Source: a virus
Lineage: Duplodnaviria > Caudoviricetes
Virus record (IMG/VR): IMGVR_UViG_3300016471_000824
Location: 1-61,577 of that record
Length of the DNA: 61,577 nt
Strand: one strand, 5' to 3'
In this document: positions 1 through 61,577 of the stretch, one piece after another
Position numbering within the stretch: the stretch's first letter is position 1
Layout of the letters: each line of letters begins with the position of its first letter
Position numbers and translations under genes: made by a program
The notes under the pieces: generated by a model
Told to the model about the DNA's origin: nothing
The model's database searches: none
Seen by the model: only the letters and a program-made list of their open reading frames with translations

Positions 1-216
1 AGTTATTCAGGAAATGTAGATTTAACTTTATTTTCACCAAATAGTTTAAATGGTTTAAAAATAATAGTGAAAGATGAGGGTGGTTATGCAAGTACTTATA
101 GAATTAGAATTACTCCTTCGAGTGGTACAATAGATGGGAATGCTTACGTTGATATGAACATAAACTATATGTCACTTACATTGGTGGCAAGAAATAATAA
201 TTGGTGGTTAATTTAA
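1..216 (+). CDS. C-terminal fragment of a fibre-like virion protein (5'-truncated by the window)
   Basis: Frame 1 is open from base 1 to TAA at 214-216: ...GLKIIVKDEGGYASTYRIRITPSSGTIDGNAYVDMNINYMSLTLVARNNNWWLI*. It resembles the small C-terminal domain (IIKDExG...TIDG...SLTLV...W) common on phage fibre proteins. Confidence 0.65.
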   Translation, partial: SYSGNVDLTLFSPNSLNGLKIIVKDEGGYASTYRIRITPSSGTIDGNAYVDMNINYMSLTLVARNNNWWLI

Positions 217-217
217 T

Positions 218-1432
218 ATGGCTTATATTTTTAATAATTCGGTAAAATACTCAGATGGTCCAAACTTAGATGCGTTTGGTAGATTAAGAACTGCGGCTGT
301 TCAAAATCTTGTAGATATCAAGCACGTTTACGACAAAAATCCTCTTCAAGTTAGTGAAGTTACTGCTGGTACGGCAACATCAGTATTTAGTCAACAATAC
401 GCGAGAGTTAGAATGTCAACCTCGGCTAACAATGATTTAGTTATTCGTCAAACCAAAACACATCCTATTTATCAACCAGGTAAAAGTCAACTATTCGAGG
501 CAAGTTTTAGTAACTTTGCAATTCAATCTAATGTAATAAAAAGAGTTGGTGTATTTCAATCTACAACTGGTACACCATACAATTCGGTATTTGATGGTTT
601 GTTTTTGGAAAGTAACGGAGTGACAAGTGCAATAACATTCAACATTTATCTAAGTGGTTCTTGTACATATAGTGCGGATACTTCTGTATGGAATAACCCA
701 AATTTCAATGTAAACAATTTTGATTGGTCTGATGTTAATTTGATGACAATTGATTATCAATGGTTAGGTGTTGGTAGGGTAAGATTTGGTATGGTTTTGT
801 CAGGGCAAACATATTATTTTGTTGACTATACCGCGGCAAACAATATACCTACAGTATATATGTCATCACCAAATCAACCCATAAGATATGAAATAAGACA
901 AGTTGGTGCTGGTTCAGGTTATTTTGATATGTTATGTTCTCAAGTATCAACAGAAGGTGCATTAAATGGATTATATTCAACAGTAGGAATACCATACACA
1001 GCAACAACGACTTTAGCCACTTCAGGTGTAAAATATCCTTATATTGGTTATAGATTGAAGGAATCTTATAAATCTGTCACATCACAATATAACGCAGTAA
1101 GTGTTCTTAATACATCTAATGATAATTATTTATTAACAATGGAATTCAATCCAACTTTATCTTCAACACCAACTTGGATAGATATTCCAAATTCACCTTT
1201 CCAATATGCGTTGGGAAATGGAACTCCAACGATAACAACTGCAGGTCATATTATGACCTCGTTAATTGGTGAAGCAGGTACTACTGCGATATCAACAGTT
1301 AAATTTGACGATAATCAAATCAGAGTTGGTTCTAATGTTAATGGTACTTTAGATGAAATGTGGTTATGTATTACACCACTTGGAGCAAATGCAACATTTA
1401 AAGGAGCTGCTGATGTTCTATATTATTTATAA
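218..1432 (+). CDS. Conserved phage protein, probably virion-associated beta-sandwich
   Basis: 404-aa ORF with DAFGRLR and IDYQWLGVGRVRFG motifs recurrent in large-phage hypothetical proteins; S/T/G-rich and beta-rich. Confidence 0.55.
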   Translation: MAYIFNNSVKYSDGPNLDAFGRLRTAAVQNLVDIKHVYDKNPLQVSEVTAGTATSVFSQQYARVRMSTSANNDLVIRQTKTHPIYQPGKSQLFEASFSNFAIQSNVIKRVGVFQSTTGTPYNSVFDGLFLESNGVTSAITFNIYLSGSCTYSADTSVWNNPNFNVNNFDWSDVNLMTIDYQWLGVGRVRFGMVLSGQTYYFVDYTAANNIPTVYMSSPNQPIRYEIRQVGAGSGYFDMLCSQVSTEGALNGLYSTVGIPYTATTTLATSGVKYPYIGYRLKESYKSVTSQYNAVSVLNTSNDNYLLTMEFNPTLSSTPTWIDIPNSPFQYALGNGTPTITTAGHIMTSLIGEAGTTAISTVKFDDNQIRVGSNVNGTLDEMWLCITPLGANATFKGAADVLYYL

Positions 1433-1460
1433 AGTCAAATAATTTTCTATATTTTTTTAT

Positions 1461-2435
1461 ATGGAAGATTTAATTTTTGTATCAGCACAACCTGACGTAC
1501 CTTATTTTCATTGGCAAGTAAGAGTTTATGTTCATAACTTTATTGAAATGGGTATTAAACCCAATCAAATACATGTATTGTTTGCCATGGTATATGGAAA
1601 TACAATACCAACTAATGAATCATTAGAATTAAAAAAATTGGGAATTAATGTCCATCATTATTTGGATGAAAGAAAACAAAAACACTATATACCAAATATA
1701 AAACCTTTTTTAATTTATAAATGGTTAGAGAAAAATGCTGATTTAGGTAAACTTTTTTTTCTTCATGATGCTGACATCATATTTAGAAAATTACCGAATT
1801 TTAATGAATTACTAAATGATAATATATGTTATCTATCTGACACAATTGGATACATTGGGTATAATTACATAATGGATTGTTGTAATAGATATGAACAAAA
1901 ACATCCTCATTCTCCTAAAGGTCAACTAATTAAAGAAATGGCGAATGTTGTTGGTATTAATGTAAATTTGATAAAAGAAAACCAAAACAATTCAGGTGGT
2001 GGTCAATACCTAATAAAGAATTCAGATTACAAATTGTGGAGGAAAATATACGAGGATTGTACACCACTATATGACCAAATGTTAAGTTATCAAAGAAGAT
2101 TCCCAATAAATCCTGGTGAAATTCAATTTTGGACAGCAGAAATGTGGTCTTTGCTATGGAATCTTTGGTTACATAACTATGAAACAAAAATATCTAATGA
2201 ATTAAGTTTTTCATGGGCTACTGATTCAATAGAAATTTATAATCAACATCCCATACTTCATATGGCTGGTGTTACAGATGATTTAAAGTCAACCAAATTT
2301 TATAAGGGTGAATATATAAATGTGAGCCCATTAGATAAACTTAGTGAGAATATTAATCACTTTGAATATGTAGAAAATAATAGTTCAACTATAAAATATA
2401 TTGATTTGATGAAAAAAATAATTCAAAATCGATGA
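1461..2435 (+). CDS. GT-A fold glycosyltransferase resembling peptidyl-serine galactosyltransferase SGT1 / hydroxyproline O-arabinosyltransferase HPAT
   Basis: Motifs in the SGT1/HPAT order: YFHWQ, YIPNIKP..IYKWL, DxD (HDADIIFR), GGGQYL, WTAEMW. From memory, plant SGT1 has YFDWQ, YPAINKP..HWL, DADMIIR, WISEMY. Confidence 0.75.
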   Translation: MEDLIFVSAQPDVPYFHWQVRVYVHNFIEMGIKPNQIHVLFAMVYGNTIPTNESLELKKLGINVHHYLDERKQKHYIPNIKPFLIYKWLEKNADLGKLFFLHDADIIFRKLPNFNELLNDNICYLSDTIGYIGYNYIMDCCNRYEQKHPHSPKGQLIKEMANVVGINVNLIKENQNNSGGGQYLIKNSDYKLWRKIYEDCTPLYDQMLSYQRRFPINPGEIQFWTAEMWSLLWNLWLHNYETKISNELSFSWATDSIEIYNQHPILHMAGVTDDLKSTKFYKGEYINVSPLDKLSENINHFEYVENNSSTIKYIDLMKKIIQNR

Positions 2436-2441
2436 TAAATG

Positions 2442-2448
2442 TATTTAT
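2442..2448 (+). promoter_or_regulatory. TATTTAT upstream motif (putative phage promoter)
   Basis: TATTTAT 16 nt before the ATG at 2465; the same motif precedes many other genes in the window. Confidence 0.45.
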
Positions 2449-2464
2449 GTTTAAATTATATTAA

Positions 2465-4642
2465 ATGAGTTGTTTTTGTCCTTCAGGCTACACCGCAGCA
2501 CCAGATGATAGTGAATGTATAAGAGAAATTACCGCATCAACAAGTGGTTCTGCTTCTACTCTGACAGTATTGAAATCTAGTAGCTCGATTATCAATGGAC
2601 ACATGGGTACAGTTTTTTATGAGGACATAACAAACTTGACTTATCCTATTATTTTGACAGGAATTACTGGTTTAGGTCAAACAAAAAATGGAACACCTAT
2701 TTTTAATACTAGTTTTTTTATTGATTCAGATACTTCAAAAAATTTAAAGGATAGAACTTTGAATTTTTTATTAGGAGGACCTGGTGTCGGAGAGTTTATA
2801 GTTACCCCAAGTAATGGTGAAAATTGTAACTTAAGTGGCACAACACACGGACCGAGAATATTTCCATGTGCCAATTCTAATACAGTGTGGGGTAATAAAA
2901 GTAGTGTAACATCATCAGGAAGGTTGAATTATTCAGGTGTTTGGCCTTCAACTTCTGGTTCATATCCACCAATAAACACATATATTGGTTTTACAGCATG
3001 TTTTGATAATCCAATTTCTCAAACATATTACATTGGAGTTGGTGCTGATGATTATTTCAGATTTAAATTAAATAATACATTATTAGTTGAGGCCAACACT
3101 AGTGGTTTTACAAATGGAGTTGAGTATAACTCAACCTCAGCTTATAGTATCTATGGACAAACTTTTGCTACTTGGTCAATTTTTCCGATAACCCTTGCAG
3201 CGGGTTCGAATTACATAGAAATGGAAGGACTCAATGTTGGTGGTTTTGGTGCTTTTGGTGCTGAAATTTATTCAGGAAGTATAACAACCTTAAGTGCAAT
3301 TACTGCTCAATCTGCTTTAACTTTAGTTACGGTTTTTTCAACACGAAATTTAACGGGTTCAACATTTGATAATGCAGGTAGTTCTGGTTTAACTTGTGCG
3401 AGTGGATTTACTTTAGTGACTTGCACTGGAACACCTTTTTGTTCTCAGGTTCTGAGGACACCTTGTACTGGAACCACAACTACAACTTCTACAACTACAA
3501 CCACAACAAGGTCTTATATAAATGCAGGATATATACCAGTGAACGATTGTAATGTTTTGACAATTCAACCTTTGAATGTTATTTGTAATGTTACAAATAT
3601 CAGTGGTACACCAGATAGTTCGAATGGTTCGATAACATTAAGTATTTTAGGTGGTGTTCCTCCATACACAATAGAATGGACATATCCGAATGGTGTAACT
3701 TCATTGGGTAATCAAACAATTTATGGATTATCTACAGGAAGTTACACAGCATTAGTAACTGACTATTATGGGGATTACACATTTTCAACAACTTGTGTTG
3801 TTCCGGGATTCACCACAACATCAACATCTACAACAACCTTACCCCCAATTCCTAATTATTTGGAAAATATTTTCTGTATGTCGATAACAACAGTAAAAAG
3901 AACTGGTGGAGCCCCAACACCAAATACAACTCAAATAACTTTTCAATATAATACATATATAAATGGACAAACTTCTTGGATATCAAATTCAGGTAATGAA
4001 ATAGTATATTATAACCCATCTGTTGGTACTTCAGGTGTGTGGTCATTGTCAGCATCAACTGGTAGTATTGTTAATACTGCATTAAGTACAAGTACTTGGA
4101 CAATATTCAAAGGATTCCCAAGTTCTCCAACTTCAGGCGCTTGGACTATGTCTGTTAGTCCACCATATCCATCACAACAAACTACAACATCTATTGGCGC
4201 TTGTACAGATTTCTTATCTCTAACAATTAATACTTGGTGGGCACTAGATGATTCTGATATACCAACTGTTTACAAATTTTCAGGTGCATGTGGTGGAGCA
4301 AATGAAACACCGTGGTTTAAATGGTACTTGACAGGTGGTTTAACAAGCTCAGACATAAGTACTTTTGAAATAGAATGTGAGGATTTGGATAACCCTGGTT
4401 ATATACATTGGGATGTTACAAATATACCGAATACAACTACTCAAGTTAGTTCATCAATACCTTGGCCTGGTGGTGTAACAATAAATCCAACAACTGGTGA
4501 CCCTGGTGCTTCTAATACTGAGGGTTGGGAAGGTCCTTGTCCTCCAGTAGGAAATACTCATACTTATTTAGTAACTCTAACAGCTAATTTAGTTGCAGGT
4601 GGAACATTAACAAGTACATACACATTTACTTCAACAACATAA
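2465..4642 (+). CDS. S/T-rich multidomain virion protein: PA14-like domain, SprB-like repeat, Thr tracts, C-terminal PEBP (YbhB/YbcL)-like domain
   Basis: GADDYFRFKLNN (PA14-like); NGSITLSILGGVPPYTIEW (SprB-like); TTTTTSTTTTTT; EDLDNPGYIHWDVTNIP...GWEGPCPPVGNTHTY (PEBP-like). Confidence 0.65.
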   Translation: MSCFCPSGYTAAPDDSECIREITASTSGSASTLTVLKSSSSIINGHMGTVFYEDITNLTYPIILTGITGLGQTKNGTPIFNTSFFIDSDTSKNLKDRTLNFLLGGPGVGEFIVTPSNGENCNLSGTTHGPRIFPCANSNTVWGNKSSVTSSGRLNYSGVWPSTSGSYPPINTYIGFTACFDNPISQTYYIGVGADDYFRFKLNNTLLVEANTSGFTNGVEYNSTSAYSIYGQTFATWSIFPITLAAGSNYIEMEGLNVGGFGAFGAEIYSGSITTLSAITAQSALTLVTVFSTRNLTGSTFDNAGSSGLTCASGFTLVTCTGTPFCSQVLRTPCTGTTTTTSTTTTTTRSYINAGYIPVNDCNVLTIQPLNVICNVTNISGTPDSSNGSITLSILGGVPPYTIEWTYPNGVTSLGNQTIYGLSTGSYTALVTDYYGDYTFSTTCVVPGFTTTSTSTTTLPPIPNYLENIFCMSITTVKRTGGAPTPNTTQITFQYNTYINGQTSWISNSGNEIVYYNPSVGTSGVWSLSASTGSIVNTALSTSTWTIFKGFPSSPTSGAWTMSVSPPYPSQQTTTSIGACTDFLSLTINTWWALDDSDIPTVYKFSGACGGANETPWFKWYLTGGLTSSDISTFEIECEDLDNPGYIHWDVTNIPNTTTQVSSSIPWPGGVTINPTTGDPGASNTEGWEGPCPPVGNTHTYLVTLTANLVAGGTLTSTYTFTSTT

Positions 4643-4644
4643 AT

Positions 4645-5370
4645 ATGATTCTAACTTCAATAGTTAATATAAATGATACCATATGCGGATGTGATGGTTC
4701 TTTTGCAATCCAAGGTTTCAATGGAAATCCACCATATTCATACTCAATAAATAATGGTTTAACCTATTTCAATACACCATTATTTAGTAATTTATGTCCA
4801 GGCCAATATTCCGTTATTGTTAAAGATGTATCAGGTGAAACCTCGACAAACTCAGTTATATTGAATACGTCCAATAACTCAATTACATATAGTGTTACAA
4901 TTAATACAGCTTCAACAACAATTACTAATAATACTACCACTTTAACTAAAAAGTACGATACAACAATTTCTGTTTTTCCAAGTTTACCAAGTGGTGTGAC
5001 ATTGACGTTCAATTTGGTTCATTTAAACACCTCGAAATCCTCTCCATATTCCGGTACTTCGACAACAACTTCAACGAGTAATTTATTAAAAAATAATGTG
5101 ACACAATCTATATCATATTCAAGTTTAACATTAAGTACAACATACAATTCAATACCAGGTTGTCAAAATCAAAATGTTTATATAAGCTCATTTACTGAGG
5201 GTTGGAATAATCTGACTTTGACAATTGCGGATAATATAGTTTTGACAACATACACAACTACAACAAAAAATCAAGATATTGCTTGTTATATAGGTCAGAG
5301 TGTTGAAAACTACTCACTTAGCAATGTTTCTATTTCTGGATGTTATTGTTGTAACATCATCGTAACATAA
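4645..5370 (+). CDS. S/T-rich protein with N-terminal SprB-like repeat
   Basis: CDGSFAIQGFNGNPPYSYSINNG...FSNLCPGQYSVIVKD; C-terminal CYCC. Confidence 0.6.
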   Translation: MILTSIVNINDTICGCDGSFAIQGFNGNPPYSYSINNGLTYFNTPLFSNLCPGQYSVIVKDVSGETSTNSVILNTSNNSITYSVTINTASTTITNNTTTLTKKYDTTISVFPSLPSGVTLTFNLVHLNTSKSSPYSGTSTTTSTSNLLKNNVTQSISYSSLTLSTTYNSIPGCQNQNVYISSFTEGWNNLTLTIADNIVLTTYTTTTKNQDIACYIGQSVENYSLSNVSISGCYCCNIIVT

Positions 5371-5393
5371 TTCAATTCTCAATATTTATCTTT

Positions 5394-7814
5394 ATGGGAT
5401 ATATTTTAAAAAACACATCAGGTTTAATTAATACAAGAATAACAGATACTGGAAGACAAAAAATCTCTCAAGGTAATTTCAATATAAGTTATTTTCAAAT
5501 AGGTGATAGTGAAGTATCATATAATGCTATACCTCAAACAAGTTATAATCAGTACAATAGTAGGGTATTGGAGCCTAGTTTCAATGCTCAAAACTCAGCT
5601 GGAGTTCCACAATCAAATAAGGAAAATATAAAATATCCCTATTATGTTGATGGTAACAATGGTAATACGTATGGAATTCCATTTATGCAATCTATTGTTA
5701 GTCCAGTATATAACACAGCATCTCCAAGAGGATTCTTTTTGGGTACAACATCAGGTTCTTACATCGAATGGAGTGCAATTACAACTGGAGATTATGCACT
5801 TACTTCCAACTACATAGTTCAAATGAACACTTTGAATGGTTCAAATCTTATTACATTATCTTCGAGTACTTGTAACACAGATTTTGTGAGAAACTATCAA
5901 GTTGGTGACTTCATAACTATAGTATACGATGGTAGTGGTAGTGGTAATTGTAATTGTTTTACAGCAACAACAACCACAACGACAGCACCAGTAACAACGA
6001 CTACAACAACAACTGCTTGTGACCCACCTCCACCACCAACTACAACCACCACCACAACATGTCCAGTGACTAATTGTGGCCCATGTTTACCAAGTTATAC
6101 GGCAACATGTGTTGTTGATATGTCAAGTTGTTATACTATTTTGACTTATCGTATAACTGGTGTTTGTACAAATCAAATTAGTTTAGACAGACCAACACCT
6201 GACTTTACTTATTTGAGTGGAGATTGTTACGCACGTGTTATTGTCTATCCTTCTGGTATGACTGAAATTTATGATAGTGTGACACCTAGTCAACATTTTC
6301 CATATGATGTTATCAATTTCGAATCCGTTTGTTATACCGACCAATTCGATGTTAAAATTTGGAATATGAATATACCTTGGTCTGAAAGTCCAGCTGGATT
6401 AAATTCATCAACACATAAAGATTATACTCAATTTGGTTCGATAGATTATTTGGGTTCAAAAGAATATTTTGGTTACGCTTCAAGTAGTGGTCAAACTGAT
6501 ACAGATGCAACATATTACTACAATTCTTTTGATGATAAAATTATAGTTACACCTGAAGAACAAAAAGCAATTGCAATTATTCATTACACAAATAATACGA
6601 TAGATTTTTTCTATGGTGAAAAATTTGCTTTTGAACCTCATGACATTACATTACCAGCCGATACAACTGGTGAAGCGAGAAATTTTAAATTACACATACC
6701 TTGGTTGATGTGGCATAAAAATTCACAATGTTGTTATGGCCAAACATTTTATGTCGATCCTCCAGGTTTTGATGATTTGATAATTCCACTTTTTACTGTA
6801 AATTATTTGGAATCAAAACAAAATCAAGACATGAACAACCCTGGTATTAGGTATTATCATCTTTGGGATACAAATCCAAACCCAAGTAGCACACCTATAG
6901 CAGGAATACCCAATAGAGTAGGTAAAGTTTTTCCTGACCATAAGTTAATCATAATTGATGATGAAGAAATTGTTGCGGCAATGTCTTATAAATCAAATAG
7001 AAATTGGACTTTACCTGCACCAAGAATTGCTTTAATTACACCTAATATTTGTGGATTAGATAGTGAATCTGTTGAGGGTATATTAACTGGTGAAACACAA
7101 TATCTTCATGTTACTTACAGATTAAGTAATTCATCTGCCTACACAAACTCATTACATTCTAACTATTATCAAATAATTCAAGGACCAAATATAACTTGTA
7201 ATCCACAAAGTTCACAAAATGTAAGTGTTAGATTTGGAGATGAATTTAATTGTCTTTCATCAAATCCAAGTATATGTTCCGTAAATTGTGATATTACATC
7301 GGGATATATAGCTGATACATTCGAAATTTTATGTCAAAAAATTGAAGGAAATGGGCGACCTGAACCTTCGGAATGGAAAATAATCGATTATTCTTTTCAA
7401 TTAAGTGGGACGAATCTTAATGGTTATATTACCCAATCAGGTTTAACTGGAAATACCTTCGTCATAACTCAAGATTTGTACGATAATGCACCCTTGTATG
7501 ATTTAAGTGATTATATTAATTTAACAACTGTAGGATATTCAGGAACACAATTAAACTTTGGAGATGAATATTATTTTTATGGTAATATAGAAACTGATAT
7601 TCAGGCAACAATTTATGAAATGAGATATCAAGTAGTATTAGGTCAGTCAGAATTTCAATATTCCTCAAATCCATCATGGAATACAACAGTACAACCATTT
7701 ATAACTGAAGTTGGTCTTTACGATTCTGATAAAAATCTTATGATTTTATCAAAATTACAATCACCTTATCCAAGAACAGGAATTCAACAATTTGTAATCA
7801 AATTAGACATTTAA
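5394..7814 (+). CDS. Baseplate/fibre-attachment structural protein with Thr/Pro/Cys-rich insert
   Basis: N-terminal ITDTGRQKI...FQIGDSEVSY and C-terminal ITEVGLYDSDKNLMILSKL match large-phage baseplate/tail-collar-like proteins; TATTTAT at 5383-5389. Confidence 0.6.
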   Translation: MGYILKNTSGLINTRITDTGRQKISQGNFNISYFQIGDSEVSYNAIPQTSYNQYNSRVLEPSFNAQNSAGVPQSNKENIKYPYYVDGNNGNTYGIPFMQSIVSPVYNTASPRGFFLGTTSGSYIEWSAITTGDYALTSNYIVQMNTLNGSNLITLSSSTCNTDFVRNYQVGDFITIVYDGSGSGNCNCFTATTTTTTAPVTTTTTTTACDPPPPPTTTTTTTCPVTNCGPCLPSYTATCVVDMSSCYTILTYRITGVCTNQISLDRPTPDFTYLSGDCYARVIVYPSGMTEIYDSVTPSQHFPYDVINFESVCYTDQFDVKIWNMNIPWSESPAGLNSSTHKDYTQFGSIDYLGSKEYFGYASSSGQTDTDATYYYNSFDDKIIVTPEEQKAIAIIHYTNNTIDFFYGEKFAFEPHDITLPADTTGEARNFKLHIPWLMWHKNSQCCYGQTFYVDPPGFDDLIIPLFTVNYLESKQNQDMNNPGIRYYHLWDTNPNPSSTPIAGIPNRVGKVFPDHKLIIIDDEEIVAAMSYKSNRNWTLPAPRIALITPNICGLDSESVEGILTGETQYLHVTYRLSNSSAYTNSLHSNYYQIIQGPNITCNPQSSQNVSVRFGDEFNCLSSNPSICSVNCDITSGYIADTFEILCQKIEGNGRPEPSEWKIIDYSFQLSGTNLNGYITQSGLTGNTFVITQDLYDNAPLYDLSDYINLTTVGYSGTQLNFGDEYYFYGNIETDIQATIYEMRYQVVLGQSEFQYSSNPSWNTTVQPFITEVGLYDSDKNLMILSKLQSPYPRTGIQQFVIKLDI
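5961..6059 (+). repeat. ACN/CCA codon run encoding a Thr/Pro linker
   Basis: Encodes TATTTTTTAPVTTTTTTTACDPPPPPTTTTTTT with mixed Thr codons. Confidence 0.8.
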
Positions 7815-7817
7815 TTT

Positions 7818-8417
7818 ATGACCGAAAATATGAAACAATCACCAAAGGTTTTAGGTTTGGATATATCTACTAAAACTATAGGTTGGGCACTTTTTGATAT
7901 CGAAACTAAAGACTTATTGGAGTTAACTCACATATCACCAGTACTTAAACCAAAAGAGGAAAATAAAATGAAAGAATTGTTTCTCAAAACTGAGATATTT
8001 AAAACAAAATTAGAAAAATATGATGAACTTAATATAAAAAAAGTAATCATAGAAGAACCACTATTGAATAGTAATAATGTTTATACAATACAAACTTTAA
8101 TGAGATTCAACACATTAATTTCTAAGGAAATTTACGATGTTTTGGGTATTGTACCCGATTATATATCTACTTACAACTCTAGAAAAAATGCCTTTCCTTG
8201 GTTGGTAAAAGACAATGGTAATGGAAAGTTTGTTTTATTTGGTGGTCTCCCAAAAGATTGTGATAAAAAACAAATTATTTGGGAACAAGTCGCAAAAAGA
8301 GAACCTCAAATAAATTGGAGTTACACAAAAAACAACACACTCAAAAAAGAAAACTATGATATGAGTGATGCTTATTGTTGTGTTATAGGTTATATGAAAA
8401 GTGAAAATATTTGGTAG
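7818..8417 (+). CDS. RuvC-like Holliday junction resolvase
   Basis: RNase H-fold acidic motifs VLGLDISTKTIGWA, VIIEEP, DMSDAY; abuts the convergent minus-strand operon with no gap. Confidence 0.75.
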   Translation: MTENMKQSPKVLGLDISTKTIGWALFDIETKDLLELTHISPVLKPKEENKMKELFLKTEIFKTKLEKYDELNIKKVIIEEPLLNSNNVYTIQTLMRFNTLISKEIYDVLGIVPDYISTYNSRKNAFPWLVKDNGNGKFVLFGGLPKDCDKKQIIWEQVAKREPQINWSYTKNNTLKKENYDMSDAYCCVIGYMKSENIW

Positions 8418-10562
8418 TTACGGACCACAACTAACACAATTAATATTGTACGAAATAATCACACTAATCACCACAGTTGCATCAATATAATCTATAGATG
8501 GATTACATAAAGTACTTATTGTAATTTCACCAGTAACAGGATTAATTACCACACTTTCTATTTCAGAATACAAATCTAATAAAATTTCCACAGCATTATA
8601 AAAAATAGTATCTGATGGAAAATCAGTAAGTCCTGATGTTGTATAAAAACCTATTGAGTTAGTTACCCCATTCACATCTACTTGACAAACAAATGTAGCA
8701 GCACTTAATAAACAATTAGTATCACCAGATGTTAAATCATGGAAACCTTCTAAAAACATTTGTTGTAATCCTTTTTTAATCAATTGTCCAGAGTTTTTGA
8801 AATCACCATCACATAAATTGTAAACTTGGTATGAGGTGATTAGATTATATCCAAAAAGGGATACACTCCTTGTTTGATTACAACCAAAATCATCTGTAAC
8901 ACTTAATGTGTACGTTCCTGCAGTAAGTCCAGATATAGTTGAACCAGTTTGTCCACTCGGTACATTTGAACTCCAATTATAAGAGAAGGGGGGTTCACCA
9001 TCTAATATAAATGTCTCTATTACACCATCATTACCCGCTAAGGGTGATATTGGATTTAGAATAAAGTTTACAGACGAAGAACTTGGTATAAGAATTGGAA
9101 TAAATTGTTGACATAGATTTGCATCTATTACTGATGCTGTGTAATTACCTGAAGCTAAACCAGAAAATGTATATCCTGATAAACTCGTGTTAACTATGAC
9201 ACCATCCAATTGATAAATATATGGTGGTGTACCACCACTACTTATATTCAATGTAACAATACCATTATTTTGTCCACAAGTTGTACCTGAAACTACAGAA
9301 CTTAAGTTATAAAGAATTGTATTATTAATGGTTACTGATTGAGTGAAAACACAAGGTCCCCCATCTGTTATTTGTAAAGTATAGCTACCCGATTCTAAGG
9401 CGTTGAAATTAACGTTTGTTGCATTTGTTATCGTTGTTGCTGAATTTCCAGTATAATCTATTAAAGTGTAGGAATAGGGAGGTGAACCACCAAACAATGA
9501 AACAGATATAACCCCAGTATTATTATTACATAAAGAATTTGTTGTAGAAACCGATACATTTGTAAATGAATTTGGAGTTAATAAAACTGTTGAGGCAACA
9601 AAATTACAAAGACCAGCATCGGTTACACTTACTGAGAAATTACCTGCTGGAAGTCCTGTAAAAGTATGACTTGAACCAAATGTAACAATAACAGCACCAT
9701 TAGAACCTGAATAATAAAAAGGTGCCGTTCCACCTGTTGCTACAATTGTAACTGAACCATCAGACGTATAACATGAAGGATTTGTTATTGTAAAAGTTCC
9801 AAATCCTATTGGAGGTACTTCGTCAACAACAACACCTAAACTACTTGAACATCCTGCACTATCAGTAACAACAACATTATAATTACCTGGTGTTAATCCT
9901 GTAATTGATTGTGTAGTTGAACCATTAGACCATAGATAAGTATAAGGCGGAACTCCAGTTTGTCCTGTAACATAAATAGCCCCTGAATCTACAGCACAAC
10001 CCGCATCATTAATAACATAAACACCAAAATCTAATGTTGAGGATGATTTGACGATACATGATTCTGACTTACCAGTACAACCACCACCATCATCTGCGAC
10101 AACATAATACGTACCTGCTGACAACGAACCAAAAGTAAACAAATTATTAAAACTTTGACCTGAACTTATAAATCCATTATTTGTTTCATAAAGTGAAAAT
10201 ATAGGTGAATTATAAAAGTTTGTTGTGTCAGCAGTTAAACTACCATTATTTAAATTACAAGTTGTATTTTGTATTTCAGTTATGGTTACACAAGTACCAG
10301 TAGATATATAAACACTTACTGGAAATGTAGTGCTGCCACCTGAACAACTATCAATGACACTAAATACATAAGAACCACCCGAAAGATTAGTTAAAGAGTA
10401 ACCAGTTGCACCACTTAAGGGAATTGTCCCGAAATTGGGACTTATCCATGAGATTGTATAATCAGGAGCACTACCAAAAATACTAACATTGAAAGCACCT
10501 ATGGAAGAATTACTACAATCACCAGTTACACTATTTACTACTACATCTAAAAAACAAGCCAT
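8418..10562 (-). CDS. SprB-repeat adhesin-like virion protein
   Basis: About 7 repeats of C...G.I....GG..PY.Y.W...GL..G.Y.V.V.D..GC. Start reassigned to the ATG at 10562 (MACFL), which overlaps the upstream TAA (TAATG). Confidence 0.75.
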   Translation of the reverse strand: MACFLDVVVNSVTGDCSNSSIGAFNVSIFGSAPDYTISWISPNFGTIPLSGATGYSLTNLSGGSYVFSVIDSCSGGSTTFPVSVYISTGTCVTITEIQNTTCNLNNGSLTADTTNFYNSPIFSLYETNNGFISSGQSFNNLFTFGSLSAGTYYVVADDGGGCTGKSESCIVKSSSTLDFGVYVINDAGCAVDSGAIYVTGQTGVPPYTYLWSNGSTTQSITGLTPGNYNVVVTDSAGCSSSLGVVVDEVPPIGFGTFTITNPSCYTSDGSVTIVATGGTAPFYYSGSNGAVIVTFGSSHTFTGLPAGNFSVSVTDAGLCNFVASTVLLTPNSFTNVSVSTTNSLCNNNTGVISVSLFGGSPPYSYTLIDYTGNSATTITNATNVNFNALESGSYTLQITDGGPCVFTQSVTINNTILYNLSSVVSGTTCGQNNGIVTLNISSGGTPPYIYQLDGVIVNTSLSGYTFSGLASGNYTASVIDANLCQQFIPILIPSSSSVNFILNPISPLAGNDGVIETFILDGEPPFSYNWSSNVPSGQTGSTISGLTAGTYTLSVTDDFGCNQTRSVSLFGYNLITSYQVYNLCDGDFKNSGQLIKKGLQQMFLEGFHDLTSGDTNCLLSAATFVCQVDVNGVTNSIGFYTTSGLTDFPSDTIFYNAVEILLDLYSEIESVVINPVTGEITISTLCNPSIDYIDATVVISVIISYNINCVSCGP

Positions 10563-13500
10563 TACACACAATAAATTGAGAAGTTTATTCCGACATTTAA
10601 CTTAAAGTTAATACCGACCTCAGAAACAGAACATATCTGATTATATACTACTATAGTATCACTACTAGTAAAGTAATAATCATAACCCAAAGGTTTGATT
10701 AAATTTAAGGCAGCTACCAATGCTGTATCCCAATCAGATGTAGTAGGATAACTCAAAGGTATCAAGTTATATCCAATACCATTGAAAAATGAATATGAAA
10801 CTACTTGTATATTATCGATTCTGATATCAACATACCATTCAGTTGATAAAGTATTCAAACTACAATTGTTTGTGTCATATCCGATTGATGTTAAATATTC
10901 ATTCAGTAATTGCCCTAAAACGTTTCCAAAACTACCGAGATTTGGGTTACTTTTCCAAGGATATTTAGAACACTCAGTATTTTGTACGGCACAATCAAAG
11001 GTATATAAATTATCTATTAGTTCACAAGGTCTACATGGATTTGGTCTCAAGGATTTGGGTGTAGTAGAGTTTGAACAAACTACACTAGAGGTAGAACTTA
11101 TCGTTCCAGCTATATTTGTAATATTTGTCCATATACCACCAACAGGACAATCTGAACTTGAATTCAGAGTCCCAACTAAAAAACCATCGTAATAGTATTC
11201 CCATCGTGTAGAACCTGAATTATAAGAAATTACCATATCTCTACTCAATCCACAACAAGGATCATAACCCAAAAAAGATTCTTTCCCATTAACATATCCA
11301 TTTGGACTTAAGATACTTATAAGTGTACTTGTATTTCTTGATGAACCGGTTAAACTTATACATTCACATGATTGAGTTGAACTAGGGGTTGTTGTTACAA
11401 TTTGACATCCTCTTTGTCGCTTCCATTGAAATTTTTGTCTATGAAAGATTGAATTTTCTAACTTCACACCAGTGTTCCATATAGTTGTTGCTGGAACCAT
11501 TTGTTCAATTAAACGTATCCAATAATCTCCCAAACCATTAACATATTCAATCATAGTTCGGTATGTAAAATTATTATTTTCTATATTAACATCCTGTAAT
11601 GATTGTAAATATTTCCAATAAATCGATTGTAAAGTTGGGTAACCACTTGTTTTACCATCAGTGGAGTATTGTCTGTTTCTTACGTTGATAGTGTTTTTCC
11701 AAAAAGTTTGAGCGAATTCAAAAAAAGTTTTTTGTTTGGGTTCTGGATTAATTATAGTCCAATCGACACCACCTCTGTCTGGATAACAAGTTGGGGCATT
11801 TGGAAAACAACTATTTGGATTAACATAATTTAAACCTTCATTTGGTATTGGATAATTATACAAACGTGACATATACCATACATCATATAACAAACCTTGT
11901 GCAGGATTTAAAAATATTTCAGTATTTTTAACGTTCAAAACTAATTTATCATCAGATACAAAGTATCTTGCATTAATATTACCATCCAAATTAACTCTCA
12001 ATAAAACTTCAGTATCATACCAAGATTTATTGTTATCAACTGAGGGTGAAATATTATATCCCAATTGTAAAAAAGGAAATTTTCTAAACCTATCCAAATA
12101 TTCCTGACCATAAGTGTAAGGTTTCAAACTTGTTTGATAGTCAGGATTCAATCCGCGAAAAACACTTAAAGTTGTATTAACTTCTTCAGGTGCTCTGTGT
12201 TGTGGTGTTTGTTCAAACCATCCACTTCCTATTTGAAAAAAATATGTATCACTATCTGTTATAGTTTTAGGGAAGCCAAATTCATCTATAGGGAATTCAT
12301 CGATAGTAATGTTAACATCCCTAATTGTGGCTATTGTTGTAAATCCAGTGTATTGTATACCAAATAAAGTAAAAACGTTTGAACTTTCTAATGTTGGTGT
12401 TTGTTCAACTAAAGTACCACCTGATATTTGTGCAAAATAACTATTGAATTTGTTTATATTGATTCGTTGATCGGCTAAATAAACATATTCATTAAATTCA
12501 ACCAAAGCTTCTGGTGCACCAATTAATCTCAATAAATTTTCTATGGACTTTCTTGTACCTTTTGATTTGAATAAATAAGCGGTGTTCAAAATAACATTTC
12601 TATAAAACTGATAATTCAATTCATTTGGTGTTTTGGAAATAGGTACACCACTATACGAGGACTTTTCTTGATTAGATTGTCCAAACACTGAGTTCAAAAA
12701 GTCCGTATTTGTTATTGGTGAAATGTTTGTTTGCCAACCCAAAGTTTGAGCCAAATTTCTTAATAGCTGAGAGGGTATATCATTTCTGACATTATAATTT
12801 ACTGATGTTACATACGACAAACTATTAATATACTTATTTACCTCATCAAAACTTCTTCCATAAATTTGTAATACTTTATCCATCTTTTGTCCGATGGTAT
12901 CAAATTCTTTAAAAGCAGGTGTTGTAAAAAATCTTGATATTAAATCGGTTCTATAAGAATCAAATGATACACTTATATCATTGAGTGTTGTTAAATAATC
13001 TGTAAAAGAACTCGAAATAATGTCTAAATTCCATAATCCTAAAATTGGCCAACTTACTGAAGCAGTATCCGAATAGTATGTTCCATCTTCTGTTTCTTTT
13101 GGTACAACAAATGATGCGGTATATATAGGTGTTGCATTTCTGTTCAAAAGAAAATTCTCCACTTCGTCCAAATTCTCATTGAATACTTTATTAACTTCAC
13201 TATCATTTGGTCTGATAATTATGTTTCCAAAAACATTAGTTTCACCAGAAAATGGATTACCAATAATGGTTATATTTAAATTACCTGATGTCAATGAGTT
13301 TGTTGGTATTATACGTTTCAATTGATAACCATTATCACCATAATAAAGCGAATATTTAGCATATTCCAAAGTCATATTTCTCAAAGAAGATACTGGTATT
13401 TCTCTTAATGATAGATTTCTCGTAGAGTTAGTTGTAAAATCTATACCGAATGGATTTCTTATTTTTGTTAAATCTAAGTTAAAAGTAGTTTCATTATAAA

Positions 13501-13927
13501 TCGGATTGAAAACAATATTGAAAGCTGTTACTCCTGTTGTATAATCGTTTCTTAAAGTTGTTGATTCTATAGCAGCGGGAAAATAACTAATTATTTGTGT
13601 TACAGCTGCAGACATCCTTTTAGACATAGATCCATAAAGCACAAAATTATTTACTTGAGTTAAATCAAAATTTGGATAAACTTTATAATTATTTTCAATA
13701 ATTGCTTTAGCTTGATTTATATCAACAATCCCTAAAGAATCTAAACTTATTGGATTCGAAAAAGTACCAGTAGAAAAATTTCTATTTACTTTTTCACTTG
13801 CTGAGAGTGTGAAGTTAAATGTTCCTTGTGTCAAACCACCACCATTCACTAGTTGTAAACCAACTAAATTATTTGCAAAAGTACCAACACCTGATGGAGT
13901 TTGAGGAGGACATGTATATTTTGCCAT
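10562..13927 (-). CDS. Baseplate wedge subunit (P2 gpI / T4 gp7-like)
   Basis: LLRNLAQTLGW...YLFKSKGTRKSIENLLRLIG...EFNEY, the tail_P2_I-type motif. Confidence 0.65.
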   Translation of the reverse strand: MAKYTCPPQTPSGVGTFANNLVGLQLVNGGGLTQGTFNFTLSASEKVNRNFSTGTFSNPISLDSLGIVDINQAKAIIENNYKVYPNFDLTQVNNFVLYGSMSKRMSAAVTQIISYFPAAIESTTLRNDYTTGVTAFNIVFNPIYNETTFNLDLTKIRNPFGIDFTTNSTRNLSLREIPVSSLRNMTLEYAKYSLYYGDNGYQLKRIIPTNSLTSGNLNITIIGNPFSGETNVFGNIIIRPNDSEVNKVFNENLDEVENFLLNRNATPIYTASFVVPKETEDGTYYSDTASVSWPILGLWNLDIISSSFTDYLTTLNDISVSFDSYRTDLISRFFTTPAFKEFDTIGQKMDKVLQIYGRSFDEVNKYINSLSYVTSVNYNVRNDIPSQLLRNLAQTLGWQTNISPITNTDFLNSVFGQSNQEKSSYSGVPISKTPNELNYQFYRNVILNTAYLFKSKGTRKSIENLLRLIGAPEALVEFNEYVYLADQRININKFNSYFAQISGGTLVEQTPTLESSNVFTLFGIQYTGFTTIATIRDVNITIDEFPIDEFGFPKTITDSDTYFFQIGSGWFEQTPQHRAPEEVNTTLSVFRGLNPDYQTSLKPYTYGQEYLDRFRKFPFLQLGYNISPSVDNNKSWYDTEVLLRVNLDGNINARYFVSDDKLVLNVKNTEIFLNPAQGLLYDVWYMSRLYNYPIPNEGLNYVNPNSCFPNAPTCYPDRGGVDWTIINPEPKQKTFFEFAQTFWKNTINVRNRQYSTDGKTSGYPTLQSIYWKYLQSLQDVNIENNNFTYRTMIEYVNGLGDYWIRLIEQMVPATTIWNTGVKLENSIFHRQKFQWKRQRGCQIVTTTPSSTQSCECISLTGSSRNTSTLISILSPNGYVNGKESFLGYDPCCGLSRDMVISYNSGSTRWEYYYDGFLVGTLNSSSDCPVGGIWTNITNIAGTISSTSSVVCSNSTTPKSLRPNPCRPCELIDNLYTFDCAVQNTECSKYPWKSNPNLGSFGNVLGQLLNEYLTSIGYDTNNCSLNTLSTEWYVDIRIDNIQVVSYSFFNGIGYNLIPLSYPTTSDWDTALVAALNLIKPLGYDYYFTSSDTIVVYNQICSVSEVGINFKLNVGINFSIYCV

Positions 13928-14835
13928 TACGAAGTGATATTAGTGAAGTTTTTACTGAAATCTATATTGTTACCTCTGTCTTGTCTTACCTCGAATAGAA
14001 GCTCGTTAAATTGGTCTCTGATTTCGTATAGATTATATTGTCTATAAATATTATTTTGACTATCATAATAGGTGTACATGCCATCATCAATAGATTTAGT
14101 TTGATTACCGTAAAGTGCTATCGCTAAAGTGGAGAAGTCATGTTCGGCAACTTCAATATCTAATGTTATAGGGTTAAAAAATGTGTTAGAAATTATTATA
14201 TCTTGGTCAGGTTGTCCAATATAAGGTATTGCATTTGGTTTATTTGTTGGGGCTGATGATGGAGAAAGTGTGCAAAATAGTAATCCACTATTAGTGTCTG
14301 TATATCTATATCTGATAGCTTTTTGAGAAGTATTAGTCAAGTTTTGAATTACTGGTTCACAAAAAAAAGATGATGTAATTACTCTGAAAAAATTTGGTAT
14401 TTTTGAACCATCGGTGTTGAGATATTCAATTCTGAACCCTACTAAACCTTGATTTGTAAATTTATTCCTATATTGATTTGGTACTTCATTTAAATCAATT
14501 ATAATTCCTCTAACGTTGGGTAATGCGGACAAAACACCACAATCCAATATTTTTGTTCTGATTTGTGTTGGTCTTAAGTATATAGTGTATATCCCGAGGG
14601 CGTTGAATTGATCTGCCGGTAATTTTAAATTATATAAACCACCCAATATTTCTATATTGGCATTTCCACCTGTATTTGAATTATTGAAATATGGTCTTAA
14701 TATTGATACTGAATCTAACTTCGTTAATACAAAATTAGCAGTGTCATCTCTAGAGGGAGTATAATGTAAAATTATCTCAACGTCTTCTGGTGAAACATCG
14801 GATGGTCTTATAGTACCATAACTTGCGAGTGCCAT
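13927..14835 (-). CDS. Hypothetical protein, probably structural
   Basis: 302-aa ORF, TAATG-coupled to the next gene; TATTTAT at 14878-14884 (minus). Confidence 0.55.
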   Translation of the reverse strand: MALASYGTIRPSDVSPEDVEIILHYTPSRDDTANFVLTKLDSVSILRPYFNNSNTGGNANIEILGGLYNLKLPADQFNALGIYTIYLRPTQIRTKILDCGVLSALPNVRGIIIDLNEVPNQYRNKFTNQGLVGFRIEYLNTDGSKIPNFFRVITSSFFCEPVIQNLTNTSQKAIRYRYTDTNSGLLFCTLSPSSAPTNKPNAIPYIGQPDQDIIISNTFFNPITLDIEVAEHDFSTLAIALYGNQTKSIDDGMYTYYDSQNNIYRQYNLYEIRDQFNELLFEVRQDRGNNIDFSKNFTNITS

Positions 14836-14890
14836 TTATTATTTTTTTAATATAAGTTTATATCGACTAACCTATTTATAAATATTAAAG

Positions 14891-16069
14891 TTATAACTTT
14901 GTAACTTTAAAAAAACCATAGCCGTAATTATCTAAATCACCAAGATTATCAACTTCACCTAATCTTATTAAAGTTTCTATACCTGAATTTTTTCCCCTTT
15001 CAACAAAAACGTTTGATTGTATTACTGGTTCATCAATCACATTTAGTAATGCCTCATTTTTTGTTATTGCTGAACAAACCATATCGACCTCAGAAACACC
15101 ACTTACAATAAATAAAGTAGTTCCATCTGGATAATCATAATAATCAACACCATTAATTGTATAAGCAGTATAACCATCAGGGTTAGGACCCCAAAAAGTT
15201 CCAACAACATTCGAACTACCAGTAACTTGTAATCCAATCTTATATTTACCTAAATAGAAATTTGGGTCGTTTAATGAACCATAAACTTCCAAATCATTTA
15301 AACCTGATTTACTGAAACCAGAAATTATCAAAGGTGAATTACCCAAAAATGTGTTAAACCCATTCAATGTGGTGTCACAATCAGAATCACCACTATATAT
15401 GTAATCATAATTTAAAGCGGCTCCTGACCAACTTCCACCCAAAGGTGTAAAATATGCAGTACCATTTGGGTTATTAATTGTTATTGAAGAAAATGGTATC
15501 GTTAACGTTTTTTGGATTGTATTATAACCCCAAGGGCTCATTCCTGACATTGTTATTGTGTATGAACCACTTGAACTATAGGTGTGTGTGTACGGTGTTG
15601 ATGTATAAGGTCCAATAGTACTTGTTGTACCATCTCCCCACCCTATTTGATAGTTAGAAAAACTTAAATATTTTTTTAGTTCTTTTTCCGAGGTATTATA
15701 TAGTATAACAGTAAAATTATTCGGGAAGATTGTCGAACCAGTGAAAATAAAGTTAGTCATAACATCTTGTTGTAAAATCATACCATCAAATACTGAGTAA
15801 TATCCGAAATCAACAGCAGATTGTGTAAAAAGAATTGGTAAGGTTAAACCAGTTAATAGAGATGTTCCGTTTGTTCCGCCTGATAATATATCAGTCATAG
15901 ACGAGTATACATAAGTAAATCCAGTGTATTTTTGTGTTGTTGAGAAAGTTGTAACACAACAAGGATCTCCACTTATTTGTGGAGTATAACCTGCAGAATA
16001 CGGAACGATGAATAAATCATTGGATATATTTTCAGGTGAAATTTTTATATTATATATTGTACTTTCCAT
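14891..16069 (-). CDS. PKD-domain structural protein
   Basis: IGWGDGTTST...THTYSSSGSYTITM PKD signature. Confidence 0.65.
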   Translation of the reverse strand: MESTIYNIKISPENISNDLFIVPYSAGYTPQISGDPCCVTTFSTTQKYTGFTYVYSSMTDILSGGTNGTSLLTGLTLPILFTQSAVDFGYYSVFDGMILQQDVMTNFIFTGSTIFPNNFTVILYNTSEKELKKYLSFSNYQIGWGDGTTSTIGPYTSTPYTHTYSSSGSYTITMSGMSPWGYNTIQKTLTIPFSSITINNPNGTAYFTPLGGSWSGAALNYDYIYSGDSDCDTTLNGFNTFLGNSPLIISGFSKSGLNDLEVYGSLNDPNFYLGKYKIGLQVTGSSNVVGTFWGPNPDGYTAYTINGVDYYDYPDGTTLFIVSGVSEVDMVCSAITKNEALLNVIDEPVIQSNVFVERGKNSGIETLIRLGEVDNLGDLDNYGYGFFKVTKL

Positions 16070-16923
16070 TATAAACTTGGTGGATTAACATATTCGTACC
16101 ACTTCATAGGATTTGTTGTTGTACCTATTCTGATGTTATTGTTTTTACCATCGAAAATTTCATATTTTTTTGTGTCATAATTTATTATCACTTTATTGTA
16201 GAAATATATACTTGAGTCAAATTGGTATTTGTTTGGCAAACGACATTGTGGTTCGTTCATCATTCTTACAAAAACTCCTAATTTGGCATCAAAAAATTTC
16301 ATGGACATATAAAATGTATTTAATGATAAAAATTGTGGAACACTTAACCAATACAAAAAAAATCCCTCTTTATCACCAACAAAATCTAATTTATATTTTG
16401 GTATTTTAACTTGTACTGGTGGAATATAAGGAGATATTGAGGTAGTTGTTGTAAATCCTTGTTGTGTTGGTATAATAATGGTAAAATAATTTGTTTGATT
16501 TTTTTCATCAGGTCTATCATAAAAATCTACCTTGAAAAAAGAATTTGCAAAAGAATTTGCAAAATAATATAATTCTTTTGAATCGAAACCCTCAGCTATA
16601 TAACTGTTACCCCAAAGTGTTAAACCAGTTGAACTTGGTGTTGGGCAAGTAGTCGCACTTAGAGTGTTAACATTTCCACTAAAAAAATAAAATTCATAAT
16701 TTAATGATGTCTCAAAATTTGTTGGTGAATATTCATTGTGTGAATATCTACCAATTTCAAAGTCAAATGGAATACCAATAACTTGTCCTAAAACTTCGTC
16801 CTCATATAGTTCAATACTATCGGTTCTACCTAAGAAATCTTCTGTGATTTCAATAGGAATGTTAATCTCTTGTGATGTGATTGGTATTGTTATATAATAT
16901 CTGTTACTATTCACAATTATCAA
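16069..16923 (-). CDS. Hypothetical protein, probably structural (start uncertain)
   Basis: Long ORF overlapping both neighbours in the baseplate operon. Confidence 0.55.
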   Translation of the reverse strand: MIIVNSNRYYITIPITSQEINIPIEITEDFLGRTDSIELYEDEVLGQVIGIPFDFEIGRYSHNEYSPTNFETSLNYEFYFFSGNVNTLSATTCPTPSSTGLTLWGNSYIAEGFDSKELYYFANSFANSFFKVDFYDRPDEKNQTNYFTIIIPTQQGFTTTTSISPYIPPVQVKIPKYKLDFVGDKEGFFLYWLSVPQFLSLNTFYMSMKFFDAKLGVFVRMMNEPQCRLPNKYQFDSSIYFYNKVIINYDTKKYEIFDGKNNNIRIGTTTNPMKWYEYVNPPSL

Positions 16924-18730
16924 TTAATGGTTGAGTTATTATAGTTTGTTCAGTATAATTAGTGCCTTCGGGTATTATTCTAAAAGTATAATTTTCATAT
17001 GGATAATGAACACCATTTAAAAAAGGATAATCATATCCCAATCCAGATGTGTCAACAAAACCATATGGATACAAATCTCTCCATCTAAAAGTATTTTGTG
17101 TAGATGAAAAATAAGCATAATCAGGTACACCAACAATTGAATTAAAATTACCCTCCTCTATATACTCTGAAAAAACTCTTATAGGTAAACTATAGAATGG
17201 TTTATAATAGTATCCTTTAGAATTGAGATTTTCTATTGTGTTTGAATTTGTTGCAAAGACATAAGGATTATATCTTATTTTATGGTATATTTCCACAATC
17301 ATTCTTTCAGTTTGCGCAAAGTTGTTCCATTCACAAATGTCGCCATCTATTTCATCACCATAATTAAGTGTTTCAACATAGGTGAATCCATATTGTGGTT
17401 GTGAAGTTTGGGTGGTTGTATATGTACCAATTGGAAAATTTGTTTCCGATCTCGATTCAGAATTTTGCCACCAAGTACTAGGTTGATTTGTTGTTGTATT
17501 AATTGGTAAATTAAATTCCCAGCCTTGTTTTAATCCATAAAAACCGATTTGAGGTGGAATTTTTGGCATACCTAAAGTCCAACCAAAGTAACCCTTCCAA
17601 ATTACTGTAAAAAATAGTTCAGTTAGGGGCCTTCTTTGATTATCTAACAAATTACCAATATCTATTTTTTTATTAAATGCCAAAGAATATGCTTGACTCC
17701 CCTCTTTTACTGAAACTCTCGCTTGACCATCAGGTGTAAATCCACTACTTTCATATTTTTTTACGTTATTATAACTATTTTCTTCGAAACCAGTTTTTAC
17801 TAAAATAGCATCATTAGCATTAGTTATAATTTTATGTCTTCTAACATAATATTGAGATATGGTATCATTGACATCATTTGGATTTAATACTCTTTTTGCA
17901 GTACCTTTAAGTCCAACACTGAAAGTTGTTCCAGTATATCCAAAATCTATCAAATTAAAAATATATTCCTCTGAACCAAAATTAAAGTCTCCTAAACTAT
18001 AAACTTGAAATAATCTATTATTATCATATGTAAAATTTACACTGAGTTGGACGTATTCTCCAATGTTCATACCATGTTTAATTGGACATCTAAATCTTAA
18101 TATGTTTCTTCCATTATAAGTCCCTTTTGTTAATACAAATGGTATTCCATCACTGACAGTCCAATTAACGGTTTCGTAATATGGATTATTTTCATCAGGT
18201 ATCAAAAAAGTTGCGGAGTGTTCTTTTGTAAAGTCATTATCATATCCATAAGAGATAAAGAAATTCCAATTATAAGTGCTCGCACTACTCGCAACAAAAT
18301 TTATGTGATTATTTGGTGGTATTGTATAACCTGAAATATTATAATCATTCCTTATAAAATCGAATTCATTATAAAGTGGAAATCCACCCCAAGGTAATGG
18401 TGAACTATTATTATTATATAAACATCTTGAACTTATAACTTCTTCTGCATTTGTGTAGTAAAGGTTTCTCTCGAATGGTCTGTAGTTTGTTGTACCAGTA
18501 TAAGCATTTTTAAAAACAATATTAAATTTACAAGAGGGTCTCAAAAAATTTGAGGCTTCCCTTTCGTCTTGAAACACTTGTTGTAAATTGATGTTGGCGC
18601 TTCTTTCGTACTCAATCAATTCACGTTGGGTGCTTTTGAATGGTACTTGAAGGGACAAATCAGTATCAGGAGCTGATTTGTACCTTAAAGAACCCAAAAC
18701 AATTCTTGTATAATTAATATTTCCCATCAA
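16907..18730 (-). CDS. Hypothetical protein, probably structural
   Basis: 607-aa ORF overlapping the upstream stop; aromatic/beta-rich. Confidence 0.55.
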   Translation of the reverse strand: MMGNINYTRIVLGSLRYKSAPDTDLSLQVPFKSTQRELIEYERSANINLQQVFQDEREASNFLRPSCKFNIVFKNAYTGTTNYRPFERNLYYTNAEEVISSRCLYNNNSSPLPWGGFPLYNEFDFIRNDYNISGYTIPPNNHINFVASSASTYNWNFFISYGYDNDFTKEHSATFLIPDENNPYYETVNWTVSDGIPFVLTKGTYNGRNILRFRCPIKHGMNIGEYVQLSVNFTYDNNRLFQVYSLGDFNFGSEEYIFNLIDFGYTGTTFSVGLKGTAKRVLNPNDVNDTISQYYVRRHKIITNANDAILVKTGFEENSYNNVKKYESSGFTPDGQARVSVKEGSQAYSLAFNKKIDIGNLLDNQRRPLTELFFTVIWKGYFGWTLGMPKIPPQIGFYGLKQGWEFNLPINTTTNQPSTWWQNSESRSETNFPIGTYTTTQTSQPQYGFTYVETLNYGDEIDGDICEWNNFAQTERMIVEIYHKIRYNPYVFATNSNTIENLNSKGYYYKPFYSLPIRVFSEYIEEGNFNSIVGVPDYAYFSSTQNTFRWRDLYPYGFVDTSGLGYDYPFLNGVHYPYENYTFRIIPEGTNYTEQTIITQPLIDNCE

Positions 18731-21700
18731 TCAGTTATTGTTTCAAATTTTATCCATTTTCTTGCAAATCTATCAAAAGATGTTTTACCCTTTTTCAAAC
18801 CAAAATAAAAATGGAATGGTGCACCAACAGTAATGGTATTTTCATCAGGATTATTGTGAGTCCATAAACCTCTATCACCATCCTCATCACCATTAGAATC
18901 TGTTGCAAAAATATAACCCGTACCATTAGTTGTTCTATATCTAAAATATCTAGAGTTAGGATTTAATCTATCCATAGATTGGTATTTTGAACTAAAAAAT
19001 GTACCATTTGTATTAATTGGGTTTGTATACCAATTATTATTTTGAGAACCAAAAATACTTTCAAAAGGGATGGGAAATGATGCGTTATTTTTAATTTGCC
19101 ACTGATAAAAAGGTACTTCTTGAGAAAATATTGGTATATTTGAAAAAGCACAAATAGAGCCCAAATTAGCATTTGAATTAATTATATTTCGTTTTGGTGT
19201 AATAAAATCTCGAACCTGTGTATTACTTGACCAAAATATTCCTATTACACCATCACTCGCTAAGGGACTATTAACGTAAAGTGGGTCTTGACCATTCGGA
19301 TCCGCTGGATAATTTGCAGGTTCAAAAGTTGCTATACCAAGTTCGGAGCTAATTGATATCATTTGAGCGTAATCAGCATCAACCAAATTTTTAAATGGCG
19401 CCCTAGAATTACTAAAAAAGTTAAAGACAGTTGCACCAACCGGACTCAATAATCTTTCAACGATAAACCATAAATTTGTTATTCTACTTATTATAAGGAA
19501 ATTTAAAATTTCACTTACATCAGTATAAGAAGAATCTCCCAATCTATTTACAACATAACCATCGAATTCATCTGAAAATACAAGTTCTTGTAGATATTGT
19601 GACCTCGGTCCTAAATCCATAATAGTAGTGGGGAACTTCAAATTTTTGTTATTGCCTCCAAAAGATATCCCCAAGAAGGTAGTTGGTTGTGCACCAATAA
19701 ACCCTATGGTTGAACCTGTTACATATGGGCTACTTCTATAATAAAAATTGTTTGTTGGGTGAAGATACAATGTTCTTCTACAATATACACTTGTGGGTCT
19801 ATTATTTAAATCAAAAATCCTATCGTTTTTGAAAGCAAAGGCATATAAAGAACCATTAATCCAATTATTAATGAACAAATGAGACCAAACATTTCTACAA
19901 GCACCAAAATTAACTAATAATCGGGATGTCCATTCATTAACAATTAATAAATCAGCAGGAAGTGATAAAAGTACCTCTGTTATAAGTTGATAACATCCAT
20001 TTTTCATAATTTTTTTACCCGTTACACCATTTGTGTAACAAATATTATCATCAGGCTTGATTGATATTTCATTATTAATTGTTGTATAACAAAATAGAGG
20101 AACTGCATTTTCACAAGAAAAAGATTCAAAAACTGGATTTGGAACTGATTCACTAATAACTAAGTTGGAAGAATTCGGATCCGCTCCACCACCAATAAAT
20201 GATGGTGTACCAACTGACCCTTGTGATAAACCATCATCACTTAATTTAAATACACTAAAAATTAAATTACTTTGTAAAGGTAAACTATTACCTTGTACAT
20301 CTGTTACTGTAGATGAAGTTGGCAATCTATCAGAACGCATAATTATTTTTCTTGCTGTGACTGAATTGGTTGCAGCTTGAAAATCATAAGTGTTTGTATA
20401 CCTTGGACAAAAATACCATCCATCAGCATAAAAATCTTGTGAAACACTAGTTATTTTAGATTTTTCTTGACCCATCAGAGAACCACCATCAATAATTTCT
20501 CCCACATAATAACCTCTAGTATCATACTGGTAATCGTTTGGTAAAGCACCAAAATAATCTCTATTACAATTGGTATTAAGACCATTTACAAAGAAATTAC
20601 CTATTTGAGAATCTATCTCAACAGAAAATCCCCAATAATATGGAGCGTTATTATTTTGGAATGGAAGTATAGGATTTTGAGAAAATGATGGTTGTATTGG
20701 TGTACCTGGACTTTTTATTATTAGTACTTCAGTACTATTATATCCACCAGGTGTTCCTGCAAATTTGTTCAATATTAAAGGACTTGATGATGGTACATCA
20801 CTTGGTTTGAAATTACTTGATACTGATGAATCTAAACTAGAATAATAACTTGGCATAGTGGATGTAAAGCCACTAAATTTTGCTAAACCACTTGTTGATA
20901 ATTCAAAATTAAAAGAATCATAATATAATGGAATACCTGTTGTCGAATCAGAATTTGTTAAAATATTATTTGATATTCCAAAACTATGTCTCACTGACCT
21001 GAAACCATTTAAATTTGTCGAAGTAGTTGATGGTTGAATCGGAATATTTAATTTATAATTTCCACTGACTACTATTTGACCTTCAGGTAATCCAAAATTA
21101 TTTAAATCATAACCAAATAATCTACTTAAATCATATTGATTAATTTGTCTTGTAGAATAAGGATCAACACCTCTAACTAAAAAAACAATAACTTGTTCAT
21201 TACTTTTTTTATACAATTTCATAGGATTGTATATTCTCGCAGGTGGAAACCCTTGGTGTGGTGGTGAAGGTGGATAATAACTATAGGAATAAATTTTATT
21301 AACTTCCCTTAATAAAGTATCATTACCTAAAAAACGATGTGGTAATGTTTTATTATTACTCAAACTTGCTGATTGACATTGTCCAGTATAATTTGAATAA
21401 GTCATCGCAGTAATTACTTGATAATACTCAATATCCATCGGAAATTTATGGAATTGTGGGTCACCTGAAAAATTCAAATCGTAACCATTAACAACAAATA
21501 TTGAACCACTACCATTTGGGTTTGCATATGATAATGGTATATTTTGTATACCTGAACGATAAGTTGTACCAGTAACTGCTGCAGTTCCAAATTGATTGAG
21601 TTGTGAAAAACCATTAATGTTTATATCCGAACTTAAATTTGGGTCTTGGAAGGATATAATTTGACCAGCAGTAAAATTTGGTAATGAACCTTCTTTACAA

Positions 21701-24060
21701 GATATTACCAACATATTGTCCAAATGATACTTTGTTGTTGAATCATTTAAACTTGTATTAAAGGTAACTTTAATTCTGTTTATACCTCCTCCAGGATTAT
21801 TAGCACTTTCGTCAAAATACTTAGCTTTTACATTAAATAAATTTATTCTTTCAGCTAAAGTTAAATTATTTGTAAATAAAACTTTCGGACAAGGGTCTGG
21901 ATTATTTCCCTCACCATTACCACACACACCACTACAATCCGTATCTGTACCAAATAATGAATATTGAGGTACTCTTGCTTTACCAGATGGTTCATCTCGT
22001 GTATATGCCGCACCCGATAATAGGGCTTGAATACCACTTCTGAATTGTGCATCCACATCTTTTACATCATATTGTGTTGGTAACATATACGTTGATAATA
22101 CACCGAATCCTCCACTTTCTGATGCTGCGGTAACGTAATTTCCTGATGATTGAACATTTTGTGGTTGAGTGCTTAATTCTCCACCTGGTTCACAAGAACA
22201 CAATTCACAATTTGGATATACTAATAAAGGTAAATTTATATTTAATATTTTTTTATACAAATTAAATAAGTCATCCACAATTTTATTAATTTCTTCGGGA
22301 TCAATACAATCAATTGGTTCTAAACCAGCTCCTAACGCATTCAAAAATGAAACAATACCTGCAATCACATAACATATTGGTAAAACAATATACAATATAA
22401 CTCCCACAATAATTCCAAAAACAGGACCTAATATAGCTAATATGGCCGCAACAACATGCAAAATAGGAACCAAACCATATAAAATAGGTTTAAAAATGAA
22501 CATTGCAACCAAGGCCAAAAGATATACAATGTCAAATCTATAATTGGAGTCATTATTTGGAAATTTAACATTATCGCTTTCGCAAGATTCATCAAGGTTA
22601 TTTTTAATTCCAACAAATTCGTTTGGTAAAAAACCTCTTCTATATTGGTCTATCAATTGTGATACAGTATAAACTTTATTAAACGACATTAAATAAAATG
22701 TATCCTCACAATTTATTGCGGCTTGTGGGTCAACATAATCATTCCAATCCAAACTGAAAGAGTAAGATTTTCGAGCTAATTCATTGTATTGATAAAAATT
22801 TGGGTCAACCACCGGTGGAATTGCTAATGGATTTTGAATCCAATCTTGTATTACGAGTGGGTCTCTATTATCATTTATTTCCCATCCGTACTCTCTAATG
22901 TTGGGAACTAAAAAATAACCTCTCTTTATGTCCTCAGATAAGGTTGGTGATTGATTCCATTTAACTTTAAATCTATATTTACCTCTTGTTGGGATACCTA
23001 CTTTTGGATCGTTCGAAATAACTCTATCACCAAATTCATTCGTTGTAACGTAATCCAAATTCATTGGGACATCAATTAACCAAGCACCATTTTCGTCAAT
23101 TACTTGCCCTCCCGACTCCAACGCAAATGTTTCCAAAACAGGTCTACCAGTATCATCATTAAATATTGTTTGTCTTATTGCCAAAATTTCACCAGGACCA
23201 GCAATAAGATTACATAAATCACCACTTCTAATTTTAGGTCTGCATCTTTGGGTTTGAAATTGGTCATTTCCATTCGAAAATATACTTCCCATAAAGATTG
23301 CTGTTGGTGTAATTTCAATGCCAGCTTCTTGAGTTATATCAAAGTCAGTTCTCGTAATACCAATAGTACATACTTCAGGTTGTCCCCATAAAGGTTCAAT
23401 ATTTATTGTTCTATTTAATGAAATTATTTGTGGTAAAGTATTCAAGTCCGTTGAAGTTCTGAATTCTGTACCAGCAACTTGTGATTCTGTTGCAACACCC
23501 AATCTTATTAAATCTTGTGGTGATAATGAAAATTCACCAATGTCAGATAAATCAATATCAACGTGAATAGTTTGAGTTCCAAGAGGAACTCCAAAAATCA
23601 TAAAGTCCCCACTATCATTTGTTTTAACAGTGAATTTGTAGTATTTGTCGTAAACCTCGATTAAATATGGGTCAGTTAATATATCAATTCTATCAGGAAA
23701 AGAACCAGTCGGATTATGTCCATTATGTGATTTAACATAAGGTAAAAGATTGTATCGATAACCATCATCATTTATATCACTCAAAAGTTTATAGGGATAC
23801 AAATCTGATATGACGGGATTATTTTCATCTTCATTAGATAAAGGAATAAAAATTGATACTTTACAATTAGGTAATCCAAATCCAGAATTTGCTGTTATTC
23901 TTCCAGCAACAACACCATAGTCAGAACATAATCTATTGTAAATTTGACTTTGAAGTATTTTTAAAGAAAGTATTTCTAATTGTTCGAAATCTTGTTCTAA
24001 TAATACATTTACGTACTTATCTTTACCGATTTCGGTTCTTATTCTATATGTGTTAGACAT
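18727..24060 (-). CDS. Large structural protein with N-terminal beta-sandwich and internal hydrophobic segment
   Basis: 1777 aa; GVVAGRITANSGFGLPNCKVSIF (carboxypeptidase-regulatory-like); about 65-aa hydrophobic stretch; directly downstream of the gp6-like gene. Confidence 0.6.
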   Translation of the reverse strand: MSNTYRIRTEIGKDKYVNVLLEQDFEQLEILSLKILQSQIYNRLCSDYGVVAGRITANSGFGLPNCKVSIFIPLSNEDENNPVISDLYPYKLLSDINDDGYRYNLLPYVKSHNGHNPTGSFPDRIDILTDPYLIEVYDKYYKFTVKTNDSGDFMIFGVPLGTQTIHVDIDLSDIGEFSLSPQDLIRLGVATESQVAGTEFRTSTDLNTLPQIISLNRTINIEPLWGQPEVCTIGITRTDFDITQEAGIEITPTAIFMGSIFSNGNDQFQTQRCRPKIRSGDLCNLIAGPGEILAIRQTIFNDDTGRPVLETFALESGGQVIDENGAWLIDVPMNLDYVTTNEFGDRVISNDPKVGIPTRGKYRFKVKWNQSPTLSEDIKRGYFLVPNIREYGWEINDNRDPLVIQDWIQNPLAIPPVVDPNFYQYNELARKSYSFSLDWNDYVDPQAAINCEDTFYLMSFNKVYTVSQLIDQYRRGFLPNEFVGIKNNLDESCESDNVKFPNNDSNYRFDIVYLLALVAMFIFKPILYGLVPILHVVAAILAILGPVFGIIVGVILYIVLPICYVIAGIVSFLNALGAGLEPIDCIDPEEINKIVDDLFNLYKKILNINLPLLVYPNCELCSCEPGGELSTQPQNVQSSGNYVTAASESGGFGVLSTYMLPTQYDVKDVDAQFRSGIQALLSGAAYTRDEPSGKARVPQYSLFGTDTDCSGVCGNGEGNNPDPCPKVLFTNNLTLAERINLFNVKAKYFDESANNPGGGINRIKVTFNTSLNDSTTKYHLDNMLVISCKEGSLPNFTAGQIISFQDPNLSSDININGFSQLNQFGTAAVTGTTYRSGIQNIPLSYANPNGSGSIFVVNGYDLNFSGDPQFHKFPMDIEYYQVITAMTYSNYTGQCQSASLSNNKTLPHRFLGNDTLLREVNKIYSYSYYPPSPPHQGFPPARIYNPMKLYKKSNEQVIVFLVRGVDPYSTRQINQYDLSRLFGYDLNNFGLPEGQIVVSGNYKLNIPIQPSTTSTNLNGFRSVRHSFGISNNILTNSDSTTGIPLYYDSFNFELSTSGLAKFSGFTSTMPSYYSSLDSSVSSNFKPSDVPSSSPLILNKFAGTPGGYNSTEVLIIKSPGTPIQPSFSQNPILPFQNNNAPYYWGFSVEIDSQIGNFFVNGLNTNCNRDYFGALPNDYQYDTRGYYVGEIIDGGSLMGQEKSKITSVSQDFYADGWYFCPRYTNTYDFQAATNSVTARKIIMRSDRLPTSSTVTDVQGNSLPLQSNLIFSVFKLSDDGLSQGSVGTPSFIGGGADPNSSNLVISESVPNPVFESFSCENAVPLFCYTTINNEISIKPDDNICYTNGVTGKKIMKNGCYQLITEVLLSLPADLLIVNEWTSRLLVNFGACRNVWSHLFINNWINGSLYAFAFKNDRIFDLNNRPTSVYCRRTLYLHPTNNFYYRSSPYVTGSTIGFIGAQPTTFLGISFGGNNKNLKFPTTIMDLGPRSQYLQELVFSDEFDGYVVNRLGDSSYTDVSEILNFLIISRITNLWFIVERLLSPVGATVFNFFSNSRAPFKNLVDADYAQMISISSELGIATFEPANYPADPNGQDPLYVNSPLASDGVIGIFWSSNTQVRDFITPKRNIINSNANLGSICAFSNIPIFSQEVPFYQWQIKNNASFPIPFESIFGSQNNNWYTNPINTNGTFFSSKYQSMDRLNPNSRYFRYRTTNGTGYIFATDSNGDEDGDRGLWTHNNPDENTITVGAPFHFYFGLKKGKTSFDRFARKWIKFETITD

Positions 24061-24135
24061 TAATTATCTTTTAAAAAATAAATAGTTTATTTATTCATTT
24101 CAAAAAGATAAACTATTAAAGATTAAAATAAATCT

Positions 24136-25974
24136 TTATGAAAAATTGATAGTGCTCAAATTCTTAACACGAACACTAATATCTCTATTAGGATATCTTA
24201 CTTGATAAGTTTGACTAGGTTCTGCAAATATGGTATCATCAATCAATTCAATTTGTTTGGTCTCACTATCTGAATATCTTTGAGATGTTTGAGAAGATGA
24301 ATATTCTCCACCTACTTTATTAAAAACTAAAATACTTGACAAAGTAATTACACCATTTTGTGATTGTATTATTCTTCTTAATTCAGATATATTAACGTTT
24401 TCTCCTAAATTTCTGACAGATGGTGACATAAAATTGGTTACATTGTCAACAATTTGAGTAATCACTGCACCTTGATTCTGACTATTATCTAATACAACAT
24501 CAATTGTAAATGCTAAATCAATTACATTTGCAGTTTCAATAGAAATATAATCATTAATCATCCTATAATTCGAAAGGTAGTTTGCAACATTATTTTTTAA
24601 TGTATTAGATATGATTTCAGTCAATCTACCAGTTTCATCATAAGATAACATTTTTATTTTTATTTTATTATTTTCTTCTGTAATTGTAACTTTAGCTGGT
24701 GCTCCGAATTGTGATGGCATCGTTCTTATTAAAGATTCATAATCATTGATTGTTACAGCTCTGTATTGAGCTGAAAAATTAAATGTTACTAAATTTCTAA
24801 CTTCTTCAGTTGTAGGTGCTGCAGCACCTCCTATCGCTGCCGTAACATTTGTACAAGCTAAAGAATTAAAAACACTTGTATTTACAGAGGTTGATGGTCC
24901 GTTTACATTAAAATTAATAGTACCTATTTGAGTTATTACGTTCACTCCTAAATTACTTCCTGTTCCTCCACCTATTCTATATTGTACGAATAATGTACTA
25001 TTAGCCTTCAAAGTACTACCTAAAGCAAAATTGTTTGAATACTTATATAAATTCAATTCAAATCCGTTTCTTGCAAATTCTCTTAGTTGTTCATCGGCTG
25101 ATTGACTTCCACTTCCAAAAGTAAGTTTACAAAAACCTTCTGGAGTAAATTCTGAAATAAATTTAGTATTTGTTTGTATATATTTTCCAACCTTTATACC
25201 CGGATTATCGGAAACTTTTGTTGGGTCTTCAATAAATACCCTATCTTCAACCAATGCTTTAACTTCATACCATCTATTATCTGCTCCCAAGAATTCTTCA
25301 TTAGTTGGTACATTTGCATATTGAGTTCCATCTTTTAATAGAACACTCGTTATACCCAAAACATTTCTCTCTGGTAAAAATAACTCAAAAAATGGTTTAA
25401 CATCATTAGCTGTAATTACCCTTTTGAAAACTTTAGTTGTTCCATTAACAACAGTTTCTCTTTTTACAATTGTATAATTTAATAACCTATTATTTGAGTC
25501 AAAGTTGGGGATTTTTAATCTATTTGGTACTCCATCGGCACTAATCGGTGACGCAAAATCAATATCAGTTACAGTTTCAAAAACTTGACCAGCTCCATTA
25601 ACTTGTGAACCCCTTCTAAGTATTCCACAATATCTTAAATCTTCTGTATCACCGAAAACTGGTACTACTATTGAAAAATCGACTAATGCAACTGATGGTC
25701 TTTGACCAGGAACTTTTAATCCATAAGTCCTTGCAATATTAAAAATGGAGGATCTTTGTTGTGCGTATTGTAAAATAGTTTCTTGTATACTTCTATCAAT
25801 ATTATATTGTAAATTATCCGATACGGCAGCGTTCAAATCCAACAATGCAGAAAAAATTGAAGCATCATTGAAATTATCAATTAAATCAGGATAATAAGTT
25901 CTAGTAAAATTAATTAATTCCGTTCTTATGGATTGGAAATCTCTTGTTGTATATGATATTTTTTTATTAGCCAT
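24136..25974 (-). CDS. Baseplate wedge protein (T4 gp6 / baseplate J-like)
   Basis: YTTRDFQSIRTELI, AQQRSSIFNIARTYG, FGSG, YRIGGG, AQYRAVTINDY. Confidence 0.85.
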   Translation of the reverse strand: MANKKISYTTRDFQSIRTELINFTRTYYPDLIDNFNDASIFSALLDLNAAVSDNLQYNIDRSIQETILQYAQQRSSIFNIARTYGLKVPGQRPSVALVDFSIVVPVFGDTEDLRYCGILRRGSQVNGAGQVFETVTDIDFASPISADGVPNRLKIPNFDSNNRLLNYTIVKRETVVNGTTKVFKRVITANDVKPFFELFLPERNVLGITSVLLKDGTQYANVPTNEEFLGADNRWYEVKALVEDRVFIEDPTKVSDNPGIKVGKYIQTNTKFISEFTPEGFCKLTFGSGSQSADEQLREFARNGFELNLYKYSNNFALGSTLKANSTLFVQYRIGGGTGSNLGVNVITQIGTINFNVNGPSTSVNTSVFNSLACTNVTAAIGGAAAPTTEEVRNLVTFNFSAQYRAVTINDYESLIRTMPSQFGAPAKVTITEENNKIKIKMLSYDETGRLTEIISNTLKNNVANYLSNYRMINDYISIETANVIDLAFTIDVVLDNSQNQGAVITQIVDNVTNFMSPSVRNLGENVNISELRRIIQSQNGVITLSSILVFNKVGGEYSSSQTSQRYSDSETKQIELIDDTIFAEPSQTYQVRYPNRDISVRVKNLSTINFS

Positions 25975-25978
25975 AGAA

Positions 25979-26437
25979 TTATATATTAATAATTACAAAG
26001 TCACTACTTTCGAATGCAGTATCAGTTGATATGTAATCAATTTTTATTTTTGCAGTATGTTCCATCTGTCCAATACCAGGTACTCTAAATTCTCTTTGAT
26101 TATCCTCGTTTATATAGTATCCTTTATCCTCTTCATTTTCTGATGCTGGCGTTATAGTAATATTAGTTATTGTGATACCGGGTATATATTCTGAAACAGA
26201 ATCTCTAATTTCCGATTCCAAATCAGAAAATGTCGGACCATCCAAAGGTTCAAAAAGGTATTCGTATAATCTCGTTCCAAAATCAGGTAAGTAGTATCTT
26301 GTTCCTTTTCTAGTTAACAACAAGTGAATCAAATTACTTCTGATTTCTTGTTCAGTTGTTTGAGATAAACTCAAGTAATTTCCTTCATACGAATCTTTGA
26401 ATGGGAAATTTATTCCATATGTAAAACCATCTGCCAT
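25979..26437 (-). CDS. Baseplate wedge protein, GPW/gp25 family
   Basis: IRSNLIHLLLTRKGTRYYLPDFGTRLYEYLFEP; start reassigned to the ATG at 26437 (MADGFTY), just after TATTTAT at 26442-26448. Confidence 0.85.
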   Translation of the reverse strand: MADGFTYGINFPFKDSYEGNYLSLSQTTEQEIRSNLIHLLLTRKGTRYYLPDFGTRLYEYLFEPLDGPTFSDLESEIRDSVSEYIPGITITNITITPASENEEDKGYYINEDNQREFRVPGIGQMEHTAKIKIDYISTDTAFESSDFVIINI

Positions 26438-26484
26438 AACAATAAATATATGTCCTATATTTTTTCTATAAATACCATAAAACA

Positions 26485-26510
26485 AAAAATCACGACACTA
26501 AGTCGTGATT
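26485..26510 (-). terminator. Rho-independent terminator after nrdA-C
   Basis: 9-bp inverted repeat AATCACGAC-N5-GTCGTGATT running into a T-run on the minus strand. Confidence 0.7.
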
Positions 26511-26516
26511 ATATTT

Positions 26517-27758
26517 TTAGGAAGAACAACCAAAACAATCAAATGGTGAATCGGAAGGTTTACTGGTTATTGGTTCAACGTGTGGTAATGTTGGTGTAAC
26601 TTTTGGTTTTTCTATTTTAGAAATATCCACCGCCAAGTGTTTCGCGCCAGTTGATATTGCTTTTGTTCTTACATAGTAACACAAAGTTTTCAAACCTTTT
26701 TGCCAAGCATGAAAGTGAGAAGATGTAATTTTTGATAAAGTAGGATTACCCATATAAATGTTCATAGATTGTGATTGATCAATAAATGGTCCTCTATCTG
26801 CAGCCATATTAATTAATTCCCTCTGTGATATTTCCCAAATTGTTTTGTATTTCTTCATAAGGTGTTCGATTCTCTTAACCTTTTGATTATACTTCTTATC
26901 TTCGACATCCAAATAATTATTAAAATTGATGTTTTGAATTGAGCCTTCATTGTATATAATATCATTCTTCAATTCTTCACCCCATATTCCTAATTTCTCA
27001 AAGTCAGCAATTAAATATTTGTTTACAATCATAATTTCACCACCAACTACTCTTCTATTGAATATTGCTGAATGAGCAGGTTCAGTCATTTCATAAGAAC
27101 CTGTTATCTTTGCAGAACTTGCAACTGGCATCTGTGCTGTAAACAATGAATTACATACACCATACTTCATTACATTTTCTTTTAAATCATTCCAATTCCA
27201 TCTTCCTGACAAATCATTTTCAGTTAATCCCCACATATCAAATTGGAATATACCTTTTGACATTGGTGACCCTTCGAAGAAATCGTATTTTGGATATTCA
27301 CCATCGTGAGCTAACTTATTACTTTCACTAATTGCGGCATAATAAATTGTTTCAAATATTTCTTTGTTTAATTTCTTGGCTTCTTCTGATGTAAATTCAT
27401 AATCCATTAAATAAAATACATCAGCTAAACCTTGAGTACCAATAGCAATTGCCCTTTGTTCTCTACCACCTTTTTCACCTTTATTTGTGGAATAATTGTT
27501 GATGTCAACAACTTTATTTAGTGCTCTTACTACCTTACAAGTTTCATTATAAAGTTCTTCAAAATTGAATTGTCCATCGTGTACAAAGTTCTTTAATACC
27601 ATTGAGGATAAAGTACAAATTGCCGTGGTTTTTTCATCTGTGAATTGATAAATTTCACAATTATGCACTAAAATATTATTAGCGTAAAAACAAGATGTTT
27701 CGGGAACTTGAATGTCATAAACATCTTGTCTGTCTGTTATTTTTTTTATTTTAATCAT
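26517..27758 (-). CDS. nrdA: Split-intein C-fragment (33 aa) fused to the C-terminal part of class Ia ribonucleotide reductase alpha
   Basis: MIKIKKI...DVYDIQV...FYANNILVHN|CEIYQ, then AICTLSS, TAQMPVASSAK, FIDQSQSMN, GLKTLCYYVR and C-terminal CFGC. Confidence 0.93.
   Translation of the reverse strand: MIKIKKITDRQDVYDIQVPETSCFYANNILVHNCEIYQFTDEKTTAICTLSSMVLKNFVHDGQFNFEELYNETCKVVRALNKVVDINNYSTNKGEKGGREQRAIAIGTQGLADVFYLMDYEFTSEEAKKLNKEIFETIYYAAISESNKLAHDGEYPKYDFFEGSPMSKGIFQFDMWGLTENDLSGRWNWNDLKENVMKYGVCNSLFTAQMPVASSAKITGSYEMTEPAHSAIFNRRVVGGEIMIVNKYLIADFEKLGIWGEELKNDIIYNEGSIQNINFNNYLDVEDKKYNQKVKRIEHLMKKYKTIWEISQRELINMAADRGPFIDQSQSMNIYMGNPTLSKITSSHFHAWQKGLKTLCYYVRTKAISTGAKHLAVDISKIEKPKVTPTLPHVEPITSKPSDSPFDCFGCSS
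27660..27758 (-). mobile_element. Split intein, C-part (blocks F/G)
   Basis: VYDIQV...FYANNILVHN followed by +1 Cys. Confidence 0.92.
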
Positions 27759-28917
27759 TATTAATATATTTAAAAATTAAATTTTTGTGTTTTTTTCTTT
27801 TTCCTTTACATACTGAAGTTATTGCTGATGGGTTAGCATTATAATATATGGCAGCCTCGGTTATAGATTCAAATATTCTAACATTCCCCTTATTGTCAAT
27901 TGATGAAATTTTTAATTTTTTACCTTGTTTAATATGAAAATTATATTTAGAATTTTCATATCTAAAAATATTATCTTCAGTATTGTTTATAATACATTTT
28001 CTTCTAATAACTTCTTTATTAAATCCTATCGTTTTTGACGCTTCATCTAAAGTTTCAAATGAAATTTCAACATCATCGTTCTTATGTTTTTTAAAAAAAA
28101 TTTTTTTAATATTTTTTTTATTTTTTATTTTATTTGGTTTAATATAATCAATTCTTTTAGATTTTGATAAAAGTAATTCTTTTCCTTGAAACTTCCAAAA
28201 AAATCCTTTATGTTGCCCCCCATTTTTTAAACATCTATATAATAAAACTGAATTTAAATTATATTTTTTTATAGCATCCACAGTTTTAATAGTATCAATT
28301 ACTTTAAAAGTATTAGGACATATCATGTTAATTAATGGTAATTTTTCATATCTCTTATTTTTTAAGATATTTTTATGTTCTTCACTCATAATTTTTCCTT
28401 TATTCCAATGATATCCATTTTCTTTTTTAAAAATAAAACTATAAGTTTCTTCTTTTTTCCTATTATAATTGGGATTATTTTCACCAATCCATCTTTCAGA
28501 GTTTATTTTATTCAATTTTTCTTGCAAACCATCAATATGTTTCATTATATTGCCACCAACACCCCCATCTGAAATATTAGTTAATATACCACCATTTTTA
28601 GATTTACCATAAAATTCAATTAATTTAGTTTCAATTTCTAAAACTTTTTTTTCATCATCATCTCTATATATTATAACAAAATTTGGTTTAAACCCTAATT
28701 CTTTTAATTTTTTTATAGTATTATACTTATGAGGATTGGTTATTTTTTTTATTTTTTTATCCAATTCTTCATAATGTACTAAATGTCTTTCTTTTTTATT
28801 TTTTGACATTGAATCTGCTTTTCCAACATAAAATGGTTTGTATTGTATTTTGCAAAATTCATTATCATAACATCCTTCTATGGTTTCATCTAATAATATA
28901 TAAACATAATATCTCAT
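27751..28917 (-). CDS. Free-standing GIY-YIG-type homing endonuclease with NUMOD-like DNA-binding repeats
   Basis: YYVYILLD...PFYVGKA...R, E..LI..YG...LTNISDGG.GG; NUMOD3-like WNKGKIMSEEHK; NUMOD1-like FESITEAA...ITSVCKGKRK; very Lys/AT-rich; lies between the two intein halves. Confidence 0.85.
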   Translation of the reverse strand: MRYYVYILLDETIEGCYDNEFCKIQYKPFYVGKADSMSKNKKERHLVHYEELDKKIKKITNPHKYNTIKKLKELGFKPNFVIIYRDDDEKKVLEIETKLIEFYGKSKNGGILTNISDGGVGGNIMKHIDGLQEKLNKINSERWIGENNPNYNRKKEETYSFIFKKENGYHWNKGKIMSEEHKNILKNKRYEKLPLINMICPNTFKVIDTIKTVDAIKKYNLNSVLLYRCLKNGGQHKGFFWKFQGKELLLSKSKRIDYIKPNKIKNKKNIKKIFFKKHKNDDVEISFETLDEASKTIGFNKEVIRRKCIINNTEDNIFRYENSKYNFHIKQGKKLKISSIDNKGNVRIFESITEAAIYYNANPSAITSVCKGKRKKHKNLIFKYINND

Positions 28918-28960
28918 AAAATATATTTCATATATAAATATACCAATATAATAAAAACGA

Positions 28961-29269
28961 CTATTTGTACAAATCTAATTCATCAGTTTCAATTAATTCG
29001 TCAGCTCTTACATATCCTCTATTTTTAGTAAAAATTAAATGATCTGGAGTACATTTAATAGTAAAATTAAATTCTTCATCTATAATTTCAATAATTTCAG
29101 CGTCTTTTTTAGTTAACATTCCAGCCGTTATTAATGAAAATTTTCCATCTTTACTTAAAACCATCAATCTCTCGGATTGATTAATCAATTCAATAACTTC
29201 AGTAATTGTTAATTTTTCAATATCACCATTTTCTCTTTTTATCGTTAAAATAGTATCTCCAACTAAACA
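28961..29269 (-). mobile_element. Split intein, N-part (102 aa, blocks A/B)
   Basis: Block A CLVGDT; block B CTPDHLIFTKNRGYVRADEL; ends at TAG. Confidence 0.92.
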
Positions 29270-30544
29270 ACATAAATTTGATTGTTTTATAGTTCCTAAA
29301 TTTTGATGATTACTTTTTTTATTCGTATTATCTTTAGAAGATAGATAAGGAACACCAGTTTCAATTTGAGATTCAATAACCTTAGTCCAAACATCTTGAG
29401 CTTTTATCTTTCTTCCCAAACCCATACTTACTGCTTGGTTGAATACAGATTCATATTCGTCGCCAAAACATTCCTGAAGTGGTTTCAGACCAGCTTTTTT
29501 TATATCATTGGGGCAGAATAAATACCAATCACCATTATCTTTTACAGCTCTCATAAAGTTGTCAGGAATCCATAGAGCGGTGAACAAATCTCTTGCCCTT
29601 AATTCTTCCGCACCTGTGTTCTTTTTAATCTCCAACAAATCAATAATATCTTTATGCCAAGGTTCAAGATAAATTGCCGCTGAACCAGGTCTTCTACCTT
29701 GTTGGTTAAAAAACCTTAAAGATTCATTAACAATCTTTAAATATTTTAATAAACCACCCGCAAATCCACCTGAACTCGATAATCTACTTTCTTTACTTCG
29801 AATATTGGACATACATAAGCCAATACCTGCAGCGTCAGCAGAATATGTGGAGATATCACACATTGTATTAAGTAATCCTTCTCTTGAATCATCATCGTTA
29901 TAATGTAAAACACAAGATGCCAATTGTGGTATTTTTGTCCCCGCATTTATCATAATCGGTGTTGCAGGTGAAATTAGTTGATTAGACAATGATTTGTAGT
30001 ACTCTATAGCTTCATCAAATGACTTTGTAACCCACAGAGCCACCCTCATATACATATGTTGGGGACGTTCGATGGTTAAACCTTCAGGTGTTTTCAATAA
30101 ATACATTTCAAATAGTGAACGCCATGCAAAATAATCAAAGTTATAATCGTTTTCGTGATTAATGGCCTCATCAATATTTAAATCACCATAACTATCAATA
30201 ATGTCAATTAATTCTTGATTTACAATTCCGTAATCTGCCAACGTTTTCATCGTTTCACAGAAACTTTCATTTGTTTCTTTATGATACGAGGAAATAGCGA
30301 CATAGGATGCTAATCTAGAATAATCATGATGACTACCAGTATAAGATGCGGCAATTTCATAAATTAACTTATCTAGTTGTTTTGTTGTTATTATACCCTC
30401 AGTTGGTACTGATGTAATAACTTTAATGAATATTTGATCCGAATTGACAGTAAGATTTTTACTTGCTCGTTTAATTCTTGTTTGTATTTTGGTTGGATTG
30501 AAAGACACGATGTCCCCATCTCTTTTTTGAATTCGTAATGACAT
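28961..30544 (-). CDS. nrdA: N-terminal part of class Ia ribonucleotide reductase alpha (ATP-cone) fused to split-intein N-fragment
   Basis: IQKRDG ATP-cone, ERPQHMYMRVA, SPATP, QLASC, YLEPWH, ETGVPY, QSNLC|CLVGDT. Confidence 0.93.
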   Translation of the reverse strand: MSLRIQKRDGDIVSFNPTKIQTRIKRASKNLTVNSDQIFIKVITSVPTEGIITTKQLDKLIYEIAASYTGSHHDYSRLASYVAISSYHKETNESFCETMKTLADYGIVNQELIDIIDSYGDLNIDEAINHENDYNFDYFAWRSLFEMYLLKTPEGLTIERPQHMYMRVALWVTKSFDEAIEYYKSLSNQLISPATPIMINAGTKIPQLASCVLHYNDDDSREGLLNTMCDISTYSADAAGIGLCMSNIRSKESRLSSSGGFAGGLLKYLKIVNESLRFFNQQGRRPGSAAIYLEPWHKDIIDLLEIKKNTGAEELRARDLFTALWIPDNFMRAVKDNGDWYLFCPNDIKKAGLKPLQECFGDEYESVFNQAVSMGLGRKIKAQDVWTKVIESQIETGVPYLSSKDNTNKKSNHQNLGTIKQSNLCCLVGDTILTIKRENGDIEKLTITEVIELINQSERLMVLSKDGKFSLITAGMLTKKDAEIIEIIDEEFNFTIKCTPDHLIFTKNRGYVRADELIETDELDLYK

Positions 30545-30555
30545 AATAATAATTT

Positions 30556-31506
30556 TTAAAAATCGTCTGTAAATGAAATTGTCTCGTTAAGTTTTGCTTT
30601 TTGGTACTCAACAGTCCTTGATTCAAAGAAATTACCTTTGGTTTCAACCGCGATTTGTTCCATAAATTTAAATGGTTGTTCTACATTAAATTGTTTACTA
30701 CAACCTAATTTAACCAATAAACCATCAACAACAAATTCTAAATATTGTTTCATTAAGTTTGAATTCATTCCTATTAATGAGACAGGTAAAGATTCTGTAA
30801 TAAATTCTTTTTCGATTTCCAAAGCTGATAATAATATTTCTTTTATTCTTTTTTCACTTGGTTTGTTTTCAACATGTTTGTTTAATAAGTGAATTGCGAA
30901 ATCACAATGTAGGTTTTCATCTTTAAAAATCAATGAATTAGCATTACATAGTCCTTGCATAATTCCTCTTGATTTCAACCAAAAAATAGAACAAAAAGAA
31001 CCTGAAAAAAATATACCCTCAACAGCGGCAAAAGCAACTAATCTTTCTTGGAAAGACGCTTTTTCAATCCAATCCAAAGCCCATTTAGCCTTTTTCTTAA
31101 CCGCAGGTAATCTGTCAATAGCATTAAAACAATCATTTTTTTCTTTTGGATTTGATATATAAGTATCTATTAATAGTGAATACATTAAAGAATGTATATT
31201 TTCCATCATAAGTTGAAACCCATAAAAAAACTTAGCTTCAGGGTATTGTACTTCTCGGTAAAAGTTTTCTGCCAAGTTTTCATTTACAATTCCATCAGAT
31301 GCCGCAAAGAACGATAAAACATTTTTAATGAAATATTGTTCATTCTCGGACAAATTTTGCCAATCTCTAATGTCACCAGTTAAATCTACCTCCTCAGCTG
31401 TCCAAAAAGCCGCCTGATGTTGTTTATAATATTCCCAAATATCATTGTATTGGATTGGAAAAATAACAAAACGTGAAGGGTTTTCAGTTAAAATTTTTTC
31501 AGTCAT
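30556..31506 (-). CDS. nrdB: Ribonucleotide reductase class Ia beta subunit
   Basis: [46 protein letters not shown]. Confidence 0.95.
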
Positions 31507-31508
31507 AA

Positions 31509-32888
31509 TTATATTGTGTTTTCTCTTTGTTTTCTTTTTTCTAATAAATCTTTGATTCTTTGTCTATTGGATTCTTCTTTTTGTTCTTCGTGCCCCAAAA
31601 ATGTTACAGATGATTCGGTGTCTATTTCAAGCATACTATTATCGAATTTACAATTTTCGAAAATAATTCCATCATCACCAATCCTTGATTTCGTAATCGC
31701 AATTGTTGCCAATTTCATTTCTTTTTGTTGTAATGTTTTTGCAACAGATATAATTACGTGTCCCACTTGAGCTTTTTTAATTGAACCTCCCATTTGATCC
31801 GTTGTTACAACTTCGGAAGATATTGAACTTCTATTACCTTGTGTTGCAGTCCAACCTACCAAATTCAACTCATGACACATTGCCTCAAAAGCTCTCATTA
31901 CAGAACCTTCAGATTTCCATTCATCTCCCAAGTTTTTTTCTGGTACAACACAATCGATGTAATCTAATAAAACCATATCAACTTTTACACCATCAGCAAT
32001 CTTTTTTCTAACAAGATTTTTGATTTGTGTCATTGTCATTGTATCTGATGGTAATTTTTCCAAAATTAATTGATTTTCCATTTTTTGTTCAATTTCTTTA
32101 ACTCTTTTAATTACCTCATCTTTTTTGTTGGACATATCATCAGGATGTATTTTTGTCCACAATGTAAAATGTTTTCTTTGAATTACCTTGGGATTATCTT
32201 CAAAAAATATTTGGAGGACATTATAACCCAAATTAAATGCGTGATTTGCAATTTTGGTTAACAATGTTGATTTTCCAACACCAGTTGGTGCCAATACAAC
32301 ACCTATTTCACCTTTTGCCAAACCACCTTTTAATAACCTATCTATACCTCCAATTCCCATTGGTATCGGATGTCTGAAGTCGTCATTTAATACATCATCC
32401 AAATTTGAGAATACATTTAACATTCCATTTTCCACAACTCCAACTTGAAGTGCCTCACGAATCATTTCTTCCAAAGCATCATAGTTTTCAAATTCACCAC
32501 CATCAATAACTTTTTGTGCCTTTGTTATTGCCTTTTGTAATTCTTGTTGTTTACAAAACTTTAATGCTTTTTCTTGGATAAAATCACCACCTGATTCTGG
32601 GGTTTCTCTAATTTTTTTGATGGTATCAATAACAACTTTTGCAATAGTTTCTTGGCTAAATTCGGATTTGGTTATTTGTTCTAAAGTATCAAACGTGGGT
32701 ACACCATCCCACTTTTTATAATACTCCTTAATCATTTGTATGATTAATTTAAAATATTTGTTTTCGAAATAACTTGGTTCAATTACATCCAAAATTGACC
32801 TAGAAAAATCTTTATCCACCACAATTTGATTAAGTAGTTGTAATTGGAATCCGCTCCCTAAATAATCAAAATTTTTGTTAGATGACAT
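31509..32888 (-). CDS. dnaB: Replicative DNA helicase (DnaB / T4 gp41-like)
   Basis: Walker [23 protein letters not shown]. Confidence 0.9.
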
Positions 32889-32916
32889 AGTTTTAAAGTT
32901 GTTGTATGAATAAATA

Positions 32917-33369
32917 TTATACTCTTGTGTTAAGTCCGAGATAATCGTATGAAAGGTTTTTTGATGAAAAAATACTTGTTAAATCTTGAAGAATTGATTT
33001 AATAGTTTGTCTTATGTCAACTGTGTATCTGACCTTCGGGGGGTAGATTTTAGCATCGAATCTTCTGTGACATAATAGTTTTTCACCTTGTTTTAAATAA
33101 ATGTTAAAGTATTCAGGTCCGTCCAAATAAGATGTATTCAAAATATTTGGATTGTTTGTAATGTCATATTGGTTTTCCAATAGATAAGTTACTGCTTTCA
33201 TTTTTAATTGATAATTAACCTTTTCCAATAATTCATCCATATACTCTTTGAAATCCATAGAATTTCTTGCATCAGGATTAAATTCTCTCACATTGAAATA
33301 TCTTTGAACGATTATATTGTCGTTCACCAACATTAAGAATTCCAATTTGGTAATGTCTTGTTCTCTCAT
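32917..33369 (-). CDS. Hypothetical protein
   Basis: 150-aa ORF tightly packed in the replication operon. Confidence 0.7.
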   Translation of the reverse strand: MREQDITKLEFLMLVNDNIIVQRYFNVREFNPDARNSMDFKEYMDELLEKVNYQLKMKAVTYLLENQYDITNNPNILNTSYLDGPEYFNIYLKQGEKLLCHRRFDAKIYPPKVRYTVDIRQTIKSILQDLTSIFSSKNLSYDYLGLNTRV

Positions 33370-33375
33370 TGTTTT

Positions 33376-34383
33376 TTACTTTTTTGTTTTAAAATTGTTT
33401 TTTTCTTTTCTAGTTAGTTTTAAAAATGGTTTTACGAAATTCACCCAAGCATCATCCCCCTTTGGTAAGAATTTAAAAAATCCATCGTCCATCATCATCT
33501 TTATTAAGTTTCTGTGTCCCCTACCATCAGGATCTAAGGTCTCCCTATAATAAAGTTCCACCATTTCTTTTCCTACCTCATCAATCATTGGTTCTGATAA
33601 ATCCACAATCTTTTTGTTGATTATAAAATATTCATCCCCATAAATTCCTGATTTTGTTTTTCCTGTCAAAAGATTTTTTAGTGCGGTATTATTTTTATCT
33701 TCTTTCAAAAGGGTTTCCGCCTTGGATAAAATATCGTCAATTGTTAAGTTTTGTTCAAGTAATTCGGGAAATAATTTAAATAAAGTTTTATCTCCCAAAT
33801 AATATATTCCATCAATATTATCTGATTTGTCACCAGTCAATATTTTATAAGTCAAAATATTATTGTGTGGAATTTCATGTTCTTTCAATTTTATTTTGTC
33901 ACCATTCTTATATAGTTGTTTTGTGGATGGAGAATAAATTGAAATGTTTTGAGAAATAAGTTGGGTTAAATCCTTGTCAGATGAAAAAATGGTTATTATT
34001 TCATTCTTAGCAATTTGACAATAATAAGCAATTAAGTCATCCGCCTCATTATTTTCAACATTAACTTGTCTTACAAACATTTCCTCCAAATATTGCTTAA
34101 CTCTCTCCTTTTGATAATTGAAAGATTGCGCTTTAAACTCATTTTGTTCTTGAGTTCTATTTTCTTTATATTGGGGGTATAAAATCTTTCTCTTGTTAGA
34201 ATTACCTTCATTATCCCAAAAAACAATAACTTTATCAAAGTTATATTCATCAATGAATCGTCTTAAGGTGTTTAAAAAATGCCAAATTCCTCCAATATGA
34301 TTACCATTGTGATAATACTCTTTCACACCATAGAAACCAATCATCATAAGATTGTTTCCATCAACCAATAATGTTTTAATCAT
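33376..34383 (-). CDS. 5'-3' exonuclease / T4 RNase H-like flap nuclease
   Basis: LLVDGNNL, YKENR, EADDLIA, SSDKDLTQL, GDKSDNIDGI. Confidence 0.9.
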   Translation of the reverse strand: MIKTLLVDGNNLMMIGFYGVKEYYHNGNHIGGIWHFLNTLRRFIDEYNFDKVIVFWDNEGNSNKRKILYPQYKENRTQEQNEFKAQSFNYQKERVKQYLEEMFVRQVNVENNEADDLIAYYCQIAKNEIITIFSSDKDLTQLISQNISIYSPSTKQLYKNGDKIKLKEHEIPHNNILTYKILTGDKSDNIDGIYYLGDKTLFKLFPELLEQNLTIDDILSKAETLLKEDKNNTALKNLLTGKTKSGIYGDEYFIINKKIVDLSEPMIDEVGKEMVELYYRETLDPDGRGHRNLIKMMMDDGFFKFLPKGDDAWVNFVKPFLKLTRKEKNNFKTKK

Positions 34384-35387
34384 TTAAATAAACTTAATTG
34401 TGTGGACAATTTTTTTGTTTCTGTGATATACTCACCTAAGAACTCTGTAAAGATTGCTTCCATAACTGGAACACAAATGGAGTTACCAGCCAAGGCAATA
34501 TGATTGTTAGTTGTCAAACTTGTCGATAATAATTTATCAATATCTTCTTCTCTTACTCCCATAAATCTATATGCTTCTCTACCAGTAATTGTTCTGATTC
34601 TACCATCTTCTGTCATTATCTGTGGTGAACCAGTGGTTGTTAAACAAGGGGAACAACCATCAATAGAATATATACGTCTTGCTTGGTCATAATTGATATC
34701 GTTTCTTCTACCTATTAGCTTACATACACTATTCTTTTTAGGTTTATTAGGTGTAACCTCACATTCAATAAATAAGTCCTCCACAATGTCATTTTCGATG
34801 AATGGTTTCATAGGTATTCTATCTTTTCTGTGTTTCTCAACTCCATTCATAATAGATTCAACTTCTTCATTCGTTAAACCAAAAACTGACATCATAAAAA
34901 CTCTTTCTCTATTCTGTGGACATCCATAGTCAGCACCATTTAAAACCCTCCAAGAACATCCATATCCCAACTCATTTAAGAATGATATATGATTCTTGAA
35001 TTGTGTAATATGTTTTTTTGAAATTAAGTTTTTAACATTCTCCATCAAAAGATATTTTGGCTGGTTCTTAGTCAATATTCTTTCAACTTCATATAACAAT
35101 CCACTTCTCGTACCTACCTTTATACCCTCTTGTTTACCTGAAATTGATATATCTTGACAAGGGTAAGAGTATGTAAGTAGGTCACATTGGGGGAAGTTAT
35201 CCTCGTTTACCTTTGATATGTCCCCCAAGTTACCCAATGTTGTTGTATGTAATGAATCATAAGCAATATTTGCGGTTTTAAGGATATCACAATTTGCAAC
35301 ATTTTCATAATTAACATTAATATAATTTAATGCTAATTCTTGTGTCCCATAACCCGAAAATAATGATATAACTTTTAACTTATTCAT
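34380..35387 (-). CDS. DNA (cytosine-5) methyltransferase
   Basis: SLFSGYG (motif I), PCQDIS (IV), ENV (VI), QNRERVF (VIII), AGNSI (X). Confidence 0.92.
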   Translation of the reverse strand: MNKLKVISLFSGYGTQELALNYINVNYENVANCDILKTANIAYDSLHTTTLGNLGDISKVNEDNFPQCDLLTYSYPCQDISISGKQEGIKVGTRSGLLYEVERILTKNQPKYLLMENVKNLISKKHITQFKNHISFLNELGYGCSWRVLNGADYGCPQNRERVFMMSVFGLTNEEVESIMNGVEKHRKDRIPMKPFIENDIVEDLFIECEVTPNKPKKNSVCKLIGRRNDINYDQARRIYSIDGCSPCLTTTGSPQIMTEDGRIRTITGREAYRFMGVREEDIDKLLSTSLTTNNHIALAGNSICVPVMEAIFTEFLGEYITETKKLSTQLSLFK

Positions 35388-35391
35388 AATT

Positions 35392-35422
35392 CAAACTTAA
35401 ATCGAAATATTGAAAATATCAA
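35392..35422 (-). promoter_or_regulatory. Possible Bacteroidota-type sigma-A promoter (TTG...TAnnTTTG)
   Basis: TAAGTTTG at 35392-35399 (minus) with TTG about 20 nt upstream; only 4 nt from the methylase ATG. Confidence 0.3.
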
Positions 35423-35435
35423 TCAATTTGCTTTT

Positions 35436-36437
35436 TTAATCTTCGTAGGAAATTTCATTGATATCAGAAGTGCTTTCCTCTAAGGTAATTTCACCAGTAC
35501 CACTCAAAATTGCATTCCAATATTGTGAAAATTCTTTCTTATATTTTTCTAACGCTTCCTTTGTATCAGAAATATAACCTTGAGGTACTGCAATAATTTT
35601 TCCATCCTTGTAGGCAATACCATTTACGTGATTTTTTAATATAGAGATTTTAGTTCTAACAGCATATGATACAGTTCTTCCATTTTTTGTTGCCGTAATA
35701 TGATTTATACCATTATCAGCTTCGTTACCAAAAAGGAAGACCAAAGAAGCCGCTAACCATAGTGCTTCACCACCTTTAGCTTTAATTTTTGGTTGTCCAA
35801 ATGGATTTGATGGTAATTGAACCCAAGGTTGGTTAATTACAACCATAGTATTATAATATGGGTAATCTTCTTTTTTAGATTTTGTAATTCTAGAATGAAT
35901 ACCCATTCCAATTTTATCAGCAAGTGCTGCCGCGTTGTGCATTTTACCACCTTTACCATCAAATGTCATTTGACATGGTAATGAACCAACACTATCCCAC
36001 AAAATTAGTAAATCATAAGGCAATTCCCCTTTTTCTTGAGCATCTAATAAATCATTAATATATTCAGTAGCTTGTTCAATGTAATCAAAACTATCATTAA
36101 ATATAAAGTTTCCATCCCAATTACCTTCAGTATCCATTTCAGCTTGTAGTCCGAGTTCAACAGCATGTGGCCAATTCCATTTCTTCTCAGTAATGATAAA
36201 CACAGGTAAATGTCCCCTTTTTTGTGCATCAGCTGCGGCCAATATTAAAGCCGTTGTTTTTGAAGTATTCGTATGTCCCAAGAAAATGTTAATACCACCC
36301 ATGACAGGACCTGGTAATCCACAAGCTTCCATAAATGCTTCACCACAATTATAGAAAGTTTCTGGTTTGTATTTAGTTTTGGTTGAAAACTTGGATTTAA
36401 TTGCATCCAAGGTTATTTCTTTTTTCTTAATTGCCAT
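35436..36437 (-). CDS. uvsX: RecA/UvsX-like recombinase
   Basis: Variant Walker A GHTNTSKTT, ITEKK, LILWDSVGS, VINQ, KGGEAL; located next to SSB. Confidence 0.8.
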   Translation of the reverse strand: MAIKKKEITLDAIKSKFSTKTKYKPETFYNCGEAFMEACGLPGPVMGGINIFLGHTNTSKTTALILAAADAQKRGHLPVFIITEKKWNWPHAVELGLQAEMDTEGNWDGNFIFNDSFDYIEQATEYINDLLDAQEKGELPYDLLILWDSVGSLPCQMTFDGKGGKMHNAAALADKIGMGIHSRITKSKKEDYPYYNTMVVINQPWVQLPSNPFGQPKIKAKGGEALWLAASLVFLFGNEADNGINHITATKNGRTVSYAVRTKISILKNHVNGIAYKDGKIIAVPQGYISDTKEALEKYKKEFSQYWNAILSGTGEITLEESTSDINEISYED

Positions 36438-36654
36438 CTTGAAGATTATATTTTATGAATTCCCTTAATCTTTCCAATTTATCTATTGCATTTGCCATTT
36501 GTTCAACATACTTATCCATTTCTTCTAAGTGTTGTGGGTGTTCTCCAATACCAACAGGATTAGAAAAATAAATCATTAATGTTGCTTCAGCCTCAGCAAT
36601 TTCACTTTCATACTTTAAAGAAAGCGCGTCAATCATTTTCTTTTGAATTTTCAT
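36427..36654 (-). CDS. Small conserved helical phage protein
   Basis: NPVGIGEHPQ motif; start reassigned to the ATG at 36654 (MKIQKK) because the listed start lies inside a terminator hairpin. Confidence 0.7.
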   Translation of the reverse strand: MKIQKKMIDALSLKYESEIAEAEATLMIYFSNPVGIGEHPQHLEEMDKYVEQMANAIDKLERLREFIKYNLQDGN

Positions 36655-36665
36655 TTTTTTGGATT

Positions 36666-36696
36666 TAAAAATGAACCCCACTTTTAAATGGGGTTC
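36666..36696 (-). terminator. Rho-independent terminator after SSB
   Basis: GAACCCCA-N8-TGGGGTTC followed by ATTTTT on the minus strand. Confidence 0.65.
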
Positions 36697-36718
36697 GTGT
36701 TATTTAATAATTTTTTAA

Positions 36719-37570
36719 TTAGAAGGGTAAATCACTATGTACATCTAAATCTTCTGATTCATCTAAATAAGAAGGAGTAGATTTTCCACCTAAAATAACC
36801 TCACCAGAATCTGAGTTTCCGTAAACATAACCACCTTTATCACTATCCCATTTCGGAGTTTCTCCTTTGGCAATTGCCTCTAAGTATTCCACAGGTTTTT
36901 TGGAATATACATCAGCCCAAGTTAATTCATCATTAATCCAACTATTAGCAGTTTCTTTATTGATGTGAATTGGTGCGGGGTCGTCATACATAATCGTTTG
37001 TATAACTGTATAAGTTGCGCCCTTTGGTGTTTTGGCTTTTGTCATTTCAAGAATAATATCTCTACCTTTTTCAGAATCGGTTACATCGCCTTTGGCTCTA
37101 AAGATAGGAATTAATTTGTCCAAAATACCTTCGTTTTTGTAATTGTGTTTGAATCTCCAAAACTTAACGCCATCAGCTTCGTTATCTCTATCAATAAGTT
37201 TTACGATATAGAATTTACGAGGCTTGTATTGTTTGGCAAGTTCTTTGTCGGCATCTCTACCAGTTGACATAAGTTCTTCATATACCTCAGAAAGTGGAGA
37301 ACGTTCATTGTCGTTTTTTCCTGGGTCATAAAATTTTTGCCATTTACCATCAACTTGGATTTCGTGAAACCAAACTTCTTTGAATGGTGAACTTCCATCT
37401 GTTGTTGGAAGAATTCTTAATCTTTTTTGTCCTTGTTTTTCATTGTCCTTTAAAAGAGCTGCGAAGTATTTCTTCATTCTCTCGTCTTGAGACATTTTGT
37501 TGGTATTACTACCTGATTTTTGTGATTGTTCGTACTGTGCTAAAATAGCATCTAATGGATTTGTCGCCAT
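36719..37570 (-). CDS. Single-stranded DNA-binding protein (T4 gp32-like)
   Basis: RLRILP...SPFKEVWFH, GRDIIL, acidic tail ending DLPF; next to uvsX. Confidence 0.8.
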   Translation of the reverse strand: MATNPLDAILAQYEQSQKSGSNTNKMSQDERMKKYFAALLKDNEKQGQKRLRILPTTDGSSPFKEVWFHEIQVDGKWQKFYDPGKNDNERSPLSEVYEELMSTGRDADKELAKQYKPRKFYIVKLIDRDNEADGVKFWRFKHNYKNEGILDKLIPIFRAKGDVTDSEKGRDIILEMTKAKTPKGATYTVIQTIMYDDPAPIHINKETANSWINDELTWADVYSKKPVEYLEAIAKGETPKWDSDKGGYVYGNSDSGEVILGGKSTPSYLDESEDLDVHSDLPF

Positions 37571-37607
37571 AAATTAAAAAGTTTTTTGTTAAAAAATATT
37601 ATACACA

Positions 37608-37636
37608 ATAATAAGTGTCAGCCGTTGGTTAGTCAA
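37608..37636 (-). promoter_or_regulatory. Sigma70-like promoter heading the replication operon
   Basis: TTGACT-N17-TATTAT on the minus strand, 37 nt upstream of the SSB ATG. Confidence 0.5.
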
Positions 37637-37644
37637 ATAAAGTA

Positions 37645-38358
37645 TTAATATATTTTTTTGAATTTGCTCATATCGTTTTCTGGTGTCATTTCTTCATCAC
37701 CGAAGTTTCTGAAACTTCTTTTAATCTCATTCGGGGAGTAGTTTTCAATCTCGTCAGGTGTTAAAATATATTGTTCTCTACCAGTTTCTTCAAATTCATC
37801 TTCTTTATCTTCGAAATATTTGCTTAATTTTTGATTGAAAGGACCTGAGTCCAAACTTCTAAGTTCCATCTTTTCTTCAGGTGTTTTGACTCTGTATTTT
37901 TCTATTTTCGTTTCTATCCTATTTAACCTATCTAAAATGCCATCCATAGCGTTCAATTTCGATTCCAAATCATTTAAGTGATTAAATAAACTTTCGAAAT
38001 ATTCATCTTGTTTTTCCTCTACCGTTTTTTGACCTTTAACTAAATCAGTAACTTCAATTTCTTCTTTATCCTTTTTTTTGTTTTTACTATCTAATTTTTC
38101 CACATCGGGATCGGATTCTGTATCAACTGGTTCAGGTAGTGGTGCTGTTGGGGGTGGTACTGCTCCTCCAGCGGGTGGTACTGCTCCTTCAACGGGTGGT
38201 ACTGCTCCTTCAGCGGGTGGTGGTGGTACTGCTCCTTCAACAGGTGGTGGTGGTGCTACTCCTTCGGCAGGTGGTGGTGGTAATTCTTGTTCTGAAATAT
38301 ATTTATTTATTTCTCTATATCTTTTAAGCTCTTGTAAAATTTTTAAATCCGTTTTCAT
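37645..38358 (-). CDS. Pro-rich, acidic coiled-coil protein (possible internal/scaffold-like protein)
   Basis: PPP(A/V)EGAV repeats followed by a charged helical region. Confidence 0.7.
   Translation of the reverse strand: MKTDLKILQELKRYREINKYISEQELPPPPAEGVAPPPPVEGAVPPPPAEGAVPPVEGAVPPAGGAVPPPTAPLPEPVDTESDPDVEKLDSKNKKKDKEEIEVTDLVKGQKTVEEKQDEYFESLFNHLNDLESKLNAMDGILDRLNRIETKIEKYRVKTPEEKMELRSLDSGPFNQKLSKYFEDKEDEFEETGREQYILTPDEIENYSPNEIKRSFRNFGDEEMTPENDMSKFKKIY
38150..38281 (-). repeat. Imperfect 21-27-bp tandem repeats encoding PP(A/V)EGAV
   Basis: Plus-strand unit ggtggtactgctcctYcaRcg repeated about 5 times. Confidence 0.8.
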
Positions 38359-38360
38359 TC

Positions 38361-38585
38361 TTAACCATTTAAAAGTTGTTTTATTCCATTTGTAGTTTCT
38401 ACTTGGATTTTTTTATGGGTTCTCATAGTATTATCTACTCTCTCAATTAATCCATCTTTCATTCTTACAGTGTAACATTCACCAGTATCTAAATCACATA
38501 CTTGTTTTGTTCCATCACCCATATCTTTTTCAGATGTTCTTGTATTTTTACCTAAGTAGTTATCTAAAATTAATTTTACACTCAT
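38361..38585 (-). CDS. Small hypothetical protein
   Basis: 74 aa with VCDLDTGECY; TATTTAT at 38601-38607. Confidence 0.7.
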   Translation of the reverse strand: MSVKLILDNYLGKNTRTSEKDMGDGTKQVCDLDTGECYTVRMKDGLIERVDNTMRTHKKIQVETTNGIKQLLNG

Positions 38586-38625
38586 AGTTGTTGTTTTTAT
38601 ATAAATATTTAGTTTGTATGAAAAA

Positions 38626-39000
38626 TTATAATTTTATGTACGCTGGATATTTTTTAATGTATTGACTTCTTGTTATATCTAATTTTCCATCAGGTAAAAT
38701 GGGATTTGCATAAACCCAAATACTGAAATTATAAATACCACGTCTCTCTGAGGCAGATTCACCTTCACAAGCAACTTCTTTTAGTAATTCCGTTATGTTT
38801 ATAGAAATACCTTGTTTGTTGTTAAATATATATTCACTAATATTTATTCCAGTTCCATTACCTGCACATTCAGCAGTTGTACTCCAATCCAATAGGATTG
38901 AAAAAATATTCCAAAGTCCAACATTTTGTTTTACATTAACACTTAAACTCGAAAAGTTTCCATCTAACCCACTATTAGTTACATTATCGAAAACTTCAGG
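38626..39000 (-). CDS. In-frame continuation (124 aa) of the hub gene beyond a single TGA
   Basis: ...PPPPPP*PEVFDNVTNSGLDG...YPAYIKL*: same frame as 39001..45993, with no ATG of its own. Confidence 0.6.
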   Translation of the reverse strand, partial: PEVFDNVTNSGLDGNFSSLSVNVKQNVGLWNIFSILLDWSTTAECAGNGTGINISEYIFNNKQGISINITELLKEVACEGESASERRGIYNFSIWVYANPILPDGKLDITRSQYIKKYPAYIKL

Positions 39001-42000
39001 TCATGGTGGTGGAGGTGGTGGTGTATTCTGTGTTACTACATTTGTAGTAGGTTTTAAAATTTGTAATGCTTTTTCAAAATAATACTCATAAAACTCTAAT
39101 TCATTGGTTGATGCCATTTTGTTAAAACTTTCCAAACCAGTAGTGGTACTATCAGCAAAAGAATTTACATAACAAAACTTAACATATTGTTCAACATTTA
39201 TTTGTGTACTATTGTCTTGTAAAGTAATTGTTCTTGGTTTCCATCTGTTAACTAAAAATGTCACATAATCAGTTAAAGTTTCGAATTCAACATAAGGAAT
39301 ATTTTTAGTATTACAAAAATATTTTTTGTTACCAATATTATTTGGCCAAGTTTGACCATTACCAATAGAAATTAAACCAGGATTATTTCCTATAATTTTT
39401 AAACTATTTTCATCGTCAAAAGAATTTACGAAAGACCAATAGAAAATTGTATACAATAATTTTTCATCTGTAGTTTGACTTTTTATTTCGTCAATTAAAG
39501 TTTTATAATCAATATTAGTTTTAGGTGGATTAGTGTCACTAACATAAGTACTAAATGTGGCATCAGGTTTACAAGTTTCATTTGTTGTTTGTTGAACTTG
39601 TTGTGACGCGGCATTTCCAGCATTACTTGTTACACTATTTGTTACATTATTAACGTTTGTACTTTGTTGAGCAGTAGTTGTTTGAGAATTTGTACTTTGT
39701 TGTTTAATTAATTCTGTTATTTTACTAACTAAATTAGCTCTGAGATTTTGGATATAATTATCAATTTTAGGTAAATTTGGAACTGGTTGTCTAACCCCTT
39801 CAAAACTTGTTTCGAATGAACTATCACCAATTTCGTGAGAGACAGAAGTTATGTAGTATGAACCACTGAACATAGGAACATTTCTCAGATTAAAATACAT
39901 TGTTGGTTGAATCAGAGCATTTCCTAACATATCCACATTACAAGTATAACTCCTATTTTTATATAAATTATACAAAGAAACACTTTGTGTAGTACCACCT
40001 CTGTTACCCCCTTGGTTTGCCATTTCATTCAAAATTTGTAATGACTCAGCTGTTGCCAATGATGAATTTTGACCAACACTGAAACTTTTAAACACACCTT
40101 GATTTTGAGGTCCGATATCAACGTTAAATCCAACTACTCTATTAGACTTATCCCAATCTTTTTTTCCTACTTGATTTTCAACCAAAGGGTTGTCACTTGC
40201 TCTTGTTAAGTCAAATGAATCACTCCTAAATCTAAAATCAACACTTTTAACATCAGGTTGTTCACTTGGTTTTCCTGCATATGTACATACCATCTTTGCA
40301 GTTGATTCTCTATAATCTACATTCAAAAAAGTTCCAAAAAGTGTATTTGCAAAATCAGCACTACCTTCCAATCTTGGTTTTGGATTTTTAATGGCATCTT
40401 GTACATTATAAAAATTGATATAATTTGGTATTGTAAGTACTACAAAGTGATTCAATTGTAATATACCAGTTACGTAAGTATATAAACTTGATGCCGCGTT
40501 AATATTCGTAATTTGGTCACTGATTGAAAATATATCAACCAAAACTTCTTCACCAATATTTTTATTCGCTCTATCTAATAATAAAACATCTTCGAAAAGT
40601 GTTTTTGTTTTATAGTCATTTCCTGAAATCCATTTATCATTTAGTGCTTTGAAAGTTTCCCAAAGTTCTACTTTTGGTTGTGGCTCACCAGTTAGTTTGG
40701 ATGGTTTTTGTTCCTCTGCCGTGATATTAACATTAGCTAAAGATTTTTGTAATTTTGGTATCAAATTATTGATAATTTTATCCCTAAAATTATCAACTTG
40801 TGATAAGTATGTGGTCATTGCAGTTCTGAATGCGTTTTTACCATTTTGTTGTGTGGTATTTGGAGTTGCAGTATAGGTTTGTGGTTCAACAAATTCTTGT
40901 CTTACTATATATTGAGGATCATTAGGATTACTTGATAATGAACCATAAGCAGTTTGAATCACTTGATTTGTAATCAATGTATAATACGCATTCGTAGTTG
41001 CTGTTATATTAAAATTGTTTTGAATTCGTAAACTATTGGGTATAAAATTATATAAACTTTCGAACAAAGGAGTGCCATCCACGTTCTTGTATACTGTTCT
41101 ATATTTACCATCAAAAAATTCAATATTAATAGTAAATAAGTTTTTGAGGTATGTGATACCAACTATTTGAGTGGGTGTTGTTGGTGGTGTAGTTGGTGGT
41201 TCAATTTGATTTTGTTGAAATTGATTCAATTTTTGGGTTGCATATATTTTAATAATTGGAGCAAATGATTTTACATTATCTTCATTAAAAGAAATATTGA
41301 AATCAACAAAAAAATCTGTAATATATGAACCACTATTTTTATAAGTTAATTCCTGAATAGTGGAAAACCCTACATATGTTCTCAATGTTTTCCAAACGTT
41401 TGGATAGTTTACTTCAGAAAATAACAAGGTTGGATTTCCATTCACTGGTACAGAGTTTGGTGTTATTGTTTGATATTTTTCCCAAACAATCGGATCAACA
41501 ACATCTAAATTAGAAAAAGTTAAAAATAATTTTCTATCAAAACTAGATGGATTACCAAATTTAAAATATATATCATAATTTAAAAAATTACCGATATATG
41601 AATTTATTTTTTCAAATTGACTTGTTTGAACTAATGATACAATTTCTTCCCCTGTGTTACCAGTAATTATAGGTATTTTCATCATATCTCTCATGAAAGC
41701 TTGAAAATTTTTAAAACTTTTTACTGATGGAACTTGAGTTATTCCACCTGAAATTGTTGTAGAACCTTCACTTTCTATATCATATACTGAAAGAGAAAAC
41801 TTCAAAAATTCATTCTCGAAACCATCCAATATATCTTTGGGAAAGATTGCTAATAATTCTTCCATTTTGGAAGGTAATAATGGACTAAAACTAAAATTTT
41901 CTTGGTTTTCAGTGGATGGGTTAACGTGTTTTAAATAAGAATCATATGGTGGTTTAGATAATTTATCATTATCAAAATATCCATAGTTTGGAGCAGTCCA

Positions 42001-45000
42001 AAAACTTCTTACAGCACCATTATGTACCGCGGTATTTCCAGTTACTTGAACAACAATTGATGATATTCCATTCAATGATGTTTTTTTAAAGCACTCTAAT
42101 TTAGTTTGGTTTATCAATGACCCACTTGAAGGTATTTGATACCAAAATTGGTTAGATGGTGTTTTAACACTGACAGACCATGGAATTATTTTTGTATTTA
42201 AAGTTCTTGCTGAGTTAGTTTCGTTTATTATTGCATCAGCAACATATTCCATAGTCAATCCAGAACTTAAAGCTTCTTGTATAAGTGTGTCAGTATATCC
42301 AACAGATTGTGAATTAGTTATAAAGAAATTAGAATTACTTACAGATTGTGGTAAATTTATTGTATATTGTCCATCACCACCAGGTGTACCATTTAGTTGT
42401 GATAAAATAGTTGTACCTGCCAAGAAACTTGTTCCACCAATAATATTACCAACTTGAATTTGACTATAATTTACTGATTGTATTGTGAGTATTGTTCCTC
42501 CACTGATTCTGGCAATTCCATTTATTTGTTGGTTACTTTTAATAATTTCATATCCCTGATAAAAAACATTAAAATCATTTATTAACTTTGGATAAAACCC
42601 CACATTTATAATTACAGATGTGGTTGCAGCTGTACCTAAACCAATTACATTTATGTCCTCTAATATAATATCAACATTTGAATTATTTATAGTCAAACTA
42701 TATGTTTTAGTGGCAGCGGAAGTGACTGGATCATAATTAACCAAACTATTAAAATTTTTCCAAGAGTTATCTAAAATATCAAAATTATTTCCACTTTCTA
42801 CATACTTTTTATATCTATGCCATACTGAACCTAATTTTAGTAACCAAACATATGGTACTTTATGAATACCTGAAAACTTTTTTAAAGAAGAAAAAATATA
42901 ACTTAGGTTTTTTTCTTCATTAAATTCATATGTTTTATATTTTTCCTTTGGTGTTGCCAAAGGTAAACTATTTAGAAACAAATATGCAGGTACCGTAAAT
43001 GGATATTCGTCTCCATCTCTAAATTTTTGAATTGCTTCTTGTATTGAATTGGTAAAATATGGAGTGTTTAACATAGAAGAAGTTTGATTAGCCAAACCTA
43101 AATTTCCATTATAGTTGGAGTAGTCAACATTTCCCTCCGTAATAAGTTGTGTTCTATAATCAGTAGTCCTTGTTTGATAAAAAGTTTTTAAATTATCCTC
43201 ATTAATTGAAGGTTCAGTTGGATTTTCAAAAACAAAATGAGTTAATGGTCTTATTTGATTGAAAATAGTATCTGGTTTAAAATTAGTTATAACTTTTTTA
43301 TTTTTATTATAGAATAAAACATCTTTGGTGTCCATAATTTGATTAACAGAGTTAACACCAACACCATTAGCTAAGTTATTCTTACACCAATTTAAATTTG
43401 TAAATGGGAAAGTATCAGTAAAGTCAATTTTGTTAGCAGGTGTTGAATCGTTAATAAATTTTTCTAATTTTTCTTCATCAACTATTGATAGTTGTGGTTC
43501 GGTGGCTCTACTAACAATATCCGAACTTTTAATAAATTCAAAACTAGAATTAGAAATTTGATTTTTAATATACTTTGTATTAAAAATACCTCTTATATAA
43601 TTTTGCCAACTTTCACCTATACCACCATTTGATATTTGTCTGAGTATCAATGGAAATGTCTGAGCATTAAATCCCAAGTTTTTAAGTTTCATTATTATGA
43701 AAGGATTGTTTATTCCTAAACTATCCAAAAGATTTGCCCCTTCGAATTCTGCTAAAACATTAGAAATTTCATCCGCTGTTGTATTTGAGTTGTTTGCACG
43801 AGTTATTTTAGAATAATTTACTAAATAAATTAATCTTTCGTAAATTTCATAAAAAAACTTTACCTCTTCTTTATTACTATAAACTTGATTTGTTATTGGA
43901 AATTCAATTGCGTTAATAGATGCCCTTTTTATATCTAATACTTCATTTGTGGTCGGTCCTATTTCTTTTCTTTCAGGATCTCTTTCGGTTAAACCCTTGA
44001 TAAATTCTTCAACAAATTCAATTTCAGGCCACACATCATACCTGAAACCTTGTGTTCGATTAATTAGGGATTGGTCACCCGGATATCTGATTTCGTATTT
44101 TTCTTGTCCTTTTTCCCCATTTGTAGCAACAATAAATTGAGGCCAAGGATATATTGGTGTATTTGTATCATCACCAGGATTAATATTATCTTGAGATGCA
44201 CCAGCAATTTGTGGGTCGAAAATTGCCCTTTTTCTGATTACATTATTTCTTTCGTTCCATGCTTTGGTATGTACATCATCCATCAATCTCAAAAAAGCTT
44301 CACCATTTGCAAAAAAAACAGCCAAAACATTTCTTATGTTTGGTATAAATCCAATACCATTATTTTTATTTTGTAATAAATCAGCTAAAGCCTCAGTCAA
44401 AGCATTTTCAATATCTTCTCTGATTCTTTTAAGGTCTGTACTCATTCTTTGGTATATTTCATCGAATGAACTTTCCCCCTCGAAGAAGAAAAATTTTTTT
44501 TCTTGTTTTATTTCACCATTTTTAGTTTTGAAAGAACCAGCCTGAAATTCAGTTTGTAATTCCAATTCAGCTTGGAATGTTTCTAACTCAGCAGGTGTTG
44601 GTTCTTTCTTTTTTCGTTGTAAAAAAGTTTCAGCGATGTCAATATCTTTAACTTGTATTATTTTTCTAAACGTATCGATATTGATATTAAAATTGATAGC
44701 ACTTTTAACTTCAGGTTTTTTACCAATTTTATATTTTCCGTTTTCACCCAAAGTTGCATTTCTTTTCAACAAAGCGTTAAATAAATTAATGATGGCAATT
44801 AATTTGGTCTCTGCGGTATTTCTTTTATCAGGAGTATCAACTTCCTTCGCAAATGTAAAAACTTTAGTTTTTTTGTCAGTTAAAAGAATAAAGTTTTCAT
44901 TGTCCATAAATTCATTACTCCATGCTTGAACACCAGCATAAAAGAAAACATAACCTCTATATTCATCTAACTTAACTCTGTAATCTTCACAATCACTAAG

Positions 45001-45993
45001 TGGTTGTAAATTTTCTTTAGCAAAGGTGTCCATTTTGTTCTTTATAAAAACATCCAACCTATCTTTCATTTCCAATAAAGTTAACTCAGGAAAATCGTCA
45101 GGAACTATTCCTTTGGACTTATATTCACTATAGACTTCTTGAATTTTTTGATAACCTCTAGTAATTGTTCTATTTTGAACATTAGCAGATTGATTAGGTA
45201 CTCCACTTTTTTCTTGTATTCTTAGATTAGTTTTATACATATAAGGTGTGGCCAAAATACCACCCATAGTTATTTCGGATAATACATTATATTTGTATGT
45301 GTAAAATTTTAAATCAACATCAAAATTACCTGACGATGTATTAAAAGAAGCACCAAACTTATATAACATTAAAGGTAACCTAATTGCTTTTCCCAAATAA
45401 CCTTTCAGGGTAAGATAGAACAACGGATATGGTAAATTAAAAAAAACAGCATAAGGTGAATTATCTCCCGATTCAAATAAAGCTCTACCCCTTACATCAA
45501 TCATTCTAATTGTTATAACTGGTTCAAACGCGGTATTAATTGTAACACTAATTGTTTTAATACCTAACAACCCATTTTCTGTTGCACCTGGTTTACCACC
45601 ACTATTAATCGTTTGTCTTACGTAATAATCATCGTTTTTATTTGGATTTTTAAACTGATTTTTGATTGGTTGATTTACACCTTGACCTTTTAATGAATCT
45701 TTACCAGTTATTTCATCAGTCCATTTGGTGTTAAGAAAATCCTCACCACCTGGTTGTAAAAAGTTTAATGAAGCAACCGAAATAGTTTGTATCGCATCGT
45801 TTGCAGCAACACCTACAGCTAATTTAGTTCTTGGTATTACTTTACATTCAAGGTTAGCGTAGTAAACCATATTTTCCATTCTAATATGTCTATCTTTTGC
45901 ACGACCATCTTCATCGATGATTTTGTTAGGGTCTACTACTATAATATTGTTATAGTCAAAATCGACTAATATGTTTTCAGGTCTATCTACCAT
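39001..45993 (-). CDS. Giant baseplate hub protein (gp27/gpD-like termini with large inserts)
   Basis: 2330 aa; SYTCNVDMLGNALIQPTMYF...SGSYYITSVSHEI...FETSFEGVR is a gp27/gpD-type C-terminal motif; follows the gp53-like gene. Confidence 0.65.
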   Translation of the reverse strand: MVDRPENILVDFDYNNIIVVDPNKIIDEDGRAKDRHIRMENMVYYANLECKVIPRTKLAVGVAANDAIQTISVASLNFLQPGGEDFLNTKWTDEITGKDSLKGQGVNQPIKNQFKNPNKNDDYYVRQTINSGGKPGATENGLLGIKTISVTINTAFEPVITIRMIDVRGRALFESGDNSPYAVFFNLPYPLFYLTLKGYLGKAIRLPLMLYKFGASFNTSSGNFDVDLKFYTYKYNVLSEITMGGILATPYMYKTNLRIQEKSGVPNQSANVQNRTITRGYQKIQEVYSEYKSKGIVPDDFPELTLLEMKDRLDVFIKNKMDTFAKENLQPLSDCEDYRVKLDEYRGYVFFYAGVQAWSNEFMDNENFILLTDKKTKVFTFAKEVDTPDKRNTAETKLIAIINLFNALLKRNATLGENGKYKIGKKPEVKSAINFNINIDTFRKIIQVKDIDIAETFLQRKKKEPTPAELETFQAELELQTEFQAGSFKTKNGEIKQEKKFFFFEGESSFDEIYQRMSTDLKRIREDIENALTEALADLLQNKNNGIGFIPNIRNVLAVFFANGEAFLRLMDDVHTKAWNERNNVIRKRAIFDPQIAGASQDNINPGDDTNTPIYPWPQFIVATNGEKGQEKYEIRYPGDQSLINRTQGFRYDVWPEIEFVEEFIKGLTERDPERKEIGPTTNEVLDIKRASINAIEFPITNQVYSNKEEVKFFYEIYERLIYLVNYSKITRANNSNTTADEISNVLAEFEGANLLDSLGINNPFIIMKLKNLGFNAQTFPLILRQISNGGIGESWQNYIRGIFNTKYIKNQISNSSFEFIKSSDIVSRATEPQLSIVDEEKLEKFINDSTPANKIDFTDTFPFTNLNWCKNNLANGVGVNSVNQIMDTKDVLFYNKNKKVITNFKPDTIFNQIRPLTHFVFENPTEPSINEDNLKTFYQTRTTDYRTQLITEGNVDYSNYNGNLGLANQTSSMLNTPYFTNSIQEAIQKFRDGDEYPFTVPAYLFLNSLPLATPKEKYKTYEFNEEKNLSYIFSSLKKFSGIHKVPYVWLLKLGSVWHRYKKYVESGNNFDILDNSWKNFNSLVNYDPVTSAATKTYSLTINNSNVDIILEDINVIGLGTAATTSVIINVGFYPKLINDFNVFYQGYEIIKSNQQINGIARISGGTILTIQSVNYSQIQVGNIIGGTSFLAGTTILSQLNGTPGGDGQYTINLPQSVSNSNFFITNSQSVGYTDTLIQEALSSGLTMEYVADAIINETNSARTLNTKIIPWSVSVKTPSNQFWYQIPSSGSLINQTKLECFKKTSLNGISSIVVQVTGNTAVHNGAVRSFWTAPNYGYFDNDKLSKPPYDSYLKHVNPSTENQENFSFSPLLPSKMEELLAIFPKDILDGFENEFLKFSLSVYDIESEGSTTISGGITQVPSVKSFKNFQAFMRDMMKIPIITGNTGEEIVSLVQTSQFEKINSYIGNFLNYDIYFKFGNPSSFDRKLFLTFSNLDVVDPIVWEKYQTITPNSVPVNGNPTLLFSEVNYPNVWKTLRTYVGFSTIQELTYKNSGSYITDFFVDFNISFNEDNVKSFAPIIKIYATQKLNQFQQNQIEPPTTPPTTPTQIVGITYLKNLFTINIEFFDGKYRTVYKNVDGTPLFESLYNFIPNSLRIQNNFNITATTNAYYTLITNQVIQTAYGSLSSNPNDPQYIVRQEFVEPQTYTATPNTTQQNGKNAFRTAMTTYLSQVDNFRDKIINNLIPKLQKSLANVNITAEEQKPSKLTGEPQPKVELWETFKALNDKWISGNDYKTKTLFEDVLLLDRANKNIGEEVLVDIFSISDQITNINAASSLYTYVTGILQLNHFVVLTIPNYINFYNVQDAIKNPKPRLEGSADFANTLFGTFLNVDYRESTAKMVCTYAGKPSEQPDVKSVDFRFRSDSFDLTRASDNPLVENQVGKKDWDKSNRVVGFNVDIGPQNQGVFKSFSVGQNSSLATAESLQILNEMANQGGNRGGTTQSVSLYNLYKNRSYTCNVDMLGNALIQPTMYFNLRNVPMFSGSYYITSVSHEIGDSSFETSFEGVRQPVPNLPKIDNYIQNLRANLVSKITELIKQQSTNSQTTTAQQSTNVNNVTNSVTSNAGNAASQQVQQTTNETCKPDATFSTYVSDTNPPKTNIDYKTLIDEIKSQTTDEKLLYTIFYWSFVNSFDDENSLKIIGNNPGLISIGNGQTWPNNIGNKKYFCNTKNIPYVEFETLTDYVTFLVNRWKPRTITLQDNSTQINVEQYVKFCYVNSFADSTTTGLESFNKMASTNELEFYEYYFEKALQILKPTTNVVTQNTPPPPPP

Positions 45994-46306
45994 AATAGAA
46001 AAAATGATTGTTTAATTGAGATTTGTAATCTTGTAAAGAAGTTACTAACGGATAAGGTATTGTCAATATAGAACCATCAGGAATATTCCATTCTTGACCT
46101 CCATATTGTGGATTAGCAATTAAAATTAACCAACCAAATGTGGGGGTACCATAATATTGTTGTGAAACTTTATCCATACGAGACATTCCAATTTTATAAA
46201 TATATTTTTTATCACTACTCTTATTAGGTAGTTGAATATATGGTACAATGGTTTGTTGTCCATTCAAAAGAAAATCAGCGTATCTATTGTATGTTTGTCT
46301 TGCCAT
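45983..46306 (-). CDS. Baseplate wedge protein (T4 gp53 / LysM-like)
   Basis: RMDKVSQQYYGTPTFGWLILIANP...IPDGSILTIP. Confidence 0.8.
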   Translation of the reverse strand: MARQTYNRYADFLLNGQQTIVPYIQLPNKSSDKKYIYKIGMSRMDKVSQQYYGTPTFGWLILIANPQYGGQEWNIPDGSILTIPYPLVTSLQDYKSQLNNHFFYYGR

Positions 46307-46309
46307 GAT

Positions 46310-49300
46310 TTAACTATTAAAAGAAACTTTTCCATCAAATGTTTTAGTATCTAAATTTGTATTCACTGTACTGTATACATTTTTAATATTAGTTTCTTGT
46401 GTTGTATTTGTATTTTGATTAGGTATTGTCGAGTAAGTAAATTTTCTTGTTTTACCTTTAGGGTATAAAATTTTATCAGGACTACTCAAGTAATTTTTTA
46501 AAAATGGGTCTTTTCTTAATTCCTTAAATATTTTTTCTTCGCTTGCTAATTCTTTTTCATATTTGTTTGATAATTTATTAACAATTTGTGTAAACTGATT
46601 TTTTAGATTCAAAGGGGTTTTAATTTGTAATAAATTACCTTTTATTATACTATCAATGAACGCATCTTTTTTGTTTTTATTTGCTAAAATTCTTGATATC
46701 ACCATAAAAAAGAAAACCTCAGAAATATTTTCGAATGAACTTTCGTTGACAAGGGTAATTGACTCAATGTCATCTGATGTAAATATTACTTGATACTTGG
46801 GATTAGTTTGATTCGGATTCTTTGACAAATAATCATTGTAGTCCAATAAGGCCTCATAAACTTTTTCGTAATCATATGATAACTCTTGAGTTGTATTAGT
46901 AGGGGTTGGACTACTTTCTAAACTTGACTTACTTACCTCGGATGTACCAGTTAAATTATAAACTCTTGGTTTATTACCATTTAGTAATTTTCCATCGGTA
47001 TTTTCCCCAATTAAATTCAGTTGTCTAATTAAATAGACGTAATCTTGTTGAAATTTTATAAAATCTTGAGTTGTAGTTGTAATACCACTCTCAAATTCCG
47101 ATTGTAATGTTTTAATATACTCTTTCATATTTTGTTTTACACCTTTAATCGCATCTGAATCTTCCTTAAAATTTTTATATATTAATTCTTCAATTATAAT
47201 ATTTGCAGAAACTTCATCAATATTTCCAATATCTTCTATTACATTTTTAAATAATAAACTTAAACTTTCTCCAACTTTAGAAGGTGCACCCCATATAGGA
47301 GTATCTTGGTTTGCATGCGTTGTGCCTTTTATTAAACCAGTTGTATACAATCTCTTTTGGTTAACTAATTGTAATATTCCATAGTTATAGTTAAGTGTAA
47401 TTTTTTCTAAAGTGTTTAAAGTATTATTAAAATAAGCAATGGTTTCATCTACCATCTTATCCATTATTTTACCATAGGAAATTTCCCCATTTTGACCATT
47501 CGGTACTGGTATATTAGTAAGTATTTCACCAATAGTAGACCCTCCAGGGTTAGTTTGTGGTGGTGTTGAATTTTGTGGTTTTGCAGTTTCTTGACCTGCA
47601 GTTAAAGATGAAATTATTTCTTGATCAACTATTTTATAACTTTCGTCAGTGGGGGTTGCCCTCTCATCATATATCTCGGTATTTGCATAATAATTAAATG
47701 ACAGAGCGTTTTGTAATTGTTCAACAGGACCTTTCAATCCCATTCCACCAATTATATCAAAAGATAGTTTTACACTAACAATCATTGGTTGTAATCCAAT
47801 TCCTTCTGGATTTAAATCGAATTGACCATCCTTTTCATATGTAAAATTAATATCTCCAGGTACTATTTTAGTATTGAAAAAATCACCTATTCTCAAAATC
47901 AATATAGGTGGAGCACCAAAAGAAGTATTTTGGGCATCATTGTATCTTGGTTTACCATCTACACCTATAGTTGGAATTGTTTCACCAGGCCTAGTACATT
48001 GGTTTAAAAATGTTAAACGAGCATTTAGGCCTTCAGGTGTCATAGAATGAAAGAGTGGATTAAAATATTTAATCTTTTCAACTATTGATGTATATATCAT
48101 CGGATTTTCTTCTTTTAAAACCTCAAAATAGTCACACTCACTAAATAAATTTCTCAATATTTTTTTTCCAATTCCCTCTTTTAATTTTTTAACTATATCG
48201 ATAGTTGGTTGTACCCTTTCTACAGGTCTACTTGATACAACATCAATTTGTTGAGTTTTAACCTCTTTTTGTTGTTCAGGATTAGCTTGTTCAGTCGTTT
48301 CAATATCAGGTACATCAACAACAATTGACTTAATAATAACACGTCTACAAGCCATTGCATTTACAGAATATATCTGTGATTGAGAAGTTATATTACCATT
48401 AGTACTTTTGACATCCTCGGTACAATTAACTTCAAATCCTGGTGTACCATCCGCTGATTTGGGGACAACACTCTTTGCTTTTTCTCCACTTGCAATTTCT
48501 TTTATTATTAGTTTTTTATCGTCTATAAATTTTTGTAAATTAGCATCACCAATTTTAAATGTTTTTAAAAAATTTTCAACAGAGTCAATTCTTCGTTGAG
48601 ATAGTTTTTCGTTATAATTATCTGAAGCTGTTGCTGATGCTGCTCCCTCCATTTCTATAGTAATTGTTCCTTTCTTGTTATTGAGTAAGTCAAAAGCATC
48701 CGTTATAAAGTTTTTTTGACTTGATGAAACTTTTTCATAATTAGTTTTGATTACAGAATCAAAAAATTCATTGACGTTTTTTGCTCTATTACAAAACTCT
48801 ACATTTTGTTTACAGAAAGTTCCCCCTGACGCAAAAGCCGAATCTGCATTTGTTTTGTAGACTTCTTTTTTTGAAATATAGTCATCATATGTGTTATTAT
48901 ATGGAATGTCACCCGAAGATGGAATATCATTATCAAAATAAAAACCAACACCTAAATATGTGTCTACAAAAGCTTTTTTAGCAGGATCAGGTGTTGTTTT
49001 TTTAGTTGTTGAGTTTGCTTCAAGATTACCACCACTTTCTCCACCCAAAGGAACATTTTGTTTTGATATTTCATTGATAATTTGACCAAGTTCTTCTTTA
49101 GTTAGTCTTGGATTATTAATAACTTCTTGATATGTATATAATTCAGATAAAGGTATGGTGTTAAACTTTTTAGCTAACTCGTAAATATCAAATTTTACAC
49201 AACCAGCAAAAAAAGAATCAATTATGGAATCTATTTTTTCTTTCGATTGTCCCTTTAATTGTTTTTGAACAATTGTATTCATAACTGATGGGTGGTCAAC

Positions 49301-51367
49301 AATTATTTTCCAAGAAATTGAACCACTTCTACTTGAATTTTGGTAAGTATATATTGGTTCAGGTCTACCGATAAATGTAGTCCCTTGAAATGATACTTTA
49401 GCATCATCACTGAAATCTAAGTCATATGGTGGAAACCACATTATTCTGCCACCATTTGGACCTCTTTCACAAGCAGGTAAATCATCATATGTGAAACCTG
49501 GTTTACTTGATGTTCTCCAAGCAAGGTTTTCTATTGAGAACATATATTTCTTGGCAATAATTTGTCCTTTTGCGTTCGGCTGTAAATTAGTTGAACCAGG
49601 ATTTTTAAGTGGAGCTATATTGAGATTGAAAGTATTATCTAATACAGAGTAATCAAATCTTCTACCTGACTTGGTTATACCATCCGTTTTTTGTAAATCA
49701 GCATAGGTATAGTATGGAGTGTCTTTAGCAAACACTCTACAATACTCTATTCCCGCTTCGGCACCAGTTGTGTTGTCCCTATAAGACAAAACTTTAGAAC
49801 CTTTAGTCAATTCTTTATAACCATCGTTGAAAACTTTACTAACTTGGTTAATAGCGTTCCCCACATGTTTTAATTTAGAAATACCATTCACCAAATCGGC
49901 TGAATTTACTAAACGTTGTGTTGCATCTAAAATGGAACTTTCTTTAAATTGTAAATTCGTGGATTCATTACTAGTATATTGTGAACTTATTAAATTATAT
50001 TCTTCATCTTGTGAACCTTTTCCGCCACCTGGAGTTGGTTTAAATCCTGCATCACCTTTATATTTAGGTGAAACCCAAACAAATTGGCCATCCAAACCAC
50101 CACCATCTGATGATGATTTTCCAGCTAAACCAAAATTTAATCTTCCAATATTACCCTCATATAAACTTCCTAACTCACTAGGTCCGTAAACAGGTGTTTG
50201 AACTTGTCTACCAAATGGGTCTGTTGGTATTTGTAATGGTGGAGATGTAATTGTTGATGGTTCTGAATTTCTACTTCCAACATAATAACCACCATTCAAT
50301 GTTCCATTTTGATCAATCGTACTTTGAGTTTGAGCAAATTGTGAAGTTCTTGTGTATTGAGCCCTATATCTGTTGTAATCTATATTGGCAAACAATGCCG
50401 ATTGTTGTCCAGTACCAGTGTTATCAATGAAATTTTGTGAGGGGTTTGTTGTTATATTTAAAGTTAGTGGTAAACCTCCACCACCAGTTGTTAAATTTGG
50501 GACATTTAAAGCCAAGGATACTTGTGTTGACGAACCTGCATTAAATAAAATAGGGTCAAAATAATCACCTGGTATTGGTGATACTGGAAAATAAGCACCT
50601 CCCAAACTTTGAATAAATGGTGATTCAGTTGTTGGTGTTGTTGGTACAGTTATTGTCCAATTTTTAGACCTCAATGGTTCTTTACCTGCAATAACCAAAG
50701 ATATATCAAATGGGTCACTTGTTGTGTCTAAAGTCAAAGCCCCTTGGGTGTTTCTCCTTGTATCAGCGTCAACTCTGTCTTGAAAAAGTCGTTTTAAGGT
50801 TTGTGCCCCAAGTTTTGCCAAATATGAATCTTGTGATAACAACCCACTATCACCAGTTGGATCAGGTGATATTAAAATTTGATATGGACTATATGATGAT
50901 GGAACAAAAGTGGGTGGATTCCAATATGGTGTATATAATTTGTTGTTATTTTGTATATTATCAACTATAACCATATCACTGAAACCTCCTATAGGTCCAT
51001 ATCTGTTTTCAATGTAAGCAGCATCAATGAAAAACTCATTGACTAAATCTAATACAGTATCATTGGGGTTGTATTCCCCTTGATTAGAATTATTAATTAT
51101 AGGTGGATTATTATAAGTTATGTTGTAGCTATAACCCCCTTCAGGACCATATTCATTTAGTGGATATAGTTGTCTAACAAAAGGATTTTGTGATATTAAA
51201 TCATCAGGTGAGTTTATAACATTGTAATCACTCAAACTCGTTTCATATGTTCTTGTACCAACTGGAGCTGTGTAAACACCAGTAACCGCATATGGTGTTA
51301 AGTTCCTATTCAGTAAACTATTTCTAAAACTCGATGTTGATGCAAACGATAATGAACTTTCAGACAT
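46310..51367 (-). CDS. Large baseplate/tube-initiator-like protein with internal OmpA-like domain
   Basis: FPPYDLDFSD...FIGRPEPIYTYQNSSRSGSISW and FGAPPILILRIGD (tube-initiator-like) flank EGAASATASDNYNEKLSQRRIDSV...ACRRV (OmpA_C-like). Confidence 0.65.
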   Translation of the reverse strand: MSESSLSFASTSSFRNSLLNRNLTPYAVTGVYTAPVGTRTYETSLSDYNVINSPDDLISQNPFVRQLYPLNEYGPEGGYSYNITYNNPPIINNSNQGEYNPNDTVLDLVNEFFIDAAYIENRYGPIGGFSDMVIVDNIQNNNKLYTPYWNPPTFVPSSYSPYQILISPDPTGDSGLLSQDSYLAKLGAQTLKRLFQDRVDADTRRNTQGALTLDTTSDPFDISLVIAGKEPLRSKNWTITVPTTPTTESPFIQSLGGAYFPVSPIPGDYFDPILFNAGSSTQVSLALNVPNLTTGGGGLPLTLNITTNPSQNFIDNTGTGQQSALFANIDYNRYRAQYTRTSQFAQTQSTIDQNGTLNGGYYVGSRNSEPSTITSPPLQIPTDPFGRQVQTPVYGPSELGSLYEGNIGRLNFGLAGKSSSDGGGLDGQFVWVSPKYKGDAGFKPTPGGGKGSQDEEYNLISSQYTSNESTNLQFKESSILDATQRLVNSADLVNGISKLKHVGNAINQVSKVFNDGYKELTKGSKVLSYRDNTTGAEAGIEYCRVFAKDTPYYTYADLQKTDGITKSGRRFDYSVLDNTFNLNIAPLKNPGSTNLQPNAKGQIIAKKYMFSIENLAWRTSSKPGFTYDDLPACERGPNGGRIMWFPPYDLDFSDDAKVSFQGTTFIGRPEPIYTYQNSSRSGSISWKIIVDHPSVMNTIVQKQLKGQSKEKIDSIIDSFFAGCVKFDIYELAKKFNTIPLSELYTYQEVINNPRLTKEELGQIINEISKQNVPLGGESGGNLEANSTTKKTTPDPAKKAFVDTYLGVGFYFDNDIPSSGDIPYNNTYDDYISKKEVYKTNADSAFASGGTFCKQNVEFCNRAKNVNEFFDSVIKTNYEKVSSSQKNFITDAFDLLNNKKGTITIEMEGAASATASDNYNEKLSQRRIDSVENFLKTFKIGDANLQKFIDDKKLIIKEIASGEKAKSVVPKSADGTPGFEVNCTEDVKSTNGNITSQSQIYSVNAMACRRVIIKSIVVDVPDIETTEQANPEQQKEVKTQQIDVVSSRPVERVQPTIDIVKKLKEGIGKKILRNLFSECDYFEVLKEENPMIYTSIVEKIKYFNPLFHSMTPEGLNARLTFLNQCTRPGETIPTIGVDGKPRYNDAQNTSFGAPPILILRIGDFFNTKIVPGDINFTYEKDGQFDLNPEGIGLQPMIVSVKLSFDIIGGMGLKGPVEQLQNALSFNYYANTEIYDERATPTDESYKIVDQEIISSLTAGQETAKPQNSTPPQTNPGGSTIGEILTNIPVPNGQNGEISYGKIMDKMVDETIAYFNNTLNTLEKITLNYNYGILQLVNQKRLYTTGLIKGTTHANQDTPIWGAPSKVGESLSLLFKNVIEDIGNIDEVSANIIIEELIYKNFKEDSDAIKGVKQNMKEYIKTLQSEFESGITTTTQDFIKFQQDYVYLIRQLNLIGENTDGKLLNGNKPRVYNLTGTSEVSKSSLESSPTPTNTTQELSYDYEKVYEALLDYNDYLSKNPNQTNPKYQVIFTSDDIESITLVNESSFENISEVFFFMVISRILANKNKKDAFIDSIIKGNLLQIKTPLNLKNQFTQIVNKLSNKYEKELASEEKIFKELRKDPFLKNYLSSPDKILYPKGKTRKFTYSTIPNQNTNTTQETNIKNVYSTVNTNLDTKTFDGKVSFNS

Positions 51368-51405
51368 AATTTTATTTTCAAATAAATAGATGAATTTATT
51401 TTTTA

Positions 51406-53208
51406 TTATCTTGAAAAATTCATATTTTGTTGTGATGGAGTTTGTTTTCCTGTAGGGTCTTTTGCCATTTGTGCAATCATTTGTATAAATTCTGGTTTTT
51501 TCAACAATTCATTCATTACCCTTTCAATATCTTCTGTTTTTACACCTGGTGGTGCAGAAAAATTAACATTTAAATTACCAGTATAATTCAAATTTTGAGT
51601 TGTTGGTTCTTGAACTTTTTTCTGAAGTTTATCTAGATAACTTGTTTCAGTAGTTTCTTTGGTTTTAGCTATTTCAGTTGATGTTTCACCTTCTTGACCT
51701 GTCATAATCTTTGGAAGGTTTGACTTACCATACACTTCAGTAGCATTTTTTCCTATTTGTTTGAACCCTTCATATAATTCATTTAAAATACTCATTCCAG
51801 CTTCTCCCGCTTTACCAAAATCACCTTTAAATAGATTTTTAATTACTTCATCTGATTGTTTTCCAATTCCTTGTCTAATCCCTTTTTCAGAAAAAACTGC
51901 AGCTTTTTCTACACCACCTTCAGTAGTGGTTCTTTTTGCAACTTCCATAAGATTTTTATTAAGTTCTATTTGTGCTCTACCCAATCTATCCATACCAACA
52001 GAACTTGCTAAACCATAACCAACTCTGTCCTCTATCGAAGCTAATAATATATTACCTGTTTCAGCAACCGTAAGTTGTTCTTTAGCCAATTCTTCCATCG
52101 TTTTCGGTTCTTGGTCTTTCATAAATCGGTTTAAAGCATCTTTGTCCTTTGCAAAAGTTTCCATTGCTTTATCTATACCCATCTGTTCACCATCAATTGT
52201 AAGTGTCATTTCACCACCAGGTCCTATTTCCGCTAAATTAGCTATAAAATTCTTTTGGTCTTCTGAAAAAGTCGCAGGAAATTTTATTTTAGAAAGTTTC
52301 AAATCGAGTTCTTTAGAACCAACAGCCATTCTTGCAATTTCCTCGTAAGTCATACCTGCAGATTTAGCAATTTCCATTAATTGTCTTCTTGCACCAGGCA
52401 TAATTTCAAAACGTCCATCTTTATTTAATTGGACAAATTTTTCAGACATTTTTCCCATTTGATTCATTAACTCACCTGGGTCATTTTGTGCCATATCCAT
52501 TAAACGTAATGGGTCTAACAATTCTGATTGGGTAACACCTAATCTCTGCATTGCTGCTGCCATCTCGATTGCATTTTCAGGATCAAATAGCTCGTCCGCT
52601 TTTTGCATAATTTTATCAAGATTTGCACCTATTGCTTTTGATTGCGCAACCATTTTTGCTAAACCTTCAATACCACCTTTAAAGTTATACTTGTTCAGTG
52701 CTCCCAAATTGTCGACTACATCTTGAGACACAGCTTGAGCATTAACCCCCATAGATCGAGATACATCCATAACTTTTTGCATCTGATTTTGAACACCCAT
52801 ATAAGAAACGCCAACATCTTTGAAAGCTTTAGCTGATGCAATTGCATCGACTCCGGTTACTTTCGAGGTTGCAAGTAAATCTTTGTATGATTGGGAATTT
52901 AATATAACATTTCTCCCCAAATTTTCAGCAATACCTTGTTGTATTTTTGCGATGTCGTCAAATCCATATCCTAATTCTTTAACATCTCCAACAACATCGG
53001 TCATTGCTGCTTTTATGTTAATAATATTAGTTCTACCAACACCAAATGATTTAGCTACATCAAAAGCCGATGTCTCTACATCATCAAAAATTTTTTTAAT
53101 TCGTTTTGGATCTATGTTTGTGTATAATTTATTACCAAATTCTACAGCAATTCCTTCTAATTCTTTTTCTAAACCACCGAGGAGAGATTTTTTTTCTTCA
53201 TCACCCAT
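51406..53208 (-). CDS. Tape measure-like protein
   Basis: Helical A/G/M/K/E-rich 600-aa protein directly after the tail chaperone. Confidence 0.7.
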   Translation of the reverse strand: MGDEEKKSLLGGLEKELEGIAVEFGNKLYTNIDPKRIKKIFDDVETSAFDVAKSFGVGRTNIINIKAAMTDVVGDVKELGYGFDDIAKIQQGIAENLGRNVILNSQSYKDLLATSKVTGVDAIASAKAFKDVGVSYMGVQNQMQKVMDVSRSMGVNAQAVSQDVVDNLGALNKYNFKGGIEGLAKMVAQSKAIGANLDKIMQKADELFDPENAIEMAAAMQRLGVTQSELLDPLRLMDMAQNDPGELMNQMGKMSEKFVQLNKDGRFEIMPGARRQLMEIAKSAGMTYEEIARMAVGSKELDLKLSKIKFPATFSEDQKNFIANLAEIGPGGEMTLTIDGEQMGIDKAMETFAKDKDALNRFMKDQEPKTMEELAKEQLTVAETGNILLASIEDRVGYGLASSVGMDRLGRAQIELNKNLMEVAKRTTTEGGVEKAAVFSEKGIRQGIGKQSDEVIKNLFKGDFGKAGEAGMSILNELYEGFKQIGKNATEVYGKSNLPKIMTGQEGETSTEIAKTKETTETSYLDKLQKKVQEPTTQNLNYTGNLNVNFSAPPGVKTEDIERVMNELLKKPEFIQMIAQMAKDPTGKQTPSQQNMNFSR

Positions 53209-53245
53209 AATTGTTTTGTTTTATAAATAAATACCACACACCCTT

Positions 53246-53401
53246 TTATTTATCAGATGTGTGGTATTCAATAATTTTATTAATCAAGTATTTTCTTGAA
53301 AAAGTTGGAATGTTTAGGAAATCATTATATGAAGTGTGTAAATATTTTCCCATTAAAAAATATTCATCCAATAATATTTCCCTATATTTAAAAGAAAGGC
53401 C
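53246..53401 (-). CDS. Unannotated 51-aa +1-frame extension of the tail assembly chaperone
   Basis: GLSFKYREILLDEYFLMGKYLHTSYNDFLNIPTFSRKYLINKIIEYHTSDK*; begins immediately after TTT TTT C and fills the gap before the tape measure gene. Confidence 0.7.
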   Translation of the reverse strand, partial: GLSFKYREILLDEYFLMGKYLHTSYNDFLNIPTFSRKYLINKIIEYHTSDK

Positions 53402-54146
53402 GAAAAAATTCAACACCAAAAGTGACCTCCAATTTCACTTCTGCACCTGATGGTGCTTTTACAACTCTTTTCAAATCTAATGATGGTTCATTTTCTTTTA
53501 TAAATTTTTTAATAAATTTGGAATCCATAATTGGAAGATTATTAATCATTTGAGATATTTTTTCTTTGTCACTTTCTCCATTAATTTCTACAATTTGTTT
53601 CATCAACCTCCATGTTATCCTTGGTGCAGTTAAATTAGATGGATAATTTTCAACCATTTTGTCTAATTCTAAAATCTCACCATAAGTCAATGGTTTTAAC
53701 TTAACATTAACTTCACTTCTAGGTAATTTAATATTAAAGTGTCCGTTTTCATCAGGTAAAACATTTGGTTTAATAATATTCAATTCATCTAATATTATCG
53801 TTACCTCAAATGGTTTATTAGTTACGGGATCGTTAAGAGTCAATATGTATTCAGGTCCGAATGAAGTATTCCTCAAATAAATTAAGATAGCCTCGATGTC
53901 ACCTTCTAATAACTCTTCAGGTTTAATGTCAACTTCATACAATTTTGCCCTTATTAAAGTAGTAACAACATTAACATTTGGATTTGATACACCACCTATG
54001 ATGATGTTTTCATCATTTGCTGTTAAATAACCTACTTTAACAGATTTCTTTTTGTTTTTATAAAAAATACCACCCGATGGTAAAGGTACAACATCGTGTG
54101 GCAAATTAAAATTTTCTGTGCCAGCTTTTATTAAATTAGAATCCAT
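53388..54146 (-). CDS. Tail assembly chaperone / T4 gp26-like hub assembly protein
   Basis: VPLPSGGIFY, YLTANDENII, GDIEAILIYLRNTSFGPEY, C-terminal EFFRP; lies between tube and tape measure. Confidence 0.75.
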   Translation of the reverse strand: MDSNLIKAGTENFNLPHDVVPLPSGGIFYKNKKKSVKVGYLTANDENIIIGGVSNPNVNVVTTLIRAKLYEVDIKPEELLEGDIEAILIYLRNTSFGPEYILTLNDPVTNKPFEVTIILDELNIIKPNVLPDENGHFNIKLPRSEVNVKLKPLTYGEILELDKMVENYPSNLTAPRITWRLMKQIVEINGESDKEKISQMINNLPIMDSKFIKKFIKENEPSLDLKRVVKAPSGAEVKLEVTFGVEFFRPFF

Positions 54147-54196
54147 AGTTTTTTATTGTAAAAATAATTGTACAATAAAAAAAATAAACATTTGAT

Positions 54197-54685
54197 TTAA
54201 TAAACTAGAATACAACGGTCAGGTCTAAGAGTTGCTTGTATAGTTGCTAATTTGTCATCACTATAACCTAAACCTTGAAAGTCAACATCAGTTAAGAAAC
54301 AACCTTCTAAAATCCATTTTTCAACAACAACTCCAGTAGGGTCTAACATTTCTAAGTCAACATTTTTTTTGTAACCTGCGGCATAACCCATACGACCAGT
54401 TACTGATTCAGCGTGTAAACGAACCCACTCCATAAGTGCTTGAGCGGCAGAAGGACCGATAGGGTCTCTAAAAGTTACACTTATTGTTCCCCATTTGAAT
54501 GAACCCGCAACATAAGTTTCAGTATTTAAAAATGGAATTGGAACTGAATTTATTTCAATTTTTGGTCTTGATGTTGATTCAACAAACCATTCATTTATAC
54601 CCAAAGAAGAAGGAAATCTCATAATAAACCTATTGGATCTTTTAGGTTCATAAGGTATGGGCATTTTCATCAGTAAATCAGCCAT
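54197..54685 (-). CDS. Tail tube protein (T4 gp19-like)
   Basis: YEPKRSNRF, WGTISVTFRDPI, LMEW, YKKNVDLEMLDPTGVVVEKWILEG. Confidence 0.85.
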   Translation of the reverse strand: MADLLMKMPIPYEPKRSNRFIMRFPSSLGINEWFVESTSRPKIEINSVPIPFLNTETYVAGSFKWGTISVTFRDPIGPSAAQALMEWVRLHAESVTGRMGYAAGYKKNVDLEMLDPTGVVVEKWILEGCFLTDVDFQGLGYSDDKLATIQATLRPDRCILVY

Positions 54686-54791
54686 TGTATTATTTTTTTA
54701 ATCTTTTTATTTTAATTATAAATATCTTATTATTATTTTTCTATTTACTTTATTAAATAAAATAATTATTCTTATCTAGAACTAGTTATAA

Positions 54792-55670
54792 TTATAATAT
54801 TTTATTAATAATTTTTTTAATTATGTATTCTAATTGTAAATCATCTTCAGGATTATAAATTCTTTTTTTCCCACCTTGTGTTGTAAATATTTTTATCCCT
54901 TTAGTTCCTTTACTCATTGCTCTCACATTTCTTGGATCATCATCTGAAAATCCAATAATAGGTATAAATTTATTTGAAATTTTATTTATAATTTTTTTCG
55001 ATAACCTTAAATTTAATTTTTCTGCTTGTGACTCAACATAGTTTTTAAATTTATTCATAGCCTGAATTTTCGAAACTTCAGGATTTGTTGCGGAACCCTC
55101 ACCAAATGAAACGGGATAAAATCTACATAATCTTAGATATCTATCGATTTCTTCTTCTTTTCCTTTTACTTTTTCACCAGCATTCTCTCTCATCCTTACC
55201 AAAGAATTATATAATTTGTCTGAGTCAATACCACCTCTATTTGACTCAATTAATTTTTTAACACCTTTCATTAGTGTTAAAGGATTGTGTCCTCTTGCGG
55301 TTATTATTGCAAATAATGAACCATTATTTATTGCTTCAACAAAATCAGGCCATGAAGCACTTTCAGCTAACTCTGCTGACATAACATCTTTCAAAAATTT
55401 TGAATCCCCTCCCACTTGAAAATCTCTGAAAGGGTTTTTGGCAAAGTCAACTATAGTGAAACCATTATATTCAAATGGTTTTTTTCCAATTTCTGTTCGG
55501 TATTCTGCAAAATCCTCAGTACCCATTCCTACTTCATCACCATCATCATCTAATAGATATAATTTGGTGGGCATAAACATAAGATTATCATCCCAATCAA
55601 AAGCATAATATTTCATGGGAATTTCCCTTTCCTCAAATTCTCTTAATAATTTAATAATTCTATTTCTCAT
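54792..55670 (-). CDS. HAD-superfamily-like protein
   Basis: AFDWDDNL (DxD), IITARGH, GFSDDD; own TATTTAT at 55675-55681. Confidence 0.6.
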   Translation of the reverse strand: MRNRIIKLLREFEEREIPMKYYAFDWDDNLMFMPTKLYLLDDDGDEVGMGTEDFAEYRTEIGKKPFEYNGFTIVDFAKNPFRDFQVGGDSKFLKDVMSAELAESASWPDFVEAINNGSLFAIITARGHNPLTLMKGVKKLIESNRGGIDSDKLYNSLVRMRENAGEKVKGKEEEIDRYLRLCRFYPVSFGEGSATNPEVSKIQAMNKFKNYVESQAEKLNLRLSKKIINKISNKFIPIIGFSDDDPRNVRAMSKGTKGIKIFTTQGGKKRIYNPEDDLQLEYIIKKIINKIL

Positions 55671-55690
55671 AGTAATAAATATCTATTTAT

Positions 55691-55718
55691 AAAAAAAGGG
55701 GAAGAATTTATCTTCCCC
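55691..55718 (-). terminator. Rho-independent terminator after the sheath gene
   Basis: GGGGAAGA-N5-TCTTCCCC followed by T7 on the minus strand. Confidence 0.8.
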
Positions 55719-55737
55719 CATTTATTAATAAAAAATT

Positions 55738-58700
55738 TTAAATGTTTTCAAACGAAGCTCCTGTTGGAGTGATGTAGAATGTAATATCTATAAATTCAAG
55801 GGAGCGAGTTGGTTTAATATAAATTTTACCAGTTAATTGATTTCTATCCAAATCAGCAGGATCCGATGAAACCGTAACACGGAAATCATACAAACCTCTA
55901 TCTCTTCTTATGGCATCTAAAATTGGATTAACCGCATCTAAGAAATCTTGTCTAACTTTTTCATCATTTTGTTCGAACAATAATCTTACTGATACTGCTG
56001 AGATTAATTTTCTTGCTTGTAATAATAAACGTCTTACATTAATTCTATCCAAAGCAGATTCTCTAATTTGTAAAGTTTTATTACCGAAAATTACTGTCCC
56101 AACATCTGAGAATGTTGCAATTGGATTTAATCTACCCTTATAAAGTGTATCTCTTTCCTCTTGAGTAAGTTTTCTTCTGGCCTTAATAGCGTTTACAATA
56201 CCTCTAGTATAACCTGCAGCCGCAAACCAAGGGAAGGCTATATTATCTGTCAAAGCTAAATTTCTACATACCTCAGCTGTTGGTGGAATATAAATTTGTG
56301 TATTGTTCACGGTATCTCTAGTCAACACCCAAGGATAGTAAGTAGCTGTGTAGTTTGAATCAATTCCAGTTGTTTCTAAATTATCGACAGCTTCTTGTGG
56401 ATAAATAATATCAGTTTGTTCACCTGTTGTTGGTACTAACATATTGTAGTCTGGAGTTGTGGTGATATAGATAGAATCGGCTCTATCAAACTCTACCATT
56501 TCTATTGCAGCTTCAACAAGATTACTATTATTTACATAATCAATACCAGGTGTAGTAAATACATTAATATTAACTGCTTCAGGATTTGCAAATGTTTGTT
56601 GTCCCAACAAATAAGCATAATAATCAGTATTTGCATAATCTTGTGTTGTATTACCAACTGTTATAGTTTTAAATGCACCCCATCCAGTTGCAGTTGGATA
56701 TCTGAAAGAAGGACATGCTCCTTTTAAATAACCACTTCTACCTAACACAAATTGGTCACCATTAGTTCTTCTTTCTCTATAAATGTCCCAACCATCAAAA
56801 CCACCAGAACATAATAAACTAAATTTACGAGCAAATATTCTGTAATATGGATTTGTTTCATCATCAGGGTCTGAAGTAAATGTTCCACTACCAACGAAAA
56901 ATTCTGCAGTACCACTAGTTGTAAATGAATTAGCAATTGTAATACCTGACGCATTGATGTCCATATGGAAACCTTTTGTTCTATAAGACCAATCAGCACC
57001 AGTTGTTGCGTCACAAATACTTGAACCAGGTAAACGTTTCCCTTTGTAAGTAAAGAAGTCAACATCATAACCAACCGTGTCAGAAATACCTAAATATGTT
57101 CTTCTTACATTATCACCTGCACTTCTTAAAGCGTCATCAGCTCCTGAACTCAATCCAAAAGGTGGATTGAAAACTACCTCACCCGGGAAATCATATTTTG
57201 TTTTGTAAATTGGGAATGGAGATTTTACACCAGCATATTCTCTTGTATTGTAACCTAAGAAACCACAAGGTAAAGCATCTATTGGTGCATCTTCATTCAT
57301 TTCTAACATTACAAATTTCGAATTTAAAGCGTATTCACCATCTTTCGTACCAATTTTTTTAGCAATAAAGTTATTCTCGTTAGGATTCATAGAACAATTT
57401 GTGAATTTCTCTAAAACTACTGGATTGGAGTCAGTATCAAAAAAATCTCTGATTAAGACATCAAAAGTTCCATTATTGAAGGACATATTAGCCATAGATA
57501 TTTTAACTTCAACATTTGCCGCATCACCATCAGCTATTGTTGTAAATCTGAAAAGATTGAATACTTTATTACCTCTAAGTTCAGATACAACCCATGGAGA
57601 AACTGGTGATTGATATCTTTCCAAGTAAAATGCTATCGATGTAATATCTGATTCTTGTCTTGCATTTGGTAATGCAGTTAGATTACAATTCAAACCTCTA
57701 ATATATCCTTTTCTATAAGCATAATTTAATAATGATTGGAATCTTTCCTCAACAAATAAAGGTGTAGTAGACCTAGGTTTTGCAAAGTTAGAAGAACCGA
57801 AAACTTTTGCTAAATATTTAGGATCTGAATTAGTAAATGAAGTTTCAAAAGTAAAGTTTTCTCCATCTTTATTTGTCACATTCAATGCAAATGTTGCGTA
57901 AGGGTTTCTAGTTACAGCTGAATATATACCAGTACAATTCATAGTTACATCAGTTGTTCCACTCACTTCATACACCGGACCATCATCAGTTCCATATGTG
58001 GCAATACCTCTTGAACGTAAAGTTGCAATCACTAAGTCATCATAATCTGTATAAGACAATCCACTATAAATGTATATATTACCGGTAATACTACCACTAT
58101 AACAATTCGTTATCGTTCCAAGTTGTATTGAACCAGTATTACCTGTGGCACAAACACCACAAGGATCTGTAAGTAATAGGTTGACTGTCCAAGCAGAAGT
58201 TGCTGTTCCATCATCAGAAACAATTGTGTATGTTCTAGTTAAAGAACTAAAGTTGTATCCTAATGTTGTCGCTGATTGTATTACACCACCACTAGTGACC
58301 GCACTTAAACTTGTTGGACAAGCACTATAAGTAATCGTTAATGCAGTTGTATTTGCCGTAGTTGCCGTTGATGGTAAACAAACATTAATTACATTTGTAT
58401 TGTAATTTATTGACCCCGCTATCGAACCAAGTGTTGTTGAACTAATCGAATAACTAAAAAAAGAAGCACAATTGGATAGTGATGAAGTCAAAGTCAAACT
58501 ATTTACATAATCATAAAAAGAATAACCTGAATATTGTCCGTTACCAATATTGTCAAATGTTGCATAATACCAAGTATCATTTACAGCTGCTGTATAATCC
58601 GCTAAATTAGAATTAATATTATCAACACCAAACACATTATTTTGTGAAGTGAATGCAGATAGTTGATTTGTTATCGTATCTCCTGAAACTATACCAAAAT

Positions 58701-59328
58701 AATTAATAGACGTTGCTGATGTTGATGGTGTATTCAGTATGTTGAAAATCTGACTTTTAATATCAGTATCAATTGTTGAAGTTGATCCATTAAATAATTC
58801 ATATGTACTATATAAATCACCTGATAATAGTGTAGGTATTGAGGATGTGTAAGAAATAGAATCAATATTATTTGTACAACCAGTGAAATTAGTAGTGTAA
58901 CTACTAACTTTAAATTGAACACATTGAGTAATACAACTTACAGTGGTAGCACTCGCACAATCAAAACCAACAGTTGATTGGTCAACATTTGCTATTGTGG
59001 AAATAGACCAAGAAGGTCCCGCATCATAACCAGATAAACCAAGTATTCTTGTTACGAATAATTGATTTGATTGTTGTAAATATGCTTTAGCAATATAAGC
59101 TGCTTCATATTTAGGTATTTGTGTGTTTATAAATTTTTCAGGAGAAGTACCACCGAAATATGTTGTAAATTCGTCAAAGTTTGTAATAAAAATAGGTTCA
59201 AAGGCAGGACCTTTTAAAGTCTCACCAACTATACCAAGAGTTGTTACACCAACACTTTGTGATACAAAACTTAAATCGACCTCAGAAGTATAAACACCAG
59301 GAGATACAAAAACTTTACTGTTTGACAT
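55738..59328 (-). CDS. Tail sheath protein (T4 gp18-like) with large inserts
   Basis: FVSPGVYTSEVDLS, ATYYPWV, PWFAAAGYTRG, RINVRRLL, FEQND, IYIKPTRSLEFI. Confidence 0.93.
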   Translation of the reverse strand: MSNSKVFVSPGVYTSEVDLSFVSQSVGVTTLGIVGETLKGPAFEPIFITNFDEFTTYFGGTSPEKFINTQIPKYEAAYIAKAYLQQSNQLFVTRILGLSGYDAGPSWSISTIANVDQSTVGFDCASATTVSCITQCVQFKVSSYTTNFTGCTNNIDSISYTSSIPTLLSGDLYSTYELFNGSTSTIDTDIKSQIFNILNTPSTSATSINYFGIVSGDTITNQLSAFTSQNNVFGVDNINSNLADYTAAVNDTWYYATFDNIGNGQYSGYSFYDYVNSLTLTSSLSNCASFFSYSISSTTLGSIAGSINYNTNVINVCLPSTATTANTTALTITYSACPTSLSAVTSGGVIQSATTLGYNFSSLTRTYTIVSDDGTATSAWTVNLLLTDPCGVCATGNTGSIQLGTITNCYSGSITGNIYIYSGLSYTDYDDLVIATLRSRGIATYGTDDGPVYEVSGTTDVTMNCTGIYSAVTRNPYATFALNVTNKDGENFTFETSFTNSDPKYLAKVFGSSNFAKPRSTTPLFVEERFQSLLNYAYRKGYIRGLNCNLTALPNARQESDITSIAFYLERYQSPVSPWVVSELRGNKVFNLFRFTTIADGDAANVEVKISMANMSFNNGTFDVLIRDFFDTDSNPVVLEKFTNCSMNPNENNFIAKKIGTKDGEYALNSKFVMLEMNEDAPIDALPCGFLGYNTREYAGVKSPFPIYKTKYDFPGEVVFNPPFGLSSGADDALRSAGDNVRRTYLGISDTVGYDVDFFTYKGKRLPGSSICDATTGADWSYRTKGFHMDINASGITIANSFTTSGTAEFFVGSGTFTSDPDDETNPYYRIFARKFSLLCSGGFDGWDIYRERRTNGDQFVLGRSGYLKGACPSFRYPTATGWGAFKTITVGNTTQDYANTDYYAYLLGQQTFANPEAVNINVFTTPGIDYVNNSNLVEAAIEMVEFDRADSIYITTTPDYNMLVPTTGEQTDIIYPQEAVDNLETTGIDSNYTATYYPWVLTRDTVNNTQIYIPPTAEVCRNLALTDNIAFPWFAAAGYTRGIVNAIKARRKLTQEERDTLYKGRLNPIATFSDVGTVIFGNKTLQIRESALDRINVRRLLLQARKLISAVSVRLLFEQNDEKVRQDFLDAVNPILDAIRRDRGLYDFRVTVSSDPADLDRNQLTGKIYIKPTRSLEFIDITFYITPTGASFENI

Positions 59329-59418
59329 TGATTTGGTTATTTAATAATTTATTTTTATAAATAAATATAACCACTACAACTAAAAAACTTTACTTTGTAC
59401 TATGTATTAATAAATTGA

Positions 59419-59446
59419 GTAGAATAAATTCTACCTTTTTTCTACC
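59419..59446. promoter_or_regulatory. Putative operator: GTAGAA-N4-TTCTAC palindrome plus a third TTCTAC half-site
   Basis: 59419-59434 and 59440-59445, immediately before the small DNA-binding ORF. Confidence 0.4.
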
Positions 59447-59611
59447 ATGTCAAAAAATGAGAAAAAAATAAAGAATTTGAAAATATCCATCGAAGTACAT
59501 AATTTACTTAAAACTTACTGTGATAAGAATGGAATAAAAATGTATCGTTTTTTGGAAAGATTAATAGTTGATAAGTGTAAAGAAAAAAAAGATATTTATG
59601 GAGATTTTTAA
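59447..59611 (+). CDS. Small ribbon-helix-helix-like DNA-binding protein (below the ORF-track cutoff)
   Basis: MSKNEKKIKNLKISIEVHNLLKTYCDKNGIKMYRFLERLIVDKCKEKKDIYGDF*; beta-helix-G-helix pattern; fills an otherwise empty gap. Confidence 0.7.
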   Translation: MSKNEKKIKNLKISIEVHNLLKTYCDKNGIKMYRFLERLIVDKCKEKKDIYGDF

Positions 59612-60645
59612 ATTAATAATCCACTTAAGACGATAGATGATACATTAGCCCCATTACCTCTAACAATCTCAATCCTTACTAAATCATTAGTATTTATTTG
59701 TATTGGTGAACTATTAGTGCCATAAAAATCATTGTTAATATAAACGAAATATTGATTTACATTCACTAAATTCAAAATGTTTAGATTCGTAGTATAATTG
59801 AATATTTGAGATAGTGTGTCATTACCAACATTAAAAATTAAATCAAAGTTATTAGGTTGTTCTGTTGATTCCTTTTTCTTTGTCCTTTTAGTGATTTTAG
59901 TATCAACTTCAGTAACTTGTAATATTCTACTTATGGCGGGACTAACTTCGAATTCATTTTCATCTATAAGAAACCCCAACATAGTAAAACTATAACTTTG
60001 AATAAAATATTTTCTTTTGTTTACATCCAAAACACTTTCATCTGATATATCACCCATTACGATTGGAATATAATGACCTTTAATGACTTGATAGGCTTGT
60101 CGAGATGCAAACTTTTCTAAAATAATTTTATTAAATTGATTAAGTTCTCTCATTCTATTACAAATAATTTTGACTTCAAACGAAATATCTACAGGTACTG
60201 GTTGTGGAATTTTATAAACATCCGTACCCATCCTTTGACCATCCCAAGTTGGTACTTGAGCATAAAAAAACAATTTACGATTTGGTATATTGTATAAAGT
60301 TGAGGGATTTGTTCCGAATTTTACTTCGGGTTTTCTAACAACTGTTACAAAAGGGGGTTCAACATTTTTATCAATGTTTTGAATTTCCCAAGTTTCAACA
60401 AATTGTGTCCAATTTTGTGTGGTAATAATAATATCTATTGTTGGTATTAGTTTCCCATCAACAACCAATGTCAATTCATTTTTTACAAAATCTAAAAAAC
60501 CACCATCCAAATCAGCATGTAGAAGTGATTTTGGTAAATAAGTTCCATCCTTATTAATTTTATCTAATAATTCTTGTCTCCTACCTAATCCAACTTTTGA
60601 TTCAGTTAGTGGTAAATTTTTTTTTATTTTTTTAGGTAAAGGCAT
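59608..60645 (-). CDS. Tail terminator / sheath stabiliser (T4 gp15-like)
   Basis: PQPVPVDISFEVKIICNRMRELNQF; upstream of the sheath gene. Confidence 0.6.
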   Translation of the reverse strand: MPLPKKIKKNLPLTESKVGLGRRQELLDKINKDGTYLPKSLLHADLDGGFLDFVKNELTLVVDGKLIPTIDIIITTQNWTQFVETWEIQNIDKNVEPPFVTVVRKPEVKFGTNPSTLYNIPNRKLFFYAQVPTWDGQRMGTDVYKIPQPVPVDISFEVKIICNRMRELNQFNKIILEKFASRQAYQVIKGHYIPIVMGDISDESVLDVNKRKYFIQSYSFTMLGFLIDENEFEVSPAISRILQVTEVDTKITKRTKKKESTEQPNNFDLIFNVGNDTLSQIFNYTTNLNILNLVNVNQYFVYINNDFYGTNSSPIQINTNDLVRIEIVRGNGANVSSIVLSGLLI

Positions 60646-61564
60646 TTGGTTCTTTTTTTTCTATATAATTAGCGAACTCACCAACAACTTTAAAATTTGT
60701 TGAAATACTATTAAGGTAGTTAATGGTACTACCAAGTATTCTTTGAAGTTCTTGATTATATGGTTCAATGAAATTCATAATTGGCTTTAAAATATATTCA
60801 CTTATAGACATTAATATATTTTCAACTTGGTCTTCAATTAATGTTTTCAAGATAGTTATTACCACTTGTACAAACTTTGAGATTCCAGTTGATATAATTT
60901 TTTTTCCTAAAGGTGTTTCAAGAAATTCATCAAAATATTTACCAAAGAACCCAATAACTTTATTAATTTTATCATTAACAAAACTTGGTAGATACTTGGT
61001 ATCCATAAAACCCATAATATCTAAAAGTTTAAATATACCATTAACAAAGTTTGAGGTCATTTCATTTAAATTTTTAGAGAATTGGAATCTAACAATATAA
61101 CTAATTCCGTGTGCTAACTCCACACTTTTTGCAGCACCCTTTCCACCATAAGGAGGAGGTAAATAGGGTAATATTTTACTTATAATCTCAACAATATTAT
61201 CAAATGTTAAGTTAGCCCAAACAACATTTTTTAAATCATTTAGAAATAAAGTTATTAGATTTGGATTATCTTTGTAAGAACCAACAGCACACTTTATTTT
61301 CCTCGTATTTTCTATTTCTTGTTTTTTTTGGTCGTTGGACATTGTACTCCAATTTTTATAATACTTAGACCAATCAAATGTGTACTTACTTCCATCCCAC
61401 TTGTAAGAATTTATATTATTATAATAAAACGTTTGATATTCTTTTGAATCAGATTTAAAGGTATTTTTTTTACCACACATATCTTCAAATACAACAGATT
61501 GAACTTCACTTTTAGCTTGTTCTAAAATTTCTTTAAATTGTGATTCTGTAATTAATATTTTCAT
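60632..61564 (-). CDS. Hypothetical protein with MKILITESQ-type N-terminus
   Basis: 310-aa ORF with helical C-terminal half. Confidence 0.65.
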   Translation of the reverse strand: MKILITESQFKEILEQAKSEVQSVVFEDMCGKKNTFKSDSKEYQTFYYNNINSYKWDGSKYTFDWSKYYKNWSTMSNDQKKQEIENTRKIKCAVGSYKDNPNLITLFLNDLKNVVWANLTFDNIVEIISKILPYLPPPYGGKGAAKSVELAHGISYIVRFQFSKNLNEMTSNFVNGIFKLLDIMGFMDTKYLPSFVNDKINKVIGFFGKYFDEFLETPLGKKIISTGISKFVQVVITILKTLIEDQVENILMSISEYILKPIMNFIEPYNQELQRILGSTINYLNSISTNFKVVGEFANYIEKKEPNAFT

Positions 61565-61577
61565 AATCCTCTAAATT

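Follow-up and report, generated by a model that had tools for sequence, protein, structure and literature searches.

The window analysed here is the whole 61,577-nucleotide stretch of a tailed-phage genome, IMG/VR record IMGVR_UViG_3300016471_000824. Near its start lies an open reading frame, ORF 1461..2435, which precedes a group of genes rich in serine and threonine. The original prediction was that its product is an O-glycosyltransferase of the type known from plants (HPAT and SGT1), which modifies the tail, baseplate and fibre proteins of the phage. The locus therefore raises two questions: to which family does the enzyme belong, and what does it modify?

The gene and its protein

ORF 1461..2435 is matched by the PHROGs profile phrog_4417 with an E-value of 7.7e-72, residues 6-320 of the protein aligning with positions 3-291 of the 293 in the profile. 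PHROGs annotates this family as "unknown function". The features of the gene, with the motifs as read from its translation, are as follows.

1461..2435, + strand: ORF of 324 amino acids with an ATG start; candidate poly-threonine-directed protein glycosyltransferase of the phrog_4417 family, predicted to be soluble
1503-1517, + strand: YFHWQ, residues 15-19
1686-1706, + strand: YIPNIKP, residues 76-82
1767-1787, + strand: DADIIFR, residues 103-109
1767..1775, + strand: DxD motif (D103-A104-D105), putative ligand of a metal and of the nucleotide-sugar phosphate
2130-2147, + strand: WTAEMW, residues 224-229
2259..2270, + strand: H267-x-A-G270 motif

The four motifs quoted in the original prediction are all found in the translation, and they are conserved throughout the family, which excludes chance; this is a genuine and conserved gene. 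The protein has 1207 relatives, and the family counts 828 representative clusters; none of the 120 relatives listed carries an informative name. In an alignment of 59 sequences, with 28-84% identity to the window protein, residues Y76, D105, Y131, G180, F250, H267, G270 and Y313 are invariant, while conservation reaches 90% or more at W18, D103, Q222, W224, M228, W229, A269 and K282. The predicted DxD motif is thereby confirmed as a family feature. The pattern as a whole, with D105, H267 and G270 invariant, looks like that of an enzyme. The DxD motif ends a hydrophobic strand (FLHDADIIF), and H267-x-A-G270, by analogy with GT-A enzymes, is a candidate third metal ligand. The protein has no hydrophobic (transmembrane) segment, its maximum Kyte-Doolittle value being 0.84 (window of 19).

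Sequence searches of Pfam, NCBIfam and the PDB gave no match for the family or for the window protein. Profile-profile comparison using hhalign aligns the DxD strand of phrog_4417 with the DxD strands of GT8, of a GT2-like domain and of the Stealth proteins. The P-values are 0.005 against GT8 and 0.15 against GT2, both from shallow alignments; with the same shallow alignments the value is 0.013 for the true pair GT8 and GT2 and 0.18-0.53 for negative controls. The signals of phrog_4417 thus appear to reach only the level found between true GT-A families (P about 0.005).

Of the proposed plant-type identity, the HPAT part did not hold up; for SGT1 (GT96) the resemblance is that of the motifs given in the original prediction. 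The Pfam HPAT profile (PF23452, GT95), for which the gathering cut-off of 23.9 bits was taken as the membership threshold, has no match to the window protein at E<=10. It touches two of the 59 family members (best E 0.09) and, at E<=0.01, none in a second set of 85 members, and has no match in 301 Bacillota genomes, including one with two copies of the family gene. All of these scans stay below the threshold, and HPAT membership is not supported. The sole positive trace is an ESM Atlas cluster in which 10% of the members carry HPAT. A lead from the same source, DUF7164 (PF23741), was dropped, having no match in the window, in five Bacillota genomes that bear the family, or in the 301 Bacillota genomes.

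Neighbouring genes and threonine tracts in the window

The genes that flank ORF 1461..2435 are listed here in order.

218..1432, + strand: upstream neighbour, homologue of a virion structural protein (phrog_1645, E 2.9e-50), no Thr tract
2465..4642, + strand: candidate acceptor protein B, 725 amino acids, 29.1% S+T, with a C-terminal PEBP domain; Thr tracts at 3473-3508 and 3812-3838 (+)
4645..5370, + strand: candidate acceptor protein C, 241 amino acids, 32.0% S+T; S/T tract at 5056-5079 (+)
5394..7814, + strand: candidate acceptor protein D, 806 amino acids, 20.3% S+T; three Thr tracts and a Pro5 run at 5961-6059 (+)

The original prediction had the gene directly upstream of S/T-rich structural genes. 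Three co-oriented S/T-rich ORFs do follow, the first of them after 29 nt. Homology backs the label of structural gene for ORF 218..1432, upstream, but not for the three downstream ORFs, which gave no PHROG structural hit. In tblastn, ORF 218..1432 matches 130 phage records, mostly T4-like cyanophages, which are annotated as 'virion structural protein', with about 30% identity; of 80 related loci, just 8 have its homologue next to the glycosyltransferase (GT) gene. A RuvC-like gene is also among the neighbours.

Runs of at least six S or T residues occur in three of the 35 window ORFs, and these are exactly the three that follow ORF 1461..2435. The same ORFs hold six of the eight runs of at least four Thr in the window, where shuffling leads one to expect less than one. 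The tracts use mixed Thr codons (ACA/ACC/ACT in ORF 2465..4642). The sheath, tube and baseplate ORFs of the window have no Thr tracts, so the tail, baseplate, fibre and sheath proteins proposed as targets are not borne out here. In ORF 5394..7814 the tract region separates a variable N-terminal part from a conserved C-terminal part of 577 amino acids, and poly-Thr is retained in 54 of the 62 complete homologues from related loci, with runs that vary in number and length. This protein has 3100 unnamed relatives, some with PF25174, PF21783 or PF10282 (none of which is found in the window protein); it has no match among isolated phages, and neither it nor the product of ORF 218..1432 has a match in a sequence search of the PDB. 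No Rfam families or tRNAs were found in the window and no terminator-like sites between 218 and 7814, and promoter-like matches in the window are at chance level (56 against 49.4 +/- 6.3).

Threonine tracts in related loci

In the clade of the window gene, an ORF with poly-Thr lies within 5 kb downstream in 54 of 63 loci, compared to 7 of 63 upstream; the nine exceptions have no downstream tract. In complete relatives some of the tracts are 49-68 kb from the GT gene, and in one relative the sheath homologue carries Thr tracts. Nearby capsid or tail proteins bear poly-Thr in eight annotated phages. In annotated phages the gene comes after a major tail, tube or head protein gene, directly or past one small ORF, in seven cases out of seven.

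In prophages, one of the two upstream ORFs has poly-Thr at 32 of 47 loci. Counted by ORF, poly-Thr is found in 32 of 85 adjacent ORFs and in 39 of 446 others (p 2e-10); 11 of the 47 prophage-type loci, several of them short contigs, have no tract in the stretch examined. Among 74 upstream neighbours surveyed in cellular-genome loci (PHROG counts are not additive), the commonest are major tail proteins (phrog_88, 13 times; 14018, four times; 341, 1696 and 7440, three times each) and major head proteins (840 and 10, four times each, and others). Downstream, the family gene is followed by tail chaperones (12+2) and head-tail connectors (9).

The presence of the tract can be compared with that of the GT gene within a single protein family. 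For a family of tail proteins, 74 homologous loci were evaluable (6 were excluded): 13 have both a poly-Thr tail and the GT gene, 61 have neither, and none has one alone (p 1e-14). A replicate using a capsid family found a tract of at least six residues in 4/4 loci with the GT gene and in 0/39 without, the four positive loci probably representing one or two lineages; ten capsid proteins from GT-negative loci have a short KTTT(S/T)T stub. There are exceptions in both directions: locus L111 has the GT gene and a capsid protein with no tail, and in L176, which has no GT gene, a small ORF still bears a T10 tail. Enzyme and threonine tail are paired in many unrelated phages, and the acceptors are not homologous: they belong to several PHROG families of tail and head proteins, or are small and Thr-rich, or are large proteins of Bacteroidota phages; RiPP precursors are a further kind.

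Domain fusions

Relatives of the protein are fused to GT2, GT6, GT7C, GT25, GT29, GT60-type and O-FucT domains. Ten long relatives were scanned: three carry PF11397, the 'GlcNAc' transferase family of Pfam, one has O-FucT with F5/8C, and one has GT2. A single name was obtained for the clusters of ten fused relatives. In a scan of 85 further relatives, Glyco_transf_7C was found three times, and GT29, GT6, GT25, GT2, GT1_3, a sulfotransferase and a GDP-Man dehydratase once each. In the Bacteroidota fusions, the C-terminal domain that most share was assigned to GT2 by hhalign (probability 92.5%). NDP-sugar epimerase/dehydratases make up 3 of 78 downstream neighbours of family genes.

Proposed function

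The sequence comparisons point to ORF 1461..2435 encoding a DxD-type transferase that moves the first sugar from a nucleotide-sugar to poly-Thr of the phage's own surface proteins, and we put the probability of this at roughly 0.6. The position in a late structural operon, the covariation with protein tails and the RiPP context described below together argue for a polypeptide target. In this respect the original prediction, that the phage's own S/T-rich proteins are modified, is supported by gene order, covariation with poly-Thr, fusions to GT domains and the association with peptide maturation.

According to this proposal, a soluble, cytoplasmic, DxD-type enzyme from the uncharacterised, phage-rich phrog_4417 family would use a nucleotide-sugar donor to attach the first sugar to the Thr hydroxyls of poly-Thr tracts, before or during assembly of the particle. 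In the jumbo myovirus of the window, the likely acceptors would be the three co-oriented ORFs that follow directly (2465..7814). Among siphophages and prophages of Bacillota, they would be the poly-Thr C-terminal tails of major capsid proteins, of major tail proteins and of small proteins rich in Thr. Other GT domains, whether fused to the enzyme or encoded apart from it, could then lengthen the glycan, and the particle would come to carry a hydrophilic, mucin-like glycan brush. We infer the chemistry and the donor of the sugar, its O-Thr linkage, the incorporation of the three window ORFs into the virion and the role of the glycan.

A broader proposal, to which we would give even odds, is a 'poly-threonine code' common to phages from two or more bacterial phyla, in which phrog_4417 enzymes read homopolymeric Thr tails or linkers and build a mucin-like O-glycan coat, the same domain having been recruited in Bacteroidota to glycosylate Thr/Ser in ribosomal peptides. 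The Thr acceptors under such a code would be capsid, tail-tube, sheath-insertion and fibre-like proteins.

Alternative explanations

The same acceptors might be modified by a Stealth-like hexose-1-phosphate transferase, giving a Thr-O-phospho-sugar (phosphoglycosylation) with no glycosidic bond. The only PDB profile match of the family is to GNPTAB (7s6n_A), with an E-value of 0.53 over the block that contains YIPS..P...FYHDSDIIF. Five Bacteroidota genomes yielded no Stealth references, and nine were found in 201 genomes; against these nine bacterial proteins hhalign gave the longest alignment of all reference families compared with phrog_4417 (66-98 columns, P 0.002-0.006), and Pfam Stealth_CR2 matches one of the 59 members (E 0.17). 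However, all of these scores are sub-threshold (hhalign probability 6-13%), and only the CR2-like block aligns, with no match seen to CR1, CR3 or CR4. GT8 is similar at the DxD motif (P 0.005), and the fusion partners are ordinary glycosyltransferases. Phosphoglycosylation is therefore considered unlikely.

The occurrence of the phrog_4417 domain in peptide-maturation clusters of Bacteroidota bears on another alternative, that the Thr tracts receive a non-sugar group, or that Ser/Thr are primed for elimination or cross-linking with LanC-like proteins. The fused form has a LanC-like gene as its immediate downstream neighbour in 23 Bacteroidota loci, 12 of which have peptides with double-glycine leaders (identified by eye), most of their cores having S/T/P-rich segments. 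The clusters contain GG-leader peptides, an rSAM/SPASM maturase, the LanC-like protein and a TIGR04157-like GT; hybrid regions with rSAM, LanC and GlyS have been noted in Bacteroidales (PMC10352776). It also speaks for a chemistry of this kind that no known family can be assigned to the enzyme. On the other hand, the Cys/Cys/His zinc ligands are not conserved in the LanC-like partners, where C or H stays below 85% of the 23 sequences in every column, which weakens a lanthionine-type reaction; there is no LanC-like partner among the neighbours in phage loci, and the fusions are repeatedly to glycosyltransferase and sugar-modifying domains. Such a reaction is rather improbable.

We also give little credence to the suggestion that poly-Thr serves only as a flexible linker, the enzyme having its target elsewhere and tail and gene moving together as a module. 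In siphophages the DNA coding for the tail directly precedes the gene, so a single recombination event could move both. In the tail-protein test the best tree has eight changes, of which only two are forced by supported branches, so that on strict criteria there are only two supported independent events and phylogenetic independence is weak. Against simple hitch-hiking, non-adjacent ORFs are tailed in 13/13 loci with the GT gene versus 2/39 without; these ORFs are mostly capsid-sized or about 105 amino acids and lie about 1.5-2.7 kb from the GT gene. The repetition of the pairing with non-homologous acceptors, RiPP precursors among them, also opposes it.

Many phage GTs act on host envelope polymers or phage DNA. 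GT-A and GT-B enzymes that hypermodify DNA are widespread in viral metagenomes, where they adjoin C5-MT and 5mYOX or ThyS and have the motifs R..DDD..EDY/F (bioRxiv 10.1101/2023.12.21.572611). The window has a DNA methyltransferase (34380..35387), and relatives have several GT2 genes, but a target in teichoic acid, LPS, capsule or DNA is very hard to credit here: the methyltransferase is 32 kb away, a scan of window ORFs detected neither 5mYOX nor ThyS nor any further domain for modifying sugars or DNA, the enzyme has no transmembrane segment, and DNA modification was rejected on context and motifs.

Significance

Mycobacteriophages are the only phages for which the literature searched documents virion glycosylation, which reportedly shields their particles from antibodies (PMC12363180, PMC12894461), and nothing in that literature ties the phrog_4417 family or poly-threonine tails to phage glycosylation. 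If the proposal is true, a different and far more widespread enzyme family glycosylates virions outside this group, including those of phages that infect Enterococcus, Staphylococcus, Lactococcus, Lactobacillus, Clostridium and Bacteroidota and those of freshwater-type jumbo phages. Under the broader 'poly-threonine code', glycosylated phages and their modified residues could be told from sequence alone by finding the gene; Enterococcus, Staphylococcus and dairy phages with therapeutic or industrial uses would be among them. The hypothesis is relevant to phage therapy (immune recognition and stability) and to the control of dairy phages. Because runs of threonine, the proposed acceptor signal, are visible in the genome sequence, existing isolates offer a cheap test of it. 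A family now annotated as of 'unknown function' would gain an annotation, and the link to Bacteroidota peptide clusters could yield a new class of glycosylated ribosomal peptides.

Comparison with known systems

Plant HPAT (GT95) and SGT1 (GT96) are enzymes that O-glycosylate proteins, their acceptors being repetitive polypeptides rich in Ser, Hyp and Pro. The likeness lies in faint HPAT sequence echoes and in the proposed repetitive polypeptide acceptors, whereas the predicted acceptor here is Thr rather than Hyp or Ser. In eukaryotes, O-glycosylation of the mucin and GT60 types takes place on Thr/Ser-rich tracts. This is similar in its clustered Thr/Pro-rich acceptors and in the PF11397 domain of three of the ten long relatives; by contrast, the window enzyme has no PF11397 or GT27-type match, and is viral and, as predicted, cytoplasmic. 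The Stealth enzymes (GNPTAB and its bacterial counterparts) form phosphodiesters, and the resemblance of phrog_4417 to them is sub-threshold.

In content, the clusters of the fused form resemble the Bacteroidota GG-leader systems with a radical SAM maturase and a GT (NCBIfam TIGR04148 and TIGR04157), although the model matches found here are below the cut-offs, and the N-terminal (phrog_4417) domain is unnamed in those systems.

The closest parallel in function would be the mycobacteriophages, in which the phage encodes GTs that modify subunits of its own capsid and tail tube (PMC12363180, PMC12894461), as described for Che8 gp110, Corndog gp38 and Myrna (Freeman et al. 2023, cited in the same two sources). 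A glycostain survey of ten other phages showed no glycoproteins (PMC12894461), and virion glycosylation is thus not general. The system proposed here is alike in that the GT gene adjoins major capsid or tail genes. It differs in its enzyme family, since at the sensitivity used (tblastn, E<=1e-5) none of the 77 positive phage records is a Mycobacterium phage; in its hosts, which are Bacillota and Bacteroidota, and in including a jumbo myovirus; and in its predicted acceptor, a homopolymeric Thr tract.

The phrog_4417 family

The 324-aa ORF of the original prediction (1461 to 2435, plus strand) is present, as are all four motifs quoted for it, which prove to be conserved features of its family. 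A word-indexed search found 1207 relatives, the nearest (other than the protein itself) being 84% identical, and an exhaustive search with a threshold of E ≤ 1e-3 gave 828 representative clusters; tightening it to E ≤ 1e-30 left 306. The protein has no match in Pfam or NCBIfam and no sequence match in the PDB, and PHROGs assigns it to phrog_4417, annotated 'unknown function'. Within the family D105, H267 and G270 are invariant and D103 is conserved in at least 90%; the target protein has no hydrophobic segment.

A family gene is present in 77 records of isolated phages, every one at less than 60% identity, with hosts in Lactobacillus (23), Enterococcus (21), Staphylococcus (11), Lactococcus (8), Clostridium (3), Chryseobacterium (1) and others. 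The GT-domain tree places the window enzyme inside a supported jumbo-phage clade. A 63% identical enzyme (1909 to 2889 of locus L086) falls within the same clade; it comes from a 5.3-kb contig labelled as a Candidatus Woesearchaeota MAG, an archaeal bin, and this contig is probably a mis-binned phage fragment. Five Actinomycetota MAGs (loci L089, L091, L094, L095 and L099) encode forms of about 1000-1060 aa, with the family domain N-terminal, about 700 aa extra and an unusual amino-acid composition.

The phage and its left-end gene block

The window record is 21% complete (CheckV), with a G+C content of about 31%. It encodes the tail proteins listed below together with ribonucleotide reductase, DnaB, a UvsX-like protein, SSB and a DNA methyltransferase, and its gene content indicates a phage of the contractile-tail type. 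Contigs related to it run to 274-318 kb and are 93-100% complete, so it is a jumbo myovirus. Its left end is a co-oriented block with intergenic gaps of 1-29 nt and no terminator-like sites between 218 and 7814; promoter-like matches in the window are at chance level only.

Features of the window
1 to 216, plus strand: gene fragment
218 to 1432, plus strand: phrog_1645, 'virion structural protein'
1461 to 2435, plus strand: target, the family GT
2465 to 4642, plus strand: S/T-rich ORF, 725 aa
4645 to 5370, plus strand: S/T-rich ORF, 241 aa
5394 to 7814, plus strand: S/T-rich ORF, 806 aa
7818 to 8417, plus strand: RuvC-like gene
24136 to 26485: baseplate wedge
26517 to 27758, minus strand: ribonucleotide reductase, C-terminal part
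27751 to 28917: 388-aa ORF, HNH endonuclease domain C-terminal
28961 to 30544, minus strand: ribonucleotide reductase, N-terminal part
53388 to 54146: baseplate hub
54197 to 54685: tail tube
55738 to 59328: tail sheath

The large subunit of ribonucleotide reductase is thus split (26517 to 30544, minus strand), with the 388-aa ORF between its parts; no Rfam intron family matches there, and the arrangement resembles either a split gene or the insertion of a homing endonuclease. The minus-strand gene at 8418 to 10571 encodes 717 aa that include four SprB repeats, along with several weak matches to Ig-like domains. Its product, probably an adhesin-like appendage of the virion, hints that the host belongs to Bacteroidota.

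Threonine tracts in the window and its clade

S/T runs of at least six residues occur in three of the 35 window ORFs, and these are precisely the three that follow the family gene. The same three hold six of the eight window runs of at least four threonines, where shuffling leads one to expect fewer than one. The tracts use a mixture of ACA, ACC, ACT and ACG codons, which implies selection for threonine itself and not slippage of a DNA repeat. The sheath, tube and baseplate ORFs of the window have no Thr tracts, and the original list of targets (tail, baseplate and fibre proteins) is not upheld in this window.

Of the candidate acceptors, the 725-aa protein has a C-terminal PEBP/YbhB-like phosphatidylethanolamine-binding domain (aa 608-707, Pfam E 1.2e-10; the NCBIfam match to TIGR00481 is below cut-off). 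By eye, it and the 241-aa protein appear to contain 'PPY'-type repeats like those of the opposite-strand SprB-repeat protein. The 806-aa protein has 3100 relatives, none of them named, and no match in isolated phages or the PDB.

Across the clade, gene order downstream of the family gene is conserved and the slot upstream of it hypervariable. By tblastn, 76 of 80 clade loci contain one or more of the three downstream ORFs; among loci with enough flanking sequence, 54/63 have a poly-Thr ORF within 5 kb on the downstream side and 7/63 on the upstream side. Tracts persist, in varying number and length, in 54 of the 62 homologues of the 806-aa protein that are complete. In three near-complete relatives, seven consecutive ACN codons match at just 2-3 sites per genome, one of which in each genome is 4-5 kb from the family gene. 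Four such sites were inspected. A 281-aa Cys-rich ORF holds one of them, and another gives no in-frame Thr run. A distant site falls within the tail sheath homologue of a 291-kb relative (locus L259, G512:C1:29400-35400, at 2052 to 5372), which is 76% identical to the window's sheath across the aligned part; its tracts, at aa 292 and 310, lie between two aligned blocks, where the window's sheath cannot be aligned.

Threonine tails in prophages and isolated phages

In cellular genomes the family is found in two settings. The first, in Bacillota and some other contigs, is a short form within prophage structural modules. Major tail and major head proteins, from many different families, are the commonest PHROG assignments among 74 scanned upstream neighbours, the counts not being additive since one protein may match several; on the downstream side are tail chaperones and head-tail connectors. 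The family gene of seven annotated phages comes right after a gene annotated as major tail, tube or head protein, or one small ORF later. In Lactobacillus phage Bacchae it and the preceding gene are outside the main structural module, near UvsX and a sigma factor, which suggests that the two travel as a unit.

The proteins encoded just 5' of the family gene in annotated phages carry Thr runs. These are C-terminal in major tail proteins (phiFL1A, 1706, SA2; likewise the phiCTP1 tube protein) and capsid proteins (phiFL1A, iLp84), and repeated throughout two small proteins (Bacchae gp069, iLp84 gp8). In vipetofem, T9 ends the major tail protein, and the head protein preceding the family gene has no tract. 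A nearly identical ending, TTTTTT-x-P-TTTTTTT, is found in capsid proteins of several sequence families. In Staphylococcus phage VB-SauS-SA2 (L167), a small ORF at 2652 to 2924 with 56% S+T and long Thr runs overlaps, in a different frame, the 3' end of the gene for the major tail protein and could be a frameshift extension of that protein.

In 32 of 47 short-form loci, one of the two ORFs that precede the family gene has a tract. Tract-bearing ORFs there make up 32/85 of adjacent ORFs against 39/446 of all others (p 2e-10), many of the latter being capsid- or tail-sized ORFs from the same prophages. Covariation was then analysed in tail-protein loci gathered with a tail-less query, six being excluded for too little downstream sequence: of 74 loci, 13 have both tail and GT, 61 have neither, and none has one without the other (p 1e-14). 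The key control is that non-adjacent ORFs, most of which are either capsid-sized (about 388-406 aa) or about 105 aa long, are tailed in 13/13 GT-positive and 2/39 GT-negative loci, which argues against simple co-transfer of adjacent DNA. A capsid-family replicate agrees for tracts of at least six (4/4 GT-positive against 0/39 GT-negative, p 8e-6), the four positive loci probably representing no more than one or two lineages. If the threshold is relaxed, a short KTTT(S/T)T stub is seen in 10 GT-negative relatives (capsid tails among L290-L312). On the best tail-protein-core tree the trait changes eight times, only two of the changes being forced by well-supported branches. GT-negative locus L176 keeps a T10 tail on a 105-aa ORF (2489 to 2803); this tail and the capsid stubs may be traces of recent loss of the system, or starting points for its gain.

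Evidence for glycosyltransferase chemistry

Many relatives are fusions in which the family domain comes first, and the partners recognised by Pfam are nearly all glycan enzymes: PF11397 GlcNAc transferase, protein O-fucosyltransferase, GT2, Glyco_transf_7C, GT29, GT6, GT25, a GT1-type domain, sulfotransferase and a GDP-mannose dehydratase fragment. Of 67 C-terminal fusion domains examined, 52 are of one type, the commonest, which profile-profile comparison matches to GT2 with a probability of 92.5%. An NDP-sugar epimerase/dehydratase is the downstream neighbour of the family gene in 3/78 cases. Three complete relatives of the window phage (G511, G512 and G513; 274-318 kb) each have one copy of the family gene and 4-5 GT2 matches exceeding the Pfam cut-off, and two of them also encode a 310-aa NDP-sugar epimerase/dehydratase, all of these genes being distant from the family GT.

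Profile-profile comparison with reference sets collected for GT8, Stealth and GT2 gave P 0.005 for GT8 (at the DxD strand), 0.006 for Stealth (98 columns) and 0.15 for GT2; as calibration, the true GT-A pair GT8 and GT2 gave 0.013, and negative controls 0.18-0.53. On these values the sequence would suit a GT-A-like enzyme but could be placed in no known family, and direct assignment failed likewise. The GT95 part of the GT95/GT96 label originally proposed is not supported. The evidence for a glycosyltransferase is indirect, but it all points in one direction. Stealth-like sugar-phosphate transfer would suit the 98-column match and we consider it rather unlikely; because of the DxD motif, the fusion partners and the adjoining sugar enzymes, sugar transfer is the most likely chemistry. 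Modification of the host envelope or of DNA is disfavoured by gene context, and is unlikely.

Bacteroidota peptide-maturation clusters

In the second setting, at 23 Bacteroidota loci (genera including Chitinophaga, Mucilaginibacter, Pedobacter, Sphingobacterium and Elizabethkingia), the family domain is fused to GT2 and a LanC-like gene lies immediately 3', recognised in 17 loci by Pfam and in 23 by jackhmmer. LanC-linked forms require three changes on the GT-domain tree. The cluster of Chitinophaga niastensis (L112, 2179 to 10107), with 22 similar loci among L104-L164, contains the following genes in this order, every NCBIfam match being below its cut-off.

Genes of the Chitinophaga niastensis cluster
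1: 692-aa ORF, outer-membrane receptor-like by appearance
2: 64-aa peptide, leader ...ELGQIEGG, core ending GKTTTVPTTPAPTA
3: rSAM/SPASM maturase-like
4: two ORFs without assignment
5: fused GT
6: LanC-like
7: TIGR04157-like GT

Manual reading found credible double-glycine-leader peptides in 12/23 loci, most having S/T/P-rich segments within otherwise Cys-rich cores. The LanC-like partners have no conserved zinc-ligand Cys or His and are therefore probably not canonical cyclases. Uncharacterised regions combining rSAM, LanC and glycosyltransferase genes were noted in a Bacteroidales mining paper (PMC10352776). These clusters would provide a second, independent peptide context for the family domain.

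A candidate poly-threonine transferase

The simplest account is that the family is a polypeptide-directed transferase with a threonine run as acceptor; in phages it would be paired with Thr tails or linkers of abundant surface proteins. With sugar transfer as its chemistry, we give this explanation a probability of roughly 0.6. The original idea of protein-directed glycosylation is thus largely borne out. We found no description of the pairing of phrog_4417 with poly-threonine in the literature searched. Mycobacteriophages are known to encode glycosylation of their own capsid and tail-tube proteins (as cited in PMC12363180 and PMC12894461). The candidate system described here differs in its enzyme family and its host range, and in having a homopolymeric acceptor that can be read from the sequence.

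Follow-up and report, generated by a model that had tools for sequence, protein, structure and literature searches.

A recurrent [ST][GA]xT motif on virion proteins of uncultured T4-like phages as a candidate O-glycosylation sequon

Introduction

The capsid protein of chlorovirus PBCV-1 is modified by virus-encoded cytoplasmic machinery that carries out atypical N-linked glycosylation at a non-canonical sequon. By that description it resembles the phage system proposed here in being virus-encoded and in using a non-canonical sequon on a capsid, and differs in belonging to a eukaryotic virus and in being N-linked. Mycobacteriophages offer a closer comparison, as their own glycosyltransferases (GTs) modify particle proteins, with glycans reported on capsid and tail-tube subunits at their C-termini (Freeman et al. 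2023, as cited in PMC12619734). Relatives of the phage studied here likewise have GT genes beside structural genes, but in contrast to the mycobacteriophage arrangement, the sites we describe are internal, are spread over many proteins, number 0 in the tail tube and are proposed to form a sequon. In Actinobacillus, the NGT/Agt system glycosylates folded, adhesin-like proteins in the cytoplasm, N-linked at N-x-S/T, and Agt homologues such as AmGGT extend glucose on glycopeptides (PMC12159676). AmGGT is also the sole solved relative (E 4.3e-7) of a GT-B protein encoded in the phage clade considered below; unlike the Actinobacillus case, the partner gene there is a GT2 and N-x-[ST] stands at chance (1.01x) in the virion proteins.

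The system closest in form is the general O-glycosylation of Bacteroidota, probably the host phylum of this phage group, which uses the similarly short, Ser/Thr-centred sequon D-[ST]-[A/I/L/V/M/T]. According to PMC12871550, the system can be recognised by a greater-than-chance frequency of this sequon within a single protein class, the substrates are non-cytoplasmic, and a Gly after the Ser/Thr abolished glycosylation in B. fragilis. Here we analyse a different short pattern, hydrophobic-[ST]-[GA]-x-T, in the virion proteins encoded by IMG/VR record IMGVR_UViG_3300016471_000824, a 61,577-nucleotide stretch of DNA (hereafter the window) estimated to be 21% of a phage genome. We know of no glycosylation system with this sequon.

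Results and Discussion

Across all 38 open reading frames (ORFs) of the window, with no selection among them, [ST][GA]xT occurs 97 times against 36.6 expected from local shuffles, and the maximum among 1000 shuffles was 63. Nearly all of these sites (95/97) lie in 14 virion-block ORFs comprising 12,587 aa, a set picked partly with the counts already seen. For this set whole-protein shuffles predict 28.1 sites, and shuffles within blocks of 40, 20, 12 or 8 residues predict 30.7-33.5 (z 10.8-13.1), bearing out the enrichment over composition-preserving shuffles that the original prediction, made by eye from the sequence, had offered as a check. The remaining 24 ORFs hold 2 sites against 5.3-5.6 expected, TGKT in an exonuclease and SAIT in an HNH ORF (27751..28917); the prediction had counted one, TGKT, across NrdA, NrdB, helicase, exonuclease, methylase, UvsX and SSB.

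When all a-b-x-c patterns were scanned, S-A-x-T (23 observed, 4.7 expected) and S-G-x-T (33 observed, 8.7 expected) took the top ranks among those with an expectation of at least 3, and T-A-x-T and T-G-x-T fell within the top seven. Because these four variants rank so high in an unbiased scan, Thr-richness, which had been held responsible for part of the excess, does not account for it. More generally, chance, composition or common ancestry through paralogous repeats might yield such an excess: other protein sets have single a-b-x-c patterns at z 7-8, mostly from repeats (DT.Y in Mel-JY01, where a single protein has 14 of the 18 copies, and AG.Y in SprB-like proteins), and several sites of ORF 8418 sit within repeated SprB units. 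Against this, shuffling within 8-residue blocks still leaves z at 10.8, all 14 virion-block ORFs have at least one site (11/14 have at least twice the shuffle expectation), the four patterns rise together, and the carrier families are, as originally claimed, mutually unrelated by BLAST and profile HMM, with the exception of ORFs 4645..5370 and 8418..10571, which have a domain in common. The local shuffles and the HMM-level unrelatedness reject this explanation, to which we assign a negligible probability.

Carriers on the plus strand include a 404-aa virion structural protein of phrog_1645 (218..1432; 5 sites, 1.1 expected), a Thr-rich, Cys-rich 725-aa protein with a C-terminal PEBP domain (2465..4642; 13 sites, 5.3 expected), the 241-aa protein that has its domain in common with ORF 8418 (4645..5370; 3 sites, 0.9 expected) and an 806-aa protein matching no known family (5394..7814; 8 sites, 1.8 expected). 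On the minus strand lie a 717-aa protein with SprB repeats (8418..10571; 17 sites, 3.2 expected), a 1121-aa baseplate-block protein (10562..13927; 5 sites, 1.8 expected, among them FSGET, ISGGT and YTGFT), a 302-aa protein that alone is not enriched (13927..14835; 1 site, 0.3 expected), a 392-aa protein with a weak PKD-like segment (14891..16069; 6 sites, 1.3 expected, including YTGFT, LSGGT, LTGLT, FTGST and YTAYT), a 284-aa protein (16069..16923; 2 sites, 0.2 expected, one being LSATT) and a 607-aa protein (16907..18730; 5 sites, 0.7 expected, with YTGTT twice, ISGYT and SSGFT). Next to the wedge genes, a 1777-aa protein (18727..24060, minus strand; 4 sites, 1.9 expected, including VTGTT, FSGFT and VTGST) has a hydrophobic residue before all 4 sites, where 0.7 such sites are expected. 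Two further minus-strand carriers are a 2330-aa tail protein with a weak phrog_52 match, earlier termed the hub (39001..45993; 10 sites, 2.9 expected, including VTGNT, ITGNT, ISGGT and ITATT), and the 1196-aa tail sheath (55738..59328; 14 sites, 4.2 expected). Every pentapeptide quoted in the original prediction was found in the ORF named, and its by-eye estimates for ORF 2465 and the sheath match the 13 and 14 sites counted.

The motif tolerates few alterations. While [ST][GA]xT stands at 3.03x over chance, [ST][GA]xS reaches only 1.06x, altered spacings 1.12-1.32x and the reversed order 0.96x. Replacing position 0 by Asn or Asp gives 1.18x or 1.06x, Ser, Asn, Pro, Asp or Val at +1 gives 0.37-0.99x ([ST]VxT 0.48x), and Val/Ile or an aromatic residue at +3 gives 0.93x or 1.15x. 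Of the 94 sites (of 95) with full sequence context, 55 have Gly at +1 and 39 have Ala. A hydrophobic residue stands at -1 in 54% of window sites, Leu reaching 2.8x there. Within the motif, Ser is encoded by its two codon families in background proportions, and the other two reading frames carry no motif signal; the signal operates at the amino-acid level.

Since the likely host phylum has sequon-driven O-glycosylation, the host's general system might be thought to modify these proteins. As PMC12871550 describes it, however, that system requires Asp before the Ser/Thr, rejects Gly after it and acts on non-cytoplasmic proteins only, whereas the phage motif has a hydrophobic residue rather than Asp at -1 (Asp is unenriched there), Gly as its commonest +1 residue and a required Thr at +3. 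Moreover, D[ST][AILVMT] occurs only at chance in the window's virion proteins (0.97x), in keeping with the stated difference from the host sequon, and reaches just 0.55x in the ORF 14891 family; the N-termini of the carriers, which are virion proteins, show no signal-peptide-like start by eye or in a hydropathy scan. Modification by the host system is thus very improbable.

Comparison with homologues indicates that the sites are kept. At 40-66% identity, 416 of 769 site-by-homologue comparisons (54%) retain the motif, against 10.4% expected, and the retained sites show S/T and G/A swaps. The footprint of conservation extends from -1 to +3 only, with the flanks at background; the Thr at +3 is identical at 0.71 against a background of 0.48. 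In ORF 10562..13927, ISGGT and YTGFT are retained in 24/24 distant clade homologues and lost in the sister lineage L254, to which we return below. The motif is a real and sharply defined signal that is under selection as a unit on virion proteins. In the ORF 14891 family, 41 representatives hold 268 sites against 42.1 expected, and remote members have 9-14 sites each, 0-3 of them common to the window protein. Convergent acquisition, as originally suggested, fits this pattern, in which lineages hold sites at differing positions while density is maintained.

Selection of this kind might instead reflect a structural habit without any reader, in which the motif is favoured for ending one beta-strand and starting another within the beta-rich domains that these phages happen to have, and only folding or stability is selected; we consider this unlikely while still credible. 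There are 27 strongly conserved motif columns, compared with 0-7 for eight control patterns, and 100 rare ones, compared with 57-116 for the controls, so that the excess lies mostly in conserved rather than rare lineage-specific columns, which a structural role would also yield. On either side of many conserved sites stand hydrophobic or aromatic residues, and indels occur close by; 73% of homologue residues at -1 are hydrophobic, and YT[GA]YT persists to ~30% identity in the ORF 14891 family. These features favour the structural account. It is opposed by the preference of +3 for Thr alone, not Ser, Val/Ile or aromatics, by the lack of preference for Asn or Asp at position 0, and by the upkeep of density at other positions in remote homologues with no dominant periodicity among sites. 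Gly and Ala also interchange freely, and therefore no special Gly conformation is needed.

The distribution of the motif bears on the same question. All 94 related loci with flanks are enriched (2.1-5.8x overall; 54/54 in a first set at 2.07-4.80x and 40/40 in a further set at 2.24-5.81x), and 80 more related loci, pooled, hold 810 sites against 393.1 expected. The uncultured T4-like phages concerned form a very large group, and the motif is present across the whole of it. A physical preference for turns ought to hold everywhere, yet virion proteins of T4, its fibres, Hoc and baseplate proteins among them, stand at 0.91x and 1.06x (gp34 has 1 site against 4.8 expected, Hoc 1 against 2.6 and gp12 2 against 2.0). 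Mel-JY01 gave 1.30x and 1.06x, and LR756508 1.45x and 1.26x. Flavobacterium phage immuto lends the structural account some support: [ST][GA]xT is weakly raised there (1.45x and 1.38x) and [ST][GA]x[FYW], a milder relative of the pattern, reaches 2.1x, and therefore part of the signal may be a turn-then-strand habit.

Bacterial SprB-type domains share part of the pattern, in that the SprB-repeat/Ig-like consensus phi-[ST]-G-L-x-[AP]-G-x-Y coincides with some ORF 8418 sites, others falling on the repeat's S-G-G-T. This partial agreement (phi-[ST]-G-L-x) again speaks for a structural habit, but bacterial homologues of ORF 8418 have the motif in just 24/231 aligned site instances; the residue matching +3 varies among them (G, C, N, S, A, T), while the phage clade fixes Thr. 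Bacterial SprB-like proteins overall stand at 1.22x.

All 14 sheath sites lie within an insertion (residues 101-835; 56824..59028, minus strand; 3.5 expected) that is missing in T4 gp18, and the conserved N- and C-terminal sheath cores have 0. Similarly, 4/5 sites in the capsid protein of a related genome, G002, fall in a segment without an aligned counterpart in T4 or Mel-JY01. Against an expectation of 1.5 sites, core proteins hold 0; no site occurs in the gp6-like and gp25-like baseplate wedge proteins (24136..26485, minus strand) or in the baseplate hub and tail tube (53388..54685, minus strand), all conserved in outgroup phages. Outgroup sheaths keep 0/4 aligned sites. L254, the sole motif-free lineage found, seen as a 9.3-kb contig, has a syntenic block at 34-65% identity that keeps 0/18 aligned sites and has a motif count of its own of 2 against 1.6 expected. 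Because a sister lineage with the same folds has none of the 18 sites, the folds do not require the motif. Of the 43 residues that take the place of positions 0, +1 and +3 in L254, 15 are D, E or K, as counted from the alignment, and these charged residues, together with the location of sites in clade-specific sheath and capsid insertions, fit predicted surface exposure. The G+C content of L254 is only 26%, however, so that drift, and not the disappearance of a reader, may account for its loss of Gly/Ala/Ser/Thr codons.

Our preferred reading, with a probability of roughly 0.45, is that exposed parts of the virion bear a recognition motif specific to the clade, most probably a sequon for O-glycosylation. 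Under this proposal, hydrophobic-[ST]-[GA]-x-T would serve an O-glycosylation system encoded by the phage as its acceptor sequon, and selection would keep it where the virion is exposed and evolves fast, in the insertions of sheath and capsid and in peripheral proteins of the baseplate and fibres. Glycosylation would take place in the cytoplasm, prior to or during assembly, and the Thr at +3 would be the acceptor or a key recognition residue. The original prediction is supported in part: the motif stands as a selected, sharply defined virion signal, with glycosylation as our inference and without the enzyme first named for it (see below). A promiscuous cytoplasmic enzyme might cause avoidance of the motif elsewhere, and the non-virion proteins of G002 show none (39 sites against 40.3 expected), which counts against a sequon. 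The same statistical evidence would apply equally to a motif read by some other clade-specific factor, such as a chaperone that assembles fibre and decoration domains, a kinase or other Ser/Thr-modifying enzyme or a cross-linking activity, as none of it identifies the chemistry; no candidate for such a factor was found, and we think this reading rather improbable. Glycosylation is the simpler guess because the motif is Ser/Thr-centred and on presumably exposed parts, and because a conserved GT pair and glycan island lie beside the head genes of relatives.

Should the motif prove to be a sequon, phage-encoded protein glycosylation would gain its first defined acceptor sequence. Metagenomes, in which hundreds of related contigs already show the motif, could then be read for it directly, which would allow in silico mapping of glycan coats on uncultured phages. 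Such a sequon would also have a bearing on the ways in which phages evade or adhere to hosts, grazers and waterborne particles, and would supply a portable tag-and-enzyme pair for glyco-engineering. Even with a reader other than a GT, a five-residue motif selected clade-wide in virion proteins unrelated to one another would point to some hitherto unknown step by which the particle is assembled or matures.

The original prediction had named ORF 1461 (1461..2435, plus strand; phrog_4417; 0 motif sites) as a GT that plausibly reads the motif. Across 25 sequences, H-D-A-D (D103, D105) and H267 are invariant. It matched no GT family in Pfam (no match at E up to 10), neither PF23452 nor PF23741, and no GT or solved structure in the PDB by sequence or by profile; hhalign of its profile against a true GT2 family gave a probability of 1.2%, and its distant phage homologues had no GT family match in Pfam. 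The sole pointer to a GT is a language-model (Atlas) lead, a neighbouring cluster in which 10% of members have the HPAT family. Homologues occur in 4/13 related records, and enrichment persists without them: three relatives lacking one (with estimated completeness of 89%, 88% and 99%) have virion enrichments of 2.5x, 2.8x and 3.7x, while three phages with distant homologues are unenriched (0.98-1.26x). ORF 1461 as the reader is not supported, given its want of a GT match and its absence from three near-complete, enriched relatives, and it is probably not the enzyme.

A better candidate is a clade-conserved pair of genes encoding an Agt-like GT-B and a GT2, together with a glycan island, which lie near the head genes of relatives and outside the 61.6-kb fragment; the window itself has 0 matches to PF00535 or PF00534. 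The GT2 of the pair is found in 10/14 related records, among them each of the four with a completeness of 88% or more; for three of those records the pair was deduced from the positions of family matches and ORF sizes rather than from the protein search. The motif and the GT pair, whose co-occurrence had been suggested as a check, occur together in one large clade, which counts as one evolutionary event. A comparison with 50,697 GenBank phage records gave no match for either protein of the pair. Tentatively, and at somewhat less than even odds, we suggest that the pair and its variable island write sugars on the motif as a cytoplasmic, sequon-directed O-glycosylation system of a very abundant group of aquatic phages. 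Selection would then maintain many such sites on all exposed parts of the particle, giving a glycan coat whose positions drift from lineage to lineage and which may be likened to the glycan shields of animal viruses. G002 encodes mucin-like proteins, and the many GTs of these large phages could instead serve these, DNA modification or host surface glycans. In G002, PhoH lies on one side of the pair and the head genes, downstream of it, on the other; the 12-kb island in which the pair sits also encodes dual GT2, GT47-like, FAD/NAD and sugar-isomerase-like proteins.

Virion proteins of the window carry an excess of a short motif

The original prediction held that unrelated virion proteins repeat a pattern made up of a hydrophobic residue (position -1), Ser or Thr (0), Gly or Ala (+1), any residue, and Thr (+3). 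All of the pentapeptides it quoted are present in the window, and its counts of 13 sites in ORF 2465 and 14 in the tail sheath (ORF 55738; ORFs are named by start coordinate) are correct. Counting sites as [ST][GA]xT, we found that the excess over composition-preserving shuffles holds: the 14 virion-block ORFs, which were chosen partly with the counts already known, contain 95 sites vs 28.1-33.5 expected. Whole-protein shuffles give the expectation of 28.1, and shuffles confined to blocks 8-40 residues long give 30.7-33.5 (z 10.8-13.1), ruling out composition or local composition as the cause. The remaining 24 window ORFs have 2 sites vs 5.3-5.6 expected. Taken without selection, all 38 ORFs have 97 sites vs 36.6 expected, and the maximum among 1000 shuffles was 63. 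Enrichment in the baseplate and fibre block is ~4.3x (40 sites vs 9.4 expected).

In an unbiased scan of a-b-x-c patterns, S-A-x-T (23 vs 4.7 expected) and S-G-x-T (33 vs 8.7) took the top ranks, and T-A-x-T and T-G-x-T were also among the top seven. Single patterns of this form reach z 7-8 in other protein sets, mostly through repeats in one or a few proteins. In the window, sites occur in 14/14 virion-block ORFs, and the carrier families are unrelated by BLAST and profile HMM, with the exception of ORF 4645 and ORF 8418. Paralogy as the cause was ruled out by all-against-all BLAST and eight family HMMs, and a solenoid-type repeat was rejected, as the sites are clustered yet lack a dominant spacing. 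A nucleotide-level word could also be dismissed: codon use at the sites matches background and the other reading frames are silent, and the signal therefore lies at the protein level.

The motif is sharply defined. Relative to shuffle expectation, [ST][GA]xT is enriched 3.03x, and replacing Thr at +3 gives 1.06x with Ser, 0.93x with Val or Ile and 1.15x with aromatic residues. Other variants also stay close to chance or under it: the ratio is 1.12-1.32x for spacings other than one residue and 0.96x for the reversed motif, 1.18x when position 0 is Asn and 1.06x when it is Asp, and 0.37-0.99x when +1 is S, N, P, D or V. Position -1 is hydrophobic at 54% of sites vs 34% background. As had been proposed, the motif is distinct from the Bacteroidota host sequon D[ST][AILVMT]; that sequon is itself at chance (0.97x), as is N-x-[ST] (1.01x), and neither explains the excess. 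In the family of ORF 14891, a 392-aa motif-rich virion-block protein (family members P0121-P0265), the host sequon is depleted (36 vs 65.3, z -4.2), in contrast to its chance frequency in the window's 14 virion-block ORFs pooled.

The motif is selected as a unit

Among homologues at 40-66% identity, the full motif is kept in 416/769 site comparisons, vs 10.4% predicted from background class conservation. Homologues interchange Ser with Thr at position 0 and Gly with Ala at +1, and Thr at +3 is identical in 71% of cases vs 38% for other Thr residues. The motif accounts for 27 conserved columns, vs 0-7 for eight control patterns, and the conservation footprint spans -1 through +3 alone, with flanking residues at background. 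The ORF 14891 family, sampled as 41 representatives from clusters at 50% identity, contains 268 sites vs 42.1 expected. Its remote members, some with tandem T-G-x-T-T-G-x-T arrays, have 9-14 sites each and share merely 0-3 of them with the window, so density is maintained while positions move.

The excess is clade-specific

The window, which is the entire virus record, is estimated to be 21% of a genome, and its source is a T4-like myovirus with a G+C content of ~31%. PHROG and Pfam scans found a tail sheath (1196 aa), tail tube, baseplate hub, and gp6-like and gp25-like wedge proteins, as well as NrdA/NrdB, DnaB-like helicase, exonuclease, methylase, UvsX-like and SSB proteins; a family is lacking for many of the large window proteins. 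The nearest deposited relatives of the gp6-like protein, at 24-30% identity, are in LR756508 (an uncultured 484-kb phage), Flavobacterium phage immuto and Microcystis phage Mel-JY01. As a bait for distant relatives, the gp6-like protein recovered close ones alone. A Bacteroidota host is plausible; ORF 8418 has SprB repeats, and its bacterial relatives are Bacteroidota in 6/6 cases.

Loci recovered through ORF 14891 (42-92% identity) were enriched in 54/54 cases (2.07-4.80x), as were 40 further lineages (2.24-5.81x), and 80 additional loci pooled had 810 sites vs 393.1. Control sets stayed close to chance. Those from T4 had 19 vs 20.8 and 18 vs 17.0 (gp34, 1 vs 4.8; Hoc, 1 vs 2.6), and the control ratios were 1.30 and 1.06 for Mel-JY01, 1.45 and 1.26 for LR756508, and 1.45 and 1.38 for immuto. 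Bacterial SprB-like homologues of ORF 8418 had 45 sites vs 37.0 (1.22x). In G002, a relative with a complete 318-kb genome, virion-block ORFs hold 136 sites vs 49.4; the 241 ORFs outside the virion blocks hold 39 vs 40.3, so non-virion proteins do not avoid the motif. The excess is genuine and specific, it is under selection, and it belongs to this clade; the evidence contradicts both a universal structural habit and the host sequon as its cause.

Two mucin-like ORFs of G002 (L065-L080; positions ~1-2800 and 312217-317844; Ser+Thr 53% and 30%) fall below shuffle expectation for [ST][GA]xT, with 10 vs 52.2 and 25 vs 36.5. A related pattern, S-G-x-F, is enriched in immuto structural proteins (L055, L248; 23 vs 6.4 expected); there, [ST][GA]x[FYW] stands at 2.1x, falling to 1.6x when a tail spike with 9 of the 23 S-G-x-F sites is left out.

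Related folds lack the motif

A 9.3-kb contig from a sister lineage, L254, carries a syntenic block at 34-65% identity with 2 sites vs 1.6 expected, and keeps 0/18 aligned window sites. Even clade-invariant sites are replaced, with ISGGT becoming ISEGK, LTGLT becoming LKDLS and YTAYT becoming FVKYE. By manual count from the alignment, 15/43 of the replacing residues at three motif positions are charged, which would fit solvent exposure of the sites; at a G+C content of only 26%, drift may account for part of the Gly, Ala, Ser and Thr loss in L254. Searches for longer contigs of this motif-free lineage recovered one 9.3-kb contig alone with protein P0147, none with P0154, and enriched lineages alone with a 954-aa neighbour. 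Bacterial homologues of ORF 8418 keep 24/231 aligned sites and vary at +3; with their 1.22x enrichment, this rejects a mere SprB/Ig consensus as the origin of the ORF 8418 sites. Outgroup sheaths keep 0/4 aligned sites. The folds carrying the motif do not need it.

All 14 sheath sites lie inside a 735-residue insertion missing from T4 gp18, and of the 5 sites in the capsid protein of G002, 4 fall where the sequence aligns with neither T4 nor Mel-JY01. What outgroups share with the window is free of the motif: there are 0 sites in the wedge, hub and tube proteins, where 1.5 would be expected, and 0 in the core regions of the sheath. The motif is located on what are predicted to be exposed, fast-evolving parts of the particle, and is best read as a putative recognition motif for a clade-specific factor. 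We consider a structural habit alone, with no reader, unlikely.

Candidate readers of the motif

The original prediction named ORF 1461 as a glycosyltransferase (GT) that might read the motif, a proposal that our analysis did not bear out. ORF 1461, an accessory gene, is well conserved and has 1207 relatives, those listed being 66-84% identical and none having a name. Pfam, PDB and hhalign gave no support for its assignment as a GT, and nor did two candidate families; the pointers to it are a weak language-model lead and an invariant H-D-A-D. Co-occurrence with the motif was also rejected: a homologue is found in 4/13 related records and is missing from three whose completeness is put at 89%, 88% and 99% and whose enrichment is 2.46x, 2.84x and 3.67x, respectively, and phages with distant homologues show no enrichment. 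In Enterococcus phage phiFL1A and Lactococcus phage 1706 (L060, 25916-26824; L061, 10504-11355), the gene immediately after that for the major tail protein encodes a distant ORF 1461 homologue (33-37% identity). Members of the family turn up here and there among Firmicutes phages and in one Chryseobacterium phage, which suggests an accessory tail-module function.

Relatives do encode several true GTs. G002 has a 12-kb glycan gene island just upstream of its head genes (17265-28630; L065, L066, L169), comprising a dual GT2 (PF13712 and PF00535), an FAD/NAD-binding protein, a GT47 exostosin-like protein, a sugar-isomerase-like protein (xylose-isomerase-like TIM barrel), PhoH, a GT-B and a GT2. 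The GT2 of this final pair occurs in 10/14 related records, among them every one of the four with a completeness of 88% or more; the records without it are fragments estimated to be 34-46% complete. The gene recurs in at least 426 viral-contig stretches, and neither protein of the pair has a match among 50,697 GenBank phage records. AmGGT is the one solved structure related to the GT-B, and glycopeptide-bound glucose is extended by its Agt homologues (PMC12159676).

The motif and the GT pair co-occur at the level of the clade, which counts as effectively one event, and the GTs of relatives could instead serve DNA or the G002 mucin-like proteins. We place the motif as an acceptor of phage-encoded O-glycosylation at slightly under even odds (roughly 0.45). 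We judge a reader other than a glycosylation enzyme improbable, more so than a structural habit, and leave the remaining probability to other causes. The literature accessible to our search contained no report of this motif, nor of any sequon for phage virion glycosylation.

Other features of the window

Six motif carriers (ORFs 2465, 5394, 8418, 10562, 18727 and 55738) are unusually Cys-rich, with 17-26 Cys each, which is odd given cytoplasmic synthesis. ORF 2465-4642, a Thr-rich, Cys-rich virion-block protein, has an EGF-like Cys pattern, judged by eye, at its N-terminus and ends in a phosphatidylethanolamine-binding protein (PEBP) domain (residues 608-707; E 1.2e-10, above the Pfam cut-off). 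The 1685-aa tail-block protein encoded at 46310-51367 shows no motif enrichment (2 sites vs 2.7 expected) and contains a weak OmpA-like segment (residues 880-943; E 1e-4, below the Pfam cut-off).

The window's nrdA is split (26517-30544, minus strand): ORF 28961..30544 matches the N-terminal and ORF 26517..27758 the C-terminal part of the ribonucleotide reductase (RNR) large subunit. Between them lies ORF 27751..28917, encoding 388 aa with an HNH endonuclease domain at the C-terminus, and no group I intron scored at or above the Rfam gathering threshold. NrdA of G002 is a single intact protein of 804 aa. A homing-endonuclease-split nrdA has a precedent in an Aeromonas phage.
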